A DNA stretch of 64,000 nt from Flavobacteriales bacterium. Lineage in GTDB: Bacteria > Bacteroidota > Bacteroidia > Flavobacteriales_D > JAUILH01. The translations under genes and the position numbers were made by a program. Shown piece by piece: positions 1 through 64,000 of this stretch. How positions within the stretch are numbered: position 1 is the stretch's first letter; the number at the start of each line of letters is the position of its first letter. Where the stretch lies: positions 174,106-238,105 of the forward strand of contig CAXRGQ010000006.1 in assembly GCA_964230215.1 (NCBI GenBank). The letters are read 5' to 3'. The notes under the pieces were generated by a model. It made no database searches, was not told the origin of the DNA, and saw only the letters and a program-made list of their open reading frames with translations.

Positions 1-42
1 GAAGAAGGATTTCAATTTGTCTTTGAATTTTTCTTTCTCCAT
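1..42 (-). CDS. 5' end of an ORF running off the window (MEKEKFKDKLKSFF...)
   Basis: ATG at 40-42 (minus strand), 7 nt after the stop of the upstream gene. The frame stays open to the window edge. Confidence 0.3.
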   Translation of the reverse strand, partial: MEKEKFKDKLKSFF

Positions 43-49
43 ACTCAGA

Positions 50-799
50 TTATTGGATTTCAACGATACTCAACGCATTATAAGCCCCGTTTTTAAGCGT
101 GTACTGGTTTCCATTCACTTCCTGGAAGAATTCCACCATTAAAAGGAACAAATCAGTACCTGCACCAGCTGCTGCAGCTGCAGGAGTTAATACTACATTC
201 GTTGAGGTTGCATCAATCGGAAGATTGACAGCATTACTCTCCTGAACATCAGTATCACCCGTTGCAAAATCAACCTTTGCCCATGCACCTCTTAATGTGA
301 TGTGAGTAGCCCCCGGAGGAGTATTCAAATCATTAATCGGGATTAGGTCATCTAAGGTGATCACACCCGTTCCCAAGTCAACATCAAAAGGATTGAACAG
401 GATTGATCCCAGGATAGCCTTATCATTGAAATTGAAGCCTTTTAAGATAGCTTGTGCTGCAGGTGCAGCAATCGCAACTCCAACATTTCTGGCACCTCTC
501 GCACTAATTCCATCCAGATTTTTGATCTGAGTCATCAACTTGGTCAAACGAGAAGTAACACGGCTATCGGATGCATTCTGCATCATGGTACGAACTGCAT
601 CTCTGAGCAACTTACCGGATCTTGCAGAGCCACCAAATTCAGATCCGTTTTCGCGTGTACGCTCAAACGCAGGATCATTTTTGATACGAGAAGCATCAAC
701 GCCTCCCTTTTCTCGGGCCAGATATCCATCTTTGCTCTTGTAGAAGGAAATATCTCCGATTTTTCCTTCCAGTTTGATTATGCCTTTCTGTCTTGCCAT
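50..799 (-). CDS. conserved hypothetical protein, 249 aa
   Basis: Long ORF. The overlapping plus-strand ORFs (452..814, 540..743) are low-complexity antisense artefacts. No recognisable catalytic motif. Confidence 0.6.
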   Translation of the reverse strand: MARQKGIIKLEGKIGDISFYKSKDGYLAREKGGVDASRIKNDPAFERTRENGSEFGGSARSGKLLRDAVRTMMQNASDSRVTSRLTKLMTQIKNLDGISARGARNVGVAIAAPAAQAILKGFNFNDKAILGSILFNPFDVDLGTGVITLDDLIPINDLNTPPGATHITLRGAWAKVDFATGDTDVQESNAVNLPIDATSTNVVLTPAAAAAGAGTDLFLLMVEFFQEVNGNQYTLKNGAYNALSIVEIQ

Positions 800-1014
800 A
801 ATTCGTGTTGTTGATAATTACAGGTCTGTTTTCTGGCCGACCATTTCACCAGTGCACAACACAAAATTCAGGGCAGCACCCCACATTTGAAAATTTCCCG
901 TTCCGCATAGAACTGAACCCGGGTATTTATTCCGAAAAAGAACTTCTGTACAGCCCCTTAGAATGAATATCTTTGCTATATCAACCGTATGGGTTAAGTA
1001 TGGATAATGTATGA

Positions 1015-1215
1015 ATGAGTAAACTGAATAGGATATGCATATACCCAAAGGATGTACAAAGAATTACAGGCAGAAGTGAGCGTTACGGACGAAAGCTGTT
1101 ACAGAAGATCAGAAGACATTTTGAGAAGGATCAGCACCAGTTCGTCACTATAAAAGAGTTCAGTGAATACACAGGAATTAATGAAGCCGAAATCGAACAA
1201 TACATCCTGGACTAA
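1015..1215 (+). CDS. small helix-turn-helix DNA-binding protein (excisionase/MerR-like HTH), 66 aa
   Basis: The pattern 'IYPKDVQRITGRSERYGRKLLQKIRR...VTIKEFSEYTG' resembles small HTH proteins of Bacteroidota mobile elements. The assignment is by resemblance only. Confidence 0.45.
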   Translation: MSKLNRICIYPKDVQRITGRSERYGRKLLQKIRRHFEKDQHQFVTIKEFSEYTGINEAEIEQYILD

Positions 1216-1596
1216 GGTTAAAATAAAGCGTTGAATTTCCCCCGCTTAAATCTCATAAAATTTACTTCAATTTATTGCGTTTTAGCTATGCTAAAACATT
1301 GGTTTTCATTAAATTTGTACTAATTGAGTTCTTTAAAAGGAAACAATACCGATCAAACGGTGAGGTACCAAAATCGGTAACAGTTTTAAGATACTCTGAT
1401 TTAAGTGTTTGATACTAAATGTGTTAAAATATAGGTCTCGGTCTCGTCCGGACCGCTTTAAAAATACGCCTCTATGGCTGGAGGAATAGAAAAACCCAAG
1501 GATGTATCAATGTCTTTGGGTTTTTTGTTTAACTCGTAATAGATACCAATTTGAGTATTCCATTTCTTTCCTTAAATTCATCATTTTAAACACATT

Positions 1597-2592
1597 ATGA
1601 AAAACCTTATTATAATAGTATGCTGCTTGGGTTTAGCGAGCTGCACCTTTTCTTACAACGAAGAGACTACAAGTTCAACAAAAACAGAGATTACGCGTGT
1701 TGAAAAAGACAAAGACGAAATAGCCCTTGGCTCGATTAACATGTTATTGGATAAACAAGAGGGTCCTAAAGCGCTTGTTCAACTCAAGAAGTACTTCCCA
1801 CTGCCAACTAGCAACGATGAAGCTCTGCACGCTTATGCGAAGGCATATTTCTATATTGGCGATTACGACAGTGCCTTATACTCCGTTAATGAAGCACTTG
1901 AAATTGATCCTGATTTCCAAGGCTACTACACCACCAGAGGGTATATTCATCATTCGCGGGGAGATGAAGGAGATTTAAAAATTGCCCATGACAATTACGT
2001 GCAAGCAATTCAAATTAGCCCTAGTTCAGAGCAAGCTTATATCAACCTAATCGAATTGTACAATCAAGTAGGAGACTCAGTTGGTGTATATACAGCATCA
2101 AAAACGTTTATTACTAACGTTCAAACAGCACAGAGTTACGCAAAGATGGCGGATGCTTATTTACTGTATAATGATTTAGATAGCGCTCGAATTCTTTGTG
2201 ATATGTCGTTAGAAAGTGATGAAAAATATGGTTATGCTTGGTATAAATTAATGGTAGTTAATTTCAGAGAAGGCAATATGGACAAGGCCTTGGCGTCATA
2301 TGGTTCGTACAAGGCAAATACTGACAAAGAAGACATTTCTTACAGAGATGGTTACCTAATTTATCTGGAACTAGAGGATTTTGAAAAAGCCATACAAGAA
2401 GGCGAATTAGCTATAAAATATAGCCCAAATGATTTCGAGATGATAGCGGCACTTGGCAATCTATATAAAAATCAAAACAGGTGCGAAGATGCATGTCGTG
2501 TATGGCAAGCGCTTATTGACAATGAAATTAAATTAGCTGAAGAGCTTAAAAACAACCTGAAATCGTGCGCTTGTCTTGAAGCAGGTGTGTAA
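1597..2592 (+). CDS. TPR-repeat lipoprotein
   Basis: Signal peptide ending in LASC (lipobox). Repeated A/Y-rich 34-aa TPR-like units. Confidence 0.7.
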   Translation: MKNLIIIVCCLGLASCTFSYNEETTSSTKTEITRVEKDKDEIALGSINMLLDKQEGPKALVQLKKYFPLPTSNDEALHAYAKAYFYIGDYDSALYSVNEALEIDPDFQGYYTTRGYIHHSRGDEGDLKIAHDNYVQAIQISPSSEQAYINLIELYNQVGDSVGVYTASKTFITNVQTAQSYAKMADAYLLYNDLDSARILCDMSLESDEKYGYAWYKLMVVNFREGNMDKALASYGSYKANTDKEDISYRDGYLIYLELEDFEKAIQEGELAIKYSPNDFEMIAALGNLYKNQNRCEDACRVWQALIDNEIKLAEELKNNLKSCACLEAGV

Positions 2593-2596
2593 AAAG

Positions 2597-3535
2597 CTAT
2601 TTCAGCTCGCTTCCGCCCCACTCTACATATCGAAATCCTTTATCTAATCGCTTTACTTTAGTTTGTTTTAGCTTAGATAGGTCGGTGGGCTTAGCACTTT
2701 GCCAACCCTCAAAGACCATGTATAATCGTATGGTTTGATCGGGCTTGATGCTACTAGAAAAAGGTGCGGCTCTGTCATAATCTGCGCCTTCTAAAAAGAG
2801 AATTCTGTAGTAGTTGTCATGCATCATACGCGGAGCCCAATAGGTAACAAAATCCGCTATTTCTCTATCGTTAAAACCTGCATTGGTGAGGTAGTTTTCC
2901 AGAAACTCGGTTACTTTAGCTTTCTCTACTACTATCCACTCATCAGCTTTGGCAACTAGGTCTGATTGTTTGTATGATGCATCCCAAAACAAATATGCGT
3001 AAGATTTCCCGTCACAGCTTAAACTACCATCATCTTCTATAGTCACATTCCAACCATCCTTGTATGTTGGATATGAGAACTTCAATTCACCCTTAATATC
3101 TAGTTTCACATCCACTGACATGGATTTATCACTATATAAATAGATAACTGGTTTTTCAGCCTCAACCATATACATTACCAGATATGCTTCCAACTGAATG
3201 GCTTCATTCGCCTTAACATCATAAAGCCGAATAGTTAAAGATTCATAATCATAGGAACTTGAACTCAGAGTAATTTGAACTGTGTCAGCTGGATCAATTT
3301 CTAGCTCAAAAGAAGTTTTTACAGTCATAACAGTTTCTCCGTATGTAACAAGGATGTCGCCGTAGATATCAGGTTTTTCTGAATGTGCATCTAGGATGTT
3401 ACCCTTTACAGTCGCTTTACCATTCCCGGTTTTCATTACGCTGCGTTTAGTGACCTCAAAATAACTAGGCATGTATTCTTTAGCAGTCACGGACATTGCC
3501 ACTAAAGCAATTATTAAAACACTTAAAACTCTCAT
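2597..3535 (-). CDS. secreted protein, paralog 4 of a tandem family (unknown C-terminal domain)
   Basis: Signal peptide. Carries the shared motifs KPVIYLY, F(S/T)YP, YxYLFW, REIADFVTYWAPRMM and YVEWGGSE. Its start overlaps the upstream paralog by 4 nt. Confidence 0.75.
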   Translation of the reverse strand: MRVLSVLIIALVAMSVTAKEYMPSYFEVTKRSVMKTGNGKATVKGNILDAHSEKPDIYGDILVTYGETVMTVKTSFELEIDPADTVQITLSSSSYDYESLTIRLYDVKANEAIQLEAYLVMYMVEAEKPVIYLYSDKSMSVDVKLDIKGELKFSYPTYKDGWNVTIEDDGSLSCDGKSYAYLFWDASYKQSDLVAKADEWIVVEKAKVTEFLENYLTNAGFNDREIADFVTYWAPRMMHDNYYRILFLEGADYDRAAPFSSSIKPDQTIRLYMVFEGWQSAKPTDLSKLKQTKVKRLDKGFRYVEWGGSELK

Positions 3536-4491
3536 AGCTGGTCTTCTTTGATTAGTTGATCATAGGCACCTCCGCCCCACTCAACATAAACGCTCCCTTC
3601 ACGCTTAACCGAGCATTCGACTTGTCCACGCGACTCTACTTCCGTGTCTAATCCCTGATATAGCATGTATAACTTTATAGTCGAATCAAACGAATAAGAA
3701 CAGTCATGTGACGCCACGGTCTTGTTATAGTCCTCACCTTCTAAAAACACTATATAGTTGAACGGATTCTGCATTAATTTAGGTGCCCAGAATGTTATAA
3801 AGTCTTGTTTTTCGCGATAATTTAAGCCATATCTATCTAATTGTGTTTCTAGATAGTTAACCGTCTCTTCCCCTCTTACACAATCACCTACGATTTCAGG
3901 CACATCATAAGAAGATTGTACACCCTCCCAGAATAAATAATCATAGGACTTATCGCCTATTTTTAGTGTCCCATCTGGATTTGCATCTACTAGCCATTCA
4001 CCTTCATATTTCGGATAGGTAAAGGTGAATTTCCCAACAGGCATTACTTTTAAGCTTATCTGAGTCGACTCTGATGGGTATAAGTACACTACTGGCTTGT
4101 ACACCACATGCTCAATTGCTCTTTCTTGAATCTTTTCGTACAGATTGGCATGCCCCTCAACAAAATGTTGAGATTTCAGTTCGATTTTCCTCTCCACAGA
4201 AACATAGCCCCTCGCAAAAATTGTCATATCATATACTCCCGAATCCAGCTCAAACACATAGCTACCTTCCGTTTTACTTTGATTTTTATTCGTTTTTATT
4301 CCTTCACCAGTGCGAGAATTAGTTAAAATGACTTTAGCATTTGCAGGGTACACATCAATCTTTAATATTGCTTGCCCGACTTGCACGCTGTCGTCAAGCT
4401 CATCCACGTTTATATACCAAGATGGCATTTGGTCTGCCTTTACTGTATTGACAGCAAATAGTAGACTGAATAGTAGTACTAAATTTTTCAT
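3532..4491 (-). CDS. secreted protein, paralog 3 of the tandem family
   Basis: Signal peptide and an N-terminal beta-sandwich-like region. Motifs KPVVYLYP, FTYPKYEGEW, YDYLFWEG, REKQDFITFWAP, YVEWGGG. Confidence 0.75.
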   Translation of the reverse strand: MKNLVLLFSLLFAVNTVKADQMPSWYINVDELDDSVQVGQAILKIDVYPANAKVILTNSRTGEGIKTNKNQSKTEGSYVFELDSGVYDMTIFARGYVSVERKIELKSQHFVEGHANLYEKIQERAIEHVVYKPVVYLYPSESTQISLKVMPVGKFTFTYPKYEGEWLVDANPDGTLKIGDKSYDYLFWEGVQSSYDVPEIVGDCVRGEETVNYLETQLDRYGLNYREKQDFITFWAPKLMQNPFNYIVFLEGEDYNKTVASHDCSYSFDSTIKLYMLYQGLDTEVESRGQVECSVKREGSVYVEWGGGAYDQLIKEDQL

Positions 4492-5447
4492 AATGATTGA
4501 ATTGATTCATTAATTTGACTGATTTCTCCTCCGCCCCATTCAACCAAACTTAAACCCGATCTTTCAAACGCGGGTAAATCTTGCTCCTTAACGTCTATCC
4601 GATCATTAAGTGGCTCATACGCCATGAACACTCTCAGTTCTGATTCAAATTCGACAGAGCTATCATAGCTCGCAATCTTAGTGTCGTACTTATCTCCAAC
4701 TACAAAATTCACATAGTTATAAGGGTTTTCCTGCATGATCGGCGCCCAAAAAGTGATGAAATCTTGCATTTCACGATCGTTAAAGCCAAGAGCACTTAAC
4801 TTTTCTTCTAAAAACTCAACAACGCCTACTCCTGCCACACAGTAACCATAATCTGTATCAACAGTAAGCTGCTCTTGCTCACCTTCCCAGAATAAATAAT
4901 CATACGTTTTATCCGCAATTTCTAGTGTGCCGTCACTATTTGCCGTGAAGTTCCACCCATCCTTTTCGTGCTGTGGATAGGTAAAGGTAAATTCGCCAAC
5001 TGGCTTAATCTTTAACGATACATCCATAGTTTCAGGTGCATACACATAGATTACTGGTTTCTTAACTCCTACAGGACGTGGTTTATACAGATATACATCC
5101 ACCTCCATGTAATAGCCTCCCTGAGCATGTAGTCTTCGTGTAACCGTTTGTTTACCAGGCGCTTCAATTTTTAATCGATAATGACCAGAATCTAAGCTGA
5201 AGATATTCTTGTCTCCCTCTTTCAGCACAGCATATTTAGCCCAATCATCGCCATTGTGCACGTACAGCGTAGATTTTTCACTTGGATTAATCTTTATGGT
5301 GAATTTACCTTGTGGCACATCCTCATCTAGTTCATTCATAACTACACGCCAAGACGGCATACGCTTTGATTCCGGTCCTAAATTAATTGTATACGCAACT
5401 GATGATGAGATTAGTAATATGCTTGCAAATAGAAATTTCATAATCAT
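4488..5447 (-). CDS. secreted protein, paralog 2 of the tandem family
   Basis: Same motif set (KPVIYVY, FTYPQHEKDGW, YDYLFWEG, REMQDFITFWAP, LVEWGGGE). Overlaps its neighbour by 4 nt. Confidence 0.75.
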   Translation of the reverse strand: MIMKFLFASILLISSSVAYTINLGPESKRMPSWRVVMNELDEDVPQGKFTIKINPSEKSTLYVHNGDDWAKYAVLKEGDKNIFSLDSGHYRLKIEAPGKQTVTRRLHAQGGYYMEVDVYLYKPRPVGVKKPVIYVYAPETMDVSLKIKPVGEFTFTYPQHEKDGWNFTANSDGTLEIADKTYDYLFWEGEQEQLTVDTDYGYCVAGVGVVEFLEEKLSALGFNDREMQDFITFWAPIMQENPYNYVNFVVGDKYDTKIASYDSSVEFESELRVFMAYEPLNDRIDVKEQDLPAFERSGLSLVEWGGGEISQINESIQSL

Positions 5448-5482
5448 TGTTTGTAGTTATTACACTCTAATAGTGCCTTGGT

Positions 5483-6514
5483 TCAATCTTGTTTTATTTG
5501 GCTGTAATATGGCTTAGGCATTTCGGATCCGCCCCATTCAATTACGTGGAAACCATCACGATTTGCCGCCTGTATATTTTGTTCCTTCATTTCAACGGGT
5601 GCATCAACTCCTTCATACACCATAAACATCCTATACAAATTTTGTGCCTTTGGTAAGACCTCCAACTCTGCAAGGTTATTTGCATACCAATCGTTGAAGT
5701 AAAAGCGAATTTTGCAATACTTTTCTTGCATCATTCTTGGTACCCAATAGGTAATAAAATCTTGTTTTTCTCGATGGTTAAGATTCATCATATCCAATTT
5801 CTCCTCGAAGAAATCAAGTAAGTCGCCTGATGCAACAACAAAACCTTCGTCAAACGACACTCCATTGTACATATCCCAACCATGATTGCCTTCCCAAAAC
5901 AAATAATCAAGCTGTTTACCGTCTACGGTCAATTTGCTACCAGGCGAAACCTGAAGGCTCCAGTTGTCTTCATATTTCGGATAGGCAAAACGAATATCAC
6001 CGTTAACATCCAACTTTATTGAAACATCCATTTTCTCTTCTGGATAAAGGTATATTACTGGTTTGTCTGAAATAATATTAATGGATGATTCAAGGTACAC
6101 AACCAGTTTTAATCTATGCTGCGACTTTACAACGATATTGCTGGCTATCTTATCGTAATAACCAGCTGTTCCCACACCCCATTCTGTTATACATGTATCA
6201 CATGATTCTACATAATTCAAATCATGAAACTGAAATTCGATGGTGTCTGACTTCACTTTAGTTTTTGCATAGCCATCTTTATTACTTGTAGTCAGTACTT
6301 TGTCATTGGCGGAATTAATTACTTGCACTCCTGTAAGGTCATATTGCGGTCCCTGAGAGATAAACGTAAACTCAACGATTCCAAATCCTTCTGGAATGGA
6401 CGCGTCCAATGTATCCCATTCGACATAATGGGAAACGTATTTTCTCAGTTCAGTTTTCTCTGCCCTTGCAGAATAAGCAAGCAATAGACATGATAATATT
6501 AGTAGGTTTTTCAT
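5483..6514 (-). CDS. secreted protein, paralog 1 of the tandem family
   Basis: Same motif set (KPVIYLYP, FAYPKYEDNW, LDYLFWEG, REKQDFITYWVPRMM, VIEWGGSE). Confidence 0.75.
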   Translation of the reverse strand: MKNLLILSCLLLAYSARAEKTELRKYVSHYVEWDTLDASIPEGFGIVEFTFISQGPQYDLTGVQVINSANDKVLTTSNKDGYAKTKVKSDTIEFQFHDLNYVESCDTCITEWGVGTAGYYDKIASNIVVKSQHRLKLVVYLESSINIISDKPVIYLYPEEKMDVSIKLDVNGDIRFAYPKYEDNWSLQVSPGSKLTVDGKQLDYLFWEGNHGWDMYNGVSFDEGFVVASGDLLDFFEEKLDMMNLNHREKQDFITYWVPRMMQEKYCKIRFYFNDWYANNLAELEVLPKAQNLYRMFMVYEGVDAPVEMKEQNIQAANRDGFHVIEWGGSEMPKPYYSQIKQD

Positions 6515-7614
6515 TATTCAGCTGTATATAAGTAATCAAATAAATCTGCATCTTCGGTAGCCTTAACCGAATTTACCTTAGCGGTATAAGCTATTGATCC
6601 ACCCGTTGCTACAGATGTTGTGTTGACGTTCCCACTATAGGTATTAGCACTATTGAAAGTTACGGTTTTTTCCATCTCATCTGATAATTCTTCACTTACC
6701 GTTTCTGCATCAACAACAGTGATATCGCTCGTTACTTCTTTCCTGTCTACGCTCTTTTTATTGCTGCGCTCAGTCGCGTCATTTTTAGACAATTCGTTAT
6801 CAGCACGGTTAAAATCACCACTTCCAAATGCCATGTCCGCATCATTGAAGCTTGAGAAATCATCACTCTTTTCATCGTCAGTATCGTTAAAGCTATACCC
6901 CTCGGCTGGTGCGGGCGCCAGCTCTTTATCGCGGTTATCTGCTATACCGCCACTCGTCTTAGGTAAACCACCAGCAAGGGCATCACCTGACGGCATATTC
7001 TCATTTGACATGTCCTTAGCACTTTCTGCTTGGTCTAAAACAAATAAATCTTCAAGCTCTGACTTAAGACCATCAATTGTCTCCACTGGCTGCTCTTCAG
7101 CAGTTTCAAGATGTTTAACGGCATCCTCTTCATCTACTAAGGTCTCTGGCTTCTTATCTGAGATCTGTATTTCATTAGATTTACCATCTTCAAGGCGCTT
7201 TTCATCCTGAACTTGTTCTACACTTTTTTCTGATGTTTCGTTCTCAGCCAAGTTATTTGTCTTATCTAAGTCATTATCCATTCCGTTAAAAACGAAAATT
7301 GCAATAACCACAATGGTAGCCATGGAAAGCATCTGAACTCCCGGCGTTTGATACCAAGACTTATCTTTTGGCCAAAGCAGCAACCAAAAGCTGTTTAACC
7401 AAACTAATCTGTCTTTCGAGTGCTGAGCCTTAAAATCGGCCAATAACTGCTTTTTAAAAGCAGGATTAGGTGCCATATCGTCTTCATCCCAAGCATCCAT
7501 TGCTTGCATGAAGCTCTCTATGTTCTCTGCCTCTTTTGAAGACACTGAGTCATCATCCGCAATCATTTGACGGATAAAGGCATCATCATCTTTGAATTTA
7601 TGTTTGTTAGCCAT
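6514..7614 (-). CDS. putative anti-sigma factor (single-pass membrane protein with an acidic low-complexity ectodomain)
   Basis: Overlaps the ECF sigma gene by 8 nt. Short N-terminal cytoplasmic segment, one TM helix (SMATIVVIAIFVF), then a D/E/S-rich tail. Confidence 0.6.
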   Translation of the reverse strand: MANKHKFKDDDAFIRQMIADDDSVSSKEAENIESFMQAMDAWDEDDMAPNPAFKKQLLADFKAQHSKDRLVWLNSFWLLLWPKDKSWYQTPGVQMLSMATIVVIAIFVFNGMDNDLDKTNNLAENETSEKSVEQVQDEKRLEDGKSNEIQISDKKPETLVDEEDAVKHLETAEEQPVETIDGLKSELEDLFVLDQAESAKDMSNENMPSGDALAGGLPKTSGGIADNRDKELAPAPAEGYSFNDTDDEKSDDFSSFNDADMAFGSGDFNRADNELSKNDATERSNKKSVDRKEVTSDITVVDAETVSEELSDEMEKTVTFNSANTYSGNVNTTSVATGGSIAYTAKVNSVKATEDADLFDYLYTAE

Positions 7615-8215
7615 GATAGACCTCCTCTTGTTTTAATGGGTTGTACTCTTCCAATTGAGCACTTAATTTCTTTACGCAGTAGAATATTCTGGATTTCACA
7701 GTTCCATCCGAAATCTCTAAGCTATCTGCGATTTCTTTTATAGACAAATTCATTTTAAAACGCATGATAAAAACCGTTCTGTGCTTCTCTTCCAGTTCAC
7801 CTAGCGCCGAATCTAGTGCCGAGTTAAAATCCTTTATATGCAGTTGTTTTGCCTGTGAATCGTAATTTCCATCACTCACCTGCATACCGTCATCAATCGT
7901 ATTTCTTGTATCCTTGCGCACCTCTTGCTTTCTATATTCATTCTTACACATATTGTGCGCAACACTATATAACCATGTTTTAAAGGTTCTCTTTGGATCA
8001 AACGAATCGGGCTTTTGCACAATCTTAGCAAACAAGTCCTGCATAAAGTCTTCCGCCTTCTCTCGATCTTGCCACAGCATTTTATAGAAGTAAGCAAGCA
8101 TAGCTTTAGAGTAACGATCATATATCAATTCGAATGCATACGCATCACCCTTGATTACCATGCGCATCAAATCTTCGTCTGAGCTAGTTTTATATGTCGA
8201 TTTAAAAAGTTTCAA
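7607..8215 (-). CDS. ECF-type RNA polymerase sigma-70 family factor
   Basis: Region 2 (FELIYDRYSKAMLAYFYKML...AEDFMQDLF) and region 4 HTH (LSIKEIADSLEISDGTVKSRIFYCVKKL). Confidence 0.85.
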   Translation of the reverse strand: MKLFKSTYKTSSDEDLMRMVIKGDAYAFELIYDRYSKAMLAYFYKMLWQDREKAEDFMQDLFAKIVQKPDSFDPKRTFKTWLYSVAHNMCKNEYRKQEVRKDTRNTIDDGMQVSDGNYDSQAKQLHIKDFNSALDSALGELEEKHRTVFIMRFKMNLSIKEIADSLEISDGTVKSRIFYCVKKLSAQLEEYNPLKQEEVYHG

Positions 8216-8218
8216 GAC

Positions 8219-9346
8219 CTACTCATACTTAGATGCAATCTTTGCCCAAATTCCATTTTCTTCTGCAATACTTTTTGCAAGCGATTTGTACATTTTCGCC
8301 TTGCTTTTATCACTCACTTTATAATAATCATAGAGAAGTGATGTCATGAATAAATAATTGTTACTCAGTTTTTTATCTTCTCTTGATTTATTCTTTTCTT
8401 TAAGTTTTTGAAAATCTTGCTTTTCTGCTGCTTTTTGTGTTAAATCAATGTTGTTTGAAGCCGAATTTGAGTAAATAAACGTTAGTCCGCATGCATACAA
8501 TTTAGACTGGATATTTTTCAAAACACTCGGATTAACGGTCATGGCAATATGAATCGATTTGCCTGGATTGTTTTGTAATAATCCTTTCACAAATGACACA
8601 TCATTCGCATTATAATTCCCTCTTAAACCAGCAGTGGATGAAAAGCTCGTCCAATAAGACTTATTCCGAGCAAAATCCAAGTTAATAACATGTACATCTT
8701 TCCGTACGCCCTGTACCATTTGTAAATACAAAATTGGGTAGGTATCCACCTCTCCATTAACTATCAGCACTCCATTCGGATTAATTGATTCCAGTGTATT
8801 CTTTGCGTATTCATATTTGAATGGAGAATATTTTGCTGAGGATTTTATCTTTTTAAGAAATTCTACACTTTCTTGGGTTTTACCGTCAATCAAGTGCATA
8901 GCAACGAGTTCATCGTACAGTTCGCTCTTATTCGAACTCAAATTATAGGCTTTTTTGAGAGCAGCTGAGTTAAAGTCTGCATAGCCATCGTTCACAAATT
9001 TCAAGTAGTGATAAGTATAGGAGGCCTCAATATTTTTTCCCATTTCAGCAATTATAGAATCTAATTGTTTTTGATTGGAAACAGAGGGCACTTTGTTGTA
9101 TTTAGATACCGCTTGTCTCCTATTTGTCATATAAAGACTTTCCCACGCCACCTCACTCTTGGGATTCATCTGAACATTCGACTCCCATATCTGCTGCTGA
9201 TTGTTGGCCGGAGCACCTGGAGCTGATCGCCCGGCATCTTCGGCACTACTCGTTTTTTGAGCCTCCCGCTTAGCCTTAGTTTCTACTTGCCCTTGAGCAA
9301 AAGCTTGAGACGCAAGCAGGATTAATAGTATAAATAGAACTTTCAT
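8219..9346 (-). CDS. secreted hypothetical protein, 375 aa; first gene of the ECF operon
   Basis: Signal peptide (LASQAFAQ). Ends 3 nt upstream of the sigma gene. Confidence 0.6.
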   Translation of the reverse strand: MKVLFILLILLASQAFAQGQVETKAKREAQKTSSAEDAGRSAPGAPANNQQQIWESNVQMNPKSEVAWESLYMTNRRQAVSKYNKVPSVSNQKQLDSIIAEMGKNIEASYTYHYLKFVNDGYADFNSAALKKAYNLSSNKSELYDELVAMHLIDGKTQESVEFLKKIKSSAKYSPFKYEYAKNTLESINPNGVLIVNGEVDTYPILYLQMVQGVRKDVHVINLDFARNKSYWTSFSSTAGLRGNYNANDVSFVKGLLQNNPGKSIHIAMTVNPSVLKNIQSKLYACGLTFIYSNSASNNIDLTQKAAEKQDFQKLKEKNKSREDKKLSNNYLFMTSLLYDYYKVSDKSKAKMYKSLAKSIAEENGIWAKIASKYE

Positions 9347-9480
9347 TTATCTTATTTTGCCATTGGTACACGGCACTTTAAAAAAGGTTCACTACAATTT
9401 AATTTTTTTATTCCAGCTGACAATACCGCCTATCATAAGTATATACTTTTGTTAATAAGCATTGCTTATCTTTGTTACGC

Positions 9481-10107
9481 ATGATTAAGACTGAGGGGCT
9501 GACATACACCTATTCTGGAGGAACAAAAATAAGTTTCACGGATTTTATTATTCATCCAGGGGAAGAATGCTTAATTATTGGCTCTAGTGGATGCGGTAAG
9601 ACTACTTTACTTCATTTATTATCAGGTTTACTTGTTTCAAAGGATGGTGTGCTTGAGATAAACGGGAGTCACTACAGCTCAATGTCTTCTTATAAAATAG
9701 ATAGATTTAGAGGTAAGCACATTGGCTTAGTATTTCAGGAGTCACATTTCATCTCGTCTTTAACCGTAATAGATAATTTGCTACTAGCTCAGAAACTGGC
9801 GGGAATAAAGAAGGATAAAAGTTCGGCCATGCACTTACTAGACAAACTACAGCTCAATCAAAGAGCGTATTATCTGCCACAAAAACTCAGTATTGGTGAG
9901 AGACAGCGAGCCAGCATAGCACGAGCAATTGTGCACAATCCAGATTACATTTTAGCAGATGAACCCACTTCTGCCTTAGACGATGAAAATGCAGATCGTG
10001 TATTAGAACTATTAAGAGAGCAAGCTAAAGCACGAAACAGCGCCTTAATTATAGTCACGCACGATAGCAGACTAAAAGATAAAATCTCCAAAAGAATAGA
10101 GCTATAA
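9481..10107 (+). CDS. ABC transporter ATP-binding protein (MacB/LolD-like)
   Basis: Walker A GSSGCGKTT, signature LSIGERQR, Walker B ILADEPTSALD. I prefer ATG 9481 over the track's TTG 9472. TAnnTTTG-like boxes lie at ~9443 and ~9461. Confidence 0.85.
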   Translation: MIKTEGLTYTYSGGTKISFTDFIIHPGEECLIIGSSGCGKTTLLHLLSGLLVSKDGVLEINGSHYSSMSSYKIDRFRGKHIGLVFQESHFISSLTVIDNLLLAQKLAGIKKDKSSAMHLLDKLQLNQRAYYLPQKLSIGERQRASIARAIVHNPDYILADEPTSALDDENADRVLELLREQAKARNSALIIVTHDSRLKDKISKRIEL

Positions 10108-11888
10108 TGTTAAAGATTGCCTGGAGAAATATCATTCACAACCCGCTAACCAGCCTACTATCTGCTGTATTATTTGCCATTAGTATTGTAATAATTATTC
10201 TACTAAGCCTTGTAGGGCATCAGTTAGATGAAAAGTTTAGTGCAAGTAAAAAACGTGTTAATCTTGTGGTTGGTGCGCCAGGAAGCGAGATGGACTTAAT
10301 ATTGAGTAGCATATACCATATCAGCCCTCCTGTTCAAAATATTAAAATAAAAGACGCTGCATTTATACTTGCTGATCCTTCAGTTAAGGCGGTGCCTCTG
10401 GCAATGGGAGATCATTGGGCTGAAGACGGAGGAACTTCACATAATGCGGAAGTACAAAGGAGACGCATTGTAGGCACCGATACTTCTTACTTGAGTCTAT
10501 ATGACGCTAAGATTGATGAAGGTCGTATTTGGGACACAACCATGGAAGTTGTCATAGGTGCAGAAGTCCATAGTTTAGGCTTAGACATTGGAGATAAATT
10601 CGCTGGTGTTCATGGACTAGTTGGTGGCGGTGCGGACGCTCATGTGCACGAGGATCAATTGTACACAGTAGTTGGAATACTAGAAGGAACGGGTACTGTA
10701 TTAGACCAGCTTATTCTTTGTAACATTCAATCAGTTTGGGCAGTTCACGAGGGACATGGACATGGTGAAGATGACACACCAGTTCAGATAGCAGGCCCTA
10801 AATACACTCAAGTTGAGACTCCCGAGAGATCACAATATCGCTTGCTGAGTGCACAGGAGAAAGATTCGTTACATCTAGTTATTAAGGAAAAAGCAAGCAA
10901 CCTGACTAAATTCAATGATTTCGATAGCTACAACTTAAAATCGCCTACCGATAGCCTTGACAAGTTTAATAATCAACTTTTAAGATTACGATCCAATGTC
11001 AAGTCGATTATAGCAGCAAGTACGCTGCTGAATGCGTCAGATATCACTGCCATAAGCGAGGATCATGAGAATGGCGCCTCAATTAGCGTTCAAGATAGTA
11101 TTCCAATGGCACTAAAAGCTGGGTATGAAGAGATAGGTAGACTTGTAGATTTGTGTAATAATGCAGACTTAAGTCCAAGTGAGATGCTCAAACATGCTCA
11201 ACGTATTGAGGTACTAACGCACGAGCTAATGAATGCCTATAAACTGTTGGAACATGATGCCAATATGCAGGCCAGAAGAAAAATGATGGAAGCACGTGGG
11301 GTAAAGATTAAGCGCCATTATCTATTTGATTACATGGACAAAGAAATTACTTCCATTCTTGTGACATTTAAAGATGGGGCTGGCGGATTTAGATTAGTGG
11401 GACGCATCAAAGAAGATTACCAAAACAAATTGGGTGTAGCTCTGGTAGACGCTCAGGTATCTCAGCTATTTTCGATTATTGAGCCTGCGGTGGACTATCT
11501 TACATTACTTGCGTATATCATCATGTCTATTTCGGGCATAAGCATTCTAATTTCACTATTAAAGTCACTTAGAGAGCGCAAATATGAAATGGCACTGATG
11601 CGGGTAATGGGAGCGACACGGATAAAAATCTTTTCACTGGTTATTATCGAAGGGATTATACTATCCATCCTAGGCTTTATTCTTGGATTTGTATTAGCTC
11701 ATCTGCTGGGAGAAGTGATGAGCAATTACTTAGAAGCAGAATACCACTATAAGTTTAGTGGATTTATTGTGTTAAAATCAGAGTTATATGTATTATTGGG
11801 AACGATTGGTATAGGAATTGCATCTGCTATATTGCCTGCCATATTGGCTATGAGAACTAATATATCATCAACATTAAGCAACAAATAA
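10107..11888 (+). CDS. ABC transporter permease, FtsX/MacB family, with an enlarged His-rich periplasmic domain
   Basis: N-terminal TM helix, a ~430 aa extracytoplasmic insert, and a C-terminal FtsX-type three-TM bundle. Contains GGGADAHVHED and HEGHGHGEDD. Confidence 0.75.
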   Translation: MLKIAWRNIIHNPLTSLLSAVLFAISIVIIILLSLVGHQLDEKFSASKKRVNLVVGAPGSEMDLILSSIYHISPPVQNIKIKDAAFILADPSVKAVPLAMGDHWAEDGGTSHNAEVQRRRIVGTDTSYLSLYDAKIDEGRIWDTTMEVVIGAEVHSLGLDIGDKFAGVHGLVGGGADAHVHEDQLYTVVGILEGTGTVLDQLILCNIQSVWAVHEGHGHGEDDTPVQIAGPKYTQVETPERSQYRLLSAQEKDSLHLVIKEKASNLTKFNDFDSYNLKSPTDSLDKFNNQLLRLRSNVKSIIAASTLLNASDITAISEDHENGASISVQDSIPMALKAGYEEIGRLVDLCNNADLSPSEMLKHAQRIEVLTHELMNAYKLLEHDANMQARRKMMEARGVKIKRHYLFDYMDKEITSILVTFKDGAGGFRLVGRIKEDYQNKLGVALVDAQVSQLFSIIEPAVDYLTLLAYIIMSISGISILISLLKSLRERKYEMALMRVMGATRIKIFSLVIIEGIILSILGFILGFVLAHLLGEVMSNYLEAEYHYKFSGFIVLKSELYVLLGTIGIGIASAILPAILAMRTNISSTLSNK

Positions 11889-12331
11889 TGCGCATATTAA
11901 TAGTACTATCCCTTCTAGTTAGCTCATTCACTGGGTATTCTCAGTCTGAATTGACATGGTCAGATTTGGAAGATGTAAGGATAACAAAAGATTTAGACCC
12001 AGATTACGGGGTTGAAATTGAATATCCGACTTTTGGAAGCGGCGTAAAAAAATTCGATAATAGTGAAGTCTATATTAGAGGTTATTTGGTTCCCATTGAA
12101 ATTGAAGACGGACGTTATGCCCTGTCAGCCAGCCCATATAAATCTTGTTATTTCTGTGGTAAAGCTGGTCAGTGGACGGTAATCGAACTAAACTTAAGTT
12201 CTAAAAGACGCTATTTAGGCTATAAATTGGACCAAGTTCTAACGTTTAAAGGCACATTTAAGCTAAACGAAACGGACGTAACTAAACTAATCTACGTATT
12301 AGATGACGCGGAGCTTTATTACGGTAATTAG
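11888..12331 (+). CDS. small secreted protein with a C-x-x-C motif (DUF3299-like)
   Basis: Signal peptide. Motif SPYKSCYFCGKAG. Paralog of the next gene. ATGA overlap with the permease. Confidence 0.6.
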   Translation: MRILIVLSLLVSSFTGYSQSELTWSDLEDVRITKDLDPDYGVEIEYPTFGSGVKKFDNSEVYIRGYLVPIEIEDGRYALSASPYKSCYFCGKAGQWTVIELNLSSKRRYLGYKLDQVLTFKGTFKLNETDVTKLIYVLDDAELYYGN

Positions 12332-12896
12332 TTCGGTGTTTCTTCTGCTGGGAATCGCTGCATGTAGCTCCAATAGCGAAAAGAAGGAATACAAAACAGG
12401 CTCTTTGTTACTTCCTGAGCATCAGGATACAACGACCATTTATCAACCACTTCCTGACAGTGTCTTTTATGGTGTTAGTTATAACAATCCACAGAATTAT
12501 AAGGGTAAACTATATAACCGAATCACCTTTAAGCATTTAGCAAAAGTAACCAGGGTTTTGGTTCCTATGGAGGAAGATGTGCCGATTGAAGTACTGGATT
12601 TTAGCGATGAAGTAAAAAACCTAGATGGACAAGAAATAATCATCAAAGGGTTCTTGCTACCAGCCATTCACACAAAAGACATGTACGTATTATCTGCCCA
12701 TCCATATAGTAAGTGCTTCTTTTGTAATAAGGCTGGCGTAGAGAGTATCATGGAGATGCATATGGAGAAACCTATTCCCAACCGACCAAAGGTAGACCAG
12801 ATTGTAATTGTTAAAGGACGCCTAAAATTGTACAATATGGATCCTAATCACCTACCGTACACCTTGGAAAATTCGCAAATCATCGGCTATTTATAA
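12303..12896 (+). CDS. lipoprotein with a C-x-x-C motif (DUF3299-like paralog)
   Basis: Lipobox LLGIAAC. Motif HPYSKCFFCNKAG aligns with the upstream paralog. Confidence 0.6.
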   Translation: MTRSFITVISSVFLLLGIAACSSNSEKKEYKTGSLLLPEHQDTTTIYQPLPDSVFYGVSYNNPQNYKGKLYNRITFKHLAKVTRVLVPMEEDVPIEVLDFSDEVKNLDGQEIIIKGFLLPAIHTKDMYVLSAHPYSKCFFCNKAGVESIMEMHMEKPIPNRPKVDQIVIVKGRLKLYNMDPNHLPYTLENSQIIGYL

Positions 12897-12978
12897 CCGC
12901 TTATCTTAAAGCTTGGATATTGTAAGGCTAAGACGCTTATAATTGGTAAATTAGCGGCTCTTAAAAAAGTAACAAGGT

Positions 12979-15168
12979 ATGAAAATTAGAAAGATAGTAG
13001 GCTTAAGTCTGTTCAGTATTATGCTGAGTACACAGGCTATGGCCGACGAAGGGATGTGGCTCTTAACTATGCTTGGTGACAAGTATAAAGACATGAAAGC
13101 CCACGGATTAAAACTTAAGGCAAAAGACATTTATGACATCAACAATTCCAGCCTTAAAGATGCAATTTGTACAATGAATCATGGTTCTTGTACGGCTGAA
13201 GTAATATCAAAAGACGCTTTAGTTCTAACCAATCACCATTGTGGATATGGAGCTATTCAACAGTTCAGTAGCGAAGAGAATGATTACTTAACCGATGGTT
13301 TCTGGGCTATGAAACGATCTGAAGAACTGCATGTGCCAGATATGACCTACACCTTCTTAATTCGCGTTGAGCAAGTTACAGCTAAGGTCTTAGAAGGCGT
13401 TACACCAGAAATGAGTGAAGCACAAAGAGCTCAAATCATTGAAAAAAACGCAGAGACCATTAAAGCTGAGGCTATTAAAGACACACACTATGAGGCTGAA
13501 ATCAAGCCGTTTTATGATGGGAACGACTACTACCTATTCGTTAATGAAACGTTTACGGATGTTAGATTAGTTGGTGCTCCTCCCTCTTCTATTGGTAAAT
13601 ATGGTGGTGATACTGATAACTGGATGTGGCCACGTCACACGGGAGATTTCTCCATGTTCAGAATCTATGCAGGTAAAGATGGAAAGCCAGCTGAGTACAG
13701 CAAAGACAACGTTCCTATGCAAGCTAAGCACCACTTACCAATCAATATCGCTGGGGTACAGCCTGGAGATTTCGCCATGATTCTTGGTTACCCAGGCTCA
13801 ACAGACAGATTCTTGACTTCCTATGGCGTTCAATTAGCTATCGAGAAAGATCAGCCTGCAAGAATTAAAATTAGAGCTAAGAAATTAGAATTGATGAAGC
13901 AAGACATGGACAAGAGCGACAAGGTTCGTATACAGTATGCTTCTAAATACGCTCAGGTAAGTAACTATTGGAAATACTTTATTGGACAAAGTTCGCAGTT
14001 AGTAAACAACAACGTATACGATAAGAAAAAGGCCTTAGAAGACAAGTTTGAAGCTTGGGTGAACAAAGATGAGTCACGCAAGAAAGTATACGGTAATGTA
14101 ATTAAAGACATTGCAGATGCCTATAAAGCAAAAGAGAGCTACTGGTTTATTAGCACCTACCTTGGTGAAGCGGTTATTGGATCTGACTTAAATAAGTTTA
14201 TGTATCGCAACTTACTTGCGAATCTAGGTACACTTGGATCGGAAGATGAGGCTACACTAAAAGCTACAAGAGAATCGATAAAAGAAAGTGCAGAAGCTTA
14301 TTTTAAAGATTACAATGCCTCTACTGATAAAAACATTTATGCTGCAATGATGGCTATTTACACCGAGGATATTCCATCTAACATGCATCCAGAAGAGCTT
14401 ACATCAATTAACGAGGATTACAAAGGAGATATGAGCGCTTTTGCAGAAGATGTTTTTGCTAGCTCTATTTTCACGGATGAAAAACGTTTTAACGAAAATA
14501 TAGACAAACTGACAATGGACATGCTTAAAGATGATAAAGCATTCCAACTAATGTTAGGTTTCATGAAACAGTATGCTGGAAAGGTACAACCAATGTCTGC
14601 CGCGAATGAAGCAAAATTAGAAAGAGCTACACGTTTATTCGTAGATGGTTTGAGAAAGATGGAACCGGGTAAGATATACTCTCCAAACGCCAACTCAACC
14701 TTGCGTTTAACATACGGTAACGTAGGTGGGTATCAAGCTAGAGACGCTGTATACTACACACATTACACAACACTTGACGGTTTAATGGCTAAAGAAGACC
14801 CAACAAACCCTGAGTTTATTGTTCCTGAGAAACTAAGTGAACTCCACAAGAGTAAAGACTATGGTCGATATGCAGAGGATGGCGAATTACACACATGTTT
14901 TATCTCAAACAACGATATAACTGGTGGGAACTCAGGTAGTCCTGTTATAAATGCGCGTGGCGAATTGATTGGTTGTGCATTTGATGGAAACTGGGAAGCC
15001 ATGAGTGGTGACATATTCTTTGAAGATGAATTACAAAGAACCATTAGTGTTGATATTCGCTATGTTCTTTTCATAATCGAGAAGTATGCCGGTGCTAAGC
15101 ACTTAATCGACGAAATGACGATAGTGAACAAGCCAACAAAGCCAATGAAAATGAAGAAAAAGGCTTAG
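12979..15168 (+). CDS. S46 family dipeptidyl-peptidase (DPP7/DPP11-like serine peptidase)
   Basis: Mature N-terminus DEGMWL. Catalytic His in TNHHCGY and Ser in GGNSGSPV. Length is ~720 aa. Confidence 0.9.
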   Translation: MKIRKIVGLSLFSIMLSTQAMADEGMWLLTMLGDKYKDMKAHGLKLKAKDIYDINNSSLKDAICTMNHGSCTAEVISKDALVLTNHHCGYGAIQQFSSEENDYLTDGFWAMKRSEELHVPDMTYTFLIRVEQVTAKVLEGVTPEMSEAQRAQIIEKNAETIKAEAIKDTHYEAEIKPFYDGNDYYLFVNETFTDVRLVGAPPSSIGKYGGDTDNWMWPRHTGDFSMFRIYAGKDGKPAEYSKDNVPMQAKHHLPINIAGVQPGDFAMILGYPGSTDRFLTSYGVQLAIEKDQPARIKIRAKKLELMKQDMDKSDKVRIQYASKYAQVSNYWKYFIGQSSQLVNNNVYDKKKALEDKFEAWVNKDESRKKVYGNVIKDIADAYKAKESYWFISTYLGEAVIGSDLNKFMYRNLLANLGTLGSEDEATLKATRESIKESAEAYFKDYNASTDKNIYAAMMAIYTEDIPSNMHPEELTSINEDYKGDMSAFAEDVFASSIFTDEKRFNENIDKLTMDMLKDDKAFQLMLGFMKQYAGKVQPMSAANEAKLERATRLFVDGLRKMEPGKIYSPNANSTLRLTYGNVGGYQARDAVYYTHYTTLDGLMAKEDPTNPEFIVPEKLSELHKSKDYGRYAEDGELHTCFISNNDITGGNSGSPVINARGELIGCAFDGNWEAMSGDIFFEDELQRTISVDIRYVLFIIEKYAGAKHLIDEMTIVNKPTKPMKMKKKA

Positions 15169-15193
15169 TCCTTATCCTATATTAATACTTGAA

Positions 15194-15221
15194 CCCTCAC
15201 ACTTGTTGTGAGGGTTTTTTG
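15194..15221 (+). terminator. rho-independent terminator
   Basis: Hairpin CCCTCACA / TGTGAGGG followed by a T-run. Confidence 0.7.
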
Positions 15222-15257
15222 TATCTTGTTGTCTCGAAAAATCTAAATAGACATTAA

Positions 15258-16487
15258 ATGAAATATATAATATTCACCGTGGGAGCCCTTTTGAGCTTTA
15301 AGACATTTGCGCAGAACGATAAGGTAGAGTTCAAAAAGTATAAGCCAGGGTATTATCAAAACACCATCCTTAAAGGCATTAATCAATACGAATCTACCCA
15401 GGAACCGGAAGAGGAACATAAACGTGTTAAGGTTGATCTTAAGGGCAAAGACTTACCGAATGATCCAGCCTTATACAAAACAATTTGGCATACCAATCCA
15501 ATTTCTCAAGGGAACACTGGGACATGTTGGTGTTTTTCTACAACATCTTTTTATGAGAGTGAAGTAAAAAGATTAACGGGTAAAGAAGTTAAGCTTAGCG
15601 AAATGTTCACTGTGTATTGGGAATACGTAGAAAGAGCAAAATATTTCGTTAAACACAGAGGTGACATGACCTTAGGTGAAGGAAGTGAAACGAATGCAGT
15701 TGCCAAGATTGTCTCACAATATGGTATAGTTCCGCGAGAGAATTATACAGGTATGCTAGAAGGTCAAACATTCCATTCTCATGAAGTTATGTTTTCCGAA
15801 ATCAATGATTATTTGAGAACGGTGCAGAAAAACAATCAGTGGAATGAAGCATTGGTGGTAGAAACGGTTAAAAGCATTCTAAATCATCATATGGGCGAGC
15901 CTCCATCAAAAATCACCGTTGGTGGAAAAAGCATGACACCTATCGAATATAGAGACAATGTGATTAAACTGGACATGAGCAAGTATGTAAACCTTATGTC
16001 TCTTATGGAGAAACCGTATAATACGCATGCCGAATATGATGTGCCGGATAACTGGTGGAACAGTGCAGATTATAAAAACCTTATGCTGGATGATTTTATG
16101 AAGGCAGTAAAAGGTGCAATAAAAAATGGATACGGTGTAAGTATTGGTGGAGATGTATCAGAAGCTGGATTCGATACCGACGAGCAAGTAGCTATTATCC
16201 CAAGTTTTGATATTCCTTCTGATGCGATTGATGAAAACGCACGTCAATTCAGATTCTCCAACAATACAACTACTGATGATCACGCCATGCATATGGTAGG
16301 TTATTATGAGAAAGATGGCAAGACTTGGTTCCTGATAAAAGACTCAGGTAGCGGAAGTAGAAATTGTGGTCCAGATTGTAAGCAGTTTGGTTATTACTTC
16401 TTCCATGAAGATTACGTAAAGCTAAAAATGATGACCATCACGGTGCATCAGGATGCTGTTAAAGACATTATAAAAAAGGTAAAGTAA
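15258..16487 (+). CDS. C1 family cysteine peptidase (aminopeptidase C / bleomycin hydrolase-like)
   Basis: QGNTGTCWCFS (catalytic Cys) and DHAMHMVGY (His). Signal peptide present. Confidence 0.8.
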   Translation: MKYIIFTVGALLSFKTFAQNDKVEFKKYKPGYYQNTILKGINQYESTQEPEEEHKRVKVDLKGKDLPNDPALYKTIWHTNPISQGNTGTCWCFSTTSFYESEVKRLTGKEVKLSEMFTVYWEYVERAKYFVKHRGDMTLGEGSETNAVAKIVSQYGIVPRENYTGMLEGQTFHSHEVMFSEINDYLRTVQKNNQWNEALVVETVKSILNHHMGEPPSKITVGGKSMTPIEYRDNVIKLDMSKYVNLMSLMEKPYNTHAEYDVPDNWWNSADYKNLMLDDFMKAVKGAIKNGYGVSIGGDVSEAGFDTDEQVAIIPSFDIPSDAIDENARQFRFSNNTTTDDHAMHMVGYYEKDGKTWFLIKDSGSGSRNCGPDCKQFGYYFFHEDYVKLKMMTITVHQDAVKDIIKKVK

Positions 16488-16491
16488 GCTC

Positions 16492-18543
16492 TTGACTACT
16501 TACTTAATAGTACTTGGTTTTCTCGTCGGCTTCATGGTCTTTTTGGAGAGAAGCCAAAAATCGATTAAACTCCCCATTTTAAAGCGCTTTAGAAAAGCGC
16601 TTTATTTGGTTTTTATCGGTGTGATTCCGCTTGCCTACGTGCAATTTAGTTTACCTGATATCCCCGAAAACAAAGGCGACTATTATCTACGTCTGGGTGA
16701 ACACAACAATGATGACATTTACAGAATAAAGGGCTATAAGTACAAATGTATAGAAGACCCTTCATTCTCGAATTTCCTAGCATTATTCGAATTAAACGGA
16801 GAGCATTACTTTGATTATGGCTTAAGTCTTGAAGAAGTCCTCGAAAAATCAGAAATAGATGGACACGAGCTACTGGTTGTTATGTCTTTACATAGTGTTG
16901 TGGCCGAATCAAAACCACTTGATTTAGAGTCATTGGCTTTGCTGGACGAATCAGCGCCGGGCACCAACTTTGTTCTTAGCAAGCAAGCCATTCTTAAAGG
17001 CTATTATAATGAGGCCATAGATTACACCACAAAGGAGACGGAGCATGAAGAGCTGCGTTCTGAAGCATATAATCAATTACAATTTCTCTATCACCCCTAC
17101 CCTGATTCGCTGGAAGCTCTTTATCTAAACTGGGAAGCTGCCAAGTATTTACCTTCACGTGATAAACGCACCTTCTTTTTCGAAAACGGTTATATGGGGC
17201 ATTATTTTAAGCACCTGTACTATGACGCTTATGAGGACACGACTACCCTTGCGCTAATTATAGCGCTAATTGTATGTGCTATTTGGCTGCTGTACATTCG
17301 TAGTTTAGACATCTTTGCACCCGAAAAATGGTTAAACATTCTTTTAGTATTTGCAAGTTCATGGCTGCTGACGGAAGTATGCTTACTTGGCTATGATTTT
17401 GCTCACTTGAGTTTAGACTTCTATCCTGATGGGACTTGGCAAACCGACATCCTATATTGTGTTTTTGTGATTGGAGGCTCCGAGGAAATTGTAAAAGCAC
17501 TTCCATGGTTGCTCTTTGTCTTGATCTTCCGAAAAAAGCGAGAACCATATGATTACATTGTCTATGCAAGTGCATCTGCCCTGGGCTTTGCAGGTGCTGA
17601 AAATGTAATGTATTTCGAAAATTATGACTTTAGTGTAATCGGTGCACGCTTTATCATGTCTACCGTGGGACACATGTTTGACGCCTCCTTAGTAGCTTAT
17701 GGTTTCATTTTAATGAAATACAGATATGTTGATAAAAAATGGGCACCCCTCCTACCCTTTGGTGGATTTGTTGCGGCACTATTAGCACATGGGTTTTATG
17801 ACTTTTGGCTGTTAAGCTCATCTGTTCAAGGCTTATGGATTCTCACCTACGTGTTCTTCATTATCAGCCTGCATATTTGGTTTACTTTCAAGAATAACGC
17901 ATTAAACAACTCTCAATATTATTCGGGTAAAGTTGTTTTAAGGCGAACGTATAGTAGCTTTATACTGCTCGCTGGCTTTGTAACTGCATTAATGATTGAA
18001 TATATAGTTATAAGTAAAACCTTCGGCACAAATAGCGGTGACTCCATACTTAGAAGCAGCTCACTTTTCCTAGGCTTTTTCGGTATGTATCTTATTTCTA
18101 CCTTTGAAAGTTTCACACTAAAACAAGGCGTCTGGGGTAAAGTAAACTTTAGATTAACGAGACGTTTTTCTTCTCTATTCAAATTATCTCACGTAGAAGG
18201 CAAAAACAGAATTGGAGAGGCATATAGACTTTTTACTTCTAAGTCTAACCCTTATGTCGGAAGTCAGTTTCCAGTGTCAGGCGTAATTATCAAGGACGAC
18301 ATTATAATGAATGACAACAATCAGTGGTGCCTATTAGATTTAAATTCAAGCATATTTCTCAATGGAAAAACCATATTTAAAGTCCTAATTAGACCTAACA
18401 TTCCAAGCGAATCACTCGATACTGACAAATTAGAAATACTTTGTTTATTAATTGATAATGAAAACAGAATACATTCAAACGACAAGCTAATCGAAGAATT
18501 TAGCTATATTGGTAAAGTATATAGTAGACCCATAACTAATTAA
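16492..18543 (+). CDS. PrsW-family intramembrane metalloprotease-like membrane protein with extra N- and C-terminal domains
   Basis: Multi-TM core with motifs GGSEEIVKALP, GFAGAENVMY, VGHMFDAS and AHGFYDFW. The track start is TTG, so the true start is uncertain. Confidence 0.6.
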   Translation: MTTYLIVLGFLVGFMVFLERSQKSIKLPILKRFRKALYLVFIGVIPLAYVQFSLPDIPENKGDYYLRLGEHNNDDIYRIKGYKYKCIEDPSFSNFLALFELNGEHYFDYGLSLEEVLEKSEIDGHELLVVMSLHSVVAESKPLDLESLALLDESAPGTNFVLSKQAILKGYYNEAIDYTTKETEHEELRSEAYNQLQFLYHPYPDSLEALYLNWEAAKYLPSRDKRTFFFENGYMGHYFKHLYYDAYEDTTTLALIIALIVCAIWLLYIRSLDIFAPEKWLNILLVFASSWLLTEVCLLGYDFAHLSLDFYPDGTWQTDILYCVFVIGGSEEIVKALPWLLFVLIFRKKREPYDYIVYASASALGFAGAENVMYFENYDFSVIGARFIMSTVGHMFDASLVAYGFILMKYRYVDKKWAPLLPFGGFVAALLAHGFYDFWLLSSSVQGLWILTYVFFIISLHIWFTFKNNALNNSQYYSGKVVLRRTYSSFILLAGFVTALMIEYIVISKTFGTNSGDSILRSSSLFLGFFGMYLISTFESFTLKQGVWGKVNFRLTRRFSSLFKLSHVEGKNRIGEAYRLFTSKSNPYVGSQFPVSGVIIKDDIIMNDNNQWCLLDLNSSIFLNGKTIFKVLIRPNIPSESLDTDKLEILCLLIDNENRIHSNDKLIEEFSYIGKVYSRPITN

Positions 18544-18544
18544 G

Positions 18545-19438
18545 ATGAAGCATTTATCCCTTTTAGCCCTCGCATTCATAGCTCTAGCCCCTATTGTTAG
18601 TAACGCGCAGGACGACGACTTTGATTTCGATTTAGACGGAGAAGAAGGTCCAAGTAAAATCACGAACTTTTATGACACTCGAGTTATTAATGCACATTCG
18701 GTTGAAGTATTGGATGCAAAAACATTAGACTTTAGAATTACGCATAGATTCGGAGAAATAGCTACACCAGCATCACCACGTACATTATTTGGCCTGGATA
18801 ACTCATCTGATATCCGCATAGCCTTCGAGTATGGAATTACAGATAATTTAACGGTTGGTGCAGGACGTTCAAAAGGTTCTGGCCCATACAGTCAATACTG
18901 GGATGGTGTGGCGAAATATAAAATCTTGCAACAAACAGATGATATGCCTGTGTCTTTATCTGTATGTGGATCTGCCTTCTTTACAAGTATGAAAGAGGAC
19001 CCAATCCCAACATCAATTACATCATTTACTAAAACTGCGCATAGATTTGCTTATTATACTCAGATTATCGTATCTAAACGATTTGGAGACCTTGCTAGCC
19101 TGCAATTAGCACCTGGTTATATGCACAGAAATTATGTCCTAGCTGAAGATGATAATGGATTCTTATCAATTGGAGCTGTTGGAAAAATTAAAGTTTACAA
19201 GAAAATAAGCTTTGTTGCCGAGTACAATTACAACCTAAGAAAAGAAACGCTTCTTCAAGGAACTCAATACAGAAATCCACTTGGATTTGGTGTTGAAATT
19301 AAAACATATGCCCATGTATTCCAGTTAAGTTTCATGAACTCTCGCGGGATTGGTGAAGGTCAGTTTATTCCCTTTACCAGCTCGGATTGGGGCGAAGGGC
19401 AATTCAGATTCGGATTTACAATTTCAAGACATTTCTAA
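18545..19438 (+). CDS. outer-membrane beta-barrel-like protein (DUF5777-like)
   Basis: Signal peptide, alternating beta-strand pattern, C-terminal aromatic residue (ISRHF). Confidence 0.55.
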   Translation: MKHLSLLALAFIALAPIVSNAQDDDFDFDLDGEEGPSKITNFYDTRVINAHSVEVLDAKTLDFRITHRFGEIATPASPRTLFGLDNSSDIRIAFEYGITDNLTVGAGRSKGSGPYSQYWDGVAKYKILQQTDDMPVSLSVCGSAFFTSMKEDPIPTSITSFTKTAHRFAYYTQIIVSKRFGDLASLQLAPGYMHRNYVLAEDDNGFLSIGAVGKIKVYKKISFVAEYNYNLRKETLLQGTQYRNPLGFGVEIKTYAHVFQLSFMNSRGIGEGQFIPFTSSDWGEGQFRFGFTISRHF

Positions 19439-19504
19439 GTTGGCAAGGAATTTGTTAACTTGGGTCAACATAAATAATTAATATTCAACATCAAACACAA
19501 AGAA

Positions 19505-20026
19505 ATGAAAGCAAAATCTCTACTTCTATGTTTAGCATTTGTAGCTCTAGGGCTAGGTGCTAAAGCACAAAACATTCCAATTGACACTGATAAGGCAACT
19601 GTGAAATTCACATTTGTTAGCGAAAACACAGATGGCACAATTGGCGGCATTAATGCAAGTATCAACCTTGACAAAGACAATTTAGACAACTCATCTATTA
19701 AAGGATCGGCAGATGTTAACACTATCTCAACTGGAAACGATAAGCGAGATGCTCACTTAAAAGCTGCTGATAAGTTTGATGCTAAAAAATACCCTAAAAT
19801 TAAATTCGAAAGCACTGGCTTATCGCTTGGTGATAAGGAAGTGTATACAATGAAGGGGAAAATGACCATCAAAGGAGTAACAAAAGATGTTACTTTTAAA
19901 TTTAGATATGATGGTAAAGCCTTTAAGGGTAAAACGGTAATATACACAAATGACTTTGGCGTTCATTCTCAAAAGAAAAGAGAAGACAGCAAAGTAGTAG
20001 TATCGGTTAATCTACCAGTAAAATAG
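19505..20026 (+). CDS. YceI family protein
   Basis: Signal peptide. YceI-like motifs (KFTFVS..., DKRDAHLK, MTIKGVTKDVTF). Confidence 0.75.
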   Translation: MKAKSLLLCLAFVALGLGAKAQNIPIDTDKATVKFTFVSENTDGTIGGINASINLDKDNLDNSSIKGSADVNTISTGNDKRDAHLKAADKFDAKKYPKIKFESTGLSLGDKEVYTMKGKMTIKGVTKDVTFKFRYDGKAFKGKTVIYTNDFGVHSQKKREDSKVVVSVNLPVK

Positions 20027-20052
20027 GTATCCAACAAATCGAAAAATAATTC

Positions 20053-20083
20053 GCCCCAAGGTGCACACCTTGGGGCTTTTTTG
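20053..20083 (+). terminator. rho-independent terminator
   Basis: 11-bp stem GCCCCAAGGTG / CACCTTGGGGC followed by TTTTTT. Confidence 0.8.
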
Positions 20084-20099
20084 TTGCTAATTTTGCCGA

Positions 20100-20720
20100 A
20101 TGAATAATCAGGTAAACGCCATCATTAAATCTGCACTTGAAACAGCTATTCCTTATGAAAGCTATGATGCAAGTATGGAAAAGCATGTGGCTGATGGCAC
20201 AACGAGCGGAACAAATCAAAGCGAAAGCTATATTCATTACACTAAGATGAATGCATCCAGAATGAAGCGATGGAATAAAACCTTAGAGCTTAATGAGACT
20301 AGTAAAGCCATACTGCAGTCAGTCGATTCAAATCAAACTTGGTTGATTATAACTGAAGCTTGGTGCGGAGACGCTGCGCATATTCTGCCAGTGATTGCCA
20401 AAATGGGTGATGAAGCCAATGTGGATTTGAAAGTAGTTTACAGAGACGAGCATCCCGAATTAATGGAGCACTTCCTTACCGATGGTGGTCAATCAATTCC
20501 AATAATCATCTGTCTAGACAAGGAGATGAACTATATCTCTCATTGGGGGCCACGTCCAACTGAGCCGCAAAAAATGGTCTTAGAAAGAAAGGCACAAGAA
20601 AATCCTGAGCCTTATGACACCTTCTCAATTAAACTACAGAAGTGGTATAGTTCTGACAAAGGCCAAGCCATTCAGGAAGAATTTTTAGCCAGCTTGAGGG
20701 TCAATTCCAGTGCTCATTAG
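20100..20720 (+). CDS. thioredoxin-fold family protein
   Basis: ITEAWCGDAAHILP motif in a ~200 aa thioredoxin-like protein. Confidence 0.6.
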   Translation: MNNQVNAIIKSALETAIPYESYDASMEKHVADGTTSGTNQSESYIHYTKMNASRMKRWNKTLELNETSKAILQSVDSNQTWLIITEAWCGDAAHILPVIAKMGDEANVDLKVVYRDEHPELMEHFLTDGGQSIPIIICLDKEMNYISHWGPRPTEPQKMVLERKAQENPEPYDTFSIKLQKWYSSDKGQAIQEEFLASLRVNSSAH

Positions 20721-21572
20721 ATATAGGTCTTTTGCACTCTTGGTTCTATACAGTTTCATTGTCTCACTAAAGATTTTAGTGCCGGATAATTCGTCTAAGG
20801 AGTTAATGACGCTCAATAAATTATCATCTTCCATGCGCTTAGTTGACTGATACGTCTTTAATATATCAAGTAGCGATAGATTCTTCTCTTGAAGCAATTG
20901 CTCCACATAGGTGAAGTACGTCACTCCACCCCAATACAAGGCGCCATATTTTCTGTTATACATGTGATCTTTCAACACATCAATCATTCGCTCATCCCTG
21001 TTGAATTCGCGCGCGTATTTTTCATATTTGGCCGTAAACTTATTGTTCACTTCACTTTTAGTCCAAGCATCCATAGCCAATAGCACTTGATGCTGCATAT
21101 AGGTGGCAAAACCTTCACTAAACCACATGTTTGATCTGCCCACAAAAGGAAGTGCTAAATGGCTCAACTCGTGCGGTGCTGTCCAATCTTTCATGAATAA
21201 TGAATCATCATAGGGCATTCCTATGTACAAATGCACACCTTGTTCAAACGAGCGGGTAGTATGTGCCCACGGAATTGGTTCTGAGCCACTGTAAGTATGC
21301 ATATAGACATGAACAGGAAAAGGATACCGTCCAAAGGTCGACTCTATGCCCCTCTTTACCTTACTAAGATATGAGACAAGCAATTTTTGCTGATGAATTT
21401 CGAATTTATTTTCCCAGTGGAAGACATATTCGTTTAATGAATCCTTTATGTCTTCCTCTACTTTAGCACTTTTTTCAAGCTGATTAGATTGACTTATGCC
21501 ATCATTTGATGCTTCATTGGCTTGCTTATCGCATCCGATTAATAGCAATAAAAGAGGTAATATATAGCGCAC
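20685..21572 (-). CDS. gluzincin metallopeptidase-like lipoprotein (M1/MA-clan motif)
   Basis: HELSH...WFSEGFATY (HExxH followed by a downstream E in an NEGFA-like motif). Lipobox LLLIGC. Confidence 0.6.
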   Translation of the reverse strand: MRYILPLLLLLIGCDKQANEASNDGISQSNQLEKSAKVEEDIKDSLNEYVFHWENKFEIHQQKLLVSYLSKVKRGIESTFGRYPFPVHVYMHTYSGSEPIPWAHTTRSFEQGVHLYIGMPYDDSLFMKDWTAPHELSHLALPFVGRSNMWFSEGFATYMQHQVLLAMDAWTKSEVNNKFTAKYEKYAREFNRDERMIDVLKDHMYNRKYGALYWGGVTYFTYVEQLLQEKNLSLLDILKTYQSTKRMEDDNLLSVINSLDELSGTKIFSETMKLYRTKSAKDLYLMSTGIDPQAG

Positions 21573-22150
21573 TACTCCTCCTTATATGGTGATTCGTACG
21601 TTTTTTGAAAATCTTCCCAAGATGTAGTCTTATACACGCCGTTCAAATACTTTAGAATAGGATGTAGGTCTTGTGCCGTTTTATAACCAGGCATTGGTTG
21701 AAGCACATTCAGATTTTCATCTAGATAGACGATAGTCGGATAACTCATTTTTCCTTGCATAAACCCAGCTGCCAATTCGTGATAGCCTCTTCTGCCGTTA
21801 GGCACGAATTTGTAGGTCTTATCTCCCCATACAATTTCGCGTTTAGCCTCACCATCAAACTTTACCGCATAGTAATTAGCATTTACCTCCTCACCAATAA
21901 TTTTATCTGAAAACGTGCCTGCGTCCATGCGTTTGCACCATCCACACCAATCGGTATAGACATCAATTATCCAAGGTCTAGGATCTGTTTTTTGTTTTTC
22001 AAGTGCTTCTTCTATTGTAAGCCATTGTATATCGCCCGTTTTCTTATGCTTGTGCGTAGTATCGCTTGTTGAAGTATAAGAAGGTGTTGCGTGATAAGCA
22101 GCTACGCTAAACACACCAATGCTCAAAAAGATTAAAAAGAATTTATTCAT
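21572..22150 (-). CDS. thioredoxin-fold protein (DUF255/thiol:disulfide interchange-like)
   Basis: Motif YTDWCGWCKRMD. I prefer the start at MNKFFLIFL (signal peptide) over the track's 22180. Confidence 0.65.
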   Translation of the reverse strand: MNKFFLIFLSIGVFSVAAYHATPSYTSTSDTTHKHKKTGDIQWLTIEEALEKQKTDPRPWIIDVYTDWCGWCKRMDAGTFSDKIIGEEVNANYYAVKFDGEAKREIVWGDKTYKFVPNGRRGYHELAAGFMQGKMSYPTIVYLDENLNVLQPMPGYKTAQDLHPILKYLNGVYKTTSWEDFQKTYESPYKEE

Positions 22151-22197
22151 AGTAGTAAAGTTACGCAATGAATAGGCCAAAGCTGCCCGTCTTTAGA

Positions 22198-22557
22198 TTA
22201 TTTAACATATTCTTGCCTTTCCACGATTGCAATAGTATCGTCCTCCAGAACTAAATAGCCATAATCGTAACAAAAATAGTAGACTTTGCCAGCTTTTGTG
22301 CGGTATATATTGGTGAAATAGTTGAAATTAAATCCTTCCAATAGCAAGTCGTCGCGCTTAACTTTTGAGGTGCCATCGGGGTTTAGACCTGCAAGAATAC
22401 GTCTGTTTTTTCGTAAAGTGTTGTTTATATTCCTAACAAACTTTGTGGCGTCCGAATTGAGCTTATTGTTATAGGAATTGCGGCATGCGTCTGAGCAGAA
22501 TTTTTTATCCACCCTGCCAAAAAGCTTATCACCACATTCTAAACACTCTTCTGCCAT
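22198..22557 (-). CDS. zinc-ribbon protein, conserved hypothetical
   Basis: N-terminal CLECG...FCSDAC four-Cys ribbon. Confidence 0.55.
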   Translation of the reverse strand: MAEECLECGDKLFGRVDKKFCSDACRNSYNNKLNSDATKFVRNINNTLRKNRRILAGLNPDGTSKVKRDDLLLEGFNFNYFTNIYRTKAGKVYYFCYDYGYLVLEDDTIAIVERQEYVK

Positions 22558-22674
22558 AATTAACTGTTACATAATTCCCTTGTTACCAATATACAAAAAC
22601 TAAATATTTCCATTATTTATAGTTTGCGAAATATTTTGAATTTAAATTTGATACACATCTAAGAAAACAGAAAT

Positions 22675-23733
22675 ATGAAACTTATTACCCTATCAACACT
22701 ATTACTATTCGTTGTAGCTACACAGGCCCAATATACACCTGAAGATCGTTTTACGGTTAAGCACACACTTGAAGACTTTGGTTTAAAAGGAAATGTGAAG
22801 TCATTTAAGGTGACTCATTATGCTATGAACTATGAAGGGAAGGAGGTTTTATCTGGTTTTCCGCCGAAAGCACACTACCACTTTAACGAGGATGGAAAAC
22901 TGACAAATATGACAGAAATCAATTCGGAAAACGGGGTTAATGCTACTATGACGCTGAAGTATAATGAAGCAGGTCAGTTATTGCATGTAGAATACGACAA
23001 GTCATACAGTGATTATGTAATCAACTTTAATTATGGGAATGATGGCGTACTAAACAGTATATCAAAGACTCAATATCGCACTTACTATGAAAAACAGTTC
23101 ATTTATAATGAGCTTGGAGATATTGAGCGTGTTAAATTCAAAGAAATGCCAATAAGTAAGCAAAATGGCAATGTTGTGGTTAATATCAACAGTACCATAG
23201 AAGAGAAATGGACGGAAACTTGGGTTTATAAGTACGATAAAGAAGGAAAAGTCATATCAATTGAGAAAAAATACCCTGAGCGAGACAATGATGACGACTT
23301 TAACGGTTATGGGGATAATCATGTGAGCTATTTCGAATATCACAAAAATGGGAACATAGCAAAAATGGAGAATAAGGTAGAGGATGAGCAGGAATGGTAC
23401 CCGAGGGTTAAGCAGACCTATAATAAAGATGGTAAGCAAGTTCATTATTACGAAGGAGACTCAATTACCTCACCTCAAATATTCAGCCATGACAAGTATT
23501 ATTATGACAAGGACGGTGAAATGATTGCATCATACAATCATTACACGGGAGATGGTGAGTTTGAGTACTTCAACAAATTCGAGCACACTAGGGACGAGCA
23601 AGGAAACTGGACTGAATGGAAGACCTTGACCAAGTCAACTGCGATTCACCGTAAGCTTGATGATAAGAAAGAGAAAATAGACTACAAGCTTAACAGTCGG
23701 GATGTGCGCGAAATTGAGTATTATGAGGAGTAG
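22675..23733 (+). CDS. secreted repeat protein (MORN/YwqK-like repeats)
   Basis: Signal peptide. Repeated 'Y(N/D)K(D/E)GK...' units throughout. Confidence 0.55.
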   Translation: MKLITLSTLLLFVVATQAQYTPEDRFTVKHTLEDFGLKGNVKSFKVTHYAMNYEGKEVLSGFPPKAHYHFNEDGKLTNMTEINSENGVNATMTLKYNEAGQLLHVEYDKSYSDYVINFNYGNDGVLNSISKTQYRTYYEKQFIYNELGDIERVKFKEMPISKQNGNVVVNINSTIEEKWTETWVYKYDKEGKVISIEKKYPERDNDDDFNGYGDNHVSYFEYHKNGNIAKMENKVEDEQEWYPRVKQTYNKDGKQVHYYEGDSITSPQIFSHDKYYYDKDGEMIASYNHYTGDGEFEYFNKFEHTRDEQGNWTEWKTLTKSTAIHRKLDDKKEKIDYKLNSRDVREIEYYEE

Positions 23734-23745
23734 GTGTAAGTGAAA

Positions 23746-24369
23746 CTATTCAGCACCCAGGTACATAGCATCTCCGCCATATAGTATGCCATACACACTT
23801 CCTGTCGGTTTCTGAAATTGAGACTTGTATATAGAACCTTCGTATGAGCTAGAAACAATAGCGTCATCCTTAAAACTATATTTTATACGTAGACGAATAT
23901 TCGTTTTAAAATCTCCTTTATCCCGCCAAACAGGGAAGAGTACAGTTTTTCCAGACTCCAATATTAATGGATCAAAATAACTATTACCACATCCGCTTGG
24001 CACCCAATACTCTATTGCCTTCCACTTCCCATTTTCATCCTGAGCTTCTTTTATCATCATTAAGCTTCCATCTTGTCTGATTGCTTTGAAAGTAGAATCT
24101 GTTGTATTAATCAGATATCCTGAAAAAAAACGTGGATCACCTTTATCTAGCAACTTGCGGTTTGATGGTTTGATGTCATTTTGCAGTTCTTCTTGATTAA
24201 AGTGGAAGTAGACCTTATTATGAACATAGTTTATAATAGATGTGTCTATAATATCTGGCTCATTGCAGGGATAATATGCGCTCTCTGCCCCTATTGAAGC
24301 CGTATCATTTTGACAAAACGCTGGACCAATACATATAATGTAGGATGTTATTATTAAATAAATCTTCAT
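23746..24369 (-). CDS. secreted hypothetical protein
   Basis: I prefer the start at MKIYLIITSYIICIGPAFCQ (signal peptide). The track's start is 48 nt further upstream. Confidence 0.5.
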   Translation of the reverse strand: MKIYLIITSYIICIGPAFCQNDTASIGAESAYYPCNEPDIIDTSIINYVHNKVYFHFNQEELQNDIKPSNRKLLDKGDPRFFSGYLINTTDSTFKAIRQDGSLMMIKEAQDENGKWKAIEYWVPSGCGNSYFDPLILESGKTVLFPVWRDKGDFKTNIRLRIKYSFKDDAIVSSSYEGSIYKSQFQKPTGSVYGILYGGDAMYLGAE

Positions 24370-24469
24370 AGTTAGTTCGTTAATTTGGTTATTAGCTTTA
24401 ATGAATAACCGTAACAATTGTTACATTAAATATACCGTGTTCGATACTGCGCTGTATTATTTTGCCAGC

Positions 24470-24775
24470 TTAATCAGCTTCTGGAATCTGCTTAATCAAG
24501 TCCACATTCTGATTGTGTTTTGAACTATACGACATCACCAAGGTACCTTTTACCCCATCATTGGCCTCAATTCCAAACACAATGGAATCATCTTGGGGAT
24601 TGGTCATTCCTTCAAATCTAAAAGTATGCACAATGCTTAATTCGCTAGGCAAGTATTTGTTATCTGCATTCCGTGCAACTATTCTTTTATCCTCTGCTCT
24701 GAATCCATCCGTGAAACCTTCTTTAGTAAGGGCGTTTATTGCTAATGAAAGGGATTCGTAACTCTTCGCTATCAT
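24470..24775 (-). CDS. conserved hypothetical protein, 101 aa
   Basis: Clean ORF. The overlapping plus-strand ORF 24513..24761 is antisense. Confidence 0.5.
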   Translation of the reverse strand: MIAKSYESLSLAINALTKEGFTDGFRAEDKRIVARNADNKYLPSELSIVHTFRFEGMTNPQDDSIVFGIEANDGVKGTLVMSYSSKHNQNVDLIKQIPEAD

Positions 24776-24911
24776 TCAATTGTGTTTTATGTGTTCTTAG
24801 TTCAATCTATGCTGGTGTTGTTATTCCCATGCACATTTATAGTATACAAAATAAAACTGTGAATATCAAGCCGAATGATGAGCTCAAGATTAGGTGATAT
24901 TCCTTTGTTAA

Positions 24912-25976
24912 CTAGATTAAGAACCTTTCAAATGTCTCTCCATTGAATTTATACACGCCATTTTTGTGTGTCCCCAACCAAAGCACTCCATTGTTATCTT
25001 TATAGATATAGAAGAGTTCGATATTTTCATTGTTTACCTTAACCGGGTAATGCGTGATTTCTGATCCATCGTATTTCCAAACCCCATCTAAATAGGTCAC
25101 AAACCACAAGTTACCATCATCATCTATTGTCGTTGAGAGGAATTCATCTAAACCGCTTTCTGGATTTCCGTCTAAAGCTCCTATACTCTGACGTCTTGTA
25201 TAAAATTCATCGCTTTTTATTGTGGTGCTATCATAAATGCTATAGCGGTTTTCTGTGTTGAACCAAAAGTCACCATTTTTATCTTCCACTATGCCACGCA
25301 CGCCATTTGCACCTTCATCTCGAAACTCCGTTACATCCTCTTCTGTAATCCAATCCCATGACTCACCATTGTACCGACAAACACCAACTGGATTAGAACC
25401 AAACCACATATTTCCCATTCTGTCTTTATAAATGCTATAGATCTCAAACGAATTGGAAAGATTCGGTGGTTTTGGAATCTGTAATTCGTGCAAGGTGGTT
25501 CCGTCATAACGATAGACTTTCTCGTTTCCGTAGGCATGTTTAAACCAGACGTCTGTTGGATTTAGTTGCCAATCATTACTTGCTACTACAGGCAATGTTG
25601 TTATACTTTCACCGTCAAACTTGGCTATTACAGACTTTGGATGACAGCTGGTAAAGTAAATATTGCCATCAGCATCTTCTTTTATCTCATCTATCCTATT
25701 GTTAGGCAGACCGTGCTCGGTTGTAAAATTAGTCAAGGTTTCGCCGTCATACATATATATGCCCGTATTCCAGCTACCGAACCAATAGTGGTTCTTTTTA
25801 TCTTGATAAATGATCATTATACTGCTCCCGAATTTGGTTACCTTCTCTCCTACTTCAGCTACCTTCTCTCTTGTTTCACTTTTATCTGATTTTACGGATT
25901 GTTCGGTAGCCTGTCCCTTGCAAGCCGTCATTAGAACTAGTGCTGACAGAAGTGTTGCTATGATGGGTTTTAGCAT
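24912..25976 (-). CDS. beta-propeller lipoprotein (two-component-regulator propeller repeats)
   Basis: Lipobox LMTAC. Repeated 'G(N/D)(L/M)WFG(S/T)...GV..Y(D/N)G' blades. Confidence 0.7.
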   Translation of the reverse strand: MLKPIIATLLSALVLMTACKGQATEQSVKSDKSETREKVAEVGEKVTKFGSSIMIIYQDKKNHYWFGSWNTGIYMYDGETLTNFTTEHGLPNNRIDEIKEDADGNIYFTSCHPKSVIAKFDGESITTLPVVASNDWQLNPTDVWFKHAYGNEKVYRYDGTTLHELQIPKPPNLSNSFEIYSIYKDRMGNMWFGSNPVGVCRYNGESWDWITEEDVTEFRDEGANGVRGIVEDKNGDFWFNTENRYSIYDSTTIKSDEFYTRRQSIGALDGNPESGLDEFLSTTIDDDGNLWFVTYLDGVWKYDGSEITHYPVKVNNENIELFYIYKDNNGVLWLGTHKNGVYKFNGETFERFLI

Positions 25977-26028
25977 GGGCTTGATTTCAGTTTACAATGT
26001 ATTGAACAATAACAGAAAAACTTAAAGC

Positions 26029-26508
26029 TTATTGTACTTCATTCTTTTCGCCTGAGGACCATGAATGAATAACCGGCGGCTTCTCAAACAAGTGCCCATA
26101 GTGTTCGGCTAAAATCCTGTAAAGCTCTGGATATTTTGCCTCTCCCATCTGCGACAGGTAGATAATATCGGTTTTGTTTTTCCCCTTAATTTCTAGCAAT
26201 GCGTTTTTAGGCATCATACCCGAATTTTGAGCCAAAGTATTCCCCTTAATGGATTGGCCTATGCTTGCAATATCTTCTTTTTTGATTGTTTTCCCCGTTT
26301 TTTGAAGTACTCTTCGGGCATTTACCTCATAAGGTGTTATGGTGATTGTTCTAATAGAGAGAAACAGAATCACGCTTATTGCGAAAAAGATGAAAGCTAG
26401 CCACCACGGAAGGATGGATTGGTCTACTACAATTAAAGCAATTCCAATACCCAAGCATATAACTATGGGGGTGATGTTGTTAGACGATTTAGAGATTACT
26501 TTTTCCAC
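26029..26508 (-). CDS. membrane protein, hypothetical
   Basis: Two N-terminal TM helices followed by a soluble domain. Confidence 0.5.
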   Translation of the reverse strand: MEKVISKSSNNITPIVICLGIGIALIVVDQSILPWWLAFIFFAISVILFLSIRTITITPYEVNARRVLQKTGKTIKKEDIASIGQSIKGNTLAQNSGMMPKNALLEIKGKNKTDIIYLSQMGEAKYPELYRILAEHYGHLFEKPPVIHSWSSGEKNEVQ

Positions 26509-26553
26509 CCATTAATTGTTCTGACGTTTCTTCCTGCTACTAAAGATATACCT

Positions 26554-27360
26554 TTATTCTACTTTATTATTAAGGACCTCCATAGTTTGAATAATTTCAA
26601 TAACGGAATCCTCATTTAAATCCTCTTCTTTGTATTTTGATAATTCAGAGGGTGTTAGCAATCTATAATACTCCCGATATAAGTTTAGGTAACAGTAAAC
26701 ATCTTTATTTGATTCATTATGATTATAACTGCTACTAAACAAATCTTTAAGATAATCCAATAGTTCCTTATACTTGCCAGCATTGTATAATAACTCTGCT
26801 TTTCTTGAGCATAATGAGGATTCTGATTCACAACTACATGCGTTTACTCCTTGTTCAATAGATCTAAGAATTAATTTATCACAATAAAAGATGGCGCTAT
26901 CATACTCTTTGTTAGACTCATGCATAGCGAGTAATCTATAATAGACTTGCTTAGTTAGCATGTCTCTCTCGTCTTTTTCAATCACTATTTTATAATCATG
27001 TACGGCCTTGTCATGCTCGTTTATAGCGAAATAATAGTTTGCTCGTGTATAATAATAGTGGGCTATCGTAACTTCCTTAAAGCCTTCTAGCTCTATCTCA
27101 TTGTCAATTAAGAGGCCTATGTCATTGAGAAAATCATTGTGAAGGGTTTTCCTTTCTGATTTACTTAATTGTTCTGATCCACCCAACATTCTGCCAAGTA
27201 ATTTTGCTCTTCTCCAATGCAGGACATAATTAGTAGAATCTGACTTATTTATTTTCTGATTTAATGCATCCAGGTTTTGCTTATTGAACATGTTAGGGTC
27301 TGGTTGAGCCAAAACAAAAGACACAGATAATAGTACCAGCAGTAGTGAAATCAACTTCAT
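26554..27360 (-). CDS. secreted TPR-like repeat protein
   Basis: Signal peptide and helical repeats rich in Y/A/K. Confidence 0.55.
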   Translation of the reverse strand: MKLISLLLVLLSVSFVLAQPDPNMFNKQNLDALNQKINKSDSTNYVLHWRRAKLLGRMLGGSEQLSKSERKTLHNDFLNDIGLLIDNEIELEGFKEVTIAHYYYTRANYYFAINEHDKAVHDYKIVIEKDERDMLTKQVYYRLLAMHESNKEYDSAIFYCDKLILRSIEQGVNACSCESESSLCSRKAELLYNAGKYKELLDYLKDLFSSSYNHNESNKDVYCYLNLYREYYRLLTPSELSKYKEEDLNEDSVIEIIQTMEVLNNKVE

Positions 27361-27393
27361 ATATTGTGATACAGATTAGGAGGGAAATCGTTC

Positions 27394-27511
27394 AAGGTAA
27401 TGGGCTAAAATGTGGTTGCCCCAAGGCTTTATTTTGTATAAAAAAAATTAAATTTCTGCTACATACTGGCATAGAGACCTGAGGGTGTATGCAATTATGG
27501 TGTTGTTGGCA
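27394..27511 (-). repeat. attC-like site A (decayed terminal copy of the ~127-bp family)
   Basis: Aligns to sites B, C and D (GGGC..TAAAATG..TGCCCCAAGG, GAGACCTGAGGGTGTATGCAATTATGGTGTTGTTGGC). The right box GTTGGCA is at 27505-27511. The left AAC box is lost. It starts 10 nt after the stop of ORF 27522..27827. Confidence 0.5.
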
Positions 27512-27521
27512 ATAATTACCT

Positions 27522-27827
27522 TTATCTACGTCTTGTTTTATTTTGTCTGTTTTTCTCTCGAATTTTCTCTTTCCTCTCAGCATCAGCAGCTTCTTTTTTA
27601 TATTCCTTATGCATCCAGCTTATGATAAATATGCAAATGATAAAAGGACATAATGTTATAAAGAAACCCCAAAATCGGTTCCGAGTGTGCTGAGCACTTC
27701 CCCATTCATCGTATTGTTTCAAGTCTTTTCCCCATGGTGTAGAATAAAAACCTGAATAAATACAATATAGGTAGTTTATAATAAAGTTACCTGCCAATAA
27801 AAACAACCATATTGTCGAGGATTTCAT
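27522..27827 (-). CDS. cassette ORF: small membrane protein, 101 aa, with a basic tail
   Basis: Three hydrophobic helices. The ATG lies 6 nt from the box of site B and the stop lies 10 nt from site A. Confidence 0.6.
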   Translation of the reverse strand: MKSSTIWLFLLAGNFIINYLYCIYSGFYSTPWGKDLKQYDEWGSAQHTRNRFWGFFITLCPFIICIFIISWMHKEYKKEAADAERKEKIREKNRQNKTRRR

Positions 27828-27833
27828 AATTGT

Positions 27834-27960
27834 TGCTAACGGGGCAGGGTAAAACGCGTGTGCCCCAACGTTTAGTTTATCTAATATACGTATTATTGTT
27901 TTGGGTACTCATTATTCGTTTGGAGACGTGTGGGCATATGCGATTTACCCGTTGTTGTGG
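27834..27960 (-). repeat. attC-like site B (127 bp)
   Basis: Plus strand reads TGCTAAC-GGGGCAGGGTAAAACGCGTGTGCCCC...GGGCATATGCGATTTACCC-GTT-GTTGTGG. The arms form a ~19-25 bp imperfect stem with a 3/6-nt unpaired spacer next to the AAC/GTT boxes. Confidence 0.65.
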
Positions 27961-28229
27961 TGCGTTTTTATTTTTTCTTCGATTAATTTCTTCGCTATTA
28001 TTAGACAATGTTCACGACTTCCAATAACCCCAATCGTTTCGGTTTCAATTTTATAAAGTCTGTCCGCAATTTCTTTCTCTGTTTTATTGTGAATTAGTAA
28101 GGAGAAAATTTCTGGCACGTAACTTTGATACTCATCTCTGGGTGCAAAGTCATTCACTCCAATCGGGTCCCATTCGTTCCATAGGATTTCGTCAACAGAA
28201 TTATATAATTTTTTTTGCTCGCTCGTCAT
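27945..28229 (-). CDS. cassette ORF, 94 aa hypothetical (WDPIGV...DEY motif, immunity-protein-like)
   Basis: Overlaps the upstream ORF by 4 nt. Its stop codon lies inside site B (GGGTAAATCGC). Confidence 0.55.
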   Translation of the reverse strand: MTSEQKKLYNSVDEILWNEWDPIGVNDFAPRDEYQSYVPEIFSLLIHNKTEKEIADRLYKIETETIGVIGSREHCLIIAKKLIEEKIKTHHNNG

Positions 28230-28513
28230 TCTTTGTCTTCTTGCGATACAAATGGATATTCGGAAAAATAGACATCCATACCAATCATTCCCATTGTTTT
28301 CATTGATGCGGCGTTCAATACTCCACCGCCACCGTTTGCGTCTTTCCTTATGTCAAATCCAATGTCAGCTATATATTTACTTGGCTTTAATGTTTTCCCT
28401 TTATCCATCAGCCAAGTTTCAAGAGCATCAATTTGTGTAGGTAAATCCCATGCTTCATCACATAGCCATTCCAATTTTTCTCCTGAGTCTTCGATATAAA
28501 TATTTATTGGCAT
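28226..28513 (-). CDS. cassette ORF, 95 aa hypothetical
   Basis: The ATG lies 20 nt from the CCACAAC box of site C. Translationally coupled to the next ORF. Confidence 0.55.
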   Translation of the reverse strand: MPINIYIEDSGEKLEWLCDEAWDLPTQIDALETWLMDKGKTLKPSKYIADIGFDIRKDANGGGGVLNAASMKTMGMIGMDVYFSEYPFVSQEDKE

Positions 28514-28533
28514 TTCTCGGTTCTTTTAATGCA

Positions 28534-28660
28534 CCACAACGGGGCAGGGTAAAACGCGTGCCCCAAAACGTTTTGTTTATCTAAAAATACAAAATATAAT
28601 TTCAGCTACTAATTATACGTCTGAAGACGCGAGGGGTATGCGATTTACCCGTTGTTAGGC
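28534..28660 (-). repeat. attC-like site C (127 bp) with a canonical GTTAGGC core
   Basis: Reads CCACAAC-GGGGCAGGGTAAAACGCGTG-CCCC...GGGGTATGCGATTTACCC-GTT-GTTAGGC. It shares 23-nt and 20-nt identical arm segments with site B. Confidence 0.7.
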
Positions 28661-28841
28661 TTAGTTACATAAAAATCATTAAATTCATTTCTTTTGAAAA
28701 ATTATCGGATTACTACAAAAAATAAAAGGTAAAACAAGCGTTTGGCAAGCCATAGTAATTGCGTTTTTTATTGGATGCGCAATTTGGGCTTATTGGCAAG
28801 AAAGGGAATTAAAGGAAAATCATGTATATTGTATAGGGACG

Positions 28842-29087
28842 GTGATAAAAAAGTGGAGAATGGTGAGTGGTAGACAAGTGCGGGTTAAATTTTATTATCG
28901 TGGAAAGTGGCGAACCGCCTCCGAAAATCAGGGGAATCATAAATTAGAAATAGGGGATAGAGTTTATGTGAAAATTAACCCGGAAAATGAATACACCCGA
29001 ATAATGCATGAGTATATTGCTTGCGATAGCCTAGAAACGGGACAACAGCCAACAGAAGGTTGGAAAGAAATACCATGCTTAAAATAA
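28842..29087 (+). CDS. hypothetical protein (DUF3592-like: TM helix plus beta domain); start unresolved, possibly frameshifted
   Basis: The frame is open from 28698 and encodes a TM helix (WQAIVIAFFIGCAIWAYW), but it has no ATG, GTG or TTG before 28842. A TTG at 28694 opens a 12-codon frame that would join after a 1-nt shift in an A-run. Confidence 0.4.
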   Translation: MIKKWRMVSGRQVRVKFYYRGKWRTASENQGNHKLEIGDRVYVKINPENEYTRIMHEYIACDSLETGQQPTEGWKEIPCLK

Positions 29088-29089
29088 TA

Positions 29090-29578
29090 CTACCTTACGT
29101 TTATAGCTATAAGCCAGGAAATAAGACCTGACAAAAGAATTGTAGTAATCGCAAATGCTATAGGATACCTTGTTGCTAGGTTATCGTTGAGATTTAGATT
29201 ATTAATTTCTTTATCAATTTGTTCCCTAACTAGAGGTGCTATTTCTTTCTGAAATTTTAGCGCATCAAATTCAAGTTGCTGCTTTTCCTTGTTTTCTTTT
29301 AATTCTTGCTGTAGCTTTTTAACATGCAATAAGTAACCACCAAAATCAACTATGTCAATACCATGTTGAGTTATATAAATTTCGTTTTGATGTCTAGGTG
29401 TACCTTTTATTATTAATCGATCACTTATCATTTCTGTAATTAATGCATTTTTCTCAATGTCATTCATATTAATATCACACGCTTCAAAAACTTTGAGATA
29501 ATGCTTTGCGTCTGCACAGTCACGTAAGTAATTAAGTATTGCGTCTATATTTTTATGTTTTGAGCTATTCTCGGTCAT
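29090..29578 (-). CDS. cassette ORF, 162 aa, coiled-coil protein with a C-terminal TM anchor
   Basis: I moved the start to MTENSSKHK (ATG 29576-29578), 8 nt inside the GCCTAAC box. The track's 29665 start would read across the recombination-site-like sequence. Confidence 0.55.
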   Translation of the reverse strand: MTENSSKHKNIDAILNYLRDCADAKHYLKVFEACDINMNDIEKNALITEMISDRLIIKGTPRHQNEIYITQHGIDIVDFGGYLLHVKKLQQELKENKEKQQLEFDALKFQKEIAPLVREQIDKEINNLNLNDNLATRYPIAFAITTILLSGLISWLIAINVR

Positions 29579-29586
29579 AGAATTAA

Positions 29587-29636
29587 GCCTAACTACGGGA
29601 TAAACCCAATTAACAAATAAATCTACATATAAATCC
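29587..29636 (-). other. attI-like half-site 1 (R box, L box and direct repeats)
   Basis: GCCTAAC (complement of site C's GTTAGGC), then TAC, then GGGATAAACCC. The motif ATAAAYC occurs three times (29600, 29617, 29629). No partner arm is present. Confidence 0.5.
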
Positions 29637-29685
29637 ATCAACAAGCAAAAAAGAACTAATAGCATGATTTACAAATACATATGTA

Positions 29686-29872
29686 TTTACAAACGACTGT
29701 AAACGTCATTTAAATACTTATCTACCGACTAGTACTTTTCAACTCCCCCATCTTTGCACCGTCGATTGAAACAAAGCCGGCTTGTGACAAAAGACACCGT
29801 GCCTAATGTGCAGATAACTAATAACGAAAACATACATACACATTAGGAAATGTTAAACCTTAATTTTTTAAA
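29686..29872 (+). promoter_or_regulatory. conserved ssb leader/promoter region, copy 1
   Basis: Near-identical in both copies. It has a CATCTTTG box (TAnnTTTG-like), the palindrome AAGCCGGCTT (29773-29782), and a 9-bp hairpin CCTAATGTG (29802-29810) / CACATTAGG (29839-29847). Confidence 0.45.
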
Positions 29873-30205
29873 ATGAACAACTTAAGAAACAAAGTACAGT
29901 TAATCGGGAATGCGGGAATGGAACCTGAAATTAAAGATGTAAACGGAAGTAAATTGGCTAAACTATCCATTGCTACCAACGAAACATACACCAACAAATC
30001 AGGTGAACGTGTTACAGACACACAATGGCACAACATTGTTGCCTGGGGAAAGACAGCCGAGTTAATTGAACGTTTCGTTACAAAAGGTAAAGAAATAGCG
30101 ATTGAAGGCAAACTAAACACTCGCTCATACGAAGATCAAGATGGTAATAAACGTTATGTGACGGAGATTATCATGAATGATTTCTTGCTGTTGGGTGCTA
30201 AGTAA
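29873..30205 (+). CDS. ssb: single-stranded DNA-binding protein, short form (110 aa, no acidic C-terminal tip)
   Basis: OB-fold SSB pattern: NKVQLIGNAG..PE...LAKLSIATNE...GERVTDTQWHNIVAWGKTAELIERFVTKGKEIAIEGKLNTRSYEDQDG.KRYVTEI. Confidence 0.85.
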   Translation: MNNLRNKVQLIGNAGMEPEIKDVNGSKLAKLSIATNETYTNKSGERVTDTQWHNIVAWGKTAELIERFVTKGKEIAIEGKLNTRSYEDQDGNKRYVTEIIMNDFLLLGAK

Positions 30206-30238
30206 ATGGAGTAGCCCATATTTTCTCTCATAAACTTA

Positions 30239-30273
30239 AGTCCTGTTCTGAAATTTTCGAAGCAGGACTTTTA
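30239..30273 (+). terminator. rho-independent terminator of ssb copy 1
   Basis: AGTCCTGTTCTG...AGCAGGACT followed by TTTT. The stem is homologous to the copy-2 terminator. Confidence 0.7.
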
Positions 30274-30280
30274 TTGCATA

Positions 30281-30853
30281 TTAAAAGTCTTTTAAAACTA
30301 AGCCTTTGCCAGTGTAATCAACTAATAATTGCTTACCCTTCAATCCCATCCTCTCTAATTCTTCATCTTCTGGCGCAAAATGATGATTTATATTTAGGTA
30401 GATTTCGTTCAGTCCATCTGCATCAAAATCATGAACTACAAAAGCCGGTAAGTATTCTCCTATTTCATTTGAATGCTGTATTTCCTCTGGATAAGGGAAG
30501 TCCGTATAAATAATTGGGAACTCAATACGCTGAGCAACTGTGGACAAGCCGACTTCAAGGTGATAGTATGCATGAGCGCCACCATTACTGATAAAACATA
30601 TTGTGTCTTTTATACCATCCTCATCAAGATCCCACAAATCTGTATATTCATAATGCAAAAGGTCCACTGCCAAAGTCGAATCGTACACATAATGTGCGTA
30701 TTGTGAATTTGGGAGGTCTACAAACTGACTATCTTCAATTGAGTGTGCCTTTACAGTTGACGAATCTATACTTTCATTGCTTGCATGAACTTCTGGTTTT
30801 TTCTCAGAATTACACGCGATTGCAATGACTAGTATAGGGATATATTTCTTCAT
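30281..30853 (-). CDS. lipoprotein, hypothetical (D-x-D-x-DG calcium-binding-like motifs)
   Basis: Lipobox VIAIAC. Contains DLDEDGIKD and DFDADGLNE. Confidence 0.5.
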   Translation of the reverse strand: MKKYIPILVIAIACNSEKKPEVHASNESIDSSTVKAHSIEDSQFVDLPNSQYAHYVYDSTLAVDLLHYEYTDLWDLDEDGIKDTICFISNGGAHAYYHLEVGLSTVAQRIEFPIIYTDFPYPEEIQHSNEIGEYLPAFVVHDFDADGLNEIYLNINHHFAPEDEELERMGLKGKQLLVDYTGKGLVLKDF

Positions 30854-30915
30854 ACTAATGACTTTACAAATATATCATCTCATCAAATAAATATTGATAA
30901 GGTCGGCCTAGAAAC

Positions 30916-31332
30916 TCAATTTAGCCGTCTAAAGCCAATTGTCTGATTGGTTGTTTTAAGTAAGAAGTGGTCATGATCAACAAAGTTTATTTGACCAAAA
31001 ATAAACGTGTCTTTTTTAGCGCTTGACACCGAGAAAGTAGTCAAAGTGCTATCACGTATCATCCATTCGTAATAGTGTGAACTATCAATTTCAATAGGTA
31101 CTAAGTAGTTCTGCTCAAATATACCGTCCTTATGAAAGCTGAATACATAGCCATCCATTTCTGAATAATCAATTGATAAAAATGTAAATCCTTCTTTAGG
31201 GATGCCCTCAAAATTATTCTCAACAGAAACTAGATTCCAGCTACCCACAATATCGTTTGTTACGTTTTTCGTATCCTCCAGTGATGAACAGGCAGCCATC
31301 AAAATAATTGCTATGTAAATAAAGCTTTTCAT
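30916..31332 (-). CDS. lipoprotein, hypothetical (lipocalin-like size)
   Basis: I prefer the start at MKSFIYIAIILMAAC (lipobox). This removes the overlap with hipA. Confidence 0.5.
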   Translation of the reverse strand: MKSFIYIAIILMAACSSLEDTKNVTNDIVGSWNLVSVENNFEGIPKEGFTFLSIDYSEMDGYVFSFHKDGIFEQNYLVPIEIDSSHYYEWMIRDSTLTTFSVSSAKKDTFIFGQINFVDHDHFLLKTTNQTIGFRRLN

Positions 31333-31339
31333 ATCTGGA

Positions 31340-32653
31340 TTATTTAAATCTAGGAGCAATTAAGGTGTTTAAAATCAAATCCCTTAGTTCTTGTGACACA
31401 TTTGTCTTCGTGGCGTACTCTCTCCAGTTACACACCACTGATTTAATCTCTTCAATTATCTTTTCGCCCTTTTTTATGCTGTTATCTGAGGCAATTTTAA
31501 TTAAGTCTGAAGTATTAATGTCCTTGTGTTTCCCACAAATACTTAGCGTATGCTGACTTACCCAAACGTTTTTTGGATCGTACGAATAGCAGACATCATA
31601 GGCTGGCGCCAACTCCCATTTTCCATGTTGTTTCAACATGAATGAAAAGTTCTTGGTGTGGTCGTCATAATTAGTCGCCATCACATTAAACACCATTCTT
31701 CTGAACATCTGCTCGGCCTCTGGATAGGTCATTCTTAACATCCGCATAGTCTGAAATAGCTGCTCATAACTGTAGCCGTATAGGTTGTTGTAGTCGAAAT
31801 GTTGAATGCCGCAGAATGTCTGAATATGATGCTTATCATTATTCCCCTCCCTATCAAAACGTTTGGTCATAAAATGTGCCCTATCATTCTCCTCTAACAA
31901 TTTACTTTCCATCATTTCAATGCCACAGTCTCTAGCCATCAAGTAATAGGCATACTCTACTCTTCCGTAACCAGAACTAACACCGAATTGCGTATCACTT
32001 ACACCATCAAGTTTAATTAACCAGTGTTCGAATCCTTTGGGGACATTGCTCTGACCAGACCTTACTTCACCCGTTTTTTGATTATAAGCGATTACAGCTT
32101 TTGGCCTAGCACCGCCTGCAGAAGTACCAATAGTGAGTATCTCACGCATTGCCTTTTGCTCATCTTTATGCAGGTTGGTTTCGAACTTCTCTCTGTTCGA
32201 CAACATTTTGTGTGCTATGTCTACTAAGCTTTTAATTTCGATAGCAAACGTTCTTTCTTTAGGTTTTATCTGTGCAGGCTCAAATTCCAAAGCACCCATT
32301 CCCCTTGAGCCAATGAAACAAAGTTGTTCGACAGGGTTCATACTATTCGGTGCGCGACCTTCTTGTGCTAACCAGATATTTATCAATTGATTTCCATATT
32401 TATCTGGCAGTGCATCTGCCAATAAACCCGGAAGCCCTTTGAAAGTGGATGTCTCTTCCCCTTTCTGTTTTCTCAATTCCGGAAAACTGTATATGCGGTC
32501 TCCATTACTTATAGGCATTTTTAATGGAGATAGGTCAATGTCCTTTGCAAGAAACTTTTTATCAAATTGAAAACTGGCTAGCTGACGATTTTCGTCCCAG
32601 CGAGCGGCACCTACGAGTTGTCCCCAAATTTTTATTTCTACTACATCTACCAT
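31340..32653 (-). CDS. hipA: HipA-family serine/threonine kinase toxin (type II TA)
   Basis: 437 aa. N-terminal HipA-coupling region and a C-terminal kinase core with GGARPK and DDHTKNFSF. Confidence 0.85.
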   Translation of the reverse strand: MVDVVEIKIWGQLVGAARWDENRQLASFQFDKKFLAKDIDLSPLKMPISNGDRIYSFPELRKQKGEETSTFKGLPGLLADALPDKYGNQLINIWLAQEGRAPNSMNPVEQLCFIGSRGMGALEFEPAQIKPKERTFAIEIKSLVDIAHKMLSNREKFETNLHKDEQKAMREILTIGTSAGGARPKAVIAYNQKTGEVRSGQSNVPKGFEHWLIKLDGVSDTQFGVSSGYGRVEYAYYLMARDCGIEMMESKLLEENDRAHFMTKRFDREGNNDKHHIQTFCGIQHFDYNNLYGYSYEQLFQTMRMLRMTYPEAEQMFRRMVFNVMATNYDDHTKNFSFMLKQHGKWELAPAYDVCYSYDPKNVWVSQHTLSICGKHKDINTSDLIKIASDNSIKKGEKIIEEIKSVVCNWREYATKTNVSQELRDLILNTLIAPRFK

Positions 32654-32994
32654 TCGGATGCCTCATTAGATGAATCGCCTTTGCTGCTAGCTCTACTTCT
32701 TTTGTTTTTCTGAAGTTTGGCATATTCAATTGGACTTATTTCATCATTAACTTTAAAAGCGTCCATTATAAACAGTAGGTCTAACACTCTTAACACTTGA
32801 ATCAGACTCATCAAGTTCACCTTTTCACCACGCTCTAAAAGACTCAGTGTAGAACGGCTAATATTTGCAGCTTCAGCCACTTCATTTTGAGATTTGTTCT
32901 GATTTAAGCGGTGATGTTGGACAAATTTCCCTATGGTTTCAACGAGCGATTTATCACTCATCGAATACCAATCAATGTATGAATTATCATTCAT
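32647..32994 (-). CDS. XRE-family HTH antitoxin (HipB-like)
   Basis: Overlaps hipA by 8 nt. HTH segment KSQNEVAEAANISRSTLSLLERGE. Confidence 0.75.
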   Translation of the reverse strand: MNDNSYIDWYSMSDKSLVETIGKFVQHHRLNQNKSQNEVAEAANISRSTLSLLERGEKVNLMSLIQVLRVLDLLFIMDAFKVNDEISPIEYAKLQKNKRSRASSKGDSSNEASEW

Positions 32995-33013
32995 ATTACG
33001 CTTTTTATATTAT

Positions 33014-33023
33014 TAACGCGTTA
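33014..33023. promoter_or_regulatory. candidate operator palindrome upstream of the hipB-like gene
   Basis: Perfect 10-bp palindrome TAACGCGTTA, 20 nt upstream of the start codon. Confidence 0.3.
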
Positions 33024-33170
33024 TATATCATTCAAATATACACATAAGATTTCAGACACACAACACTTGATGAATGATTTATCACTCACTAACTTCAAAT
33101 TAAAAGCCTAGTGAATTGTTTTTCATTCAAAACAAAGACACATATATCTTGTTTGAACAAAAATATACAA

Positions 33171-33542
33171 CTACCTATGCTGATCAATCAGAATAGCATT
33201 GCCATCAGGGTCTTTAAGCACTATGCTCGCTGGTCCGTTAGTGCTTTCGTCTGCTCTGCTGTCCAGTACTATTCCTTGTGACTCAAGGTGCTTTTGAATA
33301 TCTCTTACATCCTCAAACGGGTCTACGTTTTGTGCACTCTGGTCCCAGCCTGGGTTAAAAGTGAGAATATTGCCTTCAAACATGCCTTGGAAAAGACCTA
33401 TAACGGTTTCTCCGTTTTTCATTATCAGGTAGTTTTGTTCCATGTTGCCTGCAAACATTTCGAATCCCAATTTCTCATAGAATTCCTTTGATGTTTGTAA
33501 GTCTTTTACGCTTAGACTGATTGAGTGTGCTCCCAGTTTCAT
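33171..33542 (-). CDS. VOC (glyoxalase/bleomycin-resistance) family protein
   Basis: 123 aa. [20 protein letters not shown] and DPDGNAILI are typical of the VOC fold. Confidence 0.75.
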
Positions 33543-33606
33543 GTTTTGTTAGTTTGATTTGATTGCTTTTTTAATATTAATCTTGCTTAATGATATTTGA
33601 CAAATT

Positions 33607-34260
33607 CTAATCCCGCACAAAAAATGTCTTAGAGATAATTTCTTGATAACTGTTATTCCTTTTACCATTTAAACGAAAAACGATAATATCATTATCACCT
33701 GGTAATACCAGATAACATGATTTAACTCTGTCAAGGCCAATGCATCCTTCACATGTTAGTGTTACCTCAGTGAATTCAGGATCATAAGCAGTAAAGATTT
33801 TATTTTCTTCGCTTCTAATGAGGGTGTCGCTTTCAGATTCGTTATAAATTCTATTAAGCGATGAATCAGGTGCAGCATTATAAATAAAATATCTGGTAGA
33901 GACTAACTGTCTATGTCCTGTATTTAGCGTGAATTGTAATTGATATGGTTTTTTGATTTCGGTCTTATCTGAAAGTAATTTAAACGGAAGTTCTATTTGT
34001 CCCAATTCCTCACTTGGAATTAAGTGTGTGCCTATACCATACACTGTCCCATATATCCCAACAAGATTTGCGTTAATCGTATACTGGGCAGTACTATCAA
34101 AATCTGCTGAGTCAATAGCATATTCAAATCCAACCTTAAATTTATCAGGTAATACTTCATCATTATTAACGGGCTGAGAAATTACCTCTAAGTATCCCTG
34201 TGCTTCACATGGTATCGCTAAAGCAAATAAGATGGAGCTGGTTATTATAAATCGAAACAT
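33607..34260 (-). CDS. secreted hypothetical protein, 217 aa
   Basis: Signal peptide (LFALAIPCEAQ). Confidence 0.5.
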   Translation of the reverse strand: MFRFIITSSILFALAIPCEAQGYLEVISQPVNNDEVLPDKFKVGFEYAIDSADFDSTAQYTINANLVGIYGTVYGIGTHLIPSEELGQIELPFKLLSDKTEIKKPYQLQFTLNTGHRQLVSTRYFIYNAAPDSSLNRIYNESESDTLIRSEENKIFTAYDPEFTEVTLTCEGCIGLDRVKSCYLVLPGDNDIIVFRLNGKRNNSYQEIISKTFFVRD

Positions 34261-34463
34261 TCAATTTTTATTTAATTTATTGGACTACAAAATACATTAT
34301 TCTAACGTCTATTTCCACTCTTATTAGACGCCATCTTCTTCTGTATTGTATCATTAGCGGTATACTGCCAATGCTCTTTCAATTTAAGTAATAATTCTCT
34401 GGCGTCATAATAATCACAGTAAGCGGCTAAGGGAAACTTTTTACAGGAAATTATATTCTGTGC

Positions 34464-35003
34464 TTAGAAACTTTGTGGCGCTTGAAGCTGTGACCTTATT
34501 ATTTGAACAAACTTATCATATTTCTCTGGTCCCAGTAGTTGCTTTGATATAATATCGAACAATTCATTATTTGCCAGATACAAGTATACATCATCACCAT
34601 TAATTGAATATGATCTTATGGCTGTCCATTTGGTTTCCGAATTATGATTTTCAGACACGTATTTAATTGTATTTGAGTCAAAGTAAAATGTATAAGCCAT
34701 ATCCATGGATTTATTTCGCTGGTCTAATTCTTTTAAAGATCTGTCCCTTACTAATTGAAAGCGAATGAGAAATACTAACAGATACAATACTGAAATGCCA
34801 ATACTAACACAACCTATTATCCATAGTATGCGAATCTTTAGAGCTAATCCTGATGCAATCAAAGCACAACACACTAAAGCCCCAAGCCAAACGGGCAACT
34901 TCTTTAATTCACGTTGCTGTTCATACTTGAAATACTTCTCAAATATCTGCCTAGTTCTTTCTTTATCATATATTATCCTTACTTCCTCCAAGTCTAAAAT
35001 CAT
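34464..35003 (-). CDS. YcxB-like membrane protein
   Basis: Two central TM helices followed by a C-terminal beta-rich domain. Confidence 0.45.
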   Translation of the reverse strand: MILDLEEVRIIYDKERTRQIFEKYFKYEQQRELKKLPVWLGALVCCALIASGLALKIRILWIIGCVSIGISVLYLLVFLIRFQLVRDRSLKELDQRNKSMDMAYTFYFDSNTIKYVSENHNSETKWTAIRSYSINGDDVYLYLANNELFDIISKQLLGPEKYDKFVQIIRSQLQAPQSF

Positions 35004-35085
35004 TTAAGTAAAGTGGTGCACATACAGGTATTTTATACGTTTTATGTTTAATAATTTAATATTTAGCACGTATCATATTCCTAAA

Positions 35086-35640
35086 CTATTGAATCAATCT
35101 TAAATCAGAAATATTAAGACTTAATACTACCAAACCTATTTTATTGAATTCTATTTGGGTCTCAGTAGATATTTTGGTGATTACCTTATTTAGGTTTTGT
35201 AAAATCTCTTCAGATTGCATTTTACTCAAAACCTCCCGTGACCTTCCGATAGAAATATCTTCAACAAGGTGAGTTATATCTGCACGTGAACAGCCAAGCA
35301 ACCTTTCCACAGCATTCATGGTATATTTGGGATCAGTCGAAATGGCTGCTTTAATTGTTGTTGCCATCCTAACACGTTTGTTATCTTCTGTGATATACAT
35401 AGCTGAGTTGATATCCACATGATATGGGGTTAAATCTAGAAAATCATATTCTTGAATGATAGGCCAAACAAAAGCTCTCCCCCCGTGAACAAGCTTATAT
35501 AACTCTCCTGTTTCAATCTTCCCGTATATAACCATTATTTTATCTGGAGGACACTTAATTAACCGTTTGAATAATACAACTATCCATAGAACTAGCATTA
35601 ATCCAAATGCCCCAAGAAAGATAAGAAGTGAGTCGTCCAT
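35086..35640 (-). CDS. SPFH/band-7 (flotillin N-terminal-like) domain membrane protein, short form
   Basis: N-terminal TM helix, then IKCPPDKIMVIYGK...GGRAFVWPIIQEYDFLDLTP. Only ~184 aa, lacking the flotillin coiled-coil. Confidence 0.55.
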   Translation of the reverse strand: MDDSLLIFLGAFGLMLVLWIVVLFKRLIKCPPDKIMVIYGKIETGELYKLVHGGRAFVWPIIQEYDFLDLTPYHVDINSAMYITEDNKRVRMATTIKAAISTDPKYTMNAVERLLGCSRADITHLVEDISIGRSREVLSKMQSEEILQNLNKVITKISTETQIEFNKIGLVVLSLNISDLRLIQ

Positions 35641-35691
35641 TGTTATTGTTTTAGGTAAGAGAGTTTGGTTTTCGTGATGTAAATCTTATCC

Positions 35692-36225
35692 TTAACGCCT
35701 TTTCCTTTTAGAAATCTTTTTAGGTTTATATTCAACTATTTCAAATCCGAGTTTATCACTAAGCTCCTTGATTTTACTTTTGGCGGCAGATAATGAATCA
35801 GCTTGTTGTATTACAAACTTGCTTAAATGATTGTCATTAAGTAAAACGATTGTAAACACCTGGTCACTAAACTGGCTTGGCAATGCTCCTCTCATGTTCA
35901 TGTTATAAGCAACATTGGTACTGGTTATTGCCAAATACTTGTATGGGTTTAAGTCTCTCCATTTACCCCATTTTAACCCAAGTGATGAAGAGAATTTGCG
36001 CAATTTCTTTTTCTCTAAGTCAATTTCAACGCCTTCATATGAGCTCAGAATAAATGCACCCGCTATAAAAGCTACAATACCTGCGATTGGTCTTGCAGAA
36101 GGACTAACCGCTATTTCTACTTTATCAGGTGTGGAGATTAATACAATACCAAATATTATAAGCAAAACAGCAACTACAATGAACATCACTGGGAAAGTCA
36201 AGCCGAAATTTTCTTTTATTCTCAT
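35692..36225 (-). CDS. membrane protein, hypothetical
   Basis: I prefer the start at MRIKENFG. Two TM helices, a soluble domain and a basic tail. Confidence 0.45.
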   Translation of the reverse strand: MRIKENFGLTFPVMFIVVAVLLIIFGIVLISTPDKVEIAVSPSARPIAGIVAFIAGAFILSSYEGVEIDLEKKKLRKFSSSLGLKWGKWRDLNPYKYLAITSTNVAYNMNMRGALPSQFSDQVFTIVLLNDNHLSKFVIQQADSLSAAKSKIKELSDKLGFEIVEYKPKKISKRKRR

Positions 36226-36281
36226 AATGATTTTCAAACAAGCCAAGTGGCATTGATTAAGAATGAATTATATCCGTTTTT

Positions 36282-36566
36282 TTAGTTACCACAGTTTTCT
36301 TGAGCTTTCAGGTATTCTTTCTCCGCCAGATCTTCAAGTTCTTGAATCTCATTTTCCTTCATCCCAGATTCTTTCGCATCTTCAATCACTTCTAGAATTC
36401 TATTCTCAGCTTCTACCATGCCCTGCTCATCCCTTTCGCACCAAGCTTGACCTTTATCCATTGCATATTCCTTAATTAGCTCTTTCGGTTTCTTGGAGTT
36501 ACATGAGGATATGACAATTCCTCCTGTAACAATTAATGCTTGTATTAATCTTAAACTGAATATCAT
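36282..36566 (-). CDS. small acidic lipoprotein
   Basis: I moved the start to MIFSLRLIQALIVTGGIVISSC (lipobox), 9 nt from site D. The track's N-terminal extension reads into the repeat. Confidence 0.5.
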   Translation of the reverse strand: MIFSLRLIQALIVTGGIVISSCNSKKPKELIKEYAMDKGQAWCERDEQGMVEAENRILEVIEDAKESGMKENEIQELEDLAEKEYLKAQENCGN

Positions 36567-36575
36567 ATTAAACAA

Positions 36576-36708
36576 TACTAACGGGGCAGGATATAGCGGA
36601 TGCCCCACAGGTTTAGTTTATCTAATATACGGATTATTATTTCGGGTAATTATTGTCTGTTTGGAGACCTAAGGGCACATGCAGTTTAATCATTGCTGCA
36701 TGTTAGTC
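36576..36708 (-). repeat. attC-like site D (133 bp, same family as B and C)
   Basis: TACTAAC-GGGGCAGGATATAGCGGATGCCCC. The central GTTTAGTTTATCTAATATAC...GTTTGGAGAC is shared with B. The site ends ...GGGCACATGCAGTTTAATCATTGCTGCAT-GTTAGTC. The hepT stop codon TAA sits inside the GACTAAC box. Confidence 0.65.
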
Positions 36709-37044
36709 ATCTAGAAACTTCTTTACTTCAGGTAATAACTTAGGCAGGTCTTTGGTTACAATGGCCCAAATTATTGCATCCGAAATTGTGTCATAACCAT
36801 GTATTATTCTATTTCTTGTATCCACAATTTTTCGTGCGTTTTCAATTGGGAAATCACTTTGGAGTTTTAGAATTCGATTTACTGCTTCTCCTATAATTTC
36901 AAGACTTCTCTCAATTGCTCGCTTAGTCTTTAAATCATTCTGGAATTCAAAATAATTCCTTTTTTCTGGCAGGAATGAGTTAATCTCTAGTATGGCGTCA
37001 TGAATATCAATTAACCAAACTTTAATTTCTTTCTCCATACACAA
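36703..37044 (-). CDS. hepT: HepT (DUF86) ribonuclease toxin
   Basis: R-x4-H-x-Y motif (RNRIIHGY). 113 aa. Overlaps mntA. Confidence 0.8.
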   Translation of the reverse strand: MCMEKEIKVWLIDIHDAILEINSFLPEKRNYFEFQNDLKTKRAIERSLEIIGEAVNRILKLQSDFPIENARKIVDTRNRIIHGYDTISDAIIWAIVTKDLPKLLPEVKKFLDD

Positions 37045-37330
37045 GAACTTTTGATTTATCTATTTCAGATTTTAAAAGCTGATTTCTGATAGCTCCATCC
37101 TCTAATAGATCAATCTTTCTATTAAGAAGTTTTTCCAGTTGGAATTTCAGATTAAAGTATTTTTCCGAATAAGAAATGGGATCACTATCCTCAATGGATA
37201 CAATAAGATCAATGTCGCTTTCGTCATTAAATCTATCAGTTGTTACTGAACCAAAAGCGAATAATGTAGACACCCTATTACTAGAGCATAACTCCTTAAT
37301 TTGGGCAATATATTTATCCAAATATGCCAT
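37022..37330 (-). CDS. mntA: MntA nucleotidyltransferase antitoxin
   Basis: GSVTTDRFNDESDIDLIV (GS...DxD). I moved the start to MAYLDKYIAQ. The track's extension to 37447 reads through site E. Confidence 0.75.
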   Translation of the reverse strand: MAYLDKYIAQIKELCSSNRVSTLFAFGSVTTDRFNDESDIDLIVSIEDSDPISYSEKYFNLKFQLEKLLNRKIDLLEDGAIRNQLLKSEIDKSKVLVYGERN

Positions 37331-37388
37331 CCTCATCCAAAGATACGAATAGTAAGGTAAAGTAGTTTCAGTCCTATTGGTTAATGTG

Positions 37389-37455
37389 ATGCAACGGTCC
37401 GTGTATGTTGTCGTAGCATCCCAAAGGGTGCTATGCAATATACACATTGTTGTGT
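37389..37455 (-). repeat. attC-like site E (67-bp short hairpin type)
   Basis: ATGCAAC-GGTCC-GTGTAT-GT-TG-TCG-TAGCA [loop TCCCAAAGGG] TGCTA-TG-CA-AT-ATACAC-ATT-GTTGTGT. It is an imperfect palindrome with bulges and AAC/GTT ends. Confidence 0.6.
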
Positions 37456-37584
37456 TTTCGTGCTTTATTTAATTCTTTTTCAGCGGTGGTAAAGCCATAC
37501 TCTTTTACAATTTTTGGTTATAGCGTTGGCTGGTGCGAATTGCAAATGTGTATGGTTTTAAGCGTTGGGTTGATTTCTGAGTGT

Positions 37585-37610
37585 TACTTATAGTCTTTGA
37601 TTTATAGTCC
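37585..37610 (+). promoter_or_regulatory. tandem C-boxes (controller-protein operator)
   Basis: TACTTATAGTC-TTTGA-TTTATAGTC matches the GACTnnnAGTC x2 architecture of R-M controller operators. It lies ~23 nt upstream of the C-gene start. Confidence 0.6.
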
Positions 37611-37632
37611 ACATTTCCTCAAATTTGCAACT

Positions 37633-37869
37633 GTGGAAATAAAATCAAAAATAGGAGCTCGGATCAAAGAATTGAGGGATGATAAGCAAATGTCTCAAAA
37701 AGATTTAGCTTATGCTTCTGATTTAGACCGCAGTTACATTGCAAGTGTTGAAAATGGTCAAAGAAATATATCAATTGTCAATATTGAAAAAATTGCTGTT
37801 GCACTTGGAGTTACATTAAAAGATTTTTTTAGGAATGACAAATTTGATAACGATACAACAAGCAGTTGA
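37633..37869 (+). CDS. R-M controller (C) protein, XRE-family HTH
   Basis: HTH segment MSQKDLAYASDLDRSYIASVENGQRNIS. I prefer GTG 37633 (78 aa, close to the C-boxes). Overlaps the next gene by 35 nt. Confidence 0.7.
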   Translation: MEIKSKIGARIKELRDDKQMSQKDLAYASDLDRSYIASVENGQRNISIVNIEKIAVALGVTLKDFFRNDKFDNDTTSS

Positions 37870-38644
37870 TGGATTTAAAGAACTTATAGAAACTTCAATT
37901 GTTGAAGGTGGAATTAAAGCAAAAGAAGCAATTATTAGGTCATCACGACCAATTAACTTTATTCACGAGGCTGTCAAAGCCGATTTTATTAGAAAAAGAA
38001 TTTCTCCTGATAGAATCCATCCACCTCTTGGAGAATCAAAACCTGAACTTAAATTAGCTGGTTTTATTAAACAGAAACATCAAGATGTTTGCGTTGCACC
38101 TGAAGGATATGTTCCAGAATCTGAAACAATGACTGAAGGGATTTTAAGAGAAGCAACTGATTATTATGGTAAAGATTATACAGAACGTACAATTTCTGTA
38201 AACATTAGAAGTCAAATGAGTTCTCTTGCTAAAAACTTTGACACACTTTATGAAAGAACTATTGCCGAAGCTCAAAACCTGCACGTTAGATGTCAGAAAA
38301 TGGTGCTTGGAGAAGTTTATATGATTCCTGTAAAAGAATATGATGCGTCTGTAATGGATGAAAAAAGAGTTGAATTTATTGACCGAATAGGCGCAGTTGA
38401 GAAATATATCAAATCATTCCAAGCAATTAACGGAAGACCTAATCATGAACGAGAAGATTACAAGTATGAACGAGTTTGCTTGCTGCTTGTAGACTTTCAA
38501 CAAGCACCTGCAAAGATTTATAGTACAAATCAGGAACTTTATGATGATGGACTTTTAGATGAAGCTTCCGATGCCAGTATCGAAGAGCTTTCTTGGGAAA
38601 CATTTACGGATTCTATTCTAAATTCATATAAGAATAGATTCTAA
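37835..38644 (+). CDS. putative restriction endonuclease subunit 1 (269 aa)
   Basis: Lies between the C gene and the methyltransferase. Paralog of the next ORF. Shared blocks: AGFIK.K.QD, GKDYTE, VN(I/V)RSQMSS, RC.KMVLGE, EDYKYER.CL.L.DF. Confidence 0.55.
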   Translation: MTNLITIQQAVDGFKELIETSIVEGGIKAKEAIIRSSRPINFIHEAVKADFIRKRISPDRIHPPLGESKPELKLAGFIKQKHQDVCVAPEGYVPESETMTEGILREATDYYGKDYTERTISVNIRSQMSSLAKNFDTLYERTIAEAQNLHVRCQKMVLGEVYMIPVKEYDASVMDEKRVEFIDRIGAVEKYIKSFQAINGRPNHEREDYKYERVCLLLVDFQQAPAKIYSTNQELYDDGLLDEASDASIEELSWETFTDSILNSYKNRF

Positions 38645-39597
38645 TGGCTAAAAGCAAAATTTTAAGTAAAAGAAAATCTGCTCAACTCGAGAGAGTTAAG
38701 GCTACCGCCCATCATAATATCGTTAATGCAACACCACAAAATATATTGCAGGTTGCTTGCGATAATTTCAAATTTGTATTTGAACAAGCAGTTAGAATTG
38801 GAGGTGTTAAAGGAAAACAAAGTTTAACGACTTCAAGCAAGCACATTAACTTGTTTCATGAGGTGGTGAAATCAGAATTAATACGTAATGGAGTTAGAGC
38901 AGATTTGGTTTTTCCATCACAATATAATTCTACTGGTGAAATAAATTTTGCAGGATTTATTAAAGCAAAAAAGCAAGATATTTCGGCAGTTCCATCAGCT
39001 TTCATCAATAATGAAACCCCTGAAACCATAACAGTTGGTATGATGACAGGGGAAACAGACCCATTTGGGAAAGATTATACTGAAAATTCTCTTGTTGTAA
39101 ATGTGCGAAGTCAAATGAGTAGTATTGGGAAGAACAACGATACTATTGTGGAAAGAGCTTTTGCTGAAACTCTTAATCTTCATATGAGATGTCCGAAAAT
39201 GGTATTAGGTGAATTTTTTATTCTTCCAATAACTGGTTTTAACATGGATGAAGTGAAAAAACATAACCCAGCTTATGAAAGCATAATTACTACAAAAGTT
39301 AATAGTAGAAGTAAAACAACCGCTGAATCAATTGAGAAAACGATTAATACCTATGCTTCTATAAACAACAGAAACATTAGTAATGGCGAAGATTATAAAT
39401 ACGAGAGATTGTGTTTAATCTTGGCAGATTTTAGTCAAAGCCCAGTAAAAATATATAGAAATGATGCTGATTTAATTTCGGATAACTTGTTACCACCAAA
39501 CACTACAGCAACTTTAAATGGTTTAGGTTATGATAGTTTTATTTCAGATTTACTGGCTATTTATTCGACAAGGTTTGGTACAGGTAAGTTTAGTTGA
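38644..39597 (+). CDS. putative restriction endonuclease subunit 2 (317 aa, paralog)
   Basis: Its ATG overlaps the subunit-1 stop. Roughly 35-40% identity to subunit 1 by eye. Confidence 0.55.
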   Translation: MAKSKILSKRKSAQLERVKATAHHNIVNATPQNILQVACDNFKFVFEQAVRIGGVKGKQSLTTSSKHINLFHEVVKSELIRNGVRADLVFPSQYNSTGEINFAGFIKAKKQDISAVPSAFINNETPETITVGMMTGETDPFGKDYTENSLVVNVRSQMSSIGKNNDTIVERAFAETLNLHMRCPKMVLGEFFILPITGFNMDEVKKHNPAYESIITTKVNSRSKTTAESIEKTINTYASINNRNISNGEDYKYERLCLILADFSQSPVKIYRNDADLISDNLLPPNTTATLNGLGYDSFISDLLAIYSTRFGTGKFS

Positions 39598-41438
39598 TAT
39601 TTTTCAACTAAAAATTCGTCAATCTCTATTTTGTCATTAAGACTTTTTAGTAGCTCAATTTCATTTTGAGTGAAATTTGGAATACTAAACTTTTCAATGA
39701 AGTTCTTTTGATAGCAAGGGAAACCGCCTTGAATAGAAACACTCGTGTTACTTACATAATAGTCCATTACAATAGAGTTCAATATTTTTTGAACAACCAA
39801 AATATTTTCTTCTTTTGACATTGGATGAGTTACATCATCAAATAACATTGCCTTATTTGAATGATCTCTATCAAAATAAATTCCGTAACCGTTTGTATAA
39901 TAAGCATCTTCCTCTTGCACAAATAAAAATCTTGGGTGTTTACTAAATGTTGGATTCAATAATTTTTTACCAAATCTTGTAATTCCTTGTGTTCTTCCCC
40001 AGGCATAAAATGGAGTAAATATTTTTTTTCCTTTTCCTCTTCCTTCTAATTTCTCCTTTTCAGAAAGAAGGTATTCGTAGCATTTCGGATATATTATTTT
40101 GAATTCATCCTCCAAAATTGGAACTGCATTTTTCGAGTCTGTTTGATAAGGAGTAATAATTCTTAAAGTGTTGTTTTCAATATCTTTTTGATTTTTAAAT
40201 TGAGATATTTTGTAAACTGGTTTTGTGATTTCTTTTTCTATTAAAAATGTTCCGTTTTCTGTGCTTTTAGTTAGATAACCATTTTTTTGGTTTGCAGAAT
40301 CTATAAAAAAGACTTCATCTTTTAAGGTTGCAATTCCAACAGCAATATTGAATAATTGTTTTATTGGAGTTCCAATATTTTCAATGATTTTGATATTTTC
40401 TTGTTCTTGGGTTTTAAGTAAACGCCATTTATTTACATTGAGGTTTTCTAGATAGTTTGGCGAACCATTTGCAGATATTAAAAAGTTTGCACAAGTCTGT
40501 TCATCTTTGATTTTATCGAATAGAATAGAATCGTTTTTCTTCTTGTCCAAGAATGTAATTGCGGTATAAGTTTGAGCGTCAAAAACCTTTTTATGCCTAA
40601 AATCTACAATTCGTGTAACGCATTTATTTTGCAGAAAATATTGACGAAGCGATAAACCTGCCAGTGATGTAAAGTAATTGTTTGGCGTTATATAGCCTAG
40701 CTTTCCTTCTTTTTCTAAAAGTTTATGCCCCAATTCAAAAAAAGCAAAATATAAATTGAAAGTTCCGTTTTCAATACTTTTCCAATTGTTTATTAAATAA
40801 TGCCTGTTTTCATCACTTAAATCTTGAAACTTGACATATGGTGGATTCCCAACAATAATTTCAAATTTAGTTGACCAATCAGCTTTTAAGCTATCTTGAT
40901 TGAAGATATTAAAGTCAGATTCTTCTATTATCTCATTTTTTAGAAGTCCATAGAGTGATAAAATTATTTTTGAGCGTTTTACATTGTAGTCCAATATATC
41001 AGATCCATAAATATTTTCTCGGATAGTTGCCTTGATACTTTTATTAAAAGTCTTTTGGTAATATTCAGCCAAGCCAATTAAAAATGCCCCACAACCACAG
41101 CTTGGGTCTAAGCATTTGTCATTTTCTTTTGGTGATACTTCATTGATAATAAAATCAACAACGTATGTTGGTGTAAAAAATGCTCCATTAACTTTTCTGT
41201 CGTTTTTAGGAATTAAAAGTTCAAGATAATTCTCTAATAGTTTTAAATCCTTAATCTCAAGAGTTGAAACAAGTAAGTAGATTTCAGACTCTGGTTTAAA
41301 GTCCATTAATATTTCCGAAATTATTGGACTTTTTGTTGAAGCTAAATCATTGTTTTGAAGAAAAGAATAAATGAGATGTTTCTCAACAAGGTTAATCTCG
41401 TGAGAGTTAAGTAATTCATTTATTACACTTTTTTTCAT
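39561..41438 (-). CDS. N6-adenine DNA methyltransferase (Eco57I/TaqI-like gamma class), 625 aa
   Basis: Motif I LDPSCGCGAFL, motif IV VGNPPYV, and a long C-terminal target-recognition region. Convergent with the nuclease genes. Confidence 0.8.
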   Translation of the reverse strand: MKKSVINELLNSHEINLVEKHLIYSFLQNNDLASTKSPIISEILMDFKPESEIYLLVSTLEIKDLKLLENYLELLIPKNDRKVNGAFFTPTYVVDFIINEVSPKENDKCLDPSCGCGAFLIGLAEYYQKTFNKSIKATIRENIYGSDILDYNVKRSKIILSLYGLLKNEIIEESDFNIFNQDSLKADWSTKFEIIVGNPPYVKFQDLSDENRHYLINNWKSIENGTFNLYFAFFELGHKLLEKEGKLGYITPNNYFTSLAGLSLRQYFLQNKCVTRIVDFRHKKVFDAQTYTAITFLDKKKNDSILFDKIKDEQTCANFLISANGSPNYLENLNVNKWRLLKTQEQENIKIIENIGTPIKQLFNIAVGIATLKDEVFFIDSANQKNGYLTKSTENGTFLIEKEITKPVYKISQFKNQKDIENNTLRIITPYQTDSKNAVPILEDEFKIIYPKCYEYLLSEKEKLEGRGKGKKIFTPFYAWGRTQGITRFGKKLLNPTFSKHPRFLFVQEEDAYYTNGYGIYFDRDHSNKAMLFDDVTHPMSKEENILVVQKILNSIVMDYYVSNTSVSIQGGFPCYQKNFIEKFSIPNFTQNEIELLKSLNDKIEIDEFLVEKYQLNLPVPNLVE

Positions 41439-41601
41439 TCTTCTTTCTGTTGACTATAAGTAACAAAATTATGGTTTTTATCCGAGCTATCCAAATTGTA
41501 GAGTTGGGAAAATTTTAGCTCTTTTGGTTTTTTCAGCATTGGGAAAGATCGTGGGCAAAAACCAAATGTGCTAAATGTGCGGCTGGATTTTTTTGCATGA
41601 A

Positions 41602-41651
41602 ACACAACTACTGGGATAAACCCAATTACCACATAAATCTAATCAAAATCC
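41602..41651 (-). other. attI-like half-site 2
   Basis: ACACAAC (complement of site E's GTTGTGT), then TACT, then GGGATAAACCC. ATAAACC is at 41616, ATAAATC at 41633 and CAAAATC at 41644. The first ~33 nt are ~90% identical to half-site 1. Confidence 0.5.
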
Positions 41652-41700
41652 TATCAAGACACAAAATTCATTAAAAATCTATCTTTCAATAATATATCCA

Positions 41701-41888
41701 TTTACAAACGACTGTAAACGTCATTTAAATACTTATCTACCGACTAGTACTTTTCCACTCCCCCATCTTTGCACCGTCGATTGAAACAAAGCCGGCTTGT
41801 GACAAAAGACACTGTGCCTAATGTGCAGAATATTAATAACGAAAACATACATACACATTAGGAAATGTTAAACATTAATTTTTATAAA
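41701..41888 (+). promoter_or_regulatory. conserved ssb leader/promoter region, copy 2
   Basis: Same elements as copy 1. The hairpin is CCTAATGTG (41817-41825) / CACATTAGG (41854-41862), and the substitutions between copies fall in its loop. Confidence 0.45.
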
Positions 41889-42221
41889 ATGAACAACTTA
41901 AGAAACAAAGTACAGTTAATCGGGAATGCGGGAATGGAACCTGAAATTAAAGATGTAAACGGAAGTAAATTGGCTAAACTATCCATTGCTACCAACGAAA
42001 CCTACACCAACAAATCAGGTGAACGTGTTACAGACACACAATGGCACAACATTGTTGCCTGGGGAAAGACAGCCGAATTAATCGAACGTTTCGTAACTAA
42101 AGGCAAAGAAATGGCTATTGAAGGTAAACTAAACACTCGCTCATACGAAGATCAAGATGGTAAGAAACGTTATGTGACGGAAATTATCATGAACGATTTC
42201 TTGCTGTTGGGTGCTAAGTAA
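41889..42221 (+). CDS. ssb: single-stranded DNA-binding protein, short form (110 aa), second copy
   Basis: Start set by alignment with copy 1 (MNNLRNK). Only two aa differ (I>M, N>K) against ~12 nt differences. Confidence 0.85.
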   Translation: MNNLRNKVQLIGNAGMEPEIKDVNGSKLAKLSIATNETYTNKSGERVTDTQWHNIVAWGKTAELIERFVTKGKEMAIEGKLNTRSYEDQDGKKRYVTEIIMNDFLLLGAK

Positions 42222-42286
42222 TTAGCCCAAACTGTTAATACTTTGTTGATATTCAGCACAGTAATAAATAACAATTCTTTAATTCA

Positions 42287-42322
42287 AGTCCTGTTCTGTA
42301 TTATCAGAGCAGGACTTTTTTT
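42287..42322 (+). terminator. rho-independent terminator of ssb copy 2
   Basis: 12-bp stem AGTCCTGTTCTG / CAGAGCAGGACT followed by TTTTTTT. Confidence 0.8.
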
Positions 42323-42970
42323 ATGTATTTTAGTTCTGTGATAGATTTACCTAAACAAATCCATAAGTATATTTCAAGCGATGGCTTACCAGGTGAATCT
42401 GCTCATAAACACTTAATACCGGGAAACCGCCCCAGCGCTAAACACATCCAACAAGACGGAAACATTAAAGCTAAGCGCTCTGCGGTACTCATCCTACTCT
42501 ACCCCAAAGCGGGCGAATGGCACAATGTACTCATCAAACGGCCTGTGTATCCAGGGACACATTCTGGTCAGGTTAGCTTTCCAGGCGGAAAAGTTGAGAA
42601 ACAAGATCCCACAACTAGCGCGACAGCCCTGCGTGAAGCCAACGAAGAAATTGGTGTAGAAATTCAGGACATCACCATCATAGATGAACTTACAGATATC
42701 TATATTCCGCCAAGTAATTTCTTAGTCCACCCCTACCTTGCATGTATAGATTATACACCGGACTTTATTCCCGACAATCATGAGGTAGCCAGCATCATCG
42801 AGTATGAGGTAATGAATCTCACGGATCCTAATCTGCTTAAGAAAAAAGACATCACATTCGCCAATGGCTTTACCATGAATACGCCCTACTTTGATATTCA
42901 TGAACATACCGTTTGGGGGGCCACTGGCATTATGCTTAGCGAACTGAAAGAGATTCTGAAAGCTTTTTAA
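42323..42970 (+). CDS. NUDIX hydrolase (CoA pyrophosphatase-like)
   Basis: Nudix box GGKVEKQDPTTSATALREANEEIGV. Confidence 0.8.
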   Translation: MYFSSVIDLPKQIHKYISSDGLPGESAHKHLIPGNRPSAKHIQQDGNIKAKRSAVLILLYPKAGEWHNVLIKRPVYPGTHSGQVSFPGGKVEKQDPTTSATALREANEEIGVEIQDITIIDELTDIYIPPSNFLVHPYLACIDYTPDFIPDNHEVASIIEYEVMNLTDPNLLKKKDITFANGFTMNTPYFDIHEHTVWGATGIMLSELKEILKAF

Positions 42971-42989
42971 AGAATTTGTACATTTAAGT

Positions 42990-44069
42990 ATGAAAATTGG
43001 CGTTTTTACTGGACTGCTTGTGCTCTTAATGAGCATTGCATGTAACAAAGATAAAGCAGATGACGATGACGATGAACCTTCTGCTGAATGCTCCATGGCA
43101 GCTATCTCAGCGAGCTCAAATGTGATGGGGTATAATCTGCTGGATAAGGTGAGTGGTATTTGGAATGGCCCTGTTTACTCACCCACACCGCTGGGCAGTT
43201 ATCCCGAGTGGATTGTAGATTTCAGACCAATCTCCAGCGCACAGGTTTCGGCTAAAAACGAACTAGATTCGCTCAACGATATTCACATGAGTTTCTTTGT
43301 AGTTAAACATGATTGTGCTTACAAAATGGCCTTCAGAAATGGCGGTGGTTTTGCTGGAAACGTACGCAATTCCTATTTAATTATTGATAGTGTCTCAGAG
43401 CAAAGCTCTCACTCGTTTTACCGCTTTTCTGACCCACAAGCAGGTAGAGACCGCGTATATGCAGATGTGACATTTAAAGACGATAGTTTGATTATGCATG
43501 TGTACACCAATAATTACAATCAATACAGCTCACCACAAACCCACATGCGTTGGACGGCAGATCTAAGAGACTCTAGTTCATGTCAAAACGCAATCAACCA
43601 CTTTAATTTTCCGCAAAAAGCACTAGTACAAGATTTCTCGAGCACTTTTGACGGCATGGATGATGCTATTTTCTTTAGCAATAATTCGGACCCCTACCCT
43701 GAGCAAGATCAACCATATCTTGGCAATACGGATGTAAACATTACGGTCAGTAATCCTGCGACCGTAGATCCGAATAAAAAAGTCTTGATTATTATAAGTA
43801 CCCAGCCACTCTTCAACGGTGGTGTATTTGACCCATCAAAACTGGATTATCGTTCACGTTATGTTTTTGTGAATGCGGCAAGTTCGAACAGCTTCAACTT
43901 CAATTACATGCATCCAGGTGATTATTATGTAAACGCTATTTATGATGAGAATGGTGACCTCAATTTTTCAAGCGGAGACTATATTAACGCTTCCTTTGAT
44001 GTTCCTTTTAGTCTGAGTGCAGAGGGTAACAGCTCAGCCAATGTGAATATTAATTTCCAAATACCTTAA
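42990..44069 (+). CDS. lipoprotein, hypothetical, 359 aa
   Basis: Lipobox LMSIAC followed by an acidic linker. Confidence 0.55.
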   Translation: MKIGVFTGLLVLLMSIACNKDKADDDDDEPSAECSMAAISASSNVMGYNLLDKVSGIWNGPVYSPTPLGSYPEWIVDFRPISSAQVSAKNELDSLNDIHMSFFVVKHDCAYKMAFRNGGGFAGNVRNSYLIIDSVSEQSSHSFYRFSDPQAGRDRVYADVTFKDDSLIMHVYTNNYNQYSSPQTHMRWTADLRDSSSCQNAINHFNFPQKALVQDFSSTFDGMDDAIFFSNNSDPYPEQDQPYLGNTDVNITVSNPATVDPNKKVLIIISTQPLFNGGVFDPSKLDYRSRYVFVNAASSNSFNFNYMHPGDYYVNAIYDENGDLNFSSGDYINASFDVPFSLSAEGNSSANVNINFQIP

Positions 44070-44071
44070 AT

Positions 44072-44488
44072 ATGATTAGAGTGTTAGCGCAAGTTCCGTG
44101 CACTGCAGAACAAGCATGGAATTTCTTTACAGATGAAGCGCACATTTGTAAGTGGAATTTCGCGAGTGACGAATGGGCATGTCCCTCAGCCATAAACGAA
44201 TTAAAAAAAGGCGGCAAAATAGATTGGCGCATGGAAGCTAAAGACGGTTCAATGGGCTTTAATCTTACAGGCATTTATAAGACAGTTGACGTCAATAGGC
44301 ACTTGGCTTACGAATTCACAGATGGCCGAAAAGTTTTCTTAACACTTGAAGAAATGCCTAATTCAACTATTCTGACATGGGAATTCGAACCAGAAAACAT
44401 GAATCCAATCGAGATGCAGGAAGCAGGTTGGCAAGCCATATTAAATAACTACGTAAAATATGTTACAGAACAAGTTAATACGCAATAG
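44072..44488 (+). CDS. SRPBCC/AHSA1-like protein
   Basis: 138 aa. Its pattern resembles the Activator-of-Hsp90-ATPase-homolog-like fold. Confidence 0.55.
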   Translation: MIRVLAQVPCTAEQAWNFFTDEAHICKWNFASDEWACPSAINELKKGGKIDWRMEAKDGSMGFNLTGIYKTVDVNRHLAYEFTDGRKVFLTLEEMPNSTILTWEFEPENMNPIEMQEAGWQAILNNYVKYVTEQVNTQ

Positions 44489-44954
44489 TTTTTTCGGTTT
44501 AATCAGTGGACTTTTAGCCCTTTCTACCGCATGCAGTACAAGCGAAGATGTGGTTTATTCGCAGTATAACCGTGAACTACATCCCACCGTTATGGAGTTT
44601 ATGGACAGTGTGGTTAATGTGGTAGAAGCAGGCGATGAAACCGCCATTTTTGATTTATTGGATAAACAATATGTAAAAGACCAACACGACTCATTCTTAG
44701 AAGGGCGCACCGATCAATTTTTAACAGAGTTACTATGTGGTCAAGCTACAAATGGCAAAGGCTTTAAATGTCCTGGACTCGGCAATATTTCGAAAATGAC
44801 CATAGATAGCTTTGATAATCGGGATGATTACAAATACATGCATTTCACCCTACACTCAAAAGGAAAGAAATATGAAGGGTTTATAACCGTCATAGCAACA
44901 CCAAAAATTGGTGAAGATGGTTATGTATATAAGCTGGTGGGTGCTTCTGGCTAA
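44460..44954 (+). CDS. lipoprotein, hypothetical
   Basis: Lipobox LALSTAC. Confidence 0.5.
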   Translation: MLQNKLIRNSFFGLISGLLALSTACSTSEDVVYSQYNRELHPTVMEFMDSVVNVVEAGDETAIFDLLDKQYVKDQHDSFLEGRTDQFLTELLCGQATNGKGFKCPGLGNISKMTIDSFDNRDDYKYMHFTLHSKGKKYEGFITVIATPKIGEDGYVYKLVGASG

Positions 44955-44957
44955 ACC

Positions 44958-45341
44958 CTAGCTAGCAATCGGAAGTTTGCTAACAATCTTCTCAATAACA
45001 GATTCGAAACCAGAAGTTTTAGAAATATACTCAATGCCTTCTCTCTCAATTTCTTCTCTATGATTGTCAGCACCCGATAAAATCACGAATGGCACGGGCT
45101 GTTCGAATGGGTTGTTGTTGATTTGATCAAATACATCAATTCCGTTATATACCGGCATTTTAAAATCACAAATTACAAGGTCTGGACGCTTTAGAGTGGC
45201 ACTAACAATAGCCGAATCTGGTTCGCTATATACTTTACAATGAGCGCCTAACTTTTCAAGTTTGTATTTGAGTAAATGAAGAACCTCTTCATTATCGTCG
45301 ATTATAATTACGTTGAGCATAGGTGTAGGTTTGTCGTACAA
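44958..45341 (-). CDS. single-domain response regulator (receiver)
   Basis: DD pair at the N-terminus, phospho-acceptor in LVICDFKMP, and a conserved K region. Confidence 0.75.
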   Translation of the reverse strand: MYDKPTPMLNVIIIDDNEEVLHLLKYKLEKLGAHCKVYSEPDSAIVSATLKRPDLVICDFKMPVYNGIDVFDQINNNPFEQPVPFVILSGADNHREEIEREGIEYISKTSGFESVIEKIVSKLPIAS

Positions 45342-45460
45342 ATTAAAGCCTTTCGTTCAAATTTTATACCCTTTTTATGTTAGGAATATCTTAACTCGAG
45401 TAATATTTATACACAGCTTTCATAGTTTTTCACCAATTTACCTAATCTTTGTAGCTGTCT

Positions 45461-46033
45461 ATGAATCAACTGAATGACCATTATTTTCTTGAAGTACCTA
45501 GTTTTAACCTAGGAGATATTCGCTTACGCCAACAGAATGAAAAGGATGCCGCCTATATTTTTCGCTTAAGAAGTGATGAGACCGTAAATCAGTACTTAGA
45601 TCAGGATCTTTTCACTAGCATAGAAAGAGCGGAGGAATTTCTCCGACAGAACTTAGATAAATTCGCTAAAAAAGAAGGGTTGTTTTGGGTGATAGAAGAC
45701 GTGGCAAGCGGTCAATCCATTGGAGATTTCACACTTTGGGATATCGACAGAAAACATTTACGTGCTGAATTAGGCTATACACTTCATCCAGACTTCTGGG
45801 GCAAAGGTATAATGAGTCGCGTGGCACATACCATAGTCCCATTCGCCTTTAATGAATTAGGTATTCACAGCCTTAAAGCGGATATAAACCCAAACAATGA
45901 TAGCTCTCGCAAATTACTGCTTAAGTTAGGATTCAAGAAAGAAGGCTACTTCAGGGAAAGTTATCACTACAACAATCAATTTCTGGACACGGAAGTGTAC
46001 GGTTTGCTCCAAGGCGATTACCAAAAGATTTAA
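45461..46033 (+). CDS. GNAT family N-acetyltransferase (RimJ/RimL-like)
   Basis: 190 aa. Contains W...GKG and SxxLLxKLGF motifs. Confidence 0.7.
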   Translation: MNQLNDHYFLEVPSFNLGDIRLRQQNEKDAAYIFRLRSDETVNQYLDQDLFTSIERAEEFLRQNLDKFAKKEGLFWVIEDVASGQSIGDFTLWDIDRKHLRAELGYTLHPDFWGKGIMSRVAHTIVPFAFNELGIHSLKADINPNNDSSRKLLLKLGFKKEGYFRESYHYNNQFLDTEVYGLLQGDYQKI

Positions 46034-46120
46034 GGATTTACGCCTCAAACAATTCTATTCAACTATCTTTGCGCGCTTAATCAAAAACAGGCTCGGCAAA
46101 TGAGCCTTGAATACTAAGGC

Positions 46121-47695
46121 ATGACAAAGTACCTGCAATTATTTGACCTCAAGCAAAAAGTAAATTACAAATCTGAAATTCTCTCTGGATTAACCGTAGC
46201 ATTGGCTTTGGTGCCAGAAGCGGTTGCCTTTGCGCTTATAGCGGGATTATCGCCATTAACGGGATTGTATGCAGCCTTTGTAATGGGCTTGGTAACCGCT
46301 ATTTTGGGCGGAAGACCGGGAATGATCTCGGGTGCGACGGGTGCTGTTGCGGTTGTATTTGTAGGCTTGATTAGCGAACTGAAAGAAAAAACGCCTGGTA
46401 TCGGAATAGACGAAATTACACAGTACGTGTTTGTGACGGTTATTCTGGCGGGAATAATTCAGTTGATAGCGGGATTTTTGCGCTTAGGGAAATTCATGCG
46501 TCTTGTGCCCCATCCTGTGATATACGGCTTTGTAAACGGATTAGCCATTATCATATTCACGGCACAGTTAGCACAGTTCAAGACAGACAGTACAAACCCA
46601 GATGCTCCTTGGATGCAGGGTGCAGACCTCTTCTCATTTATGGGCTTGGTGGCTCTTGCAATGCTCATTATTTGGGGCTTACCTAAACTTACCAAAGCAA
46701 TTCCATCAGGACTTGTTGCTATTCTAGCCATTTTTGGTGTCGTTTACTTTTTTAACATTGAGACCTCAACGGTGGGTGATATAGCCTCAGTGAGCGGTGG
46801 CTTCCCCACCCCAACAATTCCGGATGTACCATTTACTTGGGACACCTTTATGCTGGTGCTACCTTATGCTGCCATTGTGGCCGGTGTTGGACTAATCGAA
46901 AGCTTATTGACACTGAATATTATTGATGAGATTACGCAGACGCGCGGGCGTGGAAACAAAGAAGCTGTCGCACAGGGAACGGCAAATATCTTGTCAGGCT
47001 TCTTACTTGGCATGGGTGGTTGTGCCATGATAGGTCAGAGTTTGATAAATATTTCTTCGGGGGCACGTGCTCGCTTATCAGGTATTGTGGCCGCTGTAAT
47101 GTTACTTTTATTCGTGATGTTCGGCTCGGATATCATTGAAAAATTACCAATGGCAGCATTAACTGGTCTTATGATTATGGTATCAATAGGTACTTTTGAA
47201 TGGGCAAGTTTAAGGACATTTAAACGAATGCCACGATCGGATGTGTTTGTGATTGTTTTGGTGACCTTGGTAACGGTATTCCTACACAACCTAGCTTTAG
47301 CGGTATTAGTGGGTGTAATTATCTCAGCATTAGTATTTGCATGGGACAATGCTAAGCGTATTCGTGCTCGTAAGCATATAGACGAGCAAGGAGTAAAACA
47401 TTACGAGATCTATGGCCCACTATTCTTTGGTTCGGTTGATGTATTCTTGGACAAGTTTGATTCAGAAAACGACCCTGATGAAGTAATTGTTGATTTTAAG
47501 GAAAGTCGTGTTGTTGATATGTCTGCCATTGATGCGCTTAACAGATTGACAGAACGCTACAAGAACGCTAAAAAAGTAATCCATCTTAAACATTTGAGTC
47601 CAGACTGTGTGCGTCTAATAGACAATGCGGATAAGTTGATTGACGTAAATGTGATGGAAGATCCTACTTATAAGGTATTGACAGACGAGATCTAA
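46121..47695 (+). CDS. SulP family anion permease with a C-terminal STAS domain
   Basis: Multi-TM protein with a SulP N-terminal signature region and a STAS-like tail (YEIYGPLFFGS...). Confidence 0.85.
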   Translation: MTKYLQLFDLKQKVNYKSEILSGLTVALALVPEAVAFALIAGLSPLTGLYAAFVMGLVTAILGGRPGMISGATGAVAVVFVGLISELKEKTPGIGIDEITQYVFVTVILAGIIQLIAGFLRLGKFMRLVPHPVIYGFVNGLAIIIFTAQLAQFKTDSTNPDAPWMQGADLFSFMGLVALAMLIIWGLPKLTKAIPSGLVAILAIFGVVYFFNIETSTVGDIASVSGGFPTPTIPDVPFTWDTFMLVLPYAAIVAGVGLIESLLTLNIIDEITQTRGRGNKEAVAQGTANILSGFLLGMGGCAMIGQSLINISSGARARLSGIVAAVMLLLFVMFGSDIIEKLPMAALTGLMIMVSIGTFEWASLRTFKRMPRSDVFVIVLVTLVTVFLHNLALAVLVGVIISALVFAWDNAKRIRARKHIDEQGVKHYEIYGPLFFGSVDVFLDKFDSENDPDEVIVDFKESRVVDMSAIDALNRLTERYKNAKKVIHLKHLSPDCVRLIDNADKLIDVNVMEDPTYKVLTDEI

Positions 47696-47790
47696 GAGCA
47701 AGCAAAACTCATTGTATTATACACATAATTTGTGCAGTCATTTAGCCACGCTGTACACTGAATGATACTATTTTTGGAAAAACAACTTCA

Positions 47791-48513
47791 ATGAAACTAT
47801 TAAACGTATTATTGATTTCAATAATGACGGCATGTAACTCCGGAAATGCCTCAAAAAACAATGCACCGATGAATGAAAATAAAATTAAGATTGTATACGT
47901 ATATGACGCCTTGTGTGGATGGTGTTACGGCTTTAGTCCTGTTATTGAACAAATCAAGGAGAACTATCAGGATGATTTTGAGTTTGAAATAGTCAGTGGT
48001 GGACTAAAAATTGGTGATGCTGTAGGTCCCATCGGGGTGGTAGCGCCCTACATTAAAGAAGGTGCCTATAAAAAAGTTGAACAAACATGTGGAGTAAAAT
48101 TTGGAGACGCGTTTATTAACGGTCCTCTTGAGGAAGGAACCATGATTGCGAATTCAGAGCCCCCTGCAATTGCACTGTCCATTGTGAAAGATAAAATGCC
48201 AGAAAAAGCATTCGAATTTGGGTCGATTCTTCATAAAGCTCTCTACGTAGATGGAATGGAACCAGAGGATACCGCTAGCTATGGTGGCTATGCAGAAAAA
48301 ATTGGATTGGATAGTTCGGTTTTTGTGGCAGATATGAAAGACCCAAAGTATCGCTACTCAGCCATCAGTGATTTTAATCGTGCACAACAATTGGGAGTTA
48401 CTGGCTTCCCTGCATTAATTGCCCAAACTTCAGATACGGCTTATCTAATTAGCTCAGGCTATCGTGATTATAAATCTATTAGCAAGGTCTTGGATCAGAT
48501 TAAGGGTCTATAA
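47791..48513 (+). CDS. DsbA-family thioredoxin-fold lipoprotein
   Basis: CGWC active-site motif and lipobox IMTAC. Confidence 0.7.
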   Translation: MKLLNVLLISIMTACNSGNASKNNAPMNENKIKIVYVYDALCGWCYGFSPVIEQIKENYQDDFEFEIVSGGLKIGDAVGPIGVVAPYIKEGAYKKVEQTCGVKFGDAFINGPLEEGTMIANSEPPAIALSIVKDKMPEKAFEFGSILHKALYVDGMEPEDTASYGGYAEKIGLDSSVFVADMKDPKYRYSAISDFNRAQQLGVTGFPALIAQTSDTAYLISSGYRDYKSISKVLDQIKGL

Positions 48514-48590
48514 CTTTTTTAACGATCAATTTTATCGTTAATCATGTGAACAAAATTGTCATGTAAATAAAGTGTTATAAGATGAAACAC

Positions 48591-48625
48591 AAAAAAGCCC
48601 GAAGGGAGACCTTCAGGCTTTTTTG
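48591..48625. terminator. bidirectional rho-independent terminator
   Basis: AAAAAA-AGCCCGAAGG-GAGA-CCTTCAGGCT-TTTTT, located between convergent genes. Confidence 0.75.
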
Positions 48626-48645
48626 TGGATAAACAAATAGCAGTA

Positions 48646-49080
48646 TTAACTGCCTGGCGACAATGAGTAACTTCCATCACCGTTAAAATTATTAAGTATT
48701 AGTTCTACTTTCCACATACCTGGTTTACCTTCTTCCGAAACTCCAGAAAACGAATCTTCACCATTGTTTGGTAGAGTTTGATCAATAACTACATTTCCTT
48801 TTTTATCGTACACTTTCATTTGTACTGTTCCACCGCTTGTTGTAACATCAAAATTGGCGTTACATTTACTATTCTTGTTCTCCCACGCAAACGAATATGT
48901 TCCAGAGTCTCCATTACCGGTAAAGTCTCCTCCAGGATCTGCCCCGGTTGATCCGACATCAACAGTTCCTGAATATGTGTTTTCAATTACTTCATTGTTA
49001 TCAAATTTTCTGTATTTACCACAAGAAGAGATACCTAACGTTAAAGCTGTAACTAAGGCTAGAGCAATAATATTTTTCAT
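48646..49080 (-). CDS. small lipoprotein, hypothetical
   Basis: Lipobox LGISSC. Confidence 0.55.
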   Translation of the reverse strand: MKNIIALALVTALTLGISSCGKYRKFDNNEVIENTYSGTVDVGSTGADPGGDFTGNGDSGTYSFAWENKNSKCNANFDVTTSGGTVQMKVYDKKGNVVIDQTLPNNGEDSFSGVSEEGKPGMWKVELILNNFNGDGSYSLSPGS

Positions 49081-49155
49081 AATACTTTGGTTTAATTAAT
49101 TACTATTTACCCTAAGATGCTTGTCATTGAGCAATGGTTGGAAAACCGAAGAAAA

Positions 49156-50616
49156 TTATTTAGACTTTTTTGAGGGAGCGAATCTTAAAGCAGTGTATAG
49201 GCCAACGCCAAAGGTCCTTGTAACATTGAAATCAGATGGCAAAAACTTGTCACCTGCAAAAATATTAAATAGTCCTATGCTCGATTTCATTCCATACTCA
49301 AGCTCAAATCGATCAAGTTGCTTAACCTGACCAACAGACAATGACGTTAGCGGATTAATGTTTTTATAAAACACCTCATTCATTCTTTTGTCATCTGAGT
49401 ATGTATTTGAACCATTCACGAGAAAATCTATCCCTATCCCCGCGCTTATGTTAAGAACGTTATCACTATTGCCTTGTAGTGGCTTATTTAAACCATATGA
49501 AACCTCTCCTGATATTAGATTTAGTCTAGATCTCTTTTCAAAATAACGTCCAGACCTGTAATTACCTACTACTTGATTATATTGTGTCATCCCAAGCCTA
49601 AAATCAAGAAAACTATTTCTATTGATGTCATAGTTAAAATTAGCTCCTGTACTCCATGAAACACTTGGCTTTAAAGCTATCAAACTACTTGCCACGAGTC
49701 CCTTCCTACTTTCATTATTCCATAGCATCCCATAAAATGGACTAGCATATGCTCCGTATGACCAAGCATTTTTAGTCTCGTTAGACGCCATATCAAACGA
49801 CATAGATGGAACTGTGTCTAAAATGATCTGGATTGGAACCGGCGTTAAGGCTATCAATGTCACATTATCTTTATGAGGGTTCTGATTGTCAACGGTCGTT
49901 GTGAACTCACCTACACCTTGTGCGGACCGCTCGGTATCGACTATACCTTCGTTGCTATGCATATCTAACGCTACATGATATGCTCGCGAATTGACAGGAT
50001 TATGTGAAGCTATAGATTCATTCGCTAACTTACGTTCTGGCTGTGTATGACTCTGATATCGTCTTAATCCATCTCCTTCAGATCCTTGGCCAACTAAATT
50101 CTTATCTAACAAATCATCAGCCTTAACAATTTGGTTGAGTGTATCATTAATGGACTCAGTTAAATACTCCTTTTGCTCAGAATCAGCATTCGTTTGGGTA
50201 GCTTCTTCATCATTGAACATATTGTTCTCAGTGGATAATGCTCTTTTAGTGTCTGCGTCAAGCGTTTGTTGCCAATAGTAAATAGTAGCCGATCCTCCAA
50301 TTAAAAGTAACAAAACCACGGCAATACGCCATCTAAACCATAGCAATCTACGTCTTGTTCGTCCATTCAAATAGGCATTTAATCTGCTCCATACCGTATC
50401 TATATTCAATTGCTTGTTAATCCCTCCCCAAATTTCCTTTGGTACTGTATGGTTAAGTGAATCGAAACTTGCCTTTACACTAGCGTCAATCGCTTGAGGT
50501 ATAGGACTTATATTATCATCAATGGCACTCCATAAATCACTGGGCACTTTTTTAGACGAAGAAGCAAAAGCTCCTCTAACAGCATCATCGATATGGTCGT
50601 TTTTATTCTCGCTCAT
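49156..50616 (-). CDS. anti-sigma-like membrane protein with a beta-barrel-like C-terminal domain
   Basis: Overlaps the sigma gene by 4 nt. Has a TM helix (IAVVLLLLIGGSATIYYW) and a C-terminal alternating-strand region ending in an aromatic-rich segment. Confidence 0.55.
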   Translation of the reverse strand: MSENKNDHIDDAVRGAFASSSKKVPSDLWSAIDDNISPIPQAIDASVKASFDSLNHTVPKEIWGGINKQLNIDTVWSRLNAYLNGRTRRRLLWFRWRIAVVLLLLIGGSATIYYWQQTLDADTKRALSTENNMFNDEEATQTNADSEQKEYLTESINDTLNQIVKADDLLDKNLVGQGSEGDGLRRYQSHTQPERKLANESIASHNPVNSRAYHVALDMHSNEGIVDTERSAQGVGEFTTTVDNQNPHKDNVTLIALTPVPIQIILDTVPSMSFDMASNETKNAWSYGAYASPFYGMLWNNESRKGLVASSLIALKPSVSWSTGANFNYDINRNSFLDFRLGMTQYNQVVGNYRSGRYFEKRSRLNLISGEVSYGLNKPLQGNSDNVLNISAGIGIDFLVNGSNTYSDDKRMNEVFYKNINPLTSLSVGQVKQLDRFELEYGMKSSIGLFNIFAGDKFLPSDFNVTRTFGVGLYTALRFAPSKKSK

Positions 50617-51140
50617 AAGGATGCTAGTTTGTCTTGGAGCATTGCTCGTGCTCGACTAAGCTGAGATTTAGATGTACCTGTAGAGATACTTAAATGATTT
50701 GCTATTTCTTGATGAGAATACCCCTCAATGGCATATAATTTTAAGATTAATCCAGCCTTGGTTGGCAATTGATTTACCAATTTTATGATATCGGCAACAT
50801 TAAAGTCATTTAAAACATTTTTTTGGAACTCTGTACTATCATACTTTGAATCTGCAATTATTTCAGAATAGCGCTTACGTTTTCTACATGCTTCTAATGC
50901 CGTATTCACAACTATTCGGCGAATCCAACCTTCAAATGAACCATTAAAATTATATTTCTGAAGGTTTCTGAATACTTTGATAAAACTATCCTGTAAAATA
51001 TCACATGCTTCATCATCGTCCACAGCATATGTGAGAGCAACATTAAACATCTTATCAGCATATTTGCGATATAGTTGCTCCTGGTACTCACGTTTGTCCT
51101 TGAGACAATTTTCAATCAATATTTCTAAAGATACACTCAT
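50613..51140 (-). CDS. ECF-type sigma-70 family factor
   Basis: Region 2 (QEQLYRKYADKMFNVALTY..DEACDILQDSFIKVF) and region 4 (YSHQEIANHLSISTGTSKSQLSRARAML). I prefer the start at MSVSLEIL. Confidence 0.8.
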   Translation of the reverse strand: MSVSLEILIENCLKDKREYQEQLYRKYADKMFNVALTYAVDDDEACDILQDSFIKVFRNLQKYNFNGSFEGWIRRIVVNTALEACRKRKRYSEIIADSKYDSTEFQKNVLNDFNVADIIKLVNQLPTKAGLILKLYAIEGYSHQEIANHLSISTGTSKSQLSRARAMLQDKLASL

Positions 51141-51144
51141 TGAA

Positions 51145-51843
51145 TTACAGTGCTGCCTCTGCAGACTCATCTACTCTATCGGCTATAATATCAAATATGT
51201 CAGAGTTTTCACTATCACTAATTACAATAGTTGGAACTCCGCTTATGTTAGTCAAATCAGCGTTCTCCAGCATAGATATGCTCACCAATTGGAACCAATA
51301 AACTGGGTCTAATTCAATTGCTAGAGTTGATACAACATCTTTGTCAAGTATTATAGCTGGACCACCATCGTTAGACTCCGCAAATACTTCAAAGGTTTCT
51401 GCGTCCAAGAATTCAAATCGCAACGGTATGTCTGCTCCACTTTGATTAGTATAGATTCCTTCAACTAGAATAGATATATCCCCGTTATCATCAAATGTTT
51501 CAAAGTCAAGCTCAAATAAGGTATAGCTGCCTTGGGGGATATCATAGTCCAACTGGCTTTGAAACGCACTGTTGTCAAAGTTAATTACCGCTCCATTTGA
51601 CCATTCTTGATTAAAATAGATATCATCCCCCTGTTCTCTTTGACCTTGAATTGAAAAAGAGGCCAAGCGGATATAACCACCTGTAAAGCGCAGATTACCA
51701 GATGAACTTGAAAGTCTATTGATATCCATGATGGTTTTCACATCAGTTGGCTTTTTCCATTTATTTTTTCTGCACGAGCTTATTGGTAGGGCTAATAATA
51801 TCGCCATAAGCAGTATGGTGTATCGTGTGTTTAATGAGCTCAT
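51145..51843 (-). CDS. lipoprotein, hypothetical
   Basis: Lipobox LALPISSC when started at MSSLNTRY. Confidence 0.5.
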   Translation of the reverse strand: MSSLNTRYTILLMAILLALPISSCRKNKWKKPTDVKTIMDINRLSSSSGNLRFTGGYIRLASFSIQGQREQGDDIYFNQEWSNGAVINFDNSAFQSQLDYDIPQGSYTLFELDFETFDDNGDISILVEGIYTNQSGADIPLRFEFLDAETFEVFAESNDGGPAIILDKDVVSTLAIELDPVYWFQLVSISMLENADLTNISGVPTIVISDSENSDIFDIIADRVDESAEAAL

Positions 51844-52063
51844 AATAGTATATACAAGGTACAAACTATTATTTAGATGCATATCAAATAGGAAAGGTTG
51901 GAAAAGATGAGTTTCTTTTTTTATTCAAGCGGAAGATCGGTTTAATTTCATTGGACCGTGTATCTTCTGTTGGGACCTCAGTCGAAAAGTTAATCGGACT
52001 ATCGTCCGCTCGCTTTTTTGCCGCCCAAATTCGCTTTGAAATAAATTTCACGCGACTTTGGAC

Positions 52064-52095
52064 AACAAAAAAAGTCCCTAGCTACGCTAAGGACT
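52064..52095 (-). terminator. terminator downstream of tRNA-His
   Basis: Minus-strand hairpin AGTCCTTAGC / GCTAGGGACT followed by a T-run. Confidence 0.6.
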
Positions 52096-52103
52096 TTTCT
52101 CTG

Positions 52104-52178
52104 GGTGGAAGATGGGTCTCGAACCCACGACCTCCTGAACCACAATCAGGCGCTCTAACCAACTGAGCTACAACCACC
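52104..52178 (-). tRNA. tRNA-His (anticodon GTG) with a G-1
   Basis: Hand-folded cloverleaf. D arm GCTC/GAGC, anticodon stem CCTGA/TCAGG with loop TTGTGGT, T arm GTGGG-TTCGAGA-CCCAT. An extra 5' G pairs with discriminator C. CCA is not encoded. The acceptor stem has two adjacent U-U mismatches. Confidence 0.8.
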
Positions 52179-52302
52179 ATGTTAACCAAAACTTAATTTG
52201 CATTGCATTTTGGTGGGTGCAAATATAAGCATAATTCGATTTACGCAAATTGTTATTCAATCTTTTTACGGTTTTTGCGTTATATCTTTACTTTTGGACT
52301 GC

Positions 52303-53232
52303 TTGAAAATTGCAATTGTTATATCTACTGGGCTGGGCAACGCTATTATGATGGTGCCTATGATGAACGACCTTAAGCGTGCAGGGCATAATTTAATCGG
52401 CATATTTACTAGCGAATTCGGCTGTGAGGAACTCTTTAGACTCAGTTCAATACTTGATGATCATATCGTTCTTGGCTCTAAAACTAAGTTGGCAGCATTC
52501 GGTATTGCCAATGTGAATCGTTTTGATGGTATTATTCTTGACCAATTCGCCGCTACCAAAAAACATTTCGTTTTAGCTAGACTGATCGCTAAACAAGCGT
52601 GGATTCAGCAAGGCCCCACTCCTATTCCATCTGTCTTGAGTAAGAAATCGAAGATTACTTCTGTCAATTCGGAGCACGGAGTTTTACAGTTGAAACACTT
52701 AGTCCAAGACCTAGCTAACTTTGATTCGATTGATTATAGTTTTATACCCAAGATTAAGCCTCAAAACCATATCATATTTCAACCAGGCAGTGGCAACAAT
52801 CGTACACCGTGGAAAAACTGGCCCATCGATAATTGGATTGGGGTGCTTAAAGAAATCCAGCAGCCCATTGTAGCTATAGGCGACACAAGCGAAACCGCAT
52901 TTATTCCTCAACTTGAAGCTGCCAAACTACCTCATCTCGAGATTAAAATTGGTAAACAAAGTCTTGAGGATTTGCTGAATGACATTAATTCGGCCACCGC
53001 GTATATCGGACATGATAGCGGCCCAATGCACATGGCGGTCGCATGTAATGTGCCTACATTTACTATTTGGGGCGGCTCTCCAAAAAACATCTATGCTTAC
53101 GACGAGTTGTTGCCAGAGAAAAATAAAGTTATTGTCGGAAAAGCGTCTGAAGGAAAAGCTGAAATGATCTCAGATTTAACTCCTAAGCATGTGCTAAACG
53201 AACTAAATAGTTTTCTCGATGAGCTCGCCTAG
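52303..53232 (+). CDS. glycosyltransferase family 9 (heptosyltransferase-like)
   Basis: GHDSGPMHMA motif. I prefer TTG 52303 (MKIAIVISTGLGNAI) because the track's upstream extension runs toward the tRNA. Confidence 0.7.
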   Translation: MKIAIVISTGLGNAIMMVPMMNDLKRAGHNLIGIFTSEFGCEELFRLSSILDDHIVLGSKTKLAAFGIANVNRFDGIILDQFAATKKHFVLARLIAKQAWIQQGPTPIPSVLSKKSKITSVNSEHGVLQLKHLVQDLANFDSIDYSFIPKIKPQNHIIFQPGSGNNRTPWKNWPIDNWIGVLKEIQQPIVAIGDTSETAFIPQLEAAKLPHLEIKIGKQSLEDLLNDINSATAYIGHDSGPMHMAVACNVPTFTIWGGSPKNIYAYDELLPEKNKVIVGKASEGKAEMISDLTPKHVLNELNSFLDELA

Positions 53233-54469
53233 TCTTTCAAAACGCATTATTGGAAGCATGAGCGCAAATTTTGTGCTCCTAATCGTGCAGCTTGCTATGT
53301 TGATAATTCGGAGTAGAGAATTGAGTGTGTCTGAGCAGGGCTTGAGTGCGCTTTTTATTGTAAACATTGACTTAATTGCTCAACTAAGTATGTTCATCGG
53401 GGGCAGTGCTCTAGTGTATATGGCGAGCAGAGCGAATATGAAATCACTAGCTGTTATTAGTTATGGCTGGAGCTTAATTGCAGCATTCATAATGTTTGGC
53501 GTGTTATATCTTGTAGGCCAGCTGGACGACCAGTACTTGCTGCCTTTCTTTATCACAGGACTATTACAATGTATATATGCGGCCAATCTTAACTTGGTGC
53601 TGGGGCTGAACAGAATTTCATGGTACAATTCGCTACAAGTTATTTTAGCTGGCTCTACCCTAGGTTTACTGATTTATTTCTTTCAGGATAATGGCGCATC
53701 ATTCGAAGACTTTCTTTATGCCTATTTAGGAGGTATTGGTGTGAGCACATTCTTATCATTTATTCCTCTTTGGGGACGCATTGATTGGAAAGATAAACTG
53801 GACTTGTCGGTTTTGAAAGAACTCGGAAATTATGGATTTGTAATTCAGTTAGGCAACTTTGCACAACGCCTAAATAATCGCCTTGCTCTCTATTTGCTTG
53901 AAGCTAGTTACCTTGTGGGATTGGCCCTAGTAGGTCTATTCTCAAATGGTCAATCCAGTATAGAGAAATTAATGCTTGCCTCCAGATCACTGTCAAGTGT
54001 GCAGTATGCCGAGATCTCTAATTCACGCGACGAGAAAAAAGCAGCACAACTTAGTCTGCGATTCATGCGCATCTGTATAGCACTTACATTACTCGGTATC
54101 CTTATAGTACTGCTTATTCCAGAAAGCTTATGGCTCATAGTGTTTAGCGAGAAATACGTGGGCATAAAAGATATCATGTTAGGACTTTCGCCAGCCGTTT
54201 TTATTCTTGCAGTGAGCAATATTTTTAGTCACTATTTTTCTGGTCTTGGGAACTATCGCATCAATACTGCAGCTTCTGTCTTAGGATTGGTAGTTACTGT
54301 ACTATGCGGCTATGCCATTATCCCACAATACGGTATAGAGGGTTGTATTTATACAATTTCGGCTAGTTATGCCACTACATGCTGTTTCCAGTTGTTTTAT
54401 TTCAGAAAAGATGTAAAGATTTCGCTCAAAGACTTCATCTTGCGCTTAGAAGACTTGAAAATGAAATAA
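53219..54469 (+). CDS. polysaccharide flippase-like membrane protein (MOP/Wzx superfamily)
   Basis: 416 aa with ~12 predicted TM helices, adjacent to the GT9 gene. Confidence 0.6.
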   Translation: MSSPSLSKRIIGSMSANFVLLIVQLAMLIIRSRELSVSEQGLSALFIVNIDLIAQLSMFIGGSALVYMASRANMKSLAVISYGWSLIAAFIMFGVLYLVGQLDDQYLLPFFITGLLQCIYAANLNLVLGLNRISWYNSLQVILAGSTLGLLIYFFQDNGASFEDFLYAYLGGIGVSTFLSFIPLWGRIDWKDKLDLSVLKELGNYGFVIQLGNFAQRLNNRLALYLLEASYLVGLALVGLFSNGQSSIEKLMLASRSLSSVQYAEISNSRDEKKAAQLSLRFMRICIALTLLGILIVLLIPESLWLIVFSEKYVGIKDIMLGLSPAVFILAVSNIFSHYFSGLGNYRINTAASVLGLVVTVLCGYAIIPQYGIEGCIYTISASYATTCCFQLFYFRKDVKISLKDFILRLEDLKMK

Positions 54470-54470
54470 A

Positions 54471-55517
54471 CTAAGCTAGTTTTTCAAGAAATTTCATTGT
54501 ATCCACACCATCTGCATAGTCCGCTAAATCTGGTAACTGTGCAGCTCCAAATGGAATATAGTTTTTGCCTACAACTGCCTGAATCTTTTCTTGGTGTTCC
54601 TTCAAATAGCTCTCAACTTCACTTTCGGATTGATAGCGTTGATAAAACATTACGGCCAATGGCGAATTTAAGTCAGTCGTCTCTCTAAGTATCAAAAAAC
54701 CATTCTCAAGAATAGGCTCCTGATTCATCAAATAAATCGCTTTGTTATAATCATAGTTGTTCACGTATTTATTATGATTGATAACTTCTTTATGCTCATA
54801 TATACCTTTAAAGAAGGTGTCTAGATCGTAATCCTGGGGAATAAATATCTTGCTCACATTTCTGCAGCCTAAGCCAAAATAGGCAAATATGTCATCTCCT
54901 AATCCTCTCAGCTCTGCTTCATCTTCATCACCTGTTAGAATAGCTACACTGGTTCTGTTTTTCCGAATGATGTTCGGCACATGACCAAAATAGCTCTCGA
55001 AATAACGGGCCGAATTATCGCTACCCGTTGCAATAACAGCATCAAAGTTTTTCATTCGATCTACCACTAAGTGCATATAGGATATATCATCCGACAACTT
55101 AGACATTAATTCAAGTACCATTGGCCACAATAGCTGATCTTCGCTCGACAACTTAATCAGTGCATTATGACCCGATAGTGCTACACACAGCACATCATGA
55201 AAACCAACAAGCGGAATATTACCCGCCATTATAATACCCACATTTTTTGGCGTATCCGTTAAATTGTATTGATCTAGCCATGATCTCAGCTTGTCTTCTT
55301 CAAGCATATACGAAAGTCCTAATAGCGCACGTTTGAGGTTTGCTGAATCAAACCAAGGGTTAAAAATACTCGCTTTGTTAAGCGTAGCCTTACAAGCATC
55401 AAATTCGCTCTGATTAAGACCAGAAGAATAGTCTGTCCACTCCTCTTTTGTTGCTACATCCTTAAAGATTTTTCCTAATGTAACAAAGCAATTAATTCTT
55501 TCGTTAACGTGAACCAT
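54471..55517 (-). CDS. acyl-CoA reductase (LuxC-like)
   Basis: 348 aa. The assignment is by overall resemblance to the Bacteroidota LuxC-like family. Confidence 0.5.
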   Translation of the reverse strand: MVHVNERINCFVTLGKIFKDVATKEEWTDYSSGLNQSEFDACKATLNKASIFNPWFDSANLKRALLGLSYMLEEDKLRSWLDQYNLTDTPKNVGIIMAGNIPLVGFHDVLCVALSGHNALIKLSSEDQLLWPMVLELMSKLSDDISYMHLVVDRMKNFDAVIATGSDNSARYFESYFGHVPNIIRKNRTSVAILTGDEDEAELRGLGDDIFAYFGLGCRNVSKIFIPQDYDLDTFFKGIYEHKEVINHNKYVNNYDYNKAIYLMNQEPILENGFLILRETTDLNSPLAVMFYQRYQSESEVESYLKEHQEKIQAVVGKNYIPFGAAQLPDLADYADGVDTMKFLEKLA

Positions 55518-55576
55518 ACAGTAACTTAGTTGTTATATTTGCTGCGAAATTGCAACTAAAATTTTAAATAAAGAAA

Positions 55577-55927
55577 ATGGCCATAATTATTACGGATGAA
55601 TGTATTAACTGTGGGGCATGCGAACCAGAATGTCCGAACAACGCTATATACGAAGGAGGAACTGAGTGGAGATTTGCTGATGGAACAACCTTAGCGGGTA
55701 TGTTTACAGGAGCTAATACTGGTGTTGAAGTAGATGCTGATCACGAAAATGAGCCAGTTGATATGGATGTATATTATATCGTTCCTGATAAATGTACAGA
55801 ATGTGTTGGATTCCACGACGAACCGCAATGTGCAGCTGTTTGTCCAGTGGACTGTTGCGTGGATGACCCTGACCATAGAGAATCTGAAGAGCAATTATTA
55901 CAGAAGAAAGAAAGCCTACACCTATAG
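55577..55927 (+). CDS. 4Fe-4S dicluster ferredoxin
   Basis: CINCGACEPECP and CTEC...CAAVCP cysteine clusters. Confidence 0.85.
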   Translation: MAIIITDECINCGACEPECPNNAIYEGGTEWRFADGTTLAGMFTGANTGVEVDADHENEPVDMDVYYIVPDKCTECVGFHDEPQCAAVCPVDCCVDDPDHRESEEQLLQKKESLHL

Positions 55928-55984
55928 TCTGGCTTCATTCTTGTTACCTTTTTGACTTAATAAGTCTATAATCAAATTAGATGT

Positions 55985-56908
55985 ATGAGGTATCTGAGTG
56001 TTATCGTGTTCCTATTTGTTTCCTCGCTTGTGAGCGGGCAAAACGTCCTACGTCAGGATTTGGTGACAATGGAAGACACACTCAAAAACCAGCTTAAGAG
56101 ATTACGCGCTGCAGAAACCGATGAAGATCGATTTGCCGCTAATGAGTTACTTAAGTCTACGTTAAAAAAGGTGATAGTCGTTAAAGAAGCCTTCACCTAC
56201 CCTTTTGATTCGCTCACAACTATGGGCACTTTAACTAGCCCAGACAATGAGTTCAGATTATTCAATTGGAACATTGAAAACGAAGACGGTACGCATCAAT
56301 ACCATTGTTTTGTTGTGCGCGAAGAACGTGGCGATCTTAATTCATATGTTGAACTTGAAGACAAATCAAGTCAAATGGTATCACAACCCAAAAGCCAAGG
56401 ATTATCCCATGACAATTGGTACGGTGCCTTATACTACAAAATCATCCCTACAAAAAAGGGGGGTAAAAAACTCTACACGCTTTTGGCTATAGACCCCAAT
56501 AACAGAATGTCATGTAAAAAAGTGATAGAAGTAATGTATTTTGCAGGTAAACGTATTAAGTTTGGTTATCCTATTATTCGCGATAAAAATGGCACTTACA
56601 AACGTTACTTTTTAGAATACCAAGCTGGGCAATACGTGGGGCTAAAACATCACACTCAGAAAGTAAAAAAGGAGGAAGTTGAATACATAGTCTTCGATCA
56701 TTTATCACCAAAAGCAGAGCAATTAGAAGGCATGTACGAATACTATGTAACAGATGGAAGTTATGATGCTTTCGAGCTAGATAGTCGTGGTTATTGGGTT
56801 CTAAAAGAAGACGTTGATCAGCGTAACCCTTCTCAGAAAGGCAAGTTTAATGATCCACTGAAAAACAACTACGATCACGAGGAGAAAAACTTCTTTGACA
56901 ACAAGTAG
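55985..56908 (+). CDS. secreted hypothetical protein, 307 aa
   Basis: Signal peptide. Confidence 0.5.
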   Translation: MRYLSVIVFLFVSSLVSGQNVLRQDLVTMEDTLKNQLKRLRAAETDEDRFAANELLKSTLKKVIVVKEAFTYPFDSLTTMGTLTSPDNEFRLFNWNIENEDGTHQYHCFVVREERGDLNSYVELEDKSSQMVSQPKSQGLSHDNWYGALYYKIIPTKKGGKKLYTLLAIDPNNRMSCKKVIEVMYFAGKRIKFGYPIIRDKNGTYKRYFLEYQAGQYVGLKHHTQKVKKEEVEYIVFDHLSPKAEQLEGMYEYYVTDGSYDAFELDSRGYWVLKEDVDQRNPSQKGKFNDPLKNNYDHEEKNFFDNK

Positions 56909-57008
56909 TTCCTCAATGTTGAGAACTTCACATCATTCTTAAAATATAGGTAAGCTTAGTTTTAAAATAATTGTGACCTTTGTGTCGAATTAAAACTAAA
57001 CTAAGGCT

Positions 57009-58079
57009 ATGGCTAAAATTCACAATTATAGTGCAGGACCGTGCATCTTACCTCAAGAAGTATTCAAAGAAGCATCTCAAGCAGTATTAGACTTTAACGG
57101 ACTCTCAATTCTGGAAATTTCCCACAGAAGTAAGGACTTTGTGGCGGTAATGGAAGAAGCACGTGAGCTAGTGAAAGAAGTATTAAACGTTCCGAGTGGC
57201 TACACCGTTCTATTCCTACAAGGTGGCGCGAGTACAGGATTCTTAATGACCGCATACAACATGATGCGTGATAACAAGAAAGCAGCTTATGTAAATACTG
57301 GAGCGTGGGCTGGCAAAGCCATCAAGGAGGTAAAATATGCTGGTGGTGAAGCAGTAGTTGTAGCAAGCTCTGAAGACAAGAACTTCAACTACATTCCGAA
57401 AGGATATGATATTCCTGCAGATTGTGATTATCTGCACTTAACGAGTAACAACACGATTTTCGGAACTCAATTCAAATCATTCCCTAACAGCAATATTCCC
57501 GTTGTATGCGATATGTCATCGGACATCTTTAGTAAGGCTGTAGACGTTTCTAAATTTGATTTGATTTACGCAGGTGCTCAAAAGAACTTGGGTCCAGCAG
57601 GAACTACTGTGTACATTGTAAAAGAAGATGTATTAGGAAAATCTAGTGTAGAGATTCCGACTATGCTAAACCTAAATACACACTACAAAAAGGATAGTAT
57701 GTTTAATACACCTCCTGTGTTCTCTGTATACGTATCAATGTTGAATTTAAGATGGTTAAAAGCCAATGGAGGAATTGATTGGATTGCAAAAGTAAATAGA
57801 GATAAAGCCGATTTACTTTACAACGAAATTGACAGAAACCCATTGTTTGAAGGGACTGCCGCCAAAGAAGACAGAAGTGATATGAACGTGACATTCGTTC
57901 TTAAAGATGAAGCACACAAAGAAGCCTTCGATCAACTTTGGAATGATGCTAATATTAGCGGAATTAAAGGACACAGATCTGTTGGTGGATATAGAGCATC
58001 TATGTACAATGCCCTTCCGCTTGAGAGCGTACAAGTCTTAGTAGATACAATGAAAGAACTAGAAAACAAAAGAGGATAA
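57009..58079 (+). CDS. serC: phosphoserine aminotransferase
   Basis: 356 aa. Contains YSAGPC, the PLP-lysine region [10 protein letters not shown], and a C-terminal [10 protein letters not shown]. Confidence 0.9.
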
Positions 58080-59035
58080 TGAAGATTCTAGCAAATGACG
58101 GAATTGCACCAGCTGGTGTAGAATTATTAGAAAAAAACGGCTTCACAGTCGTAACAGAAAAAGTTGAACAAGACGATTTAATTGAGGCCATCAATAATGA
58201 AAATTATGTTGGTTTATTGGTGAGAAGTGCCACCAAAGTTAGACAGAACATCATTGATGCTTGCCCTGGTCTTAAGCTTATAGGTAGAGGCGGTGTAGGT
58301 ATGGACAATATTGACGTTGACTACGCACGATCAAAAGGATTGCATGTGATTAACACCCCAGCTGCTAGCTCACAATCAGTAGCAGAGTTAGTCATGGGAC
58401 AACTTTTCTCGATTTCTCGTGGATTGTATGATGCGTCTTTACACATGCCAAGCAAAGGCGCCAGCGATTTCAAAGTATTGAAGAAGAAGTACGCTAAAGG
58501 TGTTGAATTGAGAGGCAAAACCATTGCTATTGTAGGTTTCGGCCGAATTGGACAGTCGTTAGCTTCATACGCCTTGGGGTGTGGAATGAATGTTATTGCT
58601 GTTGACAGTAATTCGTATACCACGAGTATACCTGTTACGGTAAATGGTCAAACTATTAATGTTGATATTCAAACTACAAGCTCTTTAGATGAGGTGCTTC
58701 CTAAAGCTGACTACATTTCGCTACATGTCCCAAAACAATCAAATGGTGGGGCTGTAATCGGAGCATCTGAACTAAACAAAATGAAAGATGGTGTCAGAAT
58801 CGTAAATGCGGCGCGTGGTGGAGTTATTGATGAAGACGCCATTCTTGCAGCTGTACATTCGGGCAAAGTTGCTGCAGCAGCGTTGGATGTATTCGAAAAT
58901 GAACCGACACCAAGAGAAGACTTATTAAAAGCCAACAACATAGCGACTACTCCACATATTGGAGCAGCAACAGTTGAAGCTCAAGATCGAATTGGAGAAG
59001 AGCTGGCTAATCAAATCATAGAATTACTTAAATAG
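58079..59035 (+). CDS. serA: D-3-phosphoglycerate dehydrogenase (short 2-hydroxyacid dehydrogenase type)
   Basis: NAD fold VGFGRIGQ and catalytic region NAARGG...D...TPHIG. Coupled to serC. Confidence 0.8.
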   Translation: MKILANDGIAPAGVELLEKNGFTVVTEKVEQDDLIEAINNENYVGLLVRSATKVRQNIIDACPGLKLIGRGGVGMDNIDVDYARSKGLHVINTPAASSQSVAELVMGQLFSISRGLYDASLHMPSKGASDFKVLKKKYAKGVELRGKTIAIVGFGRIGQSLASYALGCGMNVIAVDSNSYTTSIPVTVNGQTINVDIQTTSSLDEVLPKADYISLHVPKQSNGGAVIGASELNKMKDGVRIVNAARGGVIDEDAILAAVHSGKVAAAALDVFENEPTPREDLLKANNIATTPHIGAATVEAQDRIGEELANQIIELLK

Positions 59036-59072
59036 AAAGTATTCTTATATTTAAGAACAAAACAGAGTAAGG

Positions 59073-59963
59073 ATGAAAAATATAGCAGTAATTGGAGCAG
59101 GAACTATGGGTAACGGAATTGCACACGTGTTTGCACAGTGCGGTTACCAGGTGAATTTAGTAGATATATCACAAGACTCGCTTGATCGTGCCATAGCAAC
59201 TATTACCAAAAACTTAGATAGACAGATTAAGAAAGAAAAGATCACTGAAGCTGATAAAACGTCTACTTTAGGAAACATCACTTGTGTAACAGACATGTCT
59301 GCAGGTGTTGCTAATGCTGATCTAGTGGTTGAAGCAGCTACAGAAAACGTAGATCTAAAACTTAAAATATTTAAGGATTTAGACAGTATGACAAATGCTG
59401 ACTGCGTTTTAGCTACTAACACATCTTCAATTTCGATTACTAAGATTGCTGCTCAAACCTCTAAGCCAGACAAGGTAATAGGAATGCATTTTATGAACCC
59501 TGTTCCGGTAATGAAATTGGTAGAGGTTATTCGTGGATATGCAACAAGCGACAAGGTATGTAGCGACATTATGGAATTATCAAAGAATCTTGGTAAGGTA
59601 CCTGTTGAAGTAAATGATTACCCTGGTTTCGTTGCAAACAAGATTTTAATGCCAATGATTAATGAGGCGATTATTACACTTCATGAAGGCACTGCAGGCG
59701 TTGAAGAAATTGACACCGTGATGAAATTAGGTATGGCACACCCTATGGGTCCACTTCAACTTGCGGATTTTATTGGATTAGACGTATGCCTATCGATACT
59801 AAGAGTACTGCAAGATGGCTATGGTGATGGTAAGTATGCGCCATGTCCGCTACTCGTAAATATGGTAACCGCTGGGAAACTTGGTATTAAATCAGGTGAA
59901 GGTTTTTACAGCTGGGGACATGGCACAAAAGATTTAATTGTAGCCGATACATTTAAGAAATAA
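59073..59963 (+). CDS. hbd: 3-hydroxybutyryl-CoA / 3-hydroxyacyl-CoA dehydrogenase
   Basis: IGAGTMGNGIA Rossmann motif, HFMNPVP, and a C-terminal dimerisation domain. Confidence 0.85.
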   Translation: MKNIAVIGAGTMGNGIAHVFAQCGYQVNLVDISQDSLDRAIATITKNLDRQIKKEKITEADKTSTLGNITCVTDMSAGVANADLVVEAATENVDLKLKIFKDLDSMTNADCVLATNTSSISITKIAAQTSKPDKVIGMHFMNPVPVMKLVEVIRGYATSDKVCSDIMELSKNLGKVPVEVNDYPGFVANKILMPMINEAIITLHEGTAGVEEIDTVMKLGMAHPMGPLQLADFIGLDVCLSILRVLQDGYGDGKYAPCPLLVNMVTAGKLGIKSGEGFYSWGHGTKDLIVADTFKK

Positions 59964-60682
59964 TGAGAAGAATACTATTCGTTTTAGGAGCAACCCTGTC
60001 AATCTCTTGGCAGGGTTTTTCGCAAGATATAGAGGCCTTGTCCTCAAATGCAATCAAATTGGTTAAAGAAGTTCAATATCACGGAAATCTGGATCAATTT
60101 ATAATGCCTGAGGATGTGTTCAAGTTCTATGCAGAATTCAAGGGTAACCAGTTTACTCAAGAAATGTATGAAGCTTATAAATCAAGTGTGAACAAATACT
60201 TTAAATCTATCTGTTCAACTCACATGGCAGAGAACTTTGAAATAAAGGATTTTACAACATCCAACATTTCAATTAAGGGTAATTCGCGTGATAAAATCTA
60301 TTCAGCAAATATTAATGTTGAGTACTTGTTTAACACAAAAGACAAGACAACTGAACTTACTGATTTACTCTGGATAAAAGGAAAATGGTATGTAAGCGCG
60401 AGTAAAGACATGGGGCTAGCAATGATTGGTCTATCACAGGACAAAATTTGCATGTGCGTTACCATGGAGCAAAAAATGGAGCAGGAATTGGATCAAGCTG
60501 GTAATGATGAAACCCAGATTAAGAAAATAGAAGACAATTATAAAGCTATTGAAAAGGAGTGCAAAGAATTAGGCGATAAGTTTGCTTCTTACTTTGAAGA
60601 ACTCAGCGATAATGAAAAAGAAGAGGTAATATCAACGATTGAGAAATGCATGGAGGAATTACCAAAACTTGAAGAGGAGTAA
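59963..60682 (+). CDS. secreted hypothetical protein with a Cys-containing acidic C-terminus
   Basis: Signal peptide. Paralogous to the next ORF (WYV motif, C-x-C, E/K-rich tail). Confidence 0.5.
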   Translation: MRRILFVLGATLSISWQGFSQDIEALSSNAIKLVKEVQYHGNLDQFIMPEDVFKFYAEFKGNQFTQEMYEAYKSSVNKYFKSICSTHMAENFEIKDFTTSNISIKGNSRDKIYSANINVEYLFNTKDKTTELTDLLWIKGKWYVSASKDMGLAMIGLSQDKICMCVTMEQKMEQELDQAGNDETQIKKIEDNYKAIEKECKELGDKFASYFEELSDNEKEEVISTIEKCMEELPKLEEE

Positions 60683-60685
60683 ATT

Positions 60686-61747
60686 ATGATAATTAGACTG
60701 CGATACATAGTACTAGCATTATTAATTCTTGGTCAGAGCAGAGCAGATGGACAGGATTTTGGTAATACAGAAAAGTTCGGGAAGGCCTTTTTAAAAGCCA
60801 TTCAGAAAGAAAAAAAGGACAAAAAAATCATTTCGTCTCCCAAAGTCTTTCAGGGCATTTTTGATGAAATGTATAATAGCCTCACATCAGATGATGTTGA
60901 GGATAAAGAATTTGCGACAGAATTTGCAGAGCAAATGAAAAAGTTTGATGTAGACTCTTTGCAACAAGAACTGAGCGGTAAGGTAAAAACTAGTATGGCG
61001 GACGTTCGCTCAAAATTAGCAGAGAAGGATATTGAACTAAAATCACTTGAGTATAATTATGTGCAGATAGAACTTGAGGACTTGTATCCATTTGATTTAA
61101 TATCAGGATCTATTACCCTTTTTGCAAAATCTGGTGAGCATGATGTAATTGTGACAGCATACAATTGCATCTATTATGAAGACGATTGGTATGTTGGAGA
61201 TAACATTGAAGTACTTGCTGGTAAGTATGTAAAGTTCTGTAAGTGTTTGGAGCCTGAAAATAATCAGCTGCCAGAATGTGTTGAATTGAAAGACAACTTT
61301 GAATCTGTTTATAAGGCGATGAGCGAAGATGAAAAAACGCGTTTTCAAAACGAGATAGCAGAATGCATGTCATCTGGTTTATACGGTGGTGAAGGAACAG
61401 AAGAAAAAGAAGAGGCCATGGAAGAACCGGTGGATGAATATGGTTATGAAGGTGGAGGCTATGATGGAGAAGCTTATGAAGAAGAAGCCGCTGAGGCAGT
61501 TGAAGACTATGATGACGATGGTTACCCTGAGGAGGATTATAACATATCATCAGATGAAATTAAAGAAATGAGAGCTAAACTAGATAAGCAATTCCCTGAT
61601 TACTGCGAATGTCACGAGAATCACGACGAAGATGAGTGGAGAGAGAAATGTGAAGAATATGGCGTTGCTATTACAACAATGATAAAAGATGCGACAACTG
61701 AGCGAGATTCAGAAATAATACTGAGAGCTATGGCTTGCGAGGATTAA
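60686..61747 (+). CDS. secreted hypothetical protein, paralog with an extended acidic, Cys-rich C-terminus
   Basis: Signal peptide. Contains FCKCLEPENNQLPEC, DYCECHENHDEDEW and an E/Y/D-rich tract. Confidence 0.5.
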   Translation: MIIRLRYIVLALLILGQSRADGQDFGNTEKFGKAFLKAIQKEKKDKKIISSPKVFQGIFDEMYNSLTSDDVEDKEFATEFAEQMKKFDVDSLQQELSGKVKTSMADVRSKLAEKDIELKSLEYNYVQIELEDLYPFDLISGSITLFAKSGEHDVIVTAYNCIYYEDDWYVGDNIEVLAGKYVKFCKCLEPENNQLPECVELKDNFESVYKAMSEDEKTRFQNEIAECMSSGLYGGEGTEEKEEAMEEPVDEYGYEGGGYDGEAYEEEAAEAVEDYDDDGYPEEDYNISSDEIKEMRAKLDKQFPDYCECHENHDEDEWREKCEEYGVAITTMIKDATTERDSEIILRAMACED

Positions 61748-62361
61748 CGCCTCTTCTTTGCCTTACGTTCTTCCTTTGTAACTAATTTAGGCTCAGATGG
61801 AACGCTGATTTTCCCTGAGTCAACGTCTTTCATTACTCGATTAAGCGCCAAGTCTACGTTTGGGTCGAATGTCTGCTTTAAATCAGCACCACCTAATTTG
61901 GCTAAAGACTGCCAATATAGAGCTTTTACGCCCCCTCGATACTTTTTAATAATCTCGTAAGCAGTCATACCTGTTTCGCGGTGAATTAATTTACACAAAA
62001 CATCACCATCGGTTTGACTCATGTCCAAAATGGTTTGTCGAAAATCCTCTTTTAATTGCTTATTCGCTTTTTTAGCATCTCTTTTAGCCGATTTACTTAC
62101 CTCTTCGTCAGTGATGTCTTCGTCTAAAGACGTTAATAAATCAACCGCATAAATAGCGAAAGGGTACATTTTCTTGACCCTGTACCTGTAGTTTCGGTAG
62201 TAACTATCCTTTTCAACTTTCTCCAAATCCTTAAGCACAAATACCCATCCAGTGTCCATATACACCTTTTGGTATTTACTTAAGTCAATATAAGTTGAGT
62301 CATCTTGTGCACTTGACACAGACACGGACAAAACAATCGCTATGAGAAGAAAATACTTCAT
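61744..62361 (-). CDS. secreted conserved hypothetical (DUF4294-like)
   Basis: Signal peptide and a basic C-terminus. Confidence 0.5.
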   Translation of the reverse strand: MKYFLLIAIVLSVSVSSAQDDSTYIDLSKYQKVYMDTGWVFVLKDLEKVEKDSYYRNYRYRVKKMYPFAIYAVDLLTSLDEDITDEEVSKSAKRDAKKANKQLKEDFRQTILDMSQTDGDVLCKLIHRETGMTAYEIIKKYRGGVKALYWQSLAKLGGADLKQTFDPNVDLALNRVMKDVDSGKISVPSEPKLVTKEERKAKKRR

Positions 62362-62400
62362 TCTTCTTCTATTAACGTATTTAAAGGTGAAAAGTTATAT

Positions 62401-63882
62401 CTAGCCCTTTCTATTTGTTACCCAAGCGGAGGTTTTTGATTTTTCTCCCTCGCTTACAGATAACTTGCTTGAGTCTTTTAGTTCGGCAATCATAATAGCT
62501 GCTGCCAATTTTGCCTCTTCTTCATCGAACTTATTAATAACGGTCAAATCAGGCATTTCTTCGGCAACAAAGTTGGTAGTGAACGAACCATTAATAAACT
62601 TCTCCATGCCCATTACATACTTACAGAATTCTAGTGTTGTTGATACCCCACTGATTGTGTAATCGTCAATTGCACGCACCATTCGTTTAATAGCTGCCTC
62701 ACGTGTGTCTGCGTGTACAATGAGTTTGGCAATCATTGGATCGTAATAAACTGGAATTTCATCTCCTTTTTCGTAGCTATCATCTACCCTTACACCGGGT
62801 CCTTTTGGTGCAGAATAATTACTTAATGTTCCTGTTTCAGGTAGGAAGCCAGCGATAACATTCTCTGCATACACGCGTACTTCAAGTGCATGTCCGTTAA
62901 TGCTTAAATCGTCCTGAGTAAAACTTAGTTCATTACCATCTGCAACACTTATCTGTTCTGCCACTAAATCAGTTCCCGTAATCATTTCTGTTACCGGGTG
63001 TTCCACCTGCAGGCGGGTATTCATTTCAAGGAAATAGTAATTTCCATCCTCGTATAAAAATTCAACTGTACCCGCACCAACATAATTACACGATTTAGCA
63101 ATGCGCACTGCACACTCGCCCATGTCTTTTCTTAACTCTGGTGAAATTACAGCACTCGGAGCCTCTTCAATAACTTTTTGATGTCTACGCTGAATACTAC
63201 ACTCTCTTTCGAACAAATACACACAATTTCCATGCATATCTGCCATCACCTGAATTTCGATATGTTTTGGGTTCTGCGCGTACTTTTCGATGAAAACCGC
63301 ACCATCTCCAAAAGCAGATACAGCTTCACTTATCGCTCGTTCCATCTGCTCGGGTAGTTCTTTGGCATTCTGCACAATTCGCATCCCTTTTCCTCCACCA
63401 CCTGCTGAGGCTTTAATCAAAACTGGGTAACCAATTCCCTCTGCAATTTTCAATGCTTCTTCCACTGACTCAACAGCATCATCTGTACCCGGAATCATAG
63501 GAATGTCATACTTTCTGGCGAATTCTTTTGCTGCCAATTTACTTCCCATTAACTCCATGGCATCAGGAGAAGGTCCAATAAATGTGATGCCTTCTTTTTC
63601 TACTCGTCTTCTAAAGTCAGCATTCTCAGACAAGAATCCGTAGCCTGGATGTATCGCATCTGCGCCGTGCTTTTTACACGCATCAATAATTTTATCATGT
63701 ACTAAATAGCTTTCAGCTGCTGTAGTTCCTCCTAAAGCATAAGCTTCATCTGCATAATGAACAAATCGTGCAAATCTATCGGCATCACTATATACGGCCA
63801 CTGTTTTAATTCCCAATTCCTTACACGTCCTCATAACGCGAATGGCAATCTCTCCTCTGTTAGCTATCAGTACTTTTTTCAT
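62401..63882 (-). CDS. accC: biotin carboxylase subunit of acetyl-CoA (acyl-CoA) carboxylase
   Basis: MKKVLIANRGEIAIRV, ATP-grasp GGGGKGMR, and EMNTRLQVEHPVTE. Has a ~45 aa C-terminal extension. Confidence 0.9.
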   Translation of the reverse strand: MKKVLIANRGEIAIRVMRTCKELGIKTVAVYSDADRFARFVHYADEAYALGGTTAAESYLVHDKIIDACKKHGADAIHPGYGFLSENADFRRRVEKEGITFIGPSPDAMELMGSKLAAKEFARKYDIPMIPGTDDAVESVEEALKIAEGIGYPVLIKASAGGGGKGMRIVQNAKELPEQMERAISEAVSAFGDGAVFIEKYAQNPKHIEIQVMADMHGNCVYLFERECSIQRRHQKVIEEAPSAVISPELRKDMGECAVRIAKSCNYVGAGTVEFLYEDGNYYFLEMNTRLQVEHPVTEMITGTDLVAEQISVADGNELSFTQDDLSINGHALEVRVYAENVIAGFLPETGTLSNYSAPKGPGVRVDDSYEKGDEIPVYYDPMIAKLIVHADTREAAIKRMVRAIDDYTISGVSTTLEFCKYVMGMEKFINGSFTTNFVAEEMPDLTVINKFDEEEAKLAAAIMIAELKDSSKLSVSEGEKSKTSAWVTNRKG

Positions 63883-64000
63883 GCCTTAAAGATAAAAAAC
63901 TAAGTGAATTCGGCGTACATTGATTTTTGGGATTAACATAGTTGCTTAACATTCACTTTACATTTACTTAAAATTGTTGTAAATTTGGTTAAACCACATC

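Follow-up and report, generated by a model that had tools for sequence, protein, structure and literature searches.

Two integron-type cassette arrays with attI-like sites in a variable island of a flavobacterial genome

The window considered here, that is, the whole stretch of DNA analysed, comprises 64 kb of a Flavobacteriales genome. A sequence-only reading had placed in it, at 27394-42322, an integron-like cassette locus with five imperfect palindromes and two half-sites, each half-site next to a copy of ssb. The question raised is whether these sites are those of an integron and, if so, what served them. In blastn comparisons with L063, L064 and L066, homology on the left extends to 22906 and on the right begins at 41591. 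The stretch 22907-41590 is a variable island of 18.7 kb between core genes, upstream of the chromosomal ssb gene. In L063 all of it is replaced by ~550 bp with one different cassette.

The five palindromic sites, read on the minus strand, are real. Sites B (27834-27960), C (28534-28660) and D (36576-36708) belong to one imperfect-palindrome family of ~127-131 nt, identified by repeat search and by a covariance model (R1) built from the three, which matches them at 27832-27962 (145 bits), 28532-28662 (136 bits) and 36574-36703 (128 bits), respectively. Site A (27394-27511), the last of array 1, belongs to this 127-nt family in a weak, decayed form (R1 match 27393-27507, 26.2 bits, E ~1e-3). Site E (37389-37455) forms a hairpin of a different type, shorter at ~65 nt; a similar short type is present at 2866-2996 in L027. 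The AAC...GTT boxes read as originally given, and the hepT stop codon (36703-36705) does lie inside GACTAAC. A 19-nt family motif has 3 exact copies in the window vs 0.04 expected, and, over the 64 kb, motif counts and the covariance model place the 127-nt family in the island only. In the covariance-model alignment 85% of cells are paired vs 32-47% with partners slid, and 11 pairs are changed on both sides, figures that derive from a small set in a model-fitted alignment including a reverse-strand self-hit of B.

Across four loci, the bottom strand gives the better fold in 18 of 19 attC sites; its G.T pairs are A.C mismatches on the top strand. The values are -19.7 to -22.0 kcal/mol for the bottom (+) strand of B vs -16.2 for the top, and -14.5 kcal/mol for the bottom (+) strand of E vs -10.7 to -11.3. 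B and C are still well formed, with intact stems. In site D, the last of array 2, the R'' arm is rearranged, and the computed fold of the site does not contain the long stem. The attC sites lack classic single extrahelical bases; instead, their two spacers differ in length by 3 nt, the longer one being on the R'/L' side. No T-run follows the hairpins.

Crossover at G|TT would leave each cassette with complementary ends. The ends were read from GTT as inverted complements, with 30 non-cognate combinations as control (median 6 matches, maximum 10). The A-B cassette (27522-27827, minus strand) contains just one ORF, of 101 aa and without known function, and its ends, GTTAGCAACAATTATG / GTTGGCAATAATTACC, match at 12/16 by eye. 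The B-C cassette (27945-28513, minus strand; 12/16) holds two overlapping small ORFs of 95 and 94 aa in a toxin-antitoxin-like arrangement, neither with a family match. In the first cassette of array 1 (28661-29593, minus strand), the R'' flank of C, GCCTAAC plus an extension, is complementary to the junction at half-site H1 (13/16). This cassette carries a 191-aa ORF (29090-29665), which as called begins inside the half-site and has an internal ATG at 29578, and an opposite ORF of 75-81 aa (28842-29087); both are without family match. The first cassette of array 2 (37456-41608, minus strand) matches between E and half-site H2 at 13/14 with one indel. It is a type II restriction-modification module consisting of a C-protein HTH gene (37597-37869, plus strand), two REase paralogues (37835-38644 and 38644-39597, plus strand; PADLOC REase_II 1e-83 and 6e-61) and an MTase (39561-41438, minus strand; PADLOC MTase_II 5e-135). 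The D-E cassette (36703-37447, minus strand) encodes an MNT nucleotidyltransferase / HepT toxin-antitoxin pair (Pfam PF01934 3e-22, PF18765 1e-13), and its ends match weakly, ~9/16 at best. The inverted complementarity claimed for the boxes flanking a cassette thus holds for 4/5 cassettes starting at G|TT (12-13 matches) and poorly for D-E. No partner was found for the outer flanks of A and D.

The restriction-modification module recurs in an Allomuricauda-like genome, 87% identical and with boundaries within ~20 nt of the cassette ends; its proteins are at least 90% identical in other genera. Cargo of this kind (restriction-modification, MNT/HepT, small ORFs of unknown function) is typical of chromosomal integrons. 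The stretch 30281-36608 (minus strand; Pfam) holds ten further genes with cassette-like cargo: two unknown ORFs, hipA-hipB, a glyoxalase, a 217-aa ORF, a YcxB-like gene, an SPFH/Band 7 gene and two more unknowns. L061 also has the glyoxalase gene and the one for the 217-aa product (89%). Neither intergenic folding nor a generic AAC...GTT hairpin scan found an attC-like site in 30283-36576, which makes up 6.3 kb of array 2. The span claimed, 27394-42322, is therefore not one continuous array.

Half-sites H1 (29587-29636) and H2 (41602-41651), both on the minus strand, have their crossover AAC at 29591-29593 (G|TT on the minus strand) and 41606-41608, respectively. Their positions were given correctly, and of the three ATAAAYC repeats assigned to each, all are present in H1 (29600-06, 29617-23, 29629-35); the third in H2 is degenerate (CAAAATC). 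Alignment of five attI junctions shows AAC|TAC(N)GGGATAAACCC, which includes the GGGATAAACCC box, to be common to H1, H2 and the orthologous L063 site, and homology among the three starts exactly at AAC. Each is joined exactly there to a different, unrelated first cassette. Cassette polymorphism exactly at G|TT, for which a search in related strains had been suggested, is thus found in a relative. The precise joins, together with a divergence of only 4-7% among orthologous and paralogous attI copies, require that site-specific events took place later than both the duplication and the split from L063. The sample consists of near-identical strains and one polymorphic relative, so that recent activity rests on few junctions. 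The core GTTTAT(N5-6)GTT and nearby repeats are shared by the half-sites and the integrase-adjacent attI of L027, L067 and L075. By these comparisons both half-sites behave as attI sites (attI-1 and attI-2).

No recombinase was detected in the 64-kb window by Pfam matches of the called genes or by Pfam scans of 24.9-44.5 kb. A tblastn search of the window with four cognate-family integrases and an approximate IntI1 sequence gave a best, spurious E of 0.2. Together these searches confirm the absence of a recombinase ORF first noted by inspection. No integrase occurs in the ~2 kb of left flank sampled (L053) or in the L063 contig, and the ~13-50 nt between attI and the ssb leader hold no integrase pseudogene remnant (tblastn). 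In L027, a Bacteroidia MAG, the same attC family (96.5 bits) lies 3.4 kb downstream of a gene for a 292-aa tyrosine recombinase, the stop codon of which is ~40 nt from attI (GTTTATAACCA|GTT); the cassette ends match this attI. L067 has the same layout, with an integrase 61% identical. In Tenacibaculum salmonis (L075) the homologue is 395 aa long, attI reads TATATAACCA|GTT, and the ends of six cassettes match at 11-13/16. The order in all three is integrase, attI, co-oriented array. These integrases score 195-235 bits, in two stretches, against the integron integrase family TIGR02249, below its cutoff of 265. Their best family matches are TIGR02249 and XerA, their best PDB matches XerA and VchIntIA, and in alignment they lack the IntI-specific insertion. 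On sequence grounds, the matching recombinase in the relatives is a cousin of integron integrases without their defining domain. IntI is reported to need the insertion for activity (Messier & Roy 2001, via PMC8352920; PMC8138268), so that recombination of folded attC by the cognate integrases is putative.

The attC / attI / cassette logic of integrons holds. The data show the site family, the complementary cassette ends, three independent attI junctions, the link to an integrase in relatives and the strand bias of folding; chemistry, service in trans and activity at present are inferred. The locus probably comprises two attI-bearing, CALIN-like arrays of a flavobacterial integron-like lineage, which either are served in trans or became orphans recently; no published description of a lineage of this kind was found. 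Service of a CALIN in trans, one of the two options first offered, thus stays viable. Two tandem integron-type arrays lie inside the 18.7-kb island, each headed by an attI-like site in which 3-4 nt separate a GTTTATC box from the crossover and ATAAAYC repeats stand upstream. Promoterless minus-strand cassettes follow attI, each ending in an attC hairpin. A tyrosine recombinase that cuts at G|TT would have inserted and removed cassettes, most probably on the folded attC bottom strand, as in integrons. Judged by the relatives, it would be IntI/XerA-like without the IntI-specific insertion and normally encoded immediately upstream of attI, oriented as the cassettes. As attI is here uncoupled from an integrase, the arrays would be served in trans, now or until recently. 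They are partly decaying, A and D being degenerate and no attC following D, and the ~690-bp attI-ssb module was duplicated in this lineage.

The same decay would fit a fossil array, in which a complete integron-like element once present lost its integrase and left inert relics that change by deletion and homologous exchange. The sole L063 cassette, with its attC truncated by deletion into a core gene, and the lack of an integrase in the window, the sampled flank and the L063 contig agree with this. Precise joining of three first cassettes to little-diverged attI copies, the intact stems of B and C and the missing integrase remnant beside the ssb leader speak against it, and we regard it as possible but doubtful. 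It is unlikely that the half-site is a fortuitous attG-type secondary target, at which cassettes from an integron elsewhere were inserted outside att sites. One preprint describes how integrases insert cassettes at genomic GTT sites (bioRxiv 10.1101/2022.09.11.507474), and part of the half-site region (CCAATTACCACA) belongs to the native sequence upstream of ssb and is found in L061 too. Against this reading, the same nucleotide was used at least three times, and the core and repeats recur in integrase-adjacent attI.

The ssb genes had been taken as a platform, or a non-canonical partner in the position of intI. The attI-leader-ssb-terminator module is present as a paralogous copy (~29591-30290, plus strand; ssb1 CDS 29873-30205, Pfam SSB 1e-29) and an orthologous, ancestral copy (~41606-42330, plus strand; ssb2 CDS 41889-42221, or from 41865), with 78-96% identity by segment. 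Duplication of the whole module, each copy heading an array, and an unusually conserved ssb 5' leader (48 invariant nt) are what would be expected if SSB controlled attC hairpins or recruited a non-canonical recombinase. The product, however, is an ordinary short flavobacterial SSB of 110 aa, 68-73% identical to those of Aequorivita, Ulvibacter and others. To our knowledge, SSB has no recombinase chemistry. The gene ssb2 is followed by NUDIX and further core genes in a synteny kept in all relatives; nucleotide identity from the ssb2 module into NUDIX is 86-87% for both L061 and L063, and 99.99% for L060. L061 has the same ssb, with only a diverged stretch at the half-site position (CAAC|TATAG, then unrelated sequence) and no recognisable half-site or attC. 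In L027, L067 and L075 the half-site does recur, next to the integrase, and no SSB gene is among the called genes of the stretches examined. Under the refuting condition first set, that other occurrences of the repeat family lack an ssb-adjacent half-site, the proposed link to ssb fails: ssb is simply a conserved neighbour of attI, and a partner role is very improbable. That the palindromes are REP/MITE-like repeats or terminators unrelated to gene mobility, as their intergenic, hairpin-forming position downstream of ORFs might suggest, can practically be dismissed, given end complementarity specific to cognate pairs, junction polymorphism at attI, the occurrence of the family, over the 64 kb, in the island only, its presence in the integrase-headed L027 array and hairpins without T-run.

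The two arrays resemble integrons and CALINs in their promoterless cassettes ending in imperfect palindromes with AAC/GTT boxes, the G|TT crossover, the homogeneous long attCs, the toxin-antitoxin and restriction-modification cargo and the lack of a nearby integrase. They differ in keeping an attI-like head, not required by the definition of CALINs, in attCs without classic extrahelical bases and in a cognate integrase, known from relatives, without the IntI additional domain. Xer recombinases (XerA, XerC/D) act on one dif site per chromosome and are hijacked by elements with ssDNA hairpins, for instance CTX phage. XerA and IntI score equally well with the cognate integrases, whose substrate is probably single-stranded and folded; in contrast to the single dif site, there are here arrays of cassettes with attI, and in L027, L067 and L075 the recombinase gene adjoins attI. 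In Treponema-type 'inverted-integrase' chromosomal integrons the integrase is co-oriented with the cassettes. The integrase of L027, L067 and L075 likewise points toward attI and the cassettes, but integrases of the Treponema type (PMC3607928) carry the IntI insertion, which the flavobacterial ones lack in alignment, and the window has no integrase at all. In the host phylum, IntegronFinder had found next to nothing: In0 alone in 2016, and in 2022 a single complete integron (PMC9024848). The attC x attG route (bioRxiv 10.1101/2022.09.11.507474; PMC12901181) shares with this locus cassettes away from an integrase and a half-site join at GTT, whereas the half-site here has been reused and resembles the bona fide attI of the same lineage.

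Minus-strand ORFs between 27.4 and 41.7 kb of the window (G+C content 37.7%) are separated by imperfect palindromes. Three of these, B (27832-27962), C (28532-28662) and D (36574-36703), belong to one family by repeat search and score 128-145 bits with a covariance model built from the same three sites. Site A (27393-27507, 26 bits) is a decayed member of this family and E (37389-37455), at about 65 nt, is a hairpin of another kind; all five are read on the minus strand. The lengths (127-133 nt for B, C and D) lie within the 57-141 nt of attC sites, and the R'' (..AAC) and R' (GTT..) boxes are legible directly at the sites. The family motif occurs in three exact copies in the window, versus 0.04 expected by chance. 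In the family alignment 85% of cells are paired, versus 32-47% with the partners slid, and changes on both sides occur in 11 pairs; these figures come from a small set in a model-fitted alignment, one entry of which is a reverse-strand self-hit of B. No attC family is among the Rfam gathering-threshold matches in the window, the sole match being a tRNA gene (52104-52177, minus strand).

Folding and inspection by eye found one A.A mismatch and G.T pairs in the L stem, no single-base bulges and none of the classic extrahelical bases. On the R'/L' side the R and L boxes are separated by a spacer of 6 nt, 3 nt more than on the other side. The bottom strand is the more stable fold in 18 of the 19 attC sites of the window and of three related loci (L027, L067 and L075), because G.T pairs there turn into A.C mismatches on the other strand. 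This preference would fit recombination of the folded bottom strand, and the spacer asymmetry without extrahelical bases would be compatible with an enzyme that has no I2 helix.

Read outward from GTT, one end of a cassette is the inverted complement of its other end: 12/16 positions match for A-B and for B-C, 13/16 between C and half-site H1 (29587-29636), and 13/14 with one indel between E and half-site H2 (41602-41651). The match of D-E is weak. Thirty non-cognate combinations of ends matched at a median of 6 positions of 16 and never at more than 10. Complementary ends at a G|TT crossover are present in four of the five window cassettes, and in an array of Tenacibaculum salmonis (L075) at 11-13/16 for the ends of six cassettes. 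The palindrome-punctuated cassette locus of the sequence-only reading was confirmed in its site family and in its cassette-end complementarity. When the outer flanks of A and D were searched for inverted-complement partners, no match came up, and neither intergenic folding nor a duplex-based AAC...GTT hairpin scan gave an attC-like hairpin between 30283 and 36576; the locus therefore consists of two short arrays, H1-C-B-A and H2-E-D, the second followed by genes without sites.

The attI motif is GGGATAAACCC, and in the window GGGATAAACCCAATTA occurs twice, once per array head. The attI of the window, GGGTTTATCCC-GTA|GTT, resembles in its core the attI of L027, of L067 and of L075. A relative represented by four loci (L063, L064, L066 and L069), with flanks 87-93% identical to the window, also has this site in front of its ssb. 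Homology of the left core to L063 stops at 22906 and right homology restarts at 41591. Between these ends L063 holds one unrelated 107-aa cassette with a complementary R'' box at its far end, the hairpin of which has gone through a deletion into a core gene. At H1 (CCTAAC|), H2 (CACAAC|) and L063 (GCCAAC|) all sequence to the right of AAC is common and none to the left, three different cassettes being joined at the same AAC; the cassette-boundary polymorphism anticipated for relatives is thereby observed, and the comparison places the island at 22907-41590. From these sequence comparisons the half-sites are identified as attI-like sites that have been used repeatedly.

At the island's left edge lies a 352-aa gene (22675-23733), which in L063 (8507-8698) is cut to 63 aa by the same deletion that took the attC hairpin of that locus's only cassette. 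Within the attI region (29594-29665 and 41609-41632) lie the starts of two called ORFs, 29090-29665 and 41435-41632, whose frames extend over the crossover into the first cassette; this may reflect an attI-encoded translation start. Bacteroidota promoters differ from sigma-70-type promoters. An apparently different first cassette in locus L059 was rejected as an inverted-repeat artefact: positions 1-130 of this contig end (assembly GCA_964216795.1) are an inverted duplication of the adjoining cassette sequence, produced in assembly.

The cargo, typical of chromosomal integrons, comprises an MNT/HepT pair, two genes laid out like a toxin-antitoxin system, small unknown ORFs, and a type II R-M module in which a C protein accompanies two REase paralogues. 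The MTase of the R-M cassette is at least 90% identical to Allomuricauda and Lutibacter proteins. An Allomuricauda-like contig (L070) carries the same R-M module at 87% nucleotide identity; the homology starts some 18 nt inside G|TT and ends shortly beyond the R'' box of E. No hairpin and no integrase were found within 10 kb of the L070 module, and the stretch upstream of it was rejected as an attC, its fold not being that of such a site. The attC-less stretch that follows D, up to ssb1 (30281-36608), encodes HipBA, a glyoxalase, YcxB-like and SPFH proteins and several unknown genes.

The glyoxalase gene and a 217-aa gene of this stretch are also present in a related organism (L061, 89%), at the same position relative to ssb. 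Terminal cassettes or modules that end in an R'' box, with no hairpin after it, were seen in L027 (about 1598), L063 (about 8745) and L070 (about 13950), and may represent a recurrent mode of array ending or decay. A short AAC...GTT hairpin at 24855-24909 (arm duplex -15 to -16 kcal/mol), directly after the stop codon of a 354-aa Reg_prop gene, could be a 55-nt attC-like site further along the H1 array, or just a terminator.

Recorded Pfam hits, our own Pfam scans of 24.9-44.5 kb and tblastn with five integrase probes all agree with the earlier observation that the 64 kb contain no recombinase, and specifically no tyrosine recombinase. The best tblastn match (probe P0122 to 41626-41447, E 0.2) was spurious and was rejected; it has no catalytic motifs and lies mostly within a cassette. 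Among the best 120 homologues of the L027 integrase none is on the window's own contig, and an integrase may be encoded elsewhere in the MAG.

A pattern scan of species-representative genomes, a collection that does not include the source genome, gave 47 matches. Eleven Bacteroidota-type loci were tested with the covariance model, and one, in the Bacteroidia MAG L027, was a true relative of the attC family (2074-2204, 96.5 bits); the remaining matches are single ones in unrelated taxa, including 12 at contig ends of one Massilia assembly. The L027 site lies inside an integrase-headed array. Its 292-aa tyrosine recombinase (5664-6542) is directed toward the array, and about 40 nt separate its stop codon from ...GATAAACGCTATATTTATATCGTTTATAACCA|GTTGGCG. 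The first cassette has the complementary GTTGGCGG box at its far end and is followed by two attCs, a B-type and an E-type one.

The only close homologue of this integrase among the best 120 (L067, 61% identity) has the same layout, with attI GTTTATAACCA|GTTGTGA and a co-oriented array with several attC types. A large flavobacterial family of about 390 aa is more distant, at about 50% identity (3456 matches at E<=1e-30). One member, a 395-aa IntI/XerA-like integrase of T. salmonis (GCA_041053065.1), belongs to the L075 stretch 8001-14124 and is followed by TATATAACCA|GTTGTAT and then by at least six cassettes with attCs of about 133 nt. A scan of viral contigs with the integrase alignment found only Xer-like proteins (<=43% identity).

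One array of L067 has three copies (9433-9560, 11256-11385 and 12740-12866) of a GC-rich cassette with no ORF, about 125 nt long and essentially attC plus boxes. The L075 array contains an IS30-like transposase gene, and an OLD-family nuclease gene lies just past the last attC found. T. salmonis has been cultured and would allow the system to be tested.

Two rival explanations of the locus were weighed. One, REP or MITE repeats, implies dispersed copies without cassette logic: within the window the family is confined to the island, and its one true relative among the 47 pattern matches in the species-representative genomes is itself in an array.

The other gives ssb the part of partner or platform of the system, as had been proposed from its place beside both half-sites. 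The product is an ordinary flavobacterial SSB of 110 aa. The gene beside H2 (41889-42221, or from 41865) is orthologous in relatives: synteny and 86-87% identity extend into NUDIX and further in L061 and L063, and identity is 99.99% in L060. L061 has this ssb but no attC, and where the half-site would be it has only diverged sequence; no SSB gene is among the called genes of the L027, L067 and L075 stretches examined, though attI is present. Linkage of ssb and half-site does not recur wherever the system occurs. Copy 1 (29591-30290), which contains the ssb beside H1 (29873-30205), is a paralogue of the attI-leader-ssb-terminator unit, specific to this lineage; it has derived substitutions in common with copy 2, its homology ends just after the terminator, and no site-like structure was found at its right junction. 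The ssb association looks like a positional coincidence, and the proposal of ssb as a partner is not supported.

Within the ssb 5' leader (29747-29860, 41762-41876, L061 and L063; 86-89% identity overall), 48 nt (CATCTTTGCACCGTCGATTGAAACAAAGCCGGCTTGTGACAAAAGACA) do not vary between the four sequences and are followed by a conserved 9-bp hairpin (CCTAATGTG/CACATTAGG). The leader has no Rfam match at the gathering threshold and is a candidate regulatory leader for ssb. A metagenome scan with an invariant 36-mer of the leader found one contig, of the same type as L063.

Provided that the sites are attC, the locus is a CALIN, with at least two close attC (A, B and C within 1.3 kb; D and E within 0.9 kb) and no integron integrase within a few kb, or indeed in the 64 kb. 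The integron or CALIN reading is supported, and the recombinase type found in relatives sharpens it; the locus also points to an apparently undescribed flavobacterial integron lineage.

Among NCBIfam models the integrases of L027, L067 and L075 best match archaeal XerA and the integron integrase TIGR02249, the latter at 195-235 bits in two stretches, under the 265 cutoff. Of the solved structures, XerA scores highest (136 bits), followed by VchIntIA (125 bits, in two stretches); XerD is behind both. The IntI-specific insertion is not present: gaps of 16, 16 and 10 residues relative to an IntI1 sequence fall exactly at its position. In the literature this insertion serves to define IntI and is described as necessary (PMC8352920). 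A classical integron, with an intI carrying that additional domain beside attI, was not found in the window or in these loci.

Taken jointly, the data suggest a tentative reading, possible rather than probable: an undescribed integron branch, apparently widespread in Flavobacteriia/Bacteroidia, would use an insertion-less IntI/XerA-like integrase co-oriented with the array, in some members with an N-terminal extension of about 100 aa; attC spacer asymmetry and G.T-biased stems, not extrahelical bases, would set the choice of the bottom strand; and here attI would be uncoupled from the integrase, duplicated with ssb and still served in trans. An attI working in two copies without a cis integrase would bear on the spread and persistence of cassette arrays.

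A literature search found no published link of Flavobacteriaceae to cassette arrays. For Bacteroidetes, the finds of IntegronFinder surveys were limited to In0 in 2016 and to a single complete integron in 2022 (PMC9024848). Surveys report next to no integrons in Bacteroidota, and in practice IntI is identified through the additional domain. If insertion-less IntI relatives build such arrays, current detection pipelines would miss a whole lineage of cassette systems, or label it as CALIN, and the missed lineage would fall in abundant marine and gut phyla. It would also be a natural counter-example to the rule that attC recombination needs the I2 helix and extrahelical bases.

Follow-up and report, generated by a model that had tools for sequence, protein, structure and literature searches.

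The DNA analysed here, a stretch of 64 kb that we call the window, comes from an uncultured Flavobacteriales bacterium. Its SulP homologues place this host near Crocinitomix. Between roughly 23.7 and 37.4 kb the minus strand carries nearly every ORF, among them HipBA, MNT/HepT, a glyoxalase and many small unknowns. Most of this gene run contains no recognisable site, and the window as a whole holds three intact and two decayed sites (Table 1). The cargo of the window, which comprises HipBA, MNT/HepT, a restriction-modification system and small unknown ORFs in almost uniform orientation, is typical for chromosomal integrons. An Rfam search of 22-44 kb returned no match at E <= 1.

Table 1. Coordinates of the cassettes, sites and junction blocks in the window.
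Feature	Position	Strand	Remarks
Cassette AB: ORF of 101 aa (27522-27827), degenerate attC A	27396..27839	-	Flanks 12/14
AttC-like site B, 119 nt	27838..27956	+	R1 28.7 bits, E 6.5e-5
Cassette BC: two ORFs, 28226-28513 (95 aa) and 27945-28229 (94 aa), attC B	27840..28539	-	Flanks 10/10
AttC-like site C, 119 nt	28538..28656	+	R1 32.9 bits, E 5.3e-6
Complete cassette CD: TT, 5' leader, ORFs, attC and G	28540..29592	-	Bounded by G|TT
R'' box and extension of the cassette's own attC	28654..28666	-	AACTAAGCCTAAC on minus strand
Small convergent ORF	28860..29087	+	75 aa (MAG call), or 81 aa from GTG 28842
Cassette ORF, 162 aa	29090..29578	-	Start 29578; C-terminal hydrophobic anchor
R' box and extension	29581..29593	-	GTTAGGCTTAATT on minus strand; fits consensus G|TT-N7-AT
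X1: conserved 280-nt non-coding stretch, ssb and terminator	29594..30282	+	Abuts J1
Orphan attI-like motif, TATTTG-N-ATATAAC-GC-G|TT	33015..33038	-	23 nt upstream of hipBA
MNT/HepT toxin-antitoxin cassette, degenerate attC E	36582..37394	-	
AttC-like site F, 59 nt, short form	37393..37451	+	R1 42 bits, E 2.5e-8
Type II restriction-modification cassette, 4.2 kb	37395..41607	-	From junction J2; PADLOC, Pfam
X2: duplicate of X1	41609-42329		Abuts J2

The sites share one architecture. Read on the ORF-sense strand, each consists of an R'' box (AC-N7-AAC), 3 nt, an L'' stem, a variable centre, an L' stem, 5-6 nt and an R' box (G|TT-N7-AT). Site lengths range from 44 to 154 nt with a mode of 120-130, and all sites in an array have the same orientation. 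The R stem has 13 bp, in which only GTTR is conserved in sequence, and an asymmetric 6/3-nt internal loop separates it from the L stems. The latter have no single-base bulges and show two conserved G.T positions instead. A covariance model of this architecture (R1), built from 28 sites that all came from organisms other than that of the window, contained compensatory changes in 12 of its 14 consensus pairs. Searched against the window, R1 gave exactly three matches, F, C and B, all on the plus strand, and the next hit had an E-value of 0.62. It also recovered the sites of the related loci L028, L051, L003 and L143. The canonical aadA1 attC, a single site whose sequence we confirmed in 1962 plasmids, had no R1 match.

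In predicted folds the bottom strand was more stable than the top strand in 62 of 65 sites. Stem positions without Watson-Crick pairs pointed the same way, with 227 G.T pairs on the bottom strand and 54 on the top strand, although part of this asymmetry could come from mutation bias. The better-folding bottom strand is the plus strand in the window and thus antisense to the ORFs. DNA fold z-scores were -3.5 (plus) and -1.9 (minus) for site C and -4.1 and -1.6 for site B, while site F forms a near-perfect site-spanning hairpin on the plus strand and none on the minus strand. Two traits of attC sites were present, namely a structure-conserved imperfect palindrome of the form R''(..AAC)/L''...L'/R'(GTT..) and an R'' box complementary to the first bases of its own cassette. 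A third, extrahelical L-box bases that direct strand choice, was absent.

An earlier sequence-only reading of this DNA had noticed complementary flanks around three cassettes, and all three were reproduced. Positions 28654-28666 (GTTAGGCTTAGTT) match the reverse complement of 29581-29593 (GTTAGGCTTAATT) at 12 of 13 bases. The flanks of cassette BC (27954-27963 and 28531-28540) match at 10/10, and those of cassette AB (GTTGGCAATAATTA, 27505-27518, against 27827-27840) at 12/14. The shuffle control proposed with that reading was less kind to it: unanchored inverted repeats of at least 12/13 with a spacing of 300-1500 nt numbered 136 in the window and 90-103 in shuffled sequence. Taken alone this control would refute the claim, because such repeats are common in shuffles too. 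What sets the flanks apart is their register. Each of them has its first base at the GTT/AAC that closes a conserved element of ~119 nt, and the conserved ends of this element occur twice each against 0.00-0.04 expected.

The same register separates true from false partners. In 15 cassettes from five loci, the nine bases past GTT matched the cognate partner in 7.5/9 positions on average (minimum 6), and non-cognate pairs reached a mean of 3.5/9 (maximum 7, n=210). This difference bears out the proposal that flank complementarity is the mark of exchange at G|TT. The lone mismatch in the 13-mer falls at position 11, which is A.C on the top strand (T.G on the bottom strand) in 33 of 56 consecutive site pairs, so that it is a family trait. 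Among the same pairs, stem positions 4-10 and 12-13 were Watson-Crick in 57-71 %, and positions 15-16 in only 12-20 %.

We consider it likely that 28654-29593 is the body of one mobile gene cassette, with minus-strand sense, in an integron-type array. That span had been taken for the cassette itself. A cassette is indeed present, but the span covers only the body between two boxes; since the mobile unit carries its attC at the 3' end, the cassette is 28540-29592. On the minus strand its bounds are G|TT at 29593|29592 and 28540|28539, following a boundary rule taken from L051, where ORF-less cassette copies are each bounded by G|TT. The G at 29593 is part of the upstream junction J1 and not of cassette CD. 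The integron core GTTAGGC/GCCTAAC that had been read at the flanks was partly retained: cassette CD fits GTTRRRY, but the family conserves only GTTR.

The boundary also bears on the gene call. The longer frame of the 162-aa ORF (29090..29665) had been proposed to start at 29578, and we agree, as the ATG there lies 15 nt past G|TT and the corresponding distances in neighbouring cassettes are 13, 27 and 23 nt. The 29 extra amino acids of the frame from 29665 would cross J1 and enter sequence with a conserved counterpart at the second copy of ssb. Neither the 162-aa ORF nor the convergent 75/81-aa ORF had a match in Pfam or PADLOC, and the same searches returned nothing for the other small cassette proteins.

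Two other cassettes of the window have a decayed site. AttC A (27396-27507) aligns to B and C, but its R' end lacks GTT and its stem is decayed. AttC E (36580-36697) has lost the AAC of its R'' box to AGC. The MNT gene of this cassette probably starts at 37336. The first cassette at J2 encodes a complete type II restriction-modification system with a C protein, two REase-like ORFs and a methyltransferase. Its flanks are again complementary, with GTTGTGTTT from 41608 downward facing AAACACAAC at the R'' box of site F.

A cassette that moves should turn up in other surroundings, and one such case was seen. On the 1.36-kb contig L003 the 95/94-aa cassette BC follows another cassette, of 246 aa, whose own flanks match at 10/10. 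The proteins of cassettes CD and AB were found only in the arrangement seen here; their look-ups gave no other context, and locus L139 is identical to the window. Relatives retrieved through the SulP gene comprised a member of the same species (L147) with the same order and an 86 % relative without synteny. Within the lineage of the window, altered context is limited to the one contig, L003.

Both window arrays adjoin a block of ~690 bp, X1 or X2, whose two copies are 93-96 % identical. Their junction, GGTTTATCCC-GTA-G|TT, resembles the attI end CGTTTATAAC-CA-G|TT of L028 and L051. The orphan attI-like motif upstream of hipBA was the single match in the window to a gapped attI motif; none of 100 shuffles had one, and it fits the attI consensus of the relatives. 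With a fixed-register attI weight matrix the window scored 5.8 at best, less than the 11 reached in shuffled sequence. No tyrosine recombinase or remnant of one was detected in the 64 kb (motif regex; best tblastn E-value 0.075), and no integrase remnant was found beside the orphan motif. The absence of an integrase makes the window arrays CALIN-like and suggests that they are either served in trans or fossil.

Integrase-linked arrays were found in other genomes. A scan with a 19-nt pattern, using one genome per species, yielded 47 stretches that were nearly all chance matches, and L028, from a Bacteroidia MAG, was the sole real relative. It has three cassettes and two sites, one of which belongs to a different sequence family with the same architecture. 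Its array ends beside a 292-aa tyrosine recombinase that is co-oriented with the ORFs. The same layout occurs in L051, the closest homologue of L028, and in L054, a 49 % relative. In both, the first cassette begins directly past the integrase stop at ...TATAACCA|GTT. A metagenome scan added at least 553 relatives, and 80 loci were kept.

These loci define an attI. Among the 73 with enough downstream DNA, 49 contained the core ATATAAC-NN-G|TT (TATAACNNGTT) less than 700 nt past the integrase stop, at a median distance of 33 nt, and the core occurred three times in 612 kb of upstream sequence. A TAnnTTTG box inside this attI could be a promoter, judging by its likeness to the Bacteroidetes -7 consensus. 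Arrays start 10-335 nt (median 33) past the stop codon of the co-oriented recombinase. AttC-like matches on the same strand downstream of the integrase numbered 67 per 137 kb, roughly tenfold the 0.03-0.06 per kb found elsewhere. The integrase gene of L028, L051, L054 and the metagenome loci runs in the direction of its cassettes, and not away from them as in the classical integron. An attI beside the integrase, with the first cassette starting from G|TT, is present in these relatives; in the window, junctions J1 and J2 and the orphan motif at 33015-33038 are its only counterparts. Many contigs, including that of a Psychroserpens mesophilus isolate, stop 20-300 nt past the integrase gene, and variable arrays would cause such breaks.

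Besides the changed neighbour in L003, two comparisons locate the exchange point. The Psychroserpens mesophilus isolate (L142) and a metagenome contig (L143) have an identical integrase, are 99.6 % identical up to ...ATAACCAGTT, and are unrelated from right after the attI GTT onward. L051 contains four copies of a 135-nt cassette without an ORF. Every copy begins at G|TT, behind attI or a site that differs from copy to copy, and closes with its own site plus G. The sequence-only reading had proposed integron-type movement by recombination at G|TT, and these other genomes uphold it, but the polarity had been assigned to the wrong strand. The GTT at plus-strand position 28654, cited in that reading, is the complement of the R'' box. 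On the plus strand the crossover G|TT appears as its reverse complement AA|C, at 29592|29593, 28539|28540 and 27839|27840. Flank symmetry alone cannot show which GTT is cut, and it would also allow the plus strand to be the top strand. The position of the integrase and attI, the orientation of the ORFs and the L051 boundaries rule this out. Judged from these sequence comparisons, the minus strand, which is also the sense strand of the ORFs, serves as the functional top strand. The L051 repeats, the point where L142 and L143 diverge and the new neighbour in L003 place the exchange at the R' G|TT of that strand, and in the relatives they indicate that cassettes exchange exactly at GTT.

The recombinase linked to these arrays combines features of two families. 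Its top NCBIfam match is TIGR02249 (integron integrase) at 211.6 bits, below the cut-off of 265, followed by XerA at 211.2 bits, just below the cut-off of 220. It shares a C-terminal SPLD/SPLS tail with VchIntIA. Residues 179-246 of VchIntIA have only 13-22 counterparts in the recombinases of L028 and Tenacibaculum salmonis (P0063), and the additional domain that integron integrases carry around patch III is absent. The stretch is missing from the 292-aa form and from the 395-aa Tenacibaculum form alike, and the alignment to XerA is contiguous in both.

This raises the question of whether the arrays are instead an Xer/dif-type module system, in which the recombinase would be the sole chromosome-dimer resolvase of its host and the cassettes would resemble IMEX or pdif modules. 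The enzyme aligns with archaeal XerA end to end and without a gap (136-144 bits), its XerA score of 211 bits nearly reaches the cut-off, and its gene adjoins its site, as in XerS/difSL and XerH/difH, where a single resolvase is encoded beside a dif-like site. CTX phage, for its part, uses a folded single-strand mimic of dif. We nevertheless regard this explanation as unlikely. The sites are hairpins of 44-154 nt and not 28-bp duplexes of two 11-bp arms and a 6-bp spacer, and they line up in long tandem arrays of uniform orientation, unlike pdif modules, whose sites alternate. Moreover, the window has arrays without such a recombinase gene, and the top match to TIGR02249 and the tail in common with VchIntIA point away from a resolvase.

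The arrays might also be an ordinary CALIN on which a classical IntI with the additional domain acts from a gene in another part of the genome, in which case the Xer-like recombinase of the relatives would be incidental. The AAC/GTT boxes, the R/L stem layout and the bottom-strand preference are attC-like, the window has no local integrase and classical CALINs are common. This explanation seems very unlikely to us. In 49 of 73 loci the conserved attI, with G|TT at its end, follows the gene for a recombinase without I2, and the arrays begin there. The identical integrase and attI of L142 and L143 lead into different first cassettes, and no classical IntI was present in any fetched locus. In addition, R1 misses the aadA1 attC, albeit a single site, and the L stems lack single-base bulges of the kind that IntI reads.

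It is hardly credible that the ~119-nt elements are immobile intergenic repeats (REP/MITE-like or terminators) with flank complementarity by chance, for although the unanchored 12/13 repeats (136 against about 97 in shuffles), the mere three to five copies in the window and the lack of an Rfam family agree with this, the separation of cognate from non-cognate pairs, a structured strand that is antisense to the ORFs and thus wrong for terminators, and the linkage of the sites to an integrase and attI with GTT exchange in relatives do not.

The reading that we prefer is that the window array is a variant of the integron type, apparently integron-like in layout and function although some of the classical tests came out negative. 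Membership in the classical integron family is not established, because the window has no integrase and the array-linked recombinase found elsewhere has no IntI-specific domain. Under this reading exchange would take place inside GTT and leave the site at the 3' end of its cassette. The bases after GTT at the 5' end of a cassette would then be the former partner of the R'' box of its own attC. Such a transfer of the partner to the 5' end would explain why the ends of a cassette body are complementary and the two boxes of one site are not. The substrate is likely the folded bottom strand, here the plus strand, in which R'' and R' are predicted to form a 13-bp stem with the conserved T.G, followed by the asymmetric 6/3-nt loop and a long L stem. 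The enzyme is likely a tyrosine recombinase related to Xer and IntI that lacks the IntI insertion. We infer that catalysis is by this Xer-like recombinase through single-strand chemistry on the bottom strand; the window arrays themselves may be active or fossil. It is through other taxa that the recombinase would be connected to the arrays of the window.

Whether these cassettes belong to a second, undescribed integron lineage that is widespread in Bacteroidota and uses an Xer-like integrase without I2 is, in our judgement, evenly balanced. We encountered it in isolates of Flavobacteriales such as Psychroserpens and Tenacibaculum, and metagenomes contributed at least 553 stretches. This lineage would have lost the I2 insertion, which is considered indispensable for reading folded attC, or would never have acquired it. 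The hairpins might be read through the asymmetric internal loop and the conserved G.T pairs instead of extrahelical bases. The system could represent a living 'proto-integron' or a convergent reinvention.

The arrays have much in common with classical integrons such as class 1 and the Vibrio superintegron. Both consist of tandem promoter-poor cassettes in which an ORF is joined to an imperfect hairpin site. These sites have R and L stems, a better-folding bottom strand and AAC...GTT boxes, and G|TT is where exchange takes place. Toxin-antitoxin and defence cargo and an attI beside the integrase gene are likewise common to both. They differ in the recombinase, which lacks any counterpart of the ~45-residue IntI insertion (VchIntIA 179-246), and in gene order, since the integrase here is upstream of and co-oriented with the array and the classical one is divergent. 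The sites differ as well. Classical attC sites have extrahelical single bases, where these have conserved G.T wobbles and an R stem of 13 bp; R and L are separated by spacers of 3 and 5-6 nt here and of 5 and 6 nt in the aadA1 attC. The 'inverted' integrons of Treponema and other Spirochaetes share the gene order, with intI transcribed towards attI and the cassettes. Unlike the arrays here, they have integrases with the additional domain of IntI and attC sites of the canonical kind.

Among Xer-dependent elements, pdif modules and IMEX have 28-bp duplex dif-like sites in alternating orientation and rely on the housekeeping XerC/D. The pdif modules of Acinetobacter plasmids and IMEX such as CTX phage resemble the present system in that their Xer-type recombinase lacks the IntI insertion and their modules carry toxin-antitoxin or resistance genes, but they have neither long hairpin sites nor ordered arrays behind a dedicated integrase. 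Elements of this kind are treated in PMC9771954 and PMC9455709. The term CALIN denotes attC sites that are clustered without an integron integrase (Cury 2016; Néron 2022, PMC9024848). The window has this form, as two or more attC-like sites and their cassettes stand there with no integrase close by. CALINs are defined by matches to the attC model of IntegronFinder, however, and the window sites belong to another sequence and structure class, detected by R1. Archaeal integrons (Ghaly 2022, PMC9668308) were likewise found by sequence analysis outside the usual host range and have attI directly downstream of intI. They keep the IntI-specific domain, which the recombinase linked to the arrays here lacks, and their attC sites were found by the standard model.

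The literature treats the IntI-specific domain as defining and necessary for integron integrases. The IntegronFinder survey lists for Bacteroidetes proper In0 elements and a complete integron only in Salinibacter (PMC9024848), and IntegronFinder 2.0 found no integron in a Tenacibaculum genome (PMC10013915). We found no description of such arrays in the searchable literature, a scope that excludes subscription journals.

The working definition of an integron consists of the IntI insertion and a single attC model, and surveys that rely on the two find next to no integrons in Bacteroidetes. The cassette reading corrects gene starts (29578 and probably 37336) and explains assembly breaks behind integrase genes. 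If an Xer-like enzyme lacking that insertion does run arrays of cassettes with folded sites, current integron finders miss a whole branch, and the step from Xer to integron integrase would become open to study, be it in an intermediate that occurs naturally or in a system that arose by convergence. Annotation would then also reach a large pool of accessory genes in marine Flavobacteriales, made up of toxin-antitoxin systems, restriction-modification systems and small proteins without an assigned family.

The second cassette array of the window is bracketed by direct repeats. A block of about 690 bp, consisting of 280 nt of non-coding sequence, an ssb gene and a terminator, occurs in two copies of 93–96% identity, and each copy abuts an array junction (J1 or J2, both at G|TT). 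This repeat around the array may stem from a duplication, or homologous recombination may have brought in a foreign array. At J1, the inverted repeat of the adjoining cassette CD extends outward to 17 matches in 19 positions. The plus strand of this junction reads AAC-TAC-GGGATAAACCC, which, judged by its sequence, looks like the R''-L'' half of an oppositely oriented site.

Coordinates of features in the window
Feature	Position	Strand
352-aa ORF	22675-23733	+
Inverted repeat of cassette CD, arms	28648-28666, 29581-29599	
ssb block, copy at J1	29594-30282	
Second array	30281-41607	
Orphan attI-like motif	33015-33038	-
MNT nucleotidyltransferase gene, as annotated	37022-37447	-
Restriction-modification cassette	37395-41607	
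C control protein gene	37597-37869	
ssb block, copy at J2	41609-42329	

A complete type II restriction-modification system forms one 4.2-kb cassette, whose ends are set by J2 and the 59-nt attC-like site F. Besides the control protein, it encodes a methyltransferase of 625 aa, along with two ORFs that resemble REases. In the annotation the MNT gene starts at 37447, within site F. A start at the in-frame ATG at 37336, which follows G|TT by 59 nt, is likelier and agrees with where the Pfam domain begins. The 352-aa ORF, which lies on the opposite strand where the run of minus-strand genes reaches its distal end, had no Pfam match.

An orphan motif resembling attI, the integrase-adjacent site at which the first cassette begins in related loci, lies 23 nt upstream of hipB (TATTTG-AATG-ATATATAAC-GC-GTT). 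The window has no second motif of this kind, and 0 of 100 shuffles contained one; no integrase gene or remnant was found beside it. The attI consensus of related loci (L062–L137, L028, L051 and L054) includes TAtaTTTG about 17–20 nt before G|TT. This box agrees with the Bacteroidetes -7 promoter consensus, TAnnTTTG, and could be a cassette promoter built into attI.

Among these loci, L051 carries a single array (9418-15007) in which sites of a short (44-nt) and a long form alternate with four copies of a 135-nt ORF-less cassette that is nearly all attC. Ten long contigs (L064, L070, L078, L089, L097, L101, L117, L120, L122 and L142), including that of a Psychroserpens mesophilus isolate (L142), end about 50–440 nt past the integrase stop codon. 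Ends so close behind integrase genes point to assemblies breaking systematically where arrays vary between strains.

Follow-up and report, generated by a model that had tools for sequence, protein, structure and literature searches.

Introduction

Integrons are defined by the intI-attI-Pc trio, and arrays lacking an integrase are usually dismissed as debris. The attI site adjoins intI, from which it normally diverges, and has a simple site of two integrase-binding boxes, L and R, in inverse orientation; in class 1 integrons the accessory direct repeats DR1 and DR2 are added. The attC sites of the cassettes recombine as single strands, attI takes part as a duplex, and the product is resolved by replication. 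This background of attC/attI recombination is reportedly set out in earlier studies. Integron cassettes also enter genomes at non-classical insertion sites named attG, which are numerous and of low specificity; the G-W-T cleavage point lies centrally in a minimal site of ~18 bp, and a right-hand motif, CRGM, occupies positions +6 to +9 (Loot et al., bioRxiv 10.1101/2022.09.11.507474). The names CALIN and SALIN denote, respectively, attC clusters and lone attC sites that lack an integron-integrase (Cury 2016, Neron 2022, PMC9024848), and complete integrons are rare in Bacteroidetes (PMC9024848).

The 64-kb stretch of DNA analysed here, referred to as the window, carries two small cassette arrays, each headed by a site next to an ssb gene. 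AccC assigns the organism to an uncultured lineage of Flavobacteriales, with ~64% identity to named MAGs. What is notable at this locus is a defined and conserved head site with its own predicted promoter and, between strains that are nearly identical, a clear turnover of first cassettes. A literature search found no description of an integrase-less head site of this kind.

The head site occurs in two copies

The ssb-proximal sites, located at 29593-29650 (copy 1) and 41608-41665 (copy 2), both begin exactly at the crossover AA|C, which is G|TT on the strand of the genes (minus). The coordinates of all features are given in Table 1. Direct reading of positions 29581-29640 confirmed the letters and the ATAAAYC positions reported in an earlier note on this DNA: in copy 1, GCCTAAC (29587-29593) is followed by the spacer, the box and AATTAAC (29608-29614), and ATAAAYC occurs at 29600, 29617 and 29629, three copies within 36 nt. 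The second copy announced in the same note was also recovered, the 16-mer GGGATAAACCCAATTA being exact in both (the second at 41613) and occurring nowhere else in the window. When the two copies were aligned, identity began precisely at AAC|TAC and homology continued through the ssb promoter region, ssb and the terminator, over ~690 bp at 78-98% identity. The two sites lie 12 kb apart and were duplicated along with ssb.

On the minus strand the elements are ordered as TTTG-N20-TAGATTTA, 10 nt, GGGTTTATCCC and (N)GTAG|TT. The box GGGTTTATCCC is found 3-4 nt from GTT and is not an inverted R box. Its spacing from the crossover differs by 1 nt among alleles (GTAG, AGTAG, TGTAG), a polymorphism that would be odd for a precisely positioned binding site and argues against a strict dependence on the box. 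The arrangement had been likened in the earlier note to the L'-spacer-R' arm of the 127-bp sites. The box GGGATAAAC matches GGGTAAAAC, the L' inner box of the 127-bp attC family in the window, at 7/9 positions; at a rough p of ~0.08, allowing for offsets, this resemblance is not statistically compelling and is suggestive only.

Table 1. Positions in the window of the head sites, promoters, ssb units, cassettes and attC sites.
Feature	Position	Strand	Details
attI-like core, copy 1	29593..29617	-	inter-copy identity and identity with relatives start here; crossover base C29593 (G of G|TT, minus strand); spacer TAC 29594-29596; L-box-like GGGATAAACCC 29597-29607, unique to the two copies in the window; core also reads AATTAACAAA, holding the predicted leftward transcription start ~29613
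attI-like core, copy 2	41608..41633	-	crossover base C41608; spacer TACT; box GGGATAAACCC 41613-41623; predicted leftward transcription start ~41629
Leftward Bacteroidetes sigma-A-type promoter (Pc-like), predicted, copy 1	29618..29649	-	motif TTTG-N20-TAGATTTA; -33 TTTG 29649-29646; 20-nt spacer with 'repeat 3'; -7 box TAGATTTA 29625-29618 with 'repeat 2'
Leftward promoter, predicted, copy 2	41634..41665	-	TTTG-N20-TAGATTTA
Native ssb unit, copy 1	29650..30275	+	TTTACAAA repeats; -7 box CATCTTTG 29749-29756; 5'UTR; ssb 29873-30205; terminator hairpin
Native ssb unit, copy 2	41666..42315	+	ssb 41889-42221, then core Nudix gene
Array 1, first cassette	28540..29592	-	gene 29578-29090 and 127-bp attC site C
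Array 1, second cassette	27840..28539	-	95-aa and 94-aa genes; attC site B
Array 1, third cassette	27396..27839	-	101-aa membrane protein; degenerate attC site A
Array 2, first cassette	37395..41607	-	4.2 kb; restriction-modification system; short attC site E
Array 2, second cassette	36582..37394	-	MNT/HEPN toxin-antitoxin pair; attC site D
attC site A	~27390-27511		degenerate, AAC -> AAG; nhmmer E = 4e-6
attC site B	27834-27960		127 bp
attC site C	28534-28660		127 bp; HMM-detected; folds best on + (bottom) strand
attC site D	36576-36701		~127 bp
attC site E	37389-37455		67 bp; other sequence, same architecture

Cassettes and their attC sites

An HMM built from the three obvious 127-bp repeats was used for the attC search, and five attC-like sites were found. 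On the plus strand each site is laid out as YAAC, a 5-nt spacer, an inner box, a variable stem-loop, the complement of the inner box, a 3-nt spacer and GTT. The features by which an attC is recognised, AAC...GTT outer ends and an inner inverted repeat, are present in sites B, C, D and E and in the degenerate site A; cassettes B and C have near-intact attC sites that are ~90% identical. The neighbouring genes are all on the minus strand, 5' of 'their' attC, and the plus strand (opposite the genes, 'bottom') folds better (-22.0/-23.7/-14.5 vs -16.3/-19.7/-11.3 kcal/mol), an advantage of 3-6 kcal/mol that comes from G-T pairs. The hairpin of site E has z = -3.6 on the plus strand with one bulged T, and the 127-bp sites show an A-A mismatch without the canonical G and T extrahelical bases. 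None of the other intergenic regions tested for folding folds, and an Rfam gathering scan of the window returned tRNA-His only. A generic attC finder was discarded, since it demanded R''/R' pairing within one site and missed the true sites; it gave 15 matches, against 10-23 in shuffled sequences.

In every cassette the opening 7-14 nt are complementary, in reverse, to the outer attC arm of that cassette (10/10, 13/14, 9/9, 10/12 and 6/7, the last two values given by two decayed attC sites). The sequence after GTT at one site is the reverse complement of that before AAC at the next site up, which is the signature of cassettes that are circularly permuted. In array 1, the start of the first cassette, TTAGGCTTAATT / AATTAAGCCTAAC, pairs at 13/14 positions with the attC outer arm GTTAGGCTTAGTT (28654-28666); GTTGTGGTGC (27954-27963) and GCACCACAAC (28531-28540) of the second cassette are complementary at 10/10; and the boundary of the third reads GTTGGCAATAAT for an expected GTTAGCAACAAT (10/12). 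In array 2, AAACACAAC (41600-41608) is complementary at 9/9 to GTTGTGTTT (37449-37457) of the first cassette, and the outer arm of the second is GCTGCAT vs an expected GTTGCAT (6/7), the conserved triplet having undergone a point mutation. The circular junction of the array 1 first cassette would read ...TTTACCCTGCCCCG|TTAGGCTTAATT.

These boundaries bear on the box GCCTAAC, which the earlier note had taken as part of a half-site. The junction is real; GCCTAA, however, is first-cassette DNA, belonging to the end that is complementary to GTTAGGCTTAGTT, and C29593 is the first base of the constant, chromosomal side.

Beyond sites A and D the boundary rule revealed no further cassette boundaries, and the distal array ends have no recognisable boundary, the original right half being displaced there. 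Co-oriented genes without attC occupy 23746-27390 and 30281-36573.

Unrelated first cassettes abut the same nucleotide in close relatives

Close relatives were fetched via ssb homologues (95-99% identity); in each of them ssb is present once, and the core Nudix gene comes next. The L086 group and L090 keep the block GGGATAAACCCAATTAMCAMATAAATCTA, and the sequences to the left of the block are unrelated (..TTAAGCCTAAC, ..GAAACACAAC, ..ATGAATGCCAAC and ..AATGACGCCCAAC), the junctions being ...ATGAATGCCAAC|TACAGGG in L086 and ...AATGACGCCCAAC|TACGGG in L090. Read on the minus strand, the junctions are ...CCCGTAG|TTAGGC in copy 1, ...CCCAGTAG|TTGTGT in copy 2, ...TGTAG|TTGGCA in L086 and ...GTAG|TTGGGC in L090, which places the phosphodiester cut within GTT. 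Four unrelated first cassettes (copy 1, copy 2, L086 and L090) hence abut the identical nucleotide, and no homologues of the L086 and L090 cassettes were found within the window. In L090 the site is of type 1 and identical to copy 1, and ssb is 99% identical, yet the cassette is different.

The presence of four different cassettes at the same nucleotide marks the head site as the insertion/excision point of the array, in line with the role of primary insertion site that the earlier note had assigned to it. Comparison of the alleles indicates that the head site has been reused by at least four cassettes. The differences between first cassettes could partly reflect allelic replacement by homologous recombination, not a fresh insertion in each lineage; the population contains alleles of both types, 1 and 2, and in this genome the two stand in tandem.

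In L086 the end of the cassette, GTTGGCATT, is 9/9 complementary to the cassette start, and the remaining attC was lost by a deletion running into the neighbouring 352-aa gene. L086 might have been taken for a site that is empty, or that has one cassette and a short attC; this interpretation was rejected, since homology to the 352-aa core gene enters the supposed attC and leaves an R' remnant only. L084 and L085 have the junction at the homologous position (..ATCAAC|TATAG) with TATAGTTTCACTCATCCACTTACCCCCTAAATTTACC in place of the box, so that the box may not be required.

The head site is a duplex site

The absence of a complementary partner arm, stated in the earlier note, was borne out by an arm search, by inverted repeats and by folding. 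No GGGTTTATCCC-like arm on the plus strand (up to 2 mismatches) and no GATTTACCCGTTGTT-like arm was found near either copy, and none of the inverted repeats within 200 nt takes in the box. For the 86-nt head segment the minimum free energy was -1.9 and -2.0 kcal/mol, with z ~0 on both strands, that is, no fold. With neither a partner arm nor folding, the head site is not a split attC, and a hidden partner arm was rejected along with it; the head site is a duplex site, not a hairpin.

A predicted leftward promoter reads towards the cassettes

Promoters of Bacteroidetes reportedly carry a TTTG at -33, with a spacing of ~19-21 nt. Their -7 box, TAnnTTTG, lies at -12 to -5 (PMC9723704). The strict pattern TTTG-N19-21-TAnnTTTR has just 3 matches in the window, of which 2 are the two head sites. 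The motif TTTG-N20-TA[GA]ATTTA is kept in place, with the same spacing, in six alleles, including L084 (which reads TAAATTTA), L086, L090 and L093, a distant locus with a 76% identical ssb; the GGGATAAACCC box is missing from L084 and L093, which keep the promoter motif. The predicted leftward start at ~29613 precedes the crossover by ~20 nt and the ATG at 29578, with which the first cassette gene begins, by 35 nt. The conserved promoter would, on this motif, read into the cassettes, and the allele comparison places it as a native part of the ssb upstream region.

The three ATAAAYC repeats had been interpreted in the earlier note as direct repeats accessory to a simple site. That interpretation was not supported: repeat 1 is part of the L-box-like box, repeat 2 (29617-29623) coincides with the -7 box of the leftward promoter, and repeat 3, a piece of the promoter spacer, is confined to the type-1 allele (copy 1 and L090), its position being CAAAATC in copy 2 and TAAAATC in L086. 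The note had itself named a lack of conservation next to the same ssb leader as grounds for abandoning the idea, and L084/L085 have the leader and not the repeat pattern. The repeats are best read from these alignments as a by-product of the box, the -7 element and an allele-specific spacer.

The ssb unit is native

The ssb of copy 1 matched Pfam SSB with E = 1e-29. The decamer repeats (TTTACAAACG), the -7 box CATCTTTG and a structured 5'UTR are kept before a short, 110-aa ssb in ~80 Flavobacteriia genomes, whose ssb regions contain neither the box nor detectable sites of these attC families. The 'ssb leader' was therefore rejected as an integron-specific element: conserved in ~80 genomes without cassettes, it is the native promoter region. 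The idea that the ssb unit is itself a cassette was also rejected, the right end of copy 1 (~30276) having neither an attC nor a G|TT signature.

A hypothetical recombinase acting in trans

In the canonical integron the position that ssb occupies here is that of intI. Pfam scans of ~60 ORFs across the window detected no integrase or tyrosine recombinase. In tblastn searches of the window and of L001-L093 with IntI1 and XerD sequences, no tyrosine recombinase was found besides one Xer-like gene of the distant locus L056, where it lies 5 kb away from ssb. Since no integrase gene was found in the window or in the ~90 related ssb loci, the enzyme would act in trans; it would be a hypothetical tyrosine recombinase of the integron-integrase kind, encoded elsewhere. 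A plasmid database contained nothing matching the attC or the attI-like site. A metagenome scan with AACGGGGCAGGNTANANCG gave at least 120 random single matches, and among the matches listed none fits the site HMM.

Comparison with described integron elements

The head site resembles attI sites, such as attI1 of class 1 integrons and attIA of Vibrio cholerae, in that it stands at the array head, is a duplex without a hairpin and has different cassettes at one junction. The crossover is G|TT, with TTRRRY contributed by the first cassette, and a promoter directly upstream reads, by prediction, into the cassettes. It differs from attI in not lying beside an integron-integrase gene, the native ssb and its promoter being there instead. 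Moreover, it has no recognisable L box inverted to R, the putative accessory repeats are not conserved, and the site is duplicated, together with ssb, 12 kb apart.

Similarities to attG are the chromosomal duplex site unlinked to intI, G-W-T at the point of cleavage (here GTT), small integrase-less arrays, and expression of cassettes from a nearby host promoter, which here is predicted by motif. Unlike attG, a single site is here reused by at least four cassettes and has a conserved box resembling an attC inner arm, and what would be the right-hand attG side is now cassette DNA.

With CALINs the locus shares two small attC clusters (3 and 2 sites) with no integrase within tens of kb, and IntegronFinder would label both arrays as such. 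CALINs, however, are usually read as decayed or rearranged pieces without a defined head, in contrast to the conserved, promoter-equipped head site with first-cassette turnover observed here. As for attC itself, the order box-spacer-GTT resembles one arm (L'-spacer-R') of the local 127-bp family, but the head site has no complementary arm, fold (z ~0) or variable loop and cannot act as a single-stranded hairpin substrate.

Interpretation and alternative explanations

We consider it probable that 29593-29650 and its twin 41608-41665 are the constant, chromosome-side half of an integron-type insertion junction, that is, a functional hotspot of attI/attG type which has a cassette promoter and is not linked to intI. 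The mechanism that we propose is drawn by analogy with established integron biology. A recombinase of integron-integrase type, encoded in trans, would pair the duplex head site with the folded bottom-strand attC of a circular cassette; one strand would be exchanged at G|TT, and replication would resolve the recombination product. The leftward transcription start would then be ~20 nt upstream of the inserted cassette, which would be expressed from the leftward promoter. We infer that the enzyme would bind the GGGTTTATCCC box, as in a dedicated attI; alternatively, the site may be an attG-type hotspot that needs little beyond GTT. A bolder version, which can be put as 'attI without intI', is that a hotspot in the divergent promoter of ssb evolved into a dedicated head site, recognised by an integrase acting in trans and equipped with a mimic of the L box and a cassette promoter of its own, and was duplicated with ssb to found the second array. 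We advance this version tentatively, as a possibility more doubtful than not.

What lies clearly above chance at this locus is the start of junction identity at AAC|TAC together with flanking cassette ends that pair, over 9-14 nt, with the arms of their own attC. It is unlikely that the site is an inactive relic, a deletion scar in which, for instance, an old attC L'-R' half became fused to the ssb upstream region, with cassettes exchanged between strains by homologous recombination of whole alleles. Such a history would agree with the resemblance of the box GTTTTACCC to the attC L' box GGTTTATCCC, with the lack of a nearby integrase and the many co-oriented genes without attC, with the L086 deletion that truncated its attC into the 352-aa gene, a case of remodelling of the locus by deletion, and with the coexistence of the two allele types in the population and in tandem in this genome. 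Four unrelated cassettes at one nucleotide would nevertheless still need site-specific events in some ancestor, recent turnover is indicated by the different cassettes at the identical type-1 sites of copy 1 and L090 (ssb 99% identical), and the near-intact, ~90% identical attC sites of cassettes B and C do not fit a relic.

A dedicated attI of the class 1 kind, in which a simple site is accompanied by three direct ATAAAYC repeats that bind the integrase as accessory sites, seems quite unlikely. The triple occurs within 36 nt in copy 1, and for a pre-specified motif three same-strand copies of ATAAAYC within 40 nt were obtained in 1/2000 block shuffles; repeats 1 and 2 also keep their sequence and 17-nt spacing in copy 1, copy 2, the L086 group and L090. 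The motif was, however, picked post hoc, and seven other hexamers also form triples within 40 nt on the plus strand of the window, so that the triple repeat by itself is weak evidence. Repeat 3 is altered in copy 2 and L086, as described above, and the -7 box, kept where the box and cassettes are absent or unclear (L084, L093), accounts for repeat 2. Nor is there an adjoining intI, and the accessory repeats of attI1 are said to resemble the R box (GTTA...), which ATAAAYC does not. Least probable of all, and by our estimate very improbable, is that the locus is not related to integrons, the 127-bp elements being REP/MITE-like palindromes or Xer/dif-type modules and the ssb-proximal similarity a coincidence. 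The lack of IntI, the REP-like intergenic hairpins at gene 3' ends and the absence of an Rfam match would suit this explanation. Against it, the complementarity joins the outer arm of one site to the far end of the adjacent gene unit, whereas in REP or MITE elements the inverted repeats lie inside a single element; neither target-site duplications nor a 28-bp dif-like core are present; sites of 67 and 127 bp with very different sequence have the same AAC/GTT ends and obey the same boundary rule; and from genome to genome the same cassette follows different sites, the break falling exactly at G|TT.

Should a trans-acting integrase recognise the head site, platforms for cassette capture could be separate from the integrase gene and be seeded at the promoters of housekeeping genes, and the integron content of genomes would be counted differently. 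The site would then be a living intermediate on the proposed evolutionary path from attG to attI, and a natural test case for the origin of attI from attG hotspots. The locus provides a 60-bp target and matching attC donors from an unexplored clade, which could be used in a direct recombination assay.

Cassettes shared with other Bacteroidota

The cassettes and attC families of the window also circulate in marine Bacteroidota that are unrelated. The 95-aa gene of the second cassette of array 1 has homologues that are 60-87% identical in many Bacteroidota genera. The homologous cassettes of L215, L217, L219-L224 and L225 have an identical start, G|TTGTGGTRCATTAAA, and are preceded by differing sequences; the start shared in other Bacteroidota reads G|TTGTGGTRCATTAAAA, with the consensus G|TTGTGGTRC (L217, L215, L219, L223, L225). 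The homologous cassettes end in an attC whose R'' (ACACCACAAC) matches their own start. The attC of site E is 86% identical to one in the unrelated contig L217, and attC sites of this type recur in L219-L224, with 2 compensatory pairs across 4 sites. Compared across genomes in this way, the cassettes are mobile units.

As the same cassettes are found elsewhere at other loci, the association with ssb is lineage-specific and probably incidental. Beside infC-rpmI-rplT, at ...GTCAGACCTAAATATAAG|TT, one cassette distinguishes L215 from L217; this junction is a second integrase-less head site, in another organism. If the bolder version, 'attI without intI', is correct, marine Bacteroidota would run a dispersed integron system, in which many integrase-less head sites by core genes (ssb here, rplT in L215/L217) draw on one pool of attC cassettes. 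No IntI was found in the contexts of the cassette homologues; L225/L230 carry a Bacteroidetes-type integrase that belongs to an unrelated integrative element.

Duplication and upstream region of the ssb unit

Sequence comparison showed that a unit consisting of the insertion site, the promoter region, ssb and a terminator is present twice in the window: the two copies lie 12 kb apart and share 78-98% identity, and relatives carry a single unit each, of either of the two allele types of the insertion site. No site-specific signature was found at the right-hand junction of unit copy 1. The ssb-unit repeat is also the breakpoint of assemblies L002 and L083.

The tandem decamers located 5' of ssb are kept in about 80 Flavobacteriia genomes (ssb loci L003-L082); they have the look of an array of regulator-binding sites serving the short ssb gene. 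The ssb 5'UTR is approximately 110 nt long and includes a 9-bp hairpin, which showed no variation among all close relatives and may be an autoregulation leader structure.

Features of the window and their positions
Feature	Window position	Description
ssb unit	29593-30275; 41608-42315	
Tandem decamers	29667-29705; also 41700-41720	type TTTACAAACG / ACTACAAACG; upstream of ssb -33/-7 promoter
Perfect 9-bp hairpin	29802-29810 / 29839-29847; copy 2: 41817-41825 / 41854-41862	CCTAATGTG...CACATTAGG; in ssb 5'UTR
Tandem paralogues	2597-5781	three to four genes, ~315 aa each; repeat families D4 and D5, 77-78% identity
Cassette with 95-aa gene	27840-28539	second cassette of array 1
HipA + Xre-type HTH protein	31340-32994	toxin-antitoxin pair among cassette-side genes
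1.27-kb block	33172-34444	in array 2; also at L084:4956-6223
MNT/HEPN (HepT-like)	36703-37447	toxin-antitoxin pair among cassette-side genes
Whole restriction-modification system	37395-41607	one 4.2-kb cassette; bounds GTTGTGTTT / AAACACAAC

The tandem paralogues had no Pfam match.

Remodelling and mobility of the cassettes

In the relative's ssb locus L086, the array was found to be cut down to one cassette by a deletion (L086:8690-8760 compared with window 22675-23000), which extends from within the attC of the remaining cassette into the adjoining 352-aa gene and leaves a 63-aa stub. The array of L084, another relative, has in common with array 2 a block of 89% identity, containing a glyoxalase gene, a 217-aa gene and 184 nt upstream; outside this block it is unlike array 2. 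No recognisable attC could be found at the block ends.

Homologues of the 95-aa gene, with 60-87% identity, occur over many genera (contigs L214-L230), including Mesonia, Maribacter, Pontibacter, Owenweeksia and Dysgonomonas. A second small gene, which varies, accompanies it in every case; this constant pairing suggests a two-gene module, e.g. toxin/immunity. Many contig ends fall exactly at this gene.

Comparison of L215:1-60 with L217:1900-2540, from another Bacteroidota organism, showed one cassette present/absent at ...TAGGTCTGACTGAGTCAGACCTAAATATAAG|TT, downstream from infC-rpmI-rplT. No integrase was found near this site. It includes a 10-bp palindrome, and a third copy of CAGACCTA lies in it as well.

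The restriction-modification cassette encodes an HTH controller, two ORFs without Pfam match and an Eco57I-type methylase. Toxin-antitoxin pairs are typical of chromosomal cassette arrays; two such pairs are located among genes on the cassette side here.

Follow-up and report, generated by a model that had tools for sequence, protein, structure and literature searches.

A duplicated ssb transcription unit inside a defence and toxin-antitoxin gene hotspot of a marine Flavobacteriaceae genome

The described systems that lie closest to the locus considered here are the sedentary chromosomal integrons and the CALINs (clusters of attC sites lacking an integrase), the defence or flexible-island hotspots flanked by core genes, the segmental duplications of core genes, and the integrative elements that duplicate their target according to the Campbell model. 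Regarding the first of these, integrons are reported to be almost absent from Bacteroidetes (PMC9024848).

The locus belongs to a marine Flavobacteriaceae genome and was analysed within a stretch of 64,000 nucleotides, referred to as the window, in which two copies of an ssb transcription unit (the platform) bracket 11.3 kb of accessory genes. It probably represents a lineage-fixed segmental duplication of the ssb unit in an insertion hotspot, produced by recombination between platform alleles, for which a self-mobile element is not required.

Two complete ssb units in direct repeat

The two units and their parts are as follows:

29592–30273, plus strand: repeat unit A, made of junction element, operator and promoter, 5'UTR, ssbA and terminator
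29592–29627, plus: junction element ("half-site") of unit A, 36 nt; minus strand reads ...GGGTTTATCCCGTAGTT, then AGGC
29685–29705 (copy B 41700–41720), plus: direct repeats ATTTACAAACG ACTGTAAACG resembling an operator, conserved in front of ssb from genus to genus
29686–30205, plus: core of unit A, with high identity (96.35%) to 41701–42221
29749–29757 (copy B 41764–41772), plus: CATCTTTGC, a Bacteroidetes -7-like box (TAnnTTTG type), nearly invariant across genera
29873–30205, plus: ssbA, 110 aa, consisting of the OB fold without an acidic C-terminal tail (PF00436 1e-29, TIGR00621)
30238–30273, plus: terminator hairpin of ssbA, whose T-run is weaker than that of copy B
41606–42322, plus: repeat unit B, the resident copy, with the conserved NUDIX gene directly after it
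41606–41642, plus: junction element of unit B; minus strand reads ...GGGTTTATCCCAGTAGTT, then GTGT
41701–42221, plus: high-identity core of unit B
41889–42221, plus: ssbB, 110 aa
42286–42322, plus: ssbB terminator hairpin and T-run
42323–42970, plus: NUDIX gene, conserved right flank of the resident ssb

The direct repeat is real and is confirmed by repeat search and MAFFT alignment, which place the units 12,015–12,016 nt apart, with refined limits at the AAC of 29592 and 41606 on the left and at the terminator end (~30273 and 42322) on the right. The 520-nt core is 96.35% identical between the copies, with 18 substitutions, one 1-nt indel and an uninterrupted match of up to 117 nt (29869–29985). 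The hand counts of the first-pass annotation, with roughly 20 core differences, were accurate. Outside the core, identity falls at both ends: the 94 nt next to the junction are ~69% identical, apart from a conserved 36-nt element, AACTAC(N)GGGATAAACCCAATTAMCAMATAAATCTA, and the edge earlier called a half-site is a real junction that recurs. Between stop codon and terminator, where divergence had also been noted earlier, the copies are ~66% identical with a 33-nt indel and conserved terminator stems; in unit A this region matches no known allele (64–66% identity, 33-nt deletion).

Each unit is a complete transcription unit for a short, OB-fold-only Flavobacteriaceae SSB, and has as its leader the usual operator–promoter region of ssb, conserved across genera, of which the CATCTTTGC box is probably a part. 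Canonical bacterial replisome SSBs carry an acidic, DDDIPF-like C-terminal tip. The protein encoded here has the SSB OB-fold domain (PF00436, E = 1e-29; TIGR00621, 3e-34), residues 6–107 aligning to the OB domain of solved SSBs, and it ends ...NDFLLLGAK at residue 110, three residues beyond that domain, with neither the disordered linker nor the acidic tip. In ssbB a 1-nt insertion brings an upstream ATG (41865) into frame, giving an ORF of 118 aa, and the start used by orthologues corresponds to 41889.

Operator repeats, -7-like box and 5'UTR are kept in both copies, and the two genes differ at 12 nucleotides, 10 of them synonymous and two changing amino acids (I>M, N>K), as first counted. 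The corresponding dN of 0.0077 and dS of 0.161 give an omega of 0.048, similar to that among orthologues, and two or fewer non-synonymous changes among 12 have p ~1e-5 for an assumed non-synonymous site fraction of 0.78. These values show strong purifying selection during the A–B divergence, although omega alone cannot place that selection after the copies came to reside in one genome, and they bear out the earlier proposal that both copies are intact and constrained. Extra ssb copies occur in other Flavobacteriaceae as well, with three in tandem in locus L046 and two in L078.

The hotspot and its two-platform state

Upstream of each unit lies an array of accessory genes:

22198–22557, minus strand: 119-aa zinc-ribbon gene, the divergent partner of ssb throughout the family, bordering the hotspot on its left
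22558–29591, minus: array A, variable genes between the zinc-ribbon gene and unit A, with gene-level presence or absence among strains
30274–41605, minus: array B, the 11.3-kb bracketed segment of mostly leftward genes (HipBA, glyoxalase, YcxB, SPFH, HepT/MntA, type II R-M)
31340–32994, minus: hipA (31340–32653) and a hipB-like HTH gene (32647–32994)
36703–37447, minus: HepT (36703–37038) and MntA (37022–37447), a toxin-antitoxin pair
37597–41599, mixed strands: type II R-M module
37597–37869, plus: C-protein of this module (Control_protein, 3e-24)
37835–38644 and 38644–39597, plus: its two REase paralogues (REase_II PDLC03558, 1e-83 and 6e-61)
39561–41438, minus: its MTase (PADLOC MTase_II, 5e-135)
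41435–41599, minus: its 54-aa ORF

The identity of the main modules is supported by domain content: PADLOC finds MTase, REase and C-protein of a type II R-M system with controller, HipA (HipA_C, 4e-53, and Couple_hipA) adjoins and overlaps an HTH_3 gene, and the HepT-like gene (3e-22) likewise a Polbeta/NTP_transf_2 gene.

The zinc-ribbon gene has a homologue 162 to 9,357 nt upstream of ssb in 50 of 82 related loci; for the remaining 32, the flank that was fetched showed none. The ORFs in between lie mostly on the strand of the zinc-ribbon gene (82 of 95), and in 20 of 28 loci the start of the first one is 158–273 nt away from the ATG of ssb. On sequence comparison, the gap between zinc-ribbon gene and ssb is a family-wide, orientation-biased insertion hotspot in many Flavobacteriaceae genera, an observation that we did not find in a full-text literature search. 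The gene content of the array varies from strain to strain: one strain with 94.5% identity over the left core is without the 207-aa gene and has an additional DUF1801 ORF with an attC-like element. A block of glyoxalase and 217-aa genes is common to the window and locus L006 (89%).

On the other side of ssb the gene order is stable, with ssb followed by NUDIX in L003, L005, L006, L007, L110–L113, L115 and L116. Judged by this context, unit B is the resident gene and unit A the extra copy, set amid a variable leftward array. The synteny comparison proposed earlier, of one platform against two, found one-platform relatives (L110–L113, L116, L115 and L006/L007), and two platforms are therefore the derived state; in L110, for example, the single ssb lies 1.2 kb from the zinc-ribbon gene, against 19.3 kb in the window. 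The two copies are sisters, separated by 18 differences in 520 nt compared with 41–58 to L110 and L006.

The arrangement itself occurs in at least 10 independent assemblies, and this bears on the suspicion of an assembly artefact, or of a chimera of two co-occurring single-ssb strains. Several assemblies are indeed fragmented and break at the repeat, and the locus shows strain-level variation; contigs from short reads, coming from the side of the 190-aa gene or from that of NUDIX, all end 87 nt inside the ssb 3' end, at the place where a stretch common to A and B becomes longer than the assembler word length. However, a single 677-kb contig holds both copies, ssbA with the cargo up to the MTase is found again on a separate 28-kb contig of GCA_964216795.1, and the point where the ssbA terminator meets the 190-aa gene (30273/30274), a junction in non-repeated sequence, is present in 10 loci whose assemblies and samples are independent. 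Moreover, the copies differ by 3.6% and therefore are no collapsed or duplicated read artefact. An artefact is thus very improbable. Sample SRR28144572 holds both junction types; no deletion or circle junction was seen. The first-pass annotation had named an old and stable arrangement as something that would speak against its reading, and the two-unit state, uniform and stable within its own lineage in at least 10 assemblies, comes close to this.

Junctions, palindromes and the origin of the second unit

Searches for a mobile element were largely negative. Pfam found no recombinase domain in ~60 of the ~75 predicted window ORFs, all those of the repeats and cargo included; the ORFs of 30274–41605, all of which were scanned, comprise no integrase or excisionase, transfer, replication or partition gene; and no intI adjoins the array among the window ORFs scanned. 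When IntI1 and XerD sequences were compared by tblastn with ~120 related loci, L061 alone gave a match, which is unrelated to array size; near ssb, the related loci showed no recombinase.

These results weigh on the proposal, already made in outline in the first-pass annotation, of a Campbell-type homologous integration at the chromosomal ssb of an autonomous circle (plasmid or excised island) carrying its own ssb with the R-M, HepT/MntA and HipBA genes. Its geometry fits, with a repeat on either side of the cargo, the cargo is typical of plasmid-stability and defence content, and Flavobacteriaceae plasmids do bear short SSB genes, such as that of Aquimarina sp. TRL1 (NZ_CP053591.1, 63% identity). 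That plasmid gene, however, is without operator and leader, whereas in unit A the operator and 5'UTR of the chromosomal gene are complete, at 96% identity; the cargo lacks replication, partition, transfer and integrase genes and has no plasmid or phage match; and the glyoxalase and 217-aa block stands upstream of the single ssb in L006 and is therefore ancestral array content. We regard such a circle as improbable, and nothing in these data points to one.

The junctions invite a different explanation. On the minus strand, four unrelated gene sets (at units A and B of the window, L110 and L115) meet the unit at the same nucleotide, GTAGTT, followed by AGGC, GTGT, GGCA or GGGC; L006, with ...TATAGTT then GATA, brings the first genes to five. 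The GTTAGGC at unit A matches the canonical core site of integrons. In addition, the arrays contain four attC-like elements, which follow in general layout the R''-L''...L'-R' imperfect palindromes with extrahelical bases of attC sites:

27393–27511, minus strand: degenerate attC-like element (covariance model R1, 35 bits, E = 1.6e-5)
27832–27960, minus: attC-like 129-nt imperfect palindrome (R1, 148 bits)
28532–28660, minus: attC-like element (R1, 130 bits)
36574–36701, minus: attC-like element inside array B (R1, 121 bits)

An integron-like, site-specific system would make the junction element attI-like and the 129-nt palindromes attC sites, genes being captured at G/TT by the ssb promoter region with a recombinase encoded elsewhere, and the second platform arriving by site-specific integration of a platform-bearing circle. 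In its favour, besides the shared GTAGTT junctions and the TATAGTT of L006, the first three units of array A each consist of ORF(s) and a palindrome, with the next ORF 13–25 nt after the GTT; R1 copies are confined to the array and to its minus strand in the covariance search; strains differ in whether they have the DUF1801 ORF with its palindrome; the genes show a strong bias of orientation; and L034, from Winogradskyella poriferorum, shows the same element architecture in different sequence (three elements with an ACAAC/GTTGT box, an inner stem of 7–9 bp and, ahead of the GTT, a 3' bulge of 6 nt). Yet there are only four elements in 19 kb and most array genes have none, a generic AAC...GTT palindrome scan gives 2 sites in the window against 1.5–4.5 in shuffled sequence, and no covariation supports the palindromes within their family. 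The same scan across genera gives 23 matches upstream and 12 downstream, 6 of these from L034 alone. Nor is there an att-like site where the ssbA terminator meets the 190-aa gene, the scanned window ORFs contain no tyrosine recombinase and the ~120 loci a single match unrelated to array size, integrons are reported nearly absent from the phylum (PMC9024848), and the conserved 36 nt could instead be promoter or 5' leader. We consider this explanation unlikely. The earlier suggestion of a platform with cassette capture is upheld in part only, with four attC-like elements in 19 kb and most genes without one.

We read the hotspot as integron-like but integrase-less, as judged from the scanned window ORFs and the related loci, and tentatively it may be a Flavobacteriaceae capture platform without resident integrase, built on the bidirectional promoter/operator region of the short ssb. 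Taken as a whole, this possible reading would have genes enter the gap between the zinc-ribbon gene and ssb at one set nucleotide and with a constant orientation, the platform express them, some insertions occur through attC-like folded sites and a trans-acting recombinase, and platform duplication yield two independently headed arrays, as in the window.

For the duplication itself, recombination between platform alleles, not a self-mobile element, is the most likely origin. Alleles of the platform do appear to recombine, since L115, at the canonical ssb–NUDIX locus, is a mosaic in which a junction region of type A, differing at 1 of 94 nt, is joined to an ssb coding sequence 6% diverged from ssbA. 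An unequal crossover may have given a tandem duplication followed by gene turnover, or the array-plus-ssb of a related strain may have been imported with a homology anchor on one side; the other end would come from illegitimate joining just past the terminator. We found no configuration that could have served as donor. Both units contain the operator and promoter of ssb and probably a promoter reading leftward as well. In compact genomes a leftward TAnnTTTG box stands beside the operator. Because different leftward gene sets start at the same nucleotide, each unit would head its own sub-array, and the 11.3-kb cargo would be the ssbB-proximal sub-array of defence and toxin-antitoxin genes.

Some observations sit uneasily with recombination between platform alleles. 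Import of a simple canonical allele does not predict the unmatched stop-to-terminator region of unit A, and tandem duplication needs the genes of the left copy to be wholly replaced up to the junction nucleotide. The exact junction shared by four gene sets, together with the attC-like elements, hints at a site-specific mechanism, and the minus strand of the window's platforms has no exact TAnnTTTG for the presumed leftward promoter. With 64 kb of the genome covered, a recombinase acting in trans may also exist.

Taken conservatively, the locus is a clean, population-supported core-gene duplication within a defence and toxin-antitoxin island. Its 520-nt core, with the 117-nt perfect run, is a predicted RecA substrate for deletion or circularisation of the cargo, and repeats of 0.5 kb could act as a switch, in that one recombination would delete R-M, HepT/MntA and HipBA. 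Within the genus cluster the junction is nucleotide-precise and attC-like elements occur in at least two lineages; these features, given the near-absence of integrons from the phylum, make the hotspot a testable locus for gene capture and expression in marine Bacteroidota.

Comparison with known systems

As in integrative elements of the Campbell model that duplicate their target, direct repeats flank a segment rich in addiction and defence genes, which recombination between the repeats would excise; unlike them, the locus has no integrase or excisionase, its repeats are 3.6% diverged, and what is repeated is an entire gene including its promoter instead of a short att core or the 3' end of a gene.

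Sedentary chromosomal integrons and CALINs resemble it in their co-oriented small genes, mostly unknown but including toxin-antitoxin and R-M modules, which are read away from a fixed platform. The ~129-nt AAC...GTT imperfect palindromes after some ORFs, the junction fitting GTTRRRY, the gene presence and absence among strains and the breaking of short-read contigs at repeats are further likenesses. In contrast to integrons, no intI stands next to the array, ssb holding its usual divergent position, and the host phylum is reported to be nearly integron-free (PMC9024848); only 4 recognisable sites occur in 19 kb, and the platform itself is duplicated, unlike in either integrons or CALINs.

With core-gene-flanked defence or flexible-island hotspots, the locus shares a pair of conserved core genes enclosing variable content in which R-M and toxin-antitoxin modules are enriched, and alleles apparently exchanged by homologous recombination of the flanks, as in the L115 mosaic. 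It differs from them in its precise common junction nucleotide, its extreme strand bias, its conservation across many genera and the duplication of one flanking core gene inside the island.

Finally, as in segmental (tandem) duplication of a core gene, a complete transcription unit stands in direct repeat with both copies under purifying selection, and extra ssb copies are known from L046 and L078. Here, unlike in such duplications, 11.3 kb of unrelated accessory genes separates the copies, and the repeat ends at functional borders, formed by the junction element to the left and the end of the terminator to the right.

Two copies of one ssb transcription unit

The direct repeat described in the first-pass annotation was recovered by a repeat search as blocks of 300 nt (96% identity) and 205 nt (93%), spaced 12,015-12,016 nt apart and accompanied by weaker flanking blocks, all of which merge into a single unit in a MAFFT alignment. 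With related loci as guides for its limits, this unit starts at the AAC at 29592 (unit A) or 41606 (unit B), ends with the terminator at about 30273 or 42322, and comprises three identity zones. The junction-proximal 94 nt, opened by a conserved 36-nt element, AACTAC(N)GGGATAAACCCAATTAMCAMATAAATCTA, are only ~69% identical between A and B; the 520-nt core (29686-30205 versus 41701-42221) reaches 96.35%, with 18 substitutions, one 1-nt indel and a longest perfect run of 117 nt; and the stretch from stop codon to terminator is ~66% identical, with a 33-nt indel and conserved hairpin stems.

The repeated ORF is an SSB (PF00436 at 1e-29, with a TIGR00621 match), whose 110-aa product is an OB fold only, without linker or acidic tip. 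The two genes, ssbA and ssbB, differ at 12 positions, ten of them synonymous and the others I>M and N>K. In unit B, insertion of 1 nt brings an upstream ATG into frame (41865-41891), giving a 118-aa ORF reported by some gene callers; the orthologues indicate 41889 as the true start of ssbB. This short ssb is a core gene of Flavobacteriaceae, with thousands of homologues; identity is 63-72% for the 80 loci taken from GTDB species representatives in many genera. Tandem paralogues, namely three in Salinimicrobium nanhaiense (L046 9639-10682) and two in a Flavobacterium MAG (L078 9613-10324), indicate that extra copies recur within the family. Short SSBs are also present on Flavobacteriaceae plasmids, without the operator of units A and B: a 63.6-kb Aquimarina plasmid (L118, NZ_CP053591.1 10592-10921) encodes one, 63% identical, amid many small unknown genes, and this ssb lacks the chromosomal operator and leader.

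Judged by comparison across genera, the leader of the repeat is the ordinary ssb regulatory region. Many Flavobacteriaceae genera have phased direct repeats of TTACAAACG within the ~180 nt preceding the short ssb, as two or three copies with a period of 10-11 nt:

Positions of the TTACAAACG repeats
29685-29705 and 41700-41720, in the window
~100-190 nt upstream of ssb, in related loci L008-L087

A nearly invariant CATCTTTGC, resembling the Bacteroidetes -7 box, also lies upstream of ssb across genera, and the 5'UTR is longer in the window's genus than in others. The repeats look like an operator. An SOS operator was rejected because the leader lacks the published Bacteroidetes LexA motifs, GGA-N5-TCC and CTAA-N5-TTAG (PMC8565304); the repeats would thus belong to some other regulator, for which the zinc-ribbon protein encoded by the divergent neighbour of ssb is a candidate.

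An assembly artefact is an unlikely origin for the two-copy arrangement. The gene ssbA stands in the same context on a 677-kb contig of GCA_041252235.1, taken as the source of the window, a separate 28-kb contig of GCA_964216795.1 carries it with the bracketed genes as far as the MTase, and the unique border between its terminator and the adjoining 190-aa gene was found at 10 loci, which stem from independent assemblies and samples. Short-read contigs, whether they approach from the 190-aa gene or from NUDIX, all stop 87 nt inside ssb, at the point where the sequence common to A and B exceeds an assembler word, and sample SRR28144572 gives both junction types.

A variable gap with a fixed junction

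Every close relative has NUDIX, AHSA1 and further genes downstream of ssbB, which identifies unit B as the resident copy. The other border of the region is formed by the following gene:

22198-22557, minus strand, 119-aa zinc-ribbon gene with N-terminal CxxC...CxxxC

Its product has no Pfam or NCBIfam match, and across the family it is the divergent neighbour of ssb, at a distance of 162 nt to >9 kb. At 32 loci of other genera, 82 of the 95 gap ORFs of at least 80 aa lie on the strand of the zinc-ribbon gene, and in 20 of 28 loci the first one begins directly against the regulatory region, at 158-273 nt from the ssb ATG. Gap content varies among congeners, with Winogradskyella gaps ranging from 178 nt to 7.1 kb and nested gains adjoining ssb in Salegentibacter species. 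The window gap measures 19.3 kb (22558-41888) and includes unit A. At L110, a close relative whose SSB is 96% identical, a distance of 1.2 kb with a single lipoprotein gene separates the one ssb from the zinc-ribbon gene, and L006/L007 and L115 have one unit each, so that two units are the derived state. L110 also holds, at 8507-8698, the window's 352-aa gene (22675-23733) shrunk to a 63-aa N-terminal fragment, which ends where a short CTAAC...GTTGGC element starts. A leftward TAnnTTTG box lies beside the operator in compact genomes, where it would drive the zinc-ribbon gene, and each unit in the window may likewise supply a leftward promoter to its own sub-array.

Unrelated first genes adjoin the unit at the identical nucleotide in five loci:

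Junctions in minus-strand reading (slash, junction)
winA (unit A): ...GGGTTTATCCCGTAGTT/AGGC, first gene a 162-aa ORF
winB (unit B): ...CCCAGTAGTT/GTGT, first gene a 54-aa ORF and MTase
L110: ...CCCTGTAGTT/GGCA, first gene a lipoprotein
L115: ...CCCGTAGTT/GGGC, first gene AAA-ATPase-like
L006: ...CTATAGTT/GATA, first gene DUF2971, diverged element

The junction is common to the units, and the start codon follows it by 7-22 nt in four of the five loci and by >100 nt in L115. AACTAC/GTAGTT is not enriched at gene borders beyond the two platforms, units A and B, and a search of public collections for the junction element returned one already known JGI contig and no viral contig. That the ssb unit is a cassette with a complete attC of its own was rejected, as neither the leader nor the vicinity of 30274 contains a partner arm.

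Palindromes within the array

The 64-kb window contains four copies of a 129-nt imperfect palindrome, all of them on the minus strand and inside the array:

27832-27960, minus strand, attC-like element
28532-28660, minus strand, attC-like element
36574-36701, minus strand, attC-like element
27393-27511, minus strand, degenerate attC-like element

Each stands after an ORF, and the next ORF begins 13-25 nt past the terminal GTT. Relative to a strain with 94.5% identity in the left core, the differences extend to whole genes, including a DUF1801 ORF travelling with an attC-like element. Winogradskyella poriferorum (L034) has its own palindrome family in the gap upstream of ssb, with the same architecture and a different sequence:

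6810-6940, 7657-7835 and 8346-8525 of L034, palindromic repeats at different decay stages

The 129-nt elements also coincide with breaks in the short-read contigs of related samples. One palindrome-bounded unit (27945-28513, minus strand) consists of two small ORFs, 95 and 94 aa long, that overlap and may be an unannotated toxin-antitoxin-like pair.

The main rival explanation, an integron-like site-specific system, draws on these elements and is in our estimate unlikely, because most array genes have no attC-like element and a generic attC-type scan (AAC + stem ... stem + bulge + GTT) gave no convincing family-wide enrichment, with 2 window sites against 1.5-4.5 in shuffles and 23 upstream versus 12 downstream sites in 80 loci across genera. 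Furthermore, RNAalifold returned no consensus structure for the 129-nt repeats, and pair counting gave 84% pairing with covariation not beyond shuffles. No Rfam family matched the ssb leader or these repeats, tRNA-His being the only match (gathering threshold for the window, E-value threshold for 27.3-30.3 kb). Pfam found no recombinase domain in ~60 of the ~75 predicted window ORFs, none was found beside ssb in related loci, and a tblastn probe with approximate integrase queries gave one unrelated match, in L061. The reported near-absence of integrons from Bacteroidetes (PMC9024848) also weighs against this explanation.

The bracketed genes and the history of the copies

The segment between the units (30274-41605) contains the following genes:

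31340-32994, HipA/HipB
33171-33542, glyoxalase
34464-35003, YcxB
35086-35640, SPFH
36703-37447, HepT/MntA
37597-41599, type II R-M: C-protein, two 40%-identical REase paralogues, MTase

The adjacent REase paralogues (37835-38644 and 38644-39597, plus strand), 40% identical and both matching PADLOC REase_II PDLC03558, are accompanied by the C-protein and a convergent Eco57I-type MTase, an arrangement that suggests a heterodimeric type II enzyme. Elsewhere in the window (2597-6514, minus strand), repeat families D4 and D5 connect a tandem series of four paralogous genes, each 312-343 aa long; a Pfam scan of two of them, 2597-3535 and 5483-6514, gave no match.

Campbell integration of an autonomous element, proposed in the first-pass annotation for this repeat-bracketed segment, is less likely still than the integron-like system. 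The segment has no replication, transfer or integration genes and no match to plasmids or phages, and its glyoxalase + 217-aa block has a counterpart with 89% nt identity upstream of the one ssb in L006, so that part of the supposed cargo is old array content and not an imported element. The repeat as first observed is confirmed and the earlier interpretation upheld in part; both copies are intact and constrained. Units A and B are mutual closest relatives, with 18 differences in 520 nt versus 41-58 to L110 and L006, and roughly 9 changes in A and 7 in B are derived relative to L006. The estimated omega of 0.048 (dN 0.0077, dS 0.161; orthologue pairs 0.02-0.04) shows purifying selection along the A-B divergence, as suggested earlier, and does not date the point from which both copies stood in one genome; at most two non-synonymous changes among 12 has p ~1e-5, with the fraction of non-synonymous sites assumed to be 0.78.

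The 3' region of unit A matches no other allele. L115 (1013-1946) is a mosaic, at a single canonical ssb-NUDIX locus beside an AAA-ATPase-like gene, with an A-type junction region (99%, 1 difference in 94 nt), an ssb CDS 6% divergent from ssbA and a B-like 3' region, which implies that lineages exchange junction-region alleles through recombination in the conserved core. A gene conversion in L005 was discarded, a single A-like SNP being too little to call. The duplication would have arisen from recombination between platform alleles, either by unequal crossover and then turnover or by homologous import anchored on one side; the other end would have been joined illegitimately, directly beyond the terminator. 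Recombination between A and B would delete or circularise the bracketed genes; no such deletion or circle products were found.

The locus is a real, stable and lineage-specific duplication of a full ssb unit in a family-wide, orientation-biased hotspot, and its main interest lies in this hotspot and its precise junction rather than in the duplication itself. The combination is that of an island hotspot or CALIN-like array with a segmental duplication.
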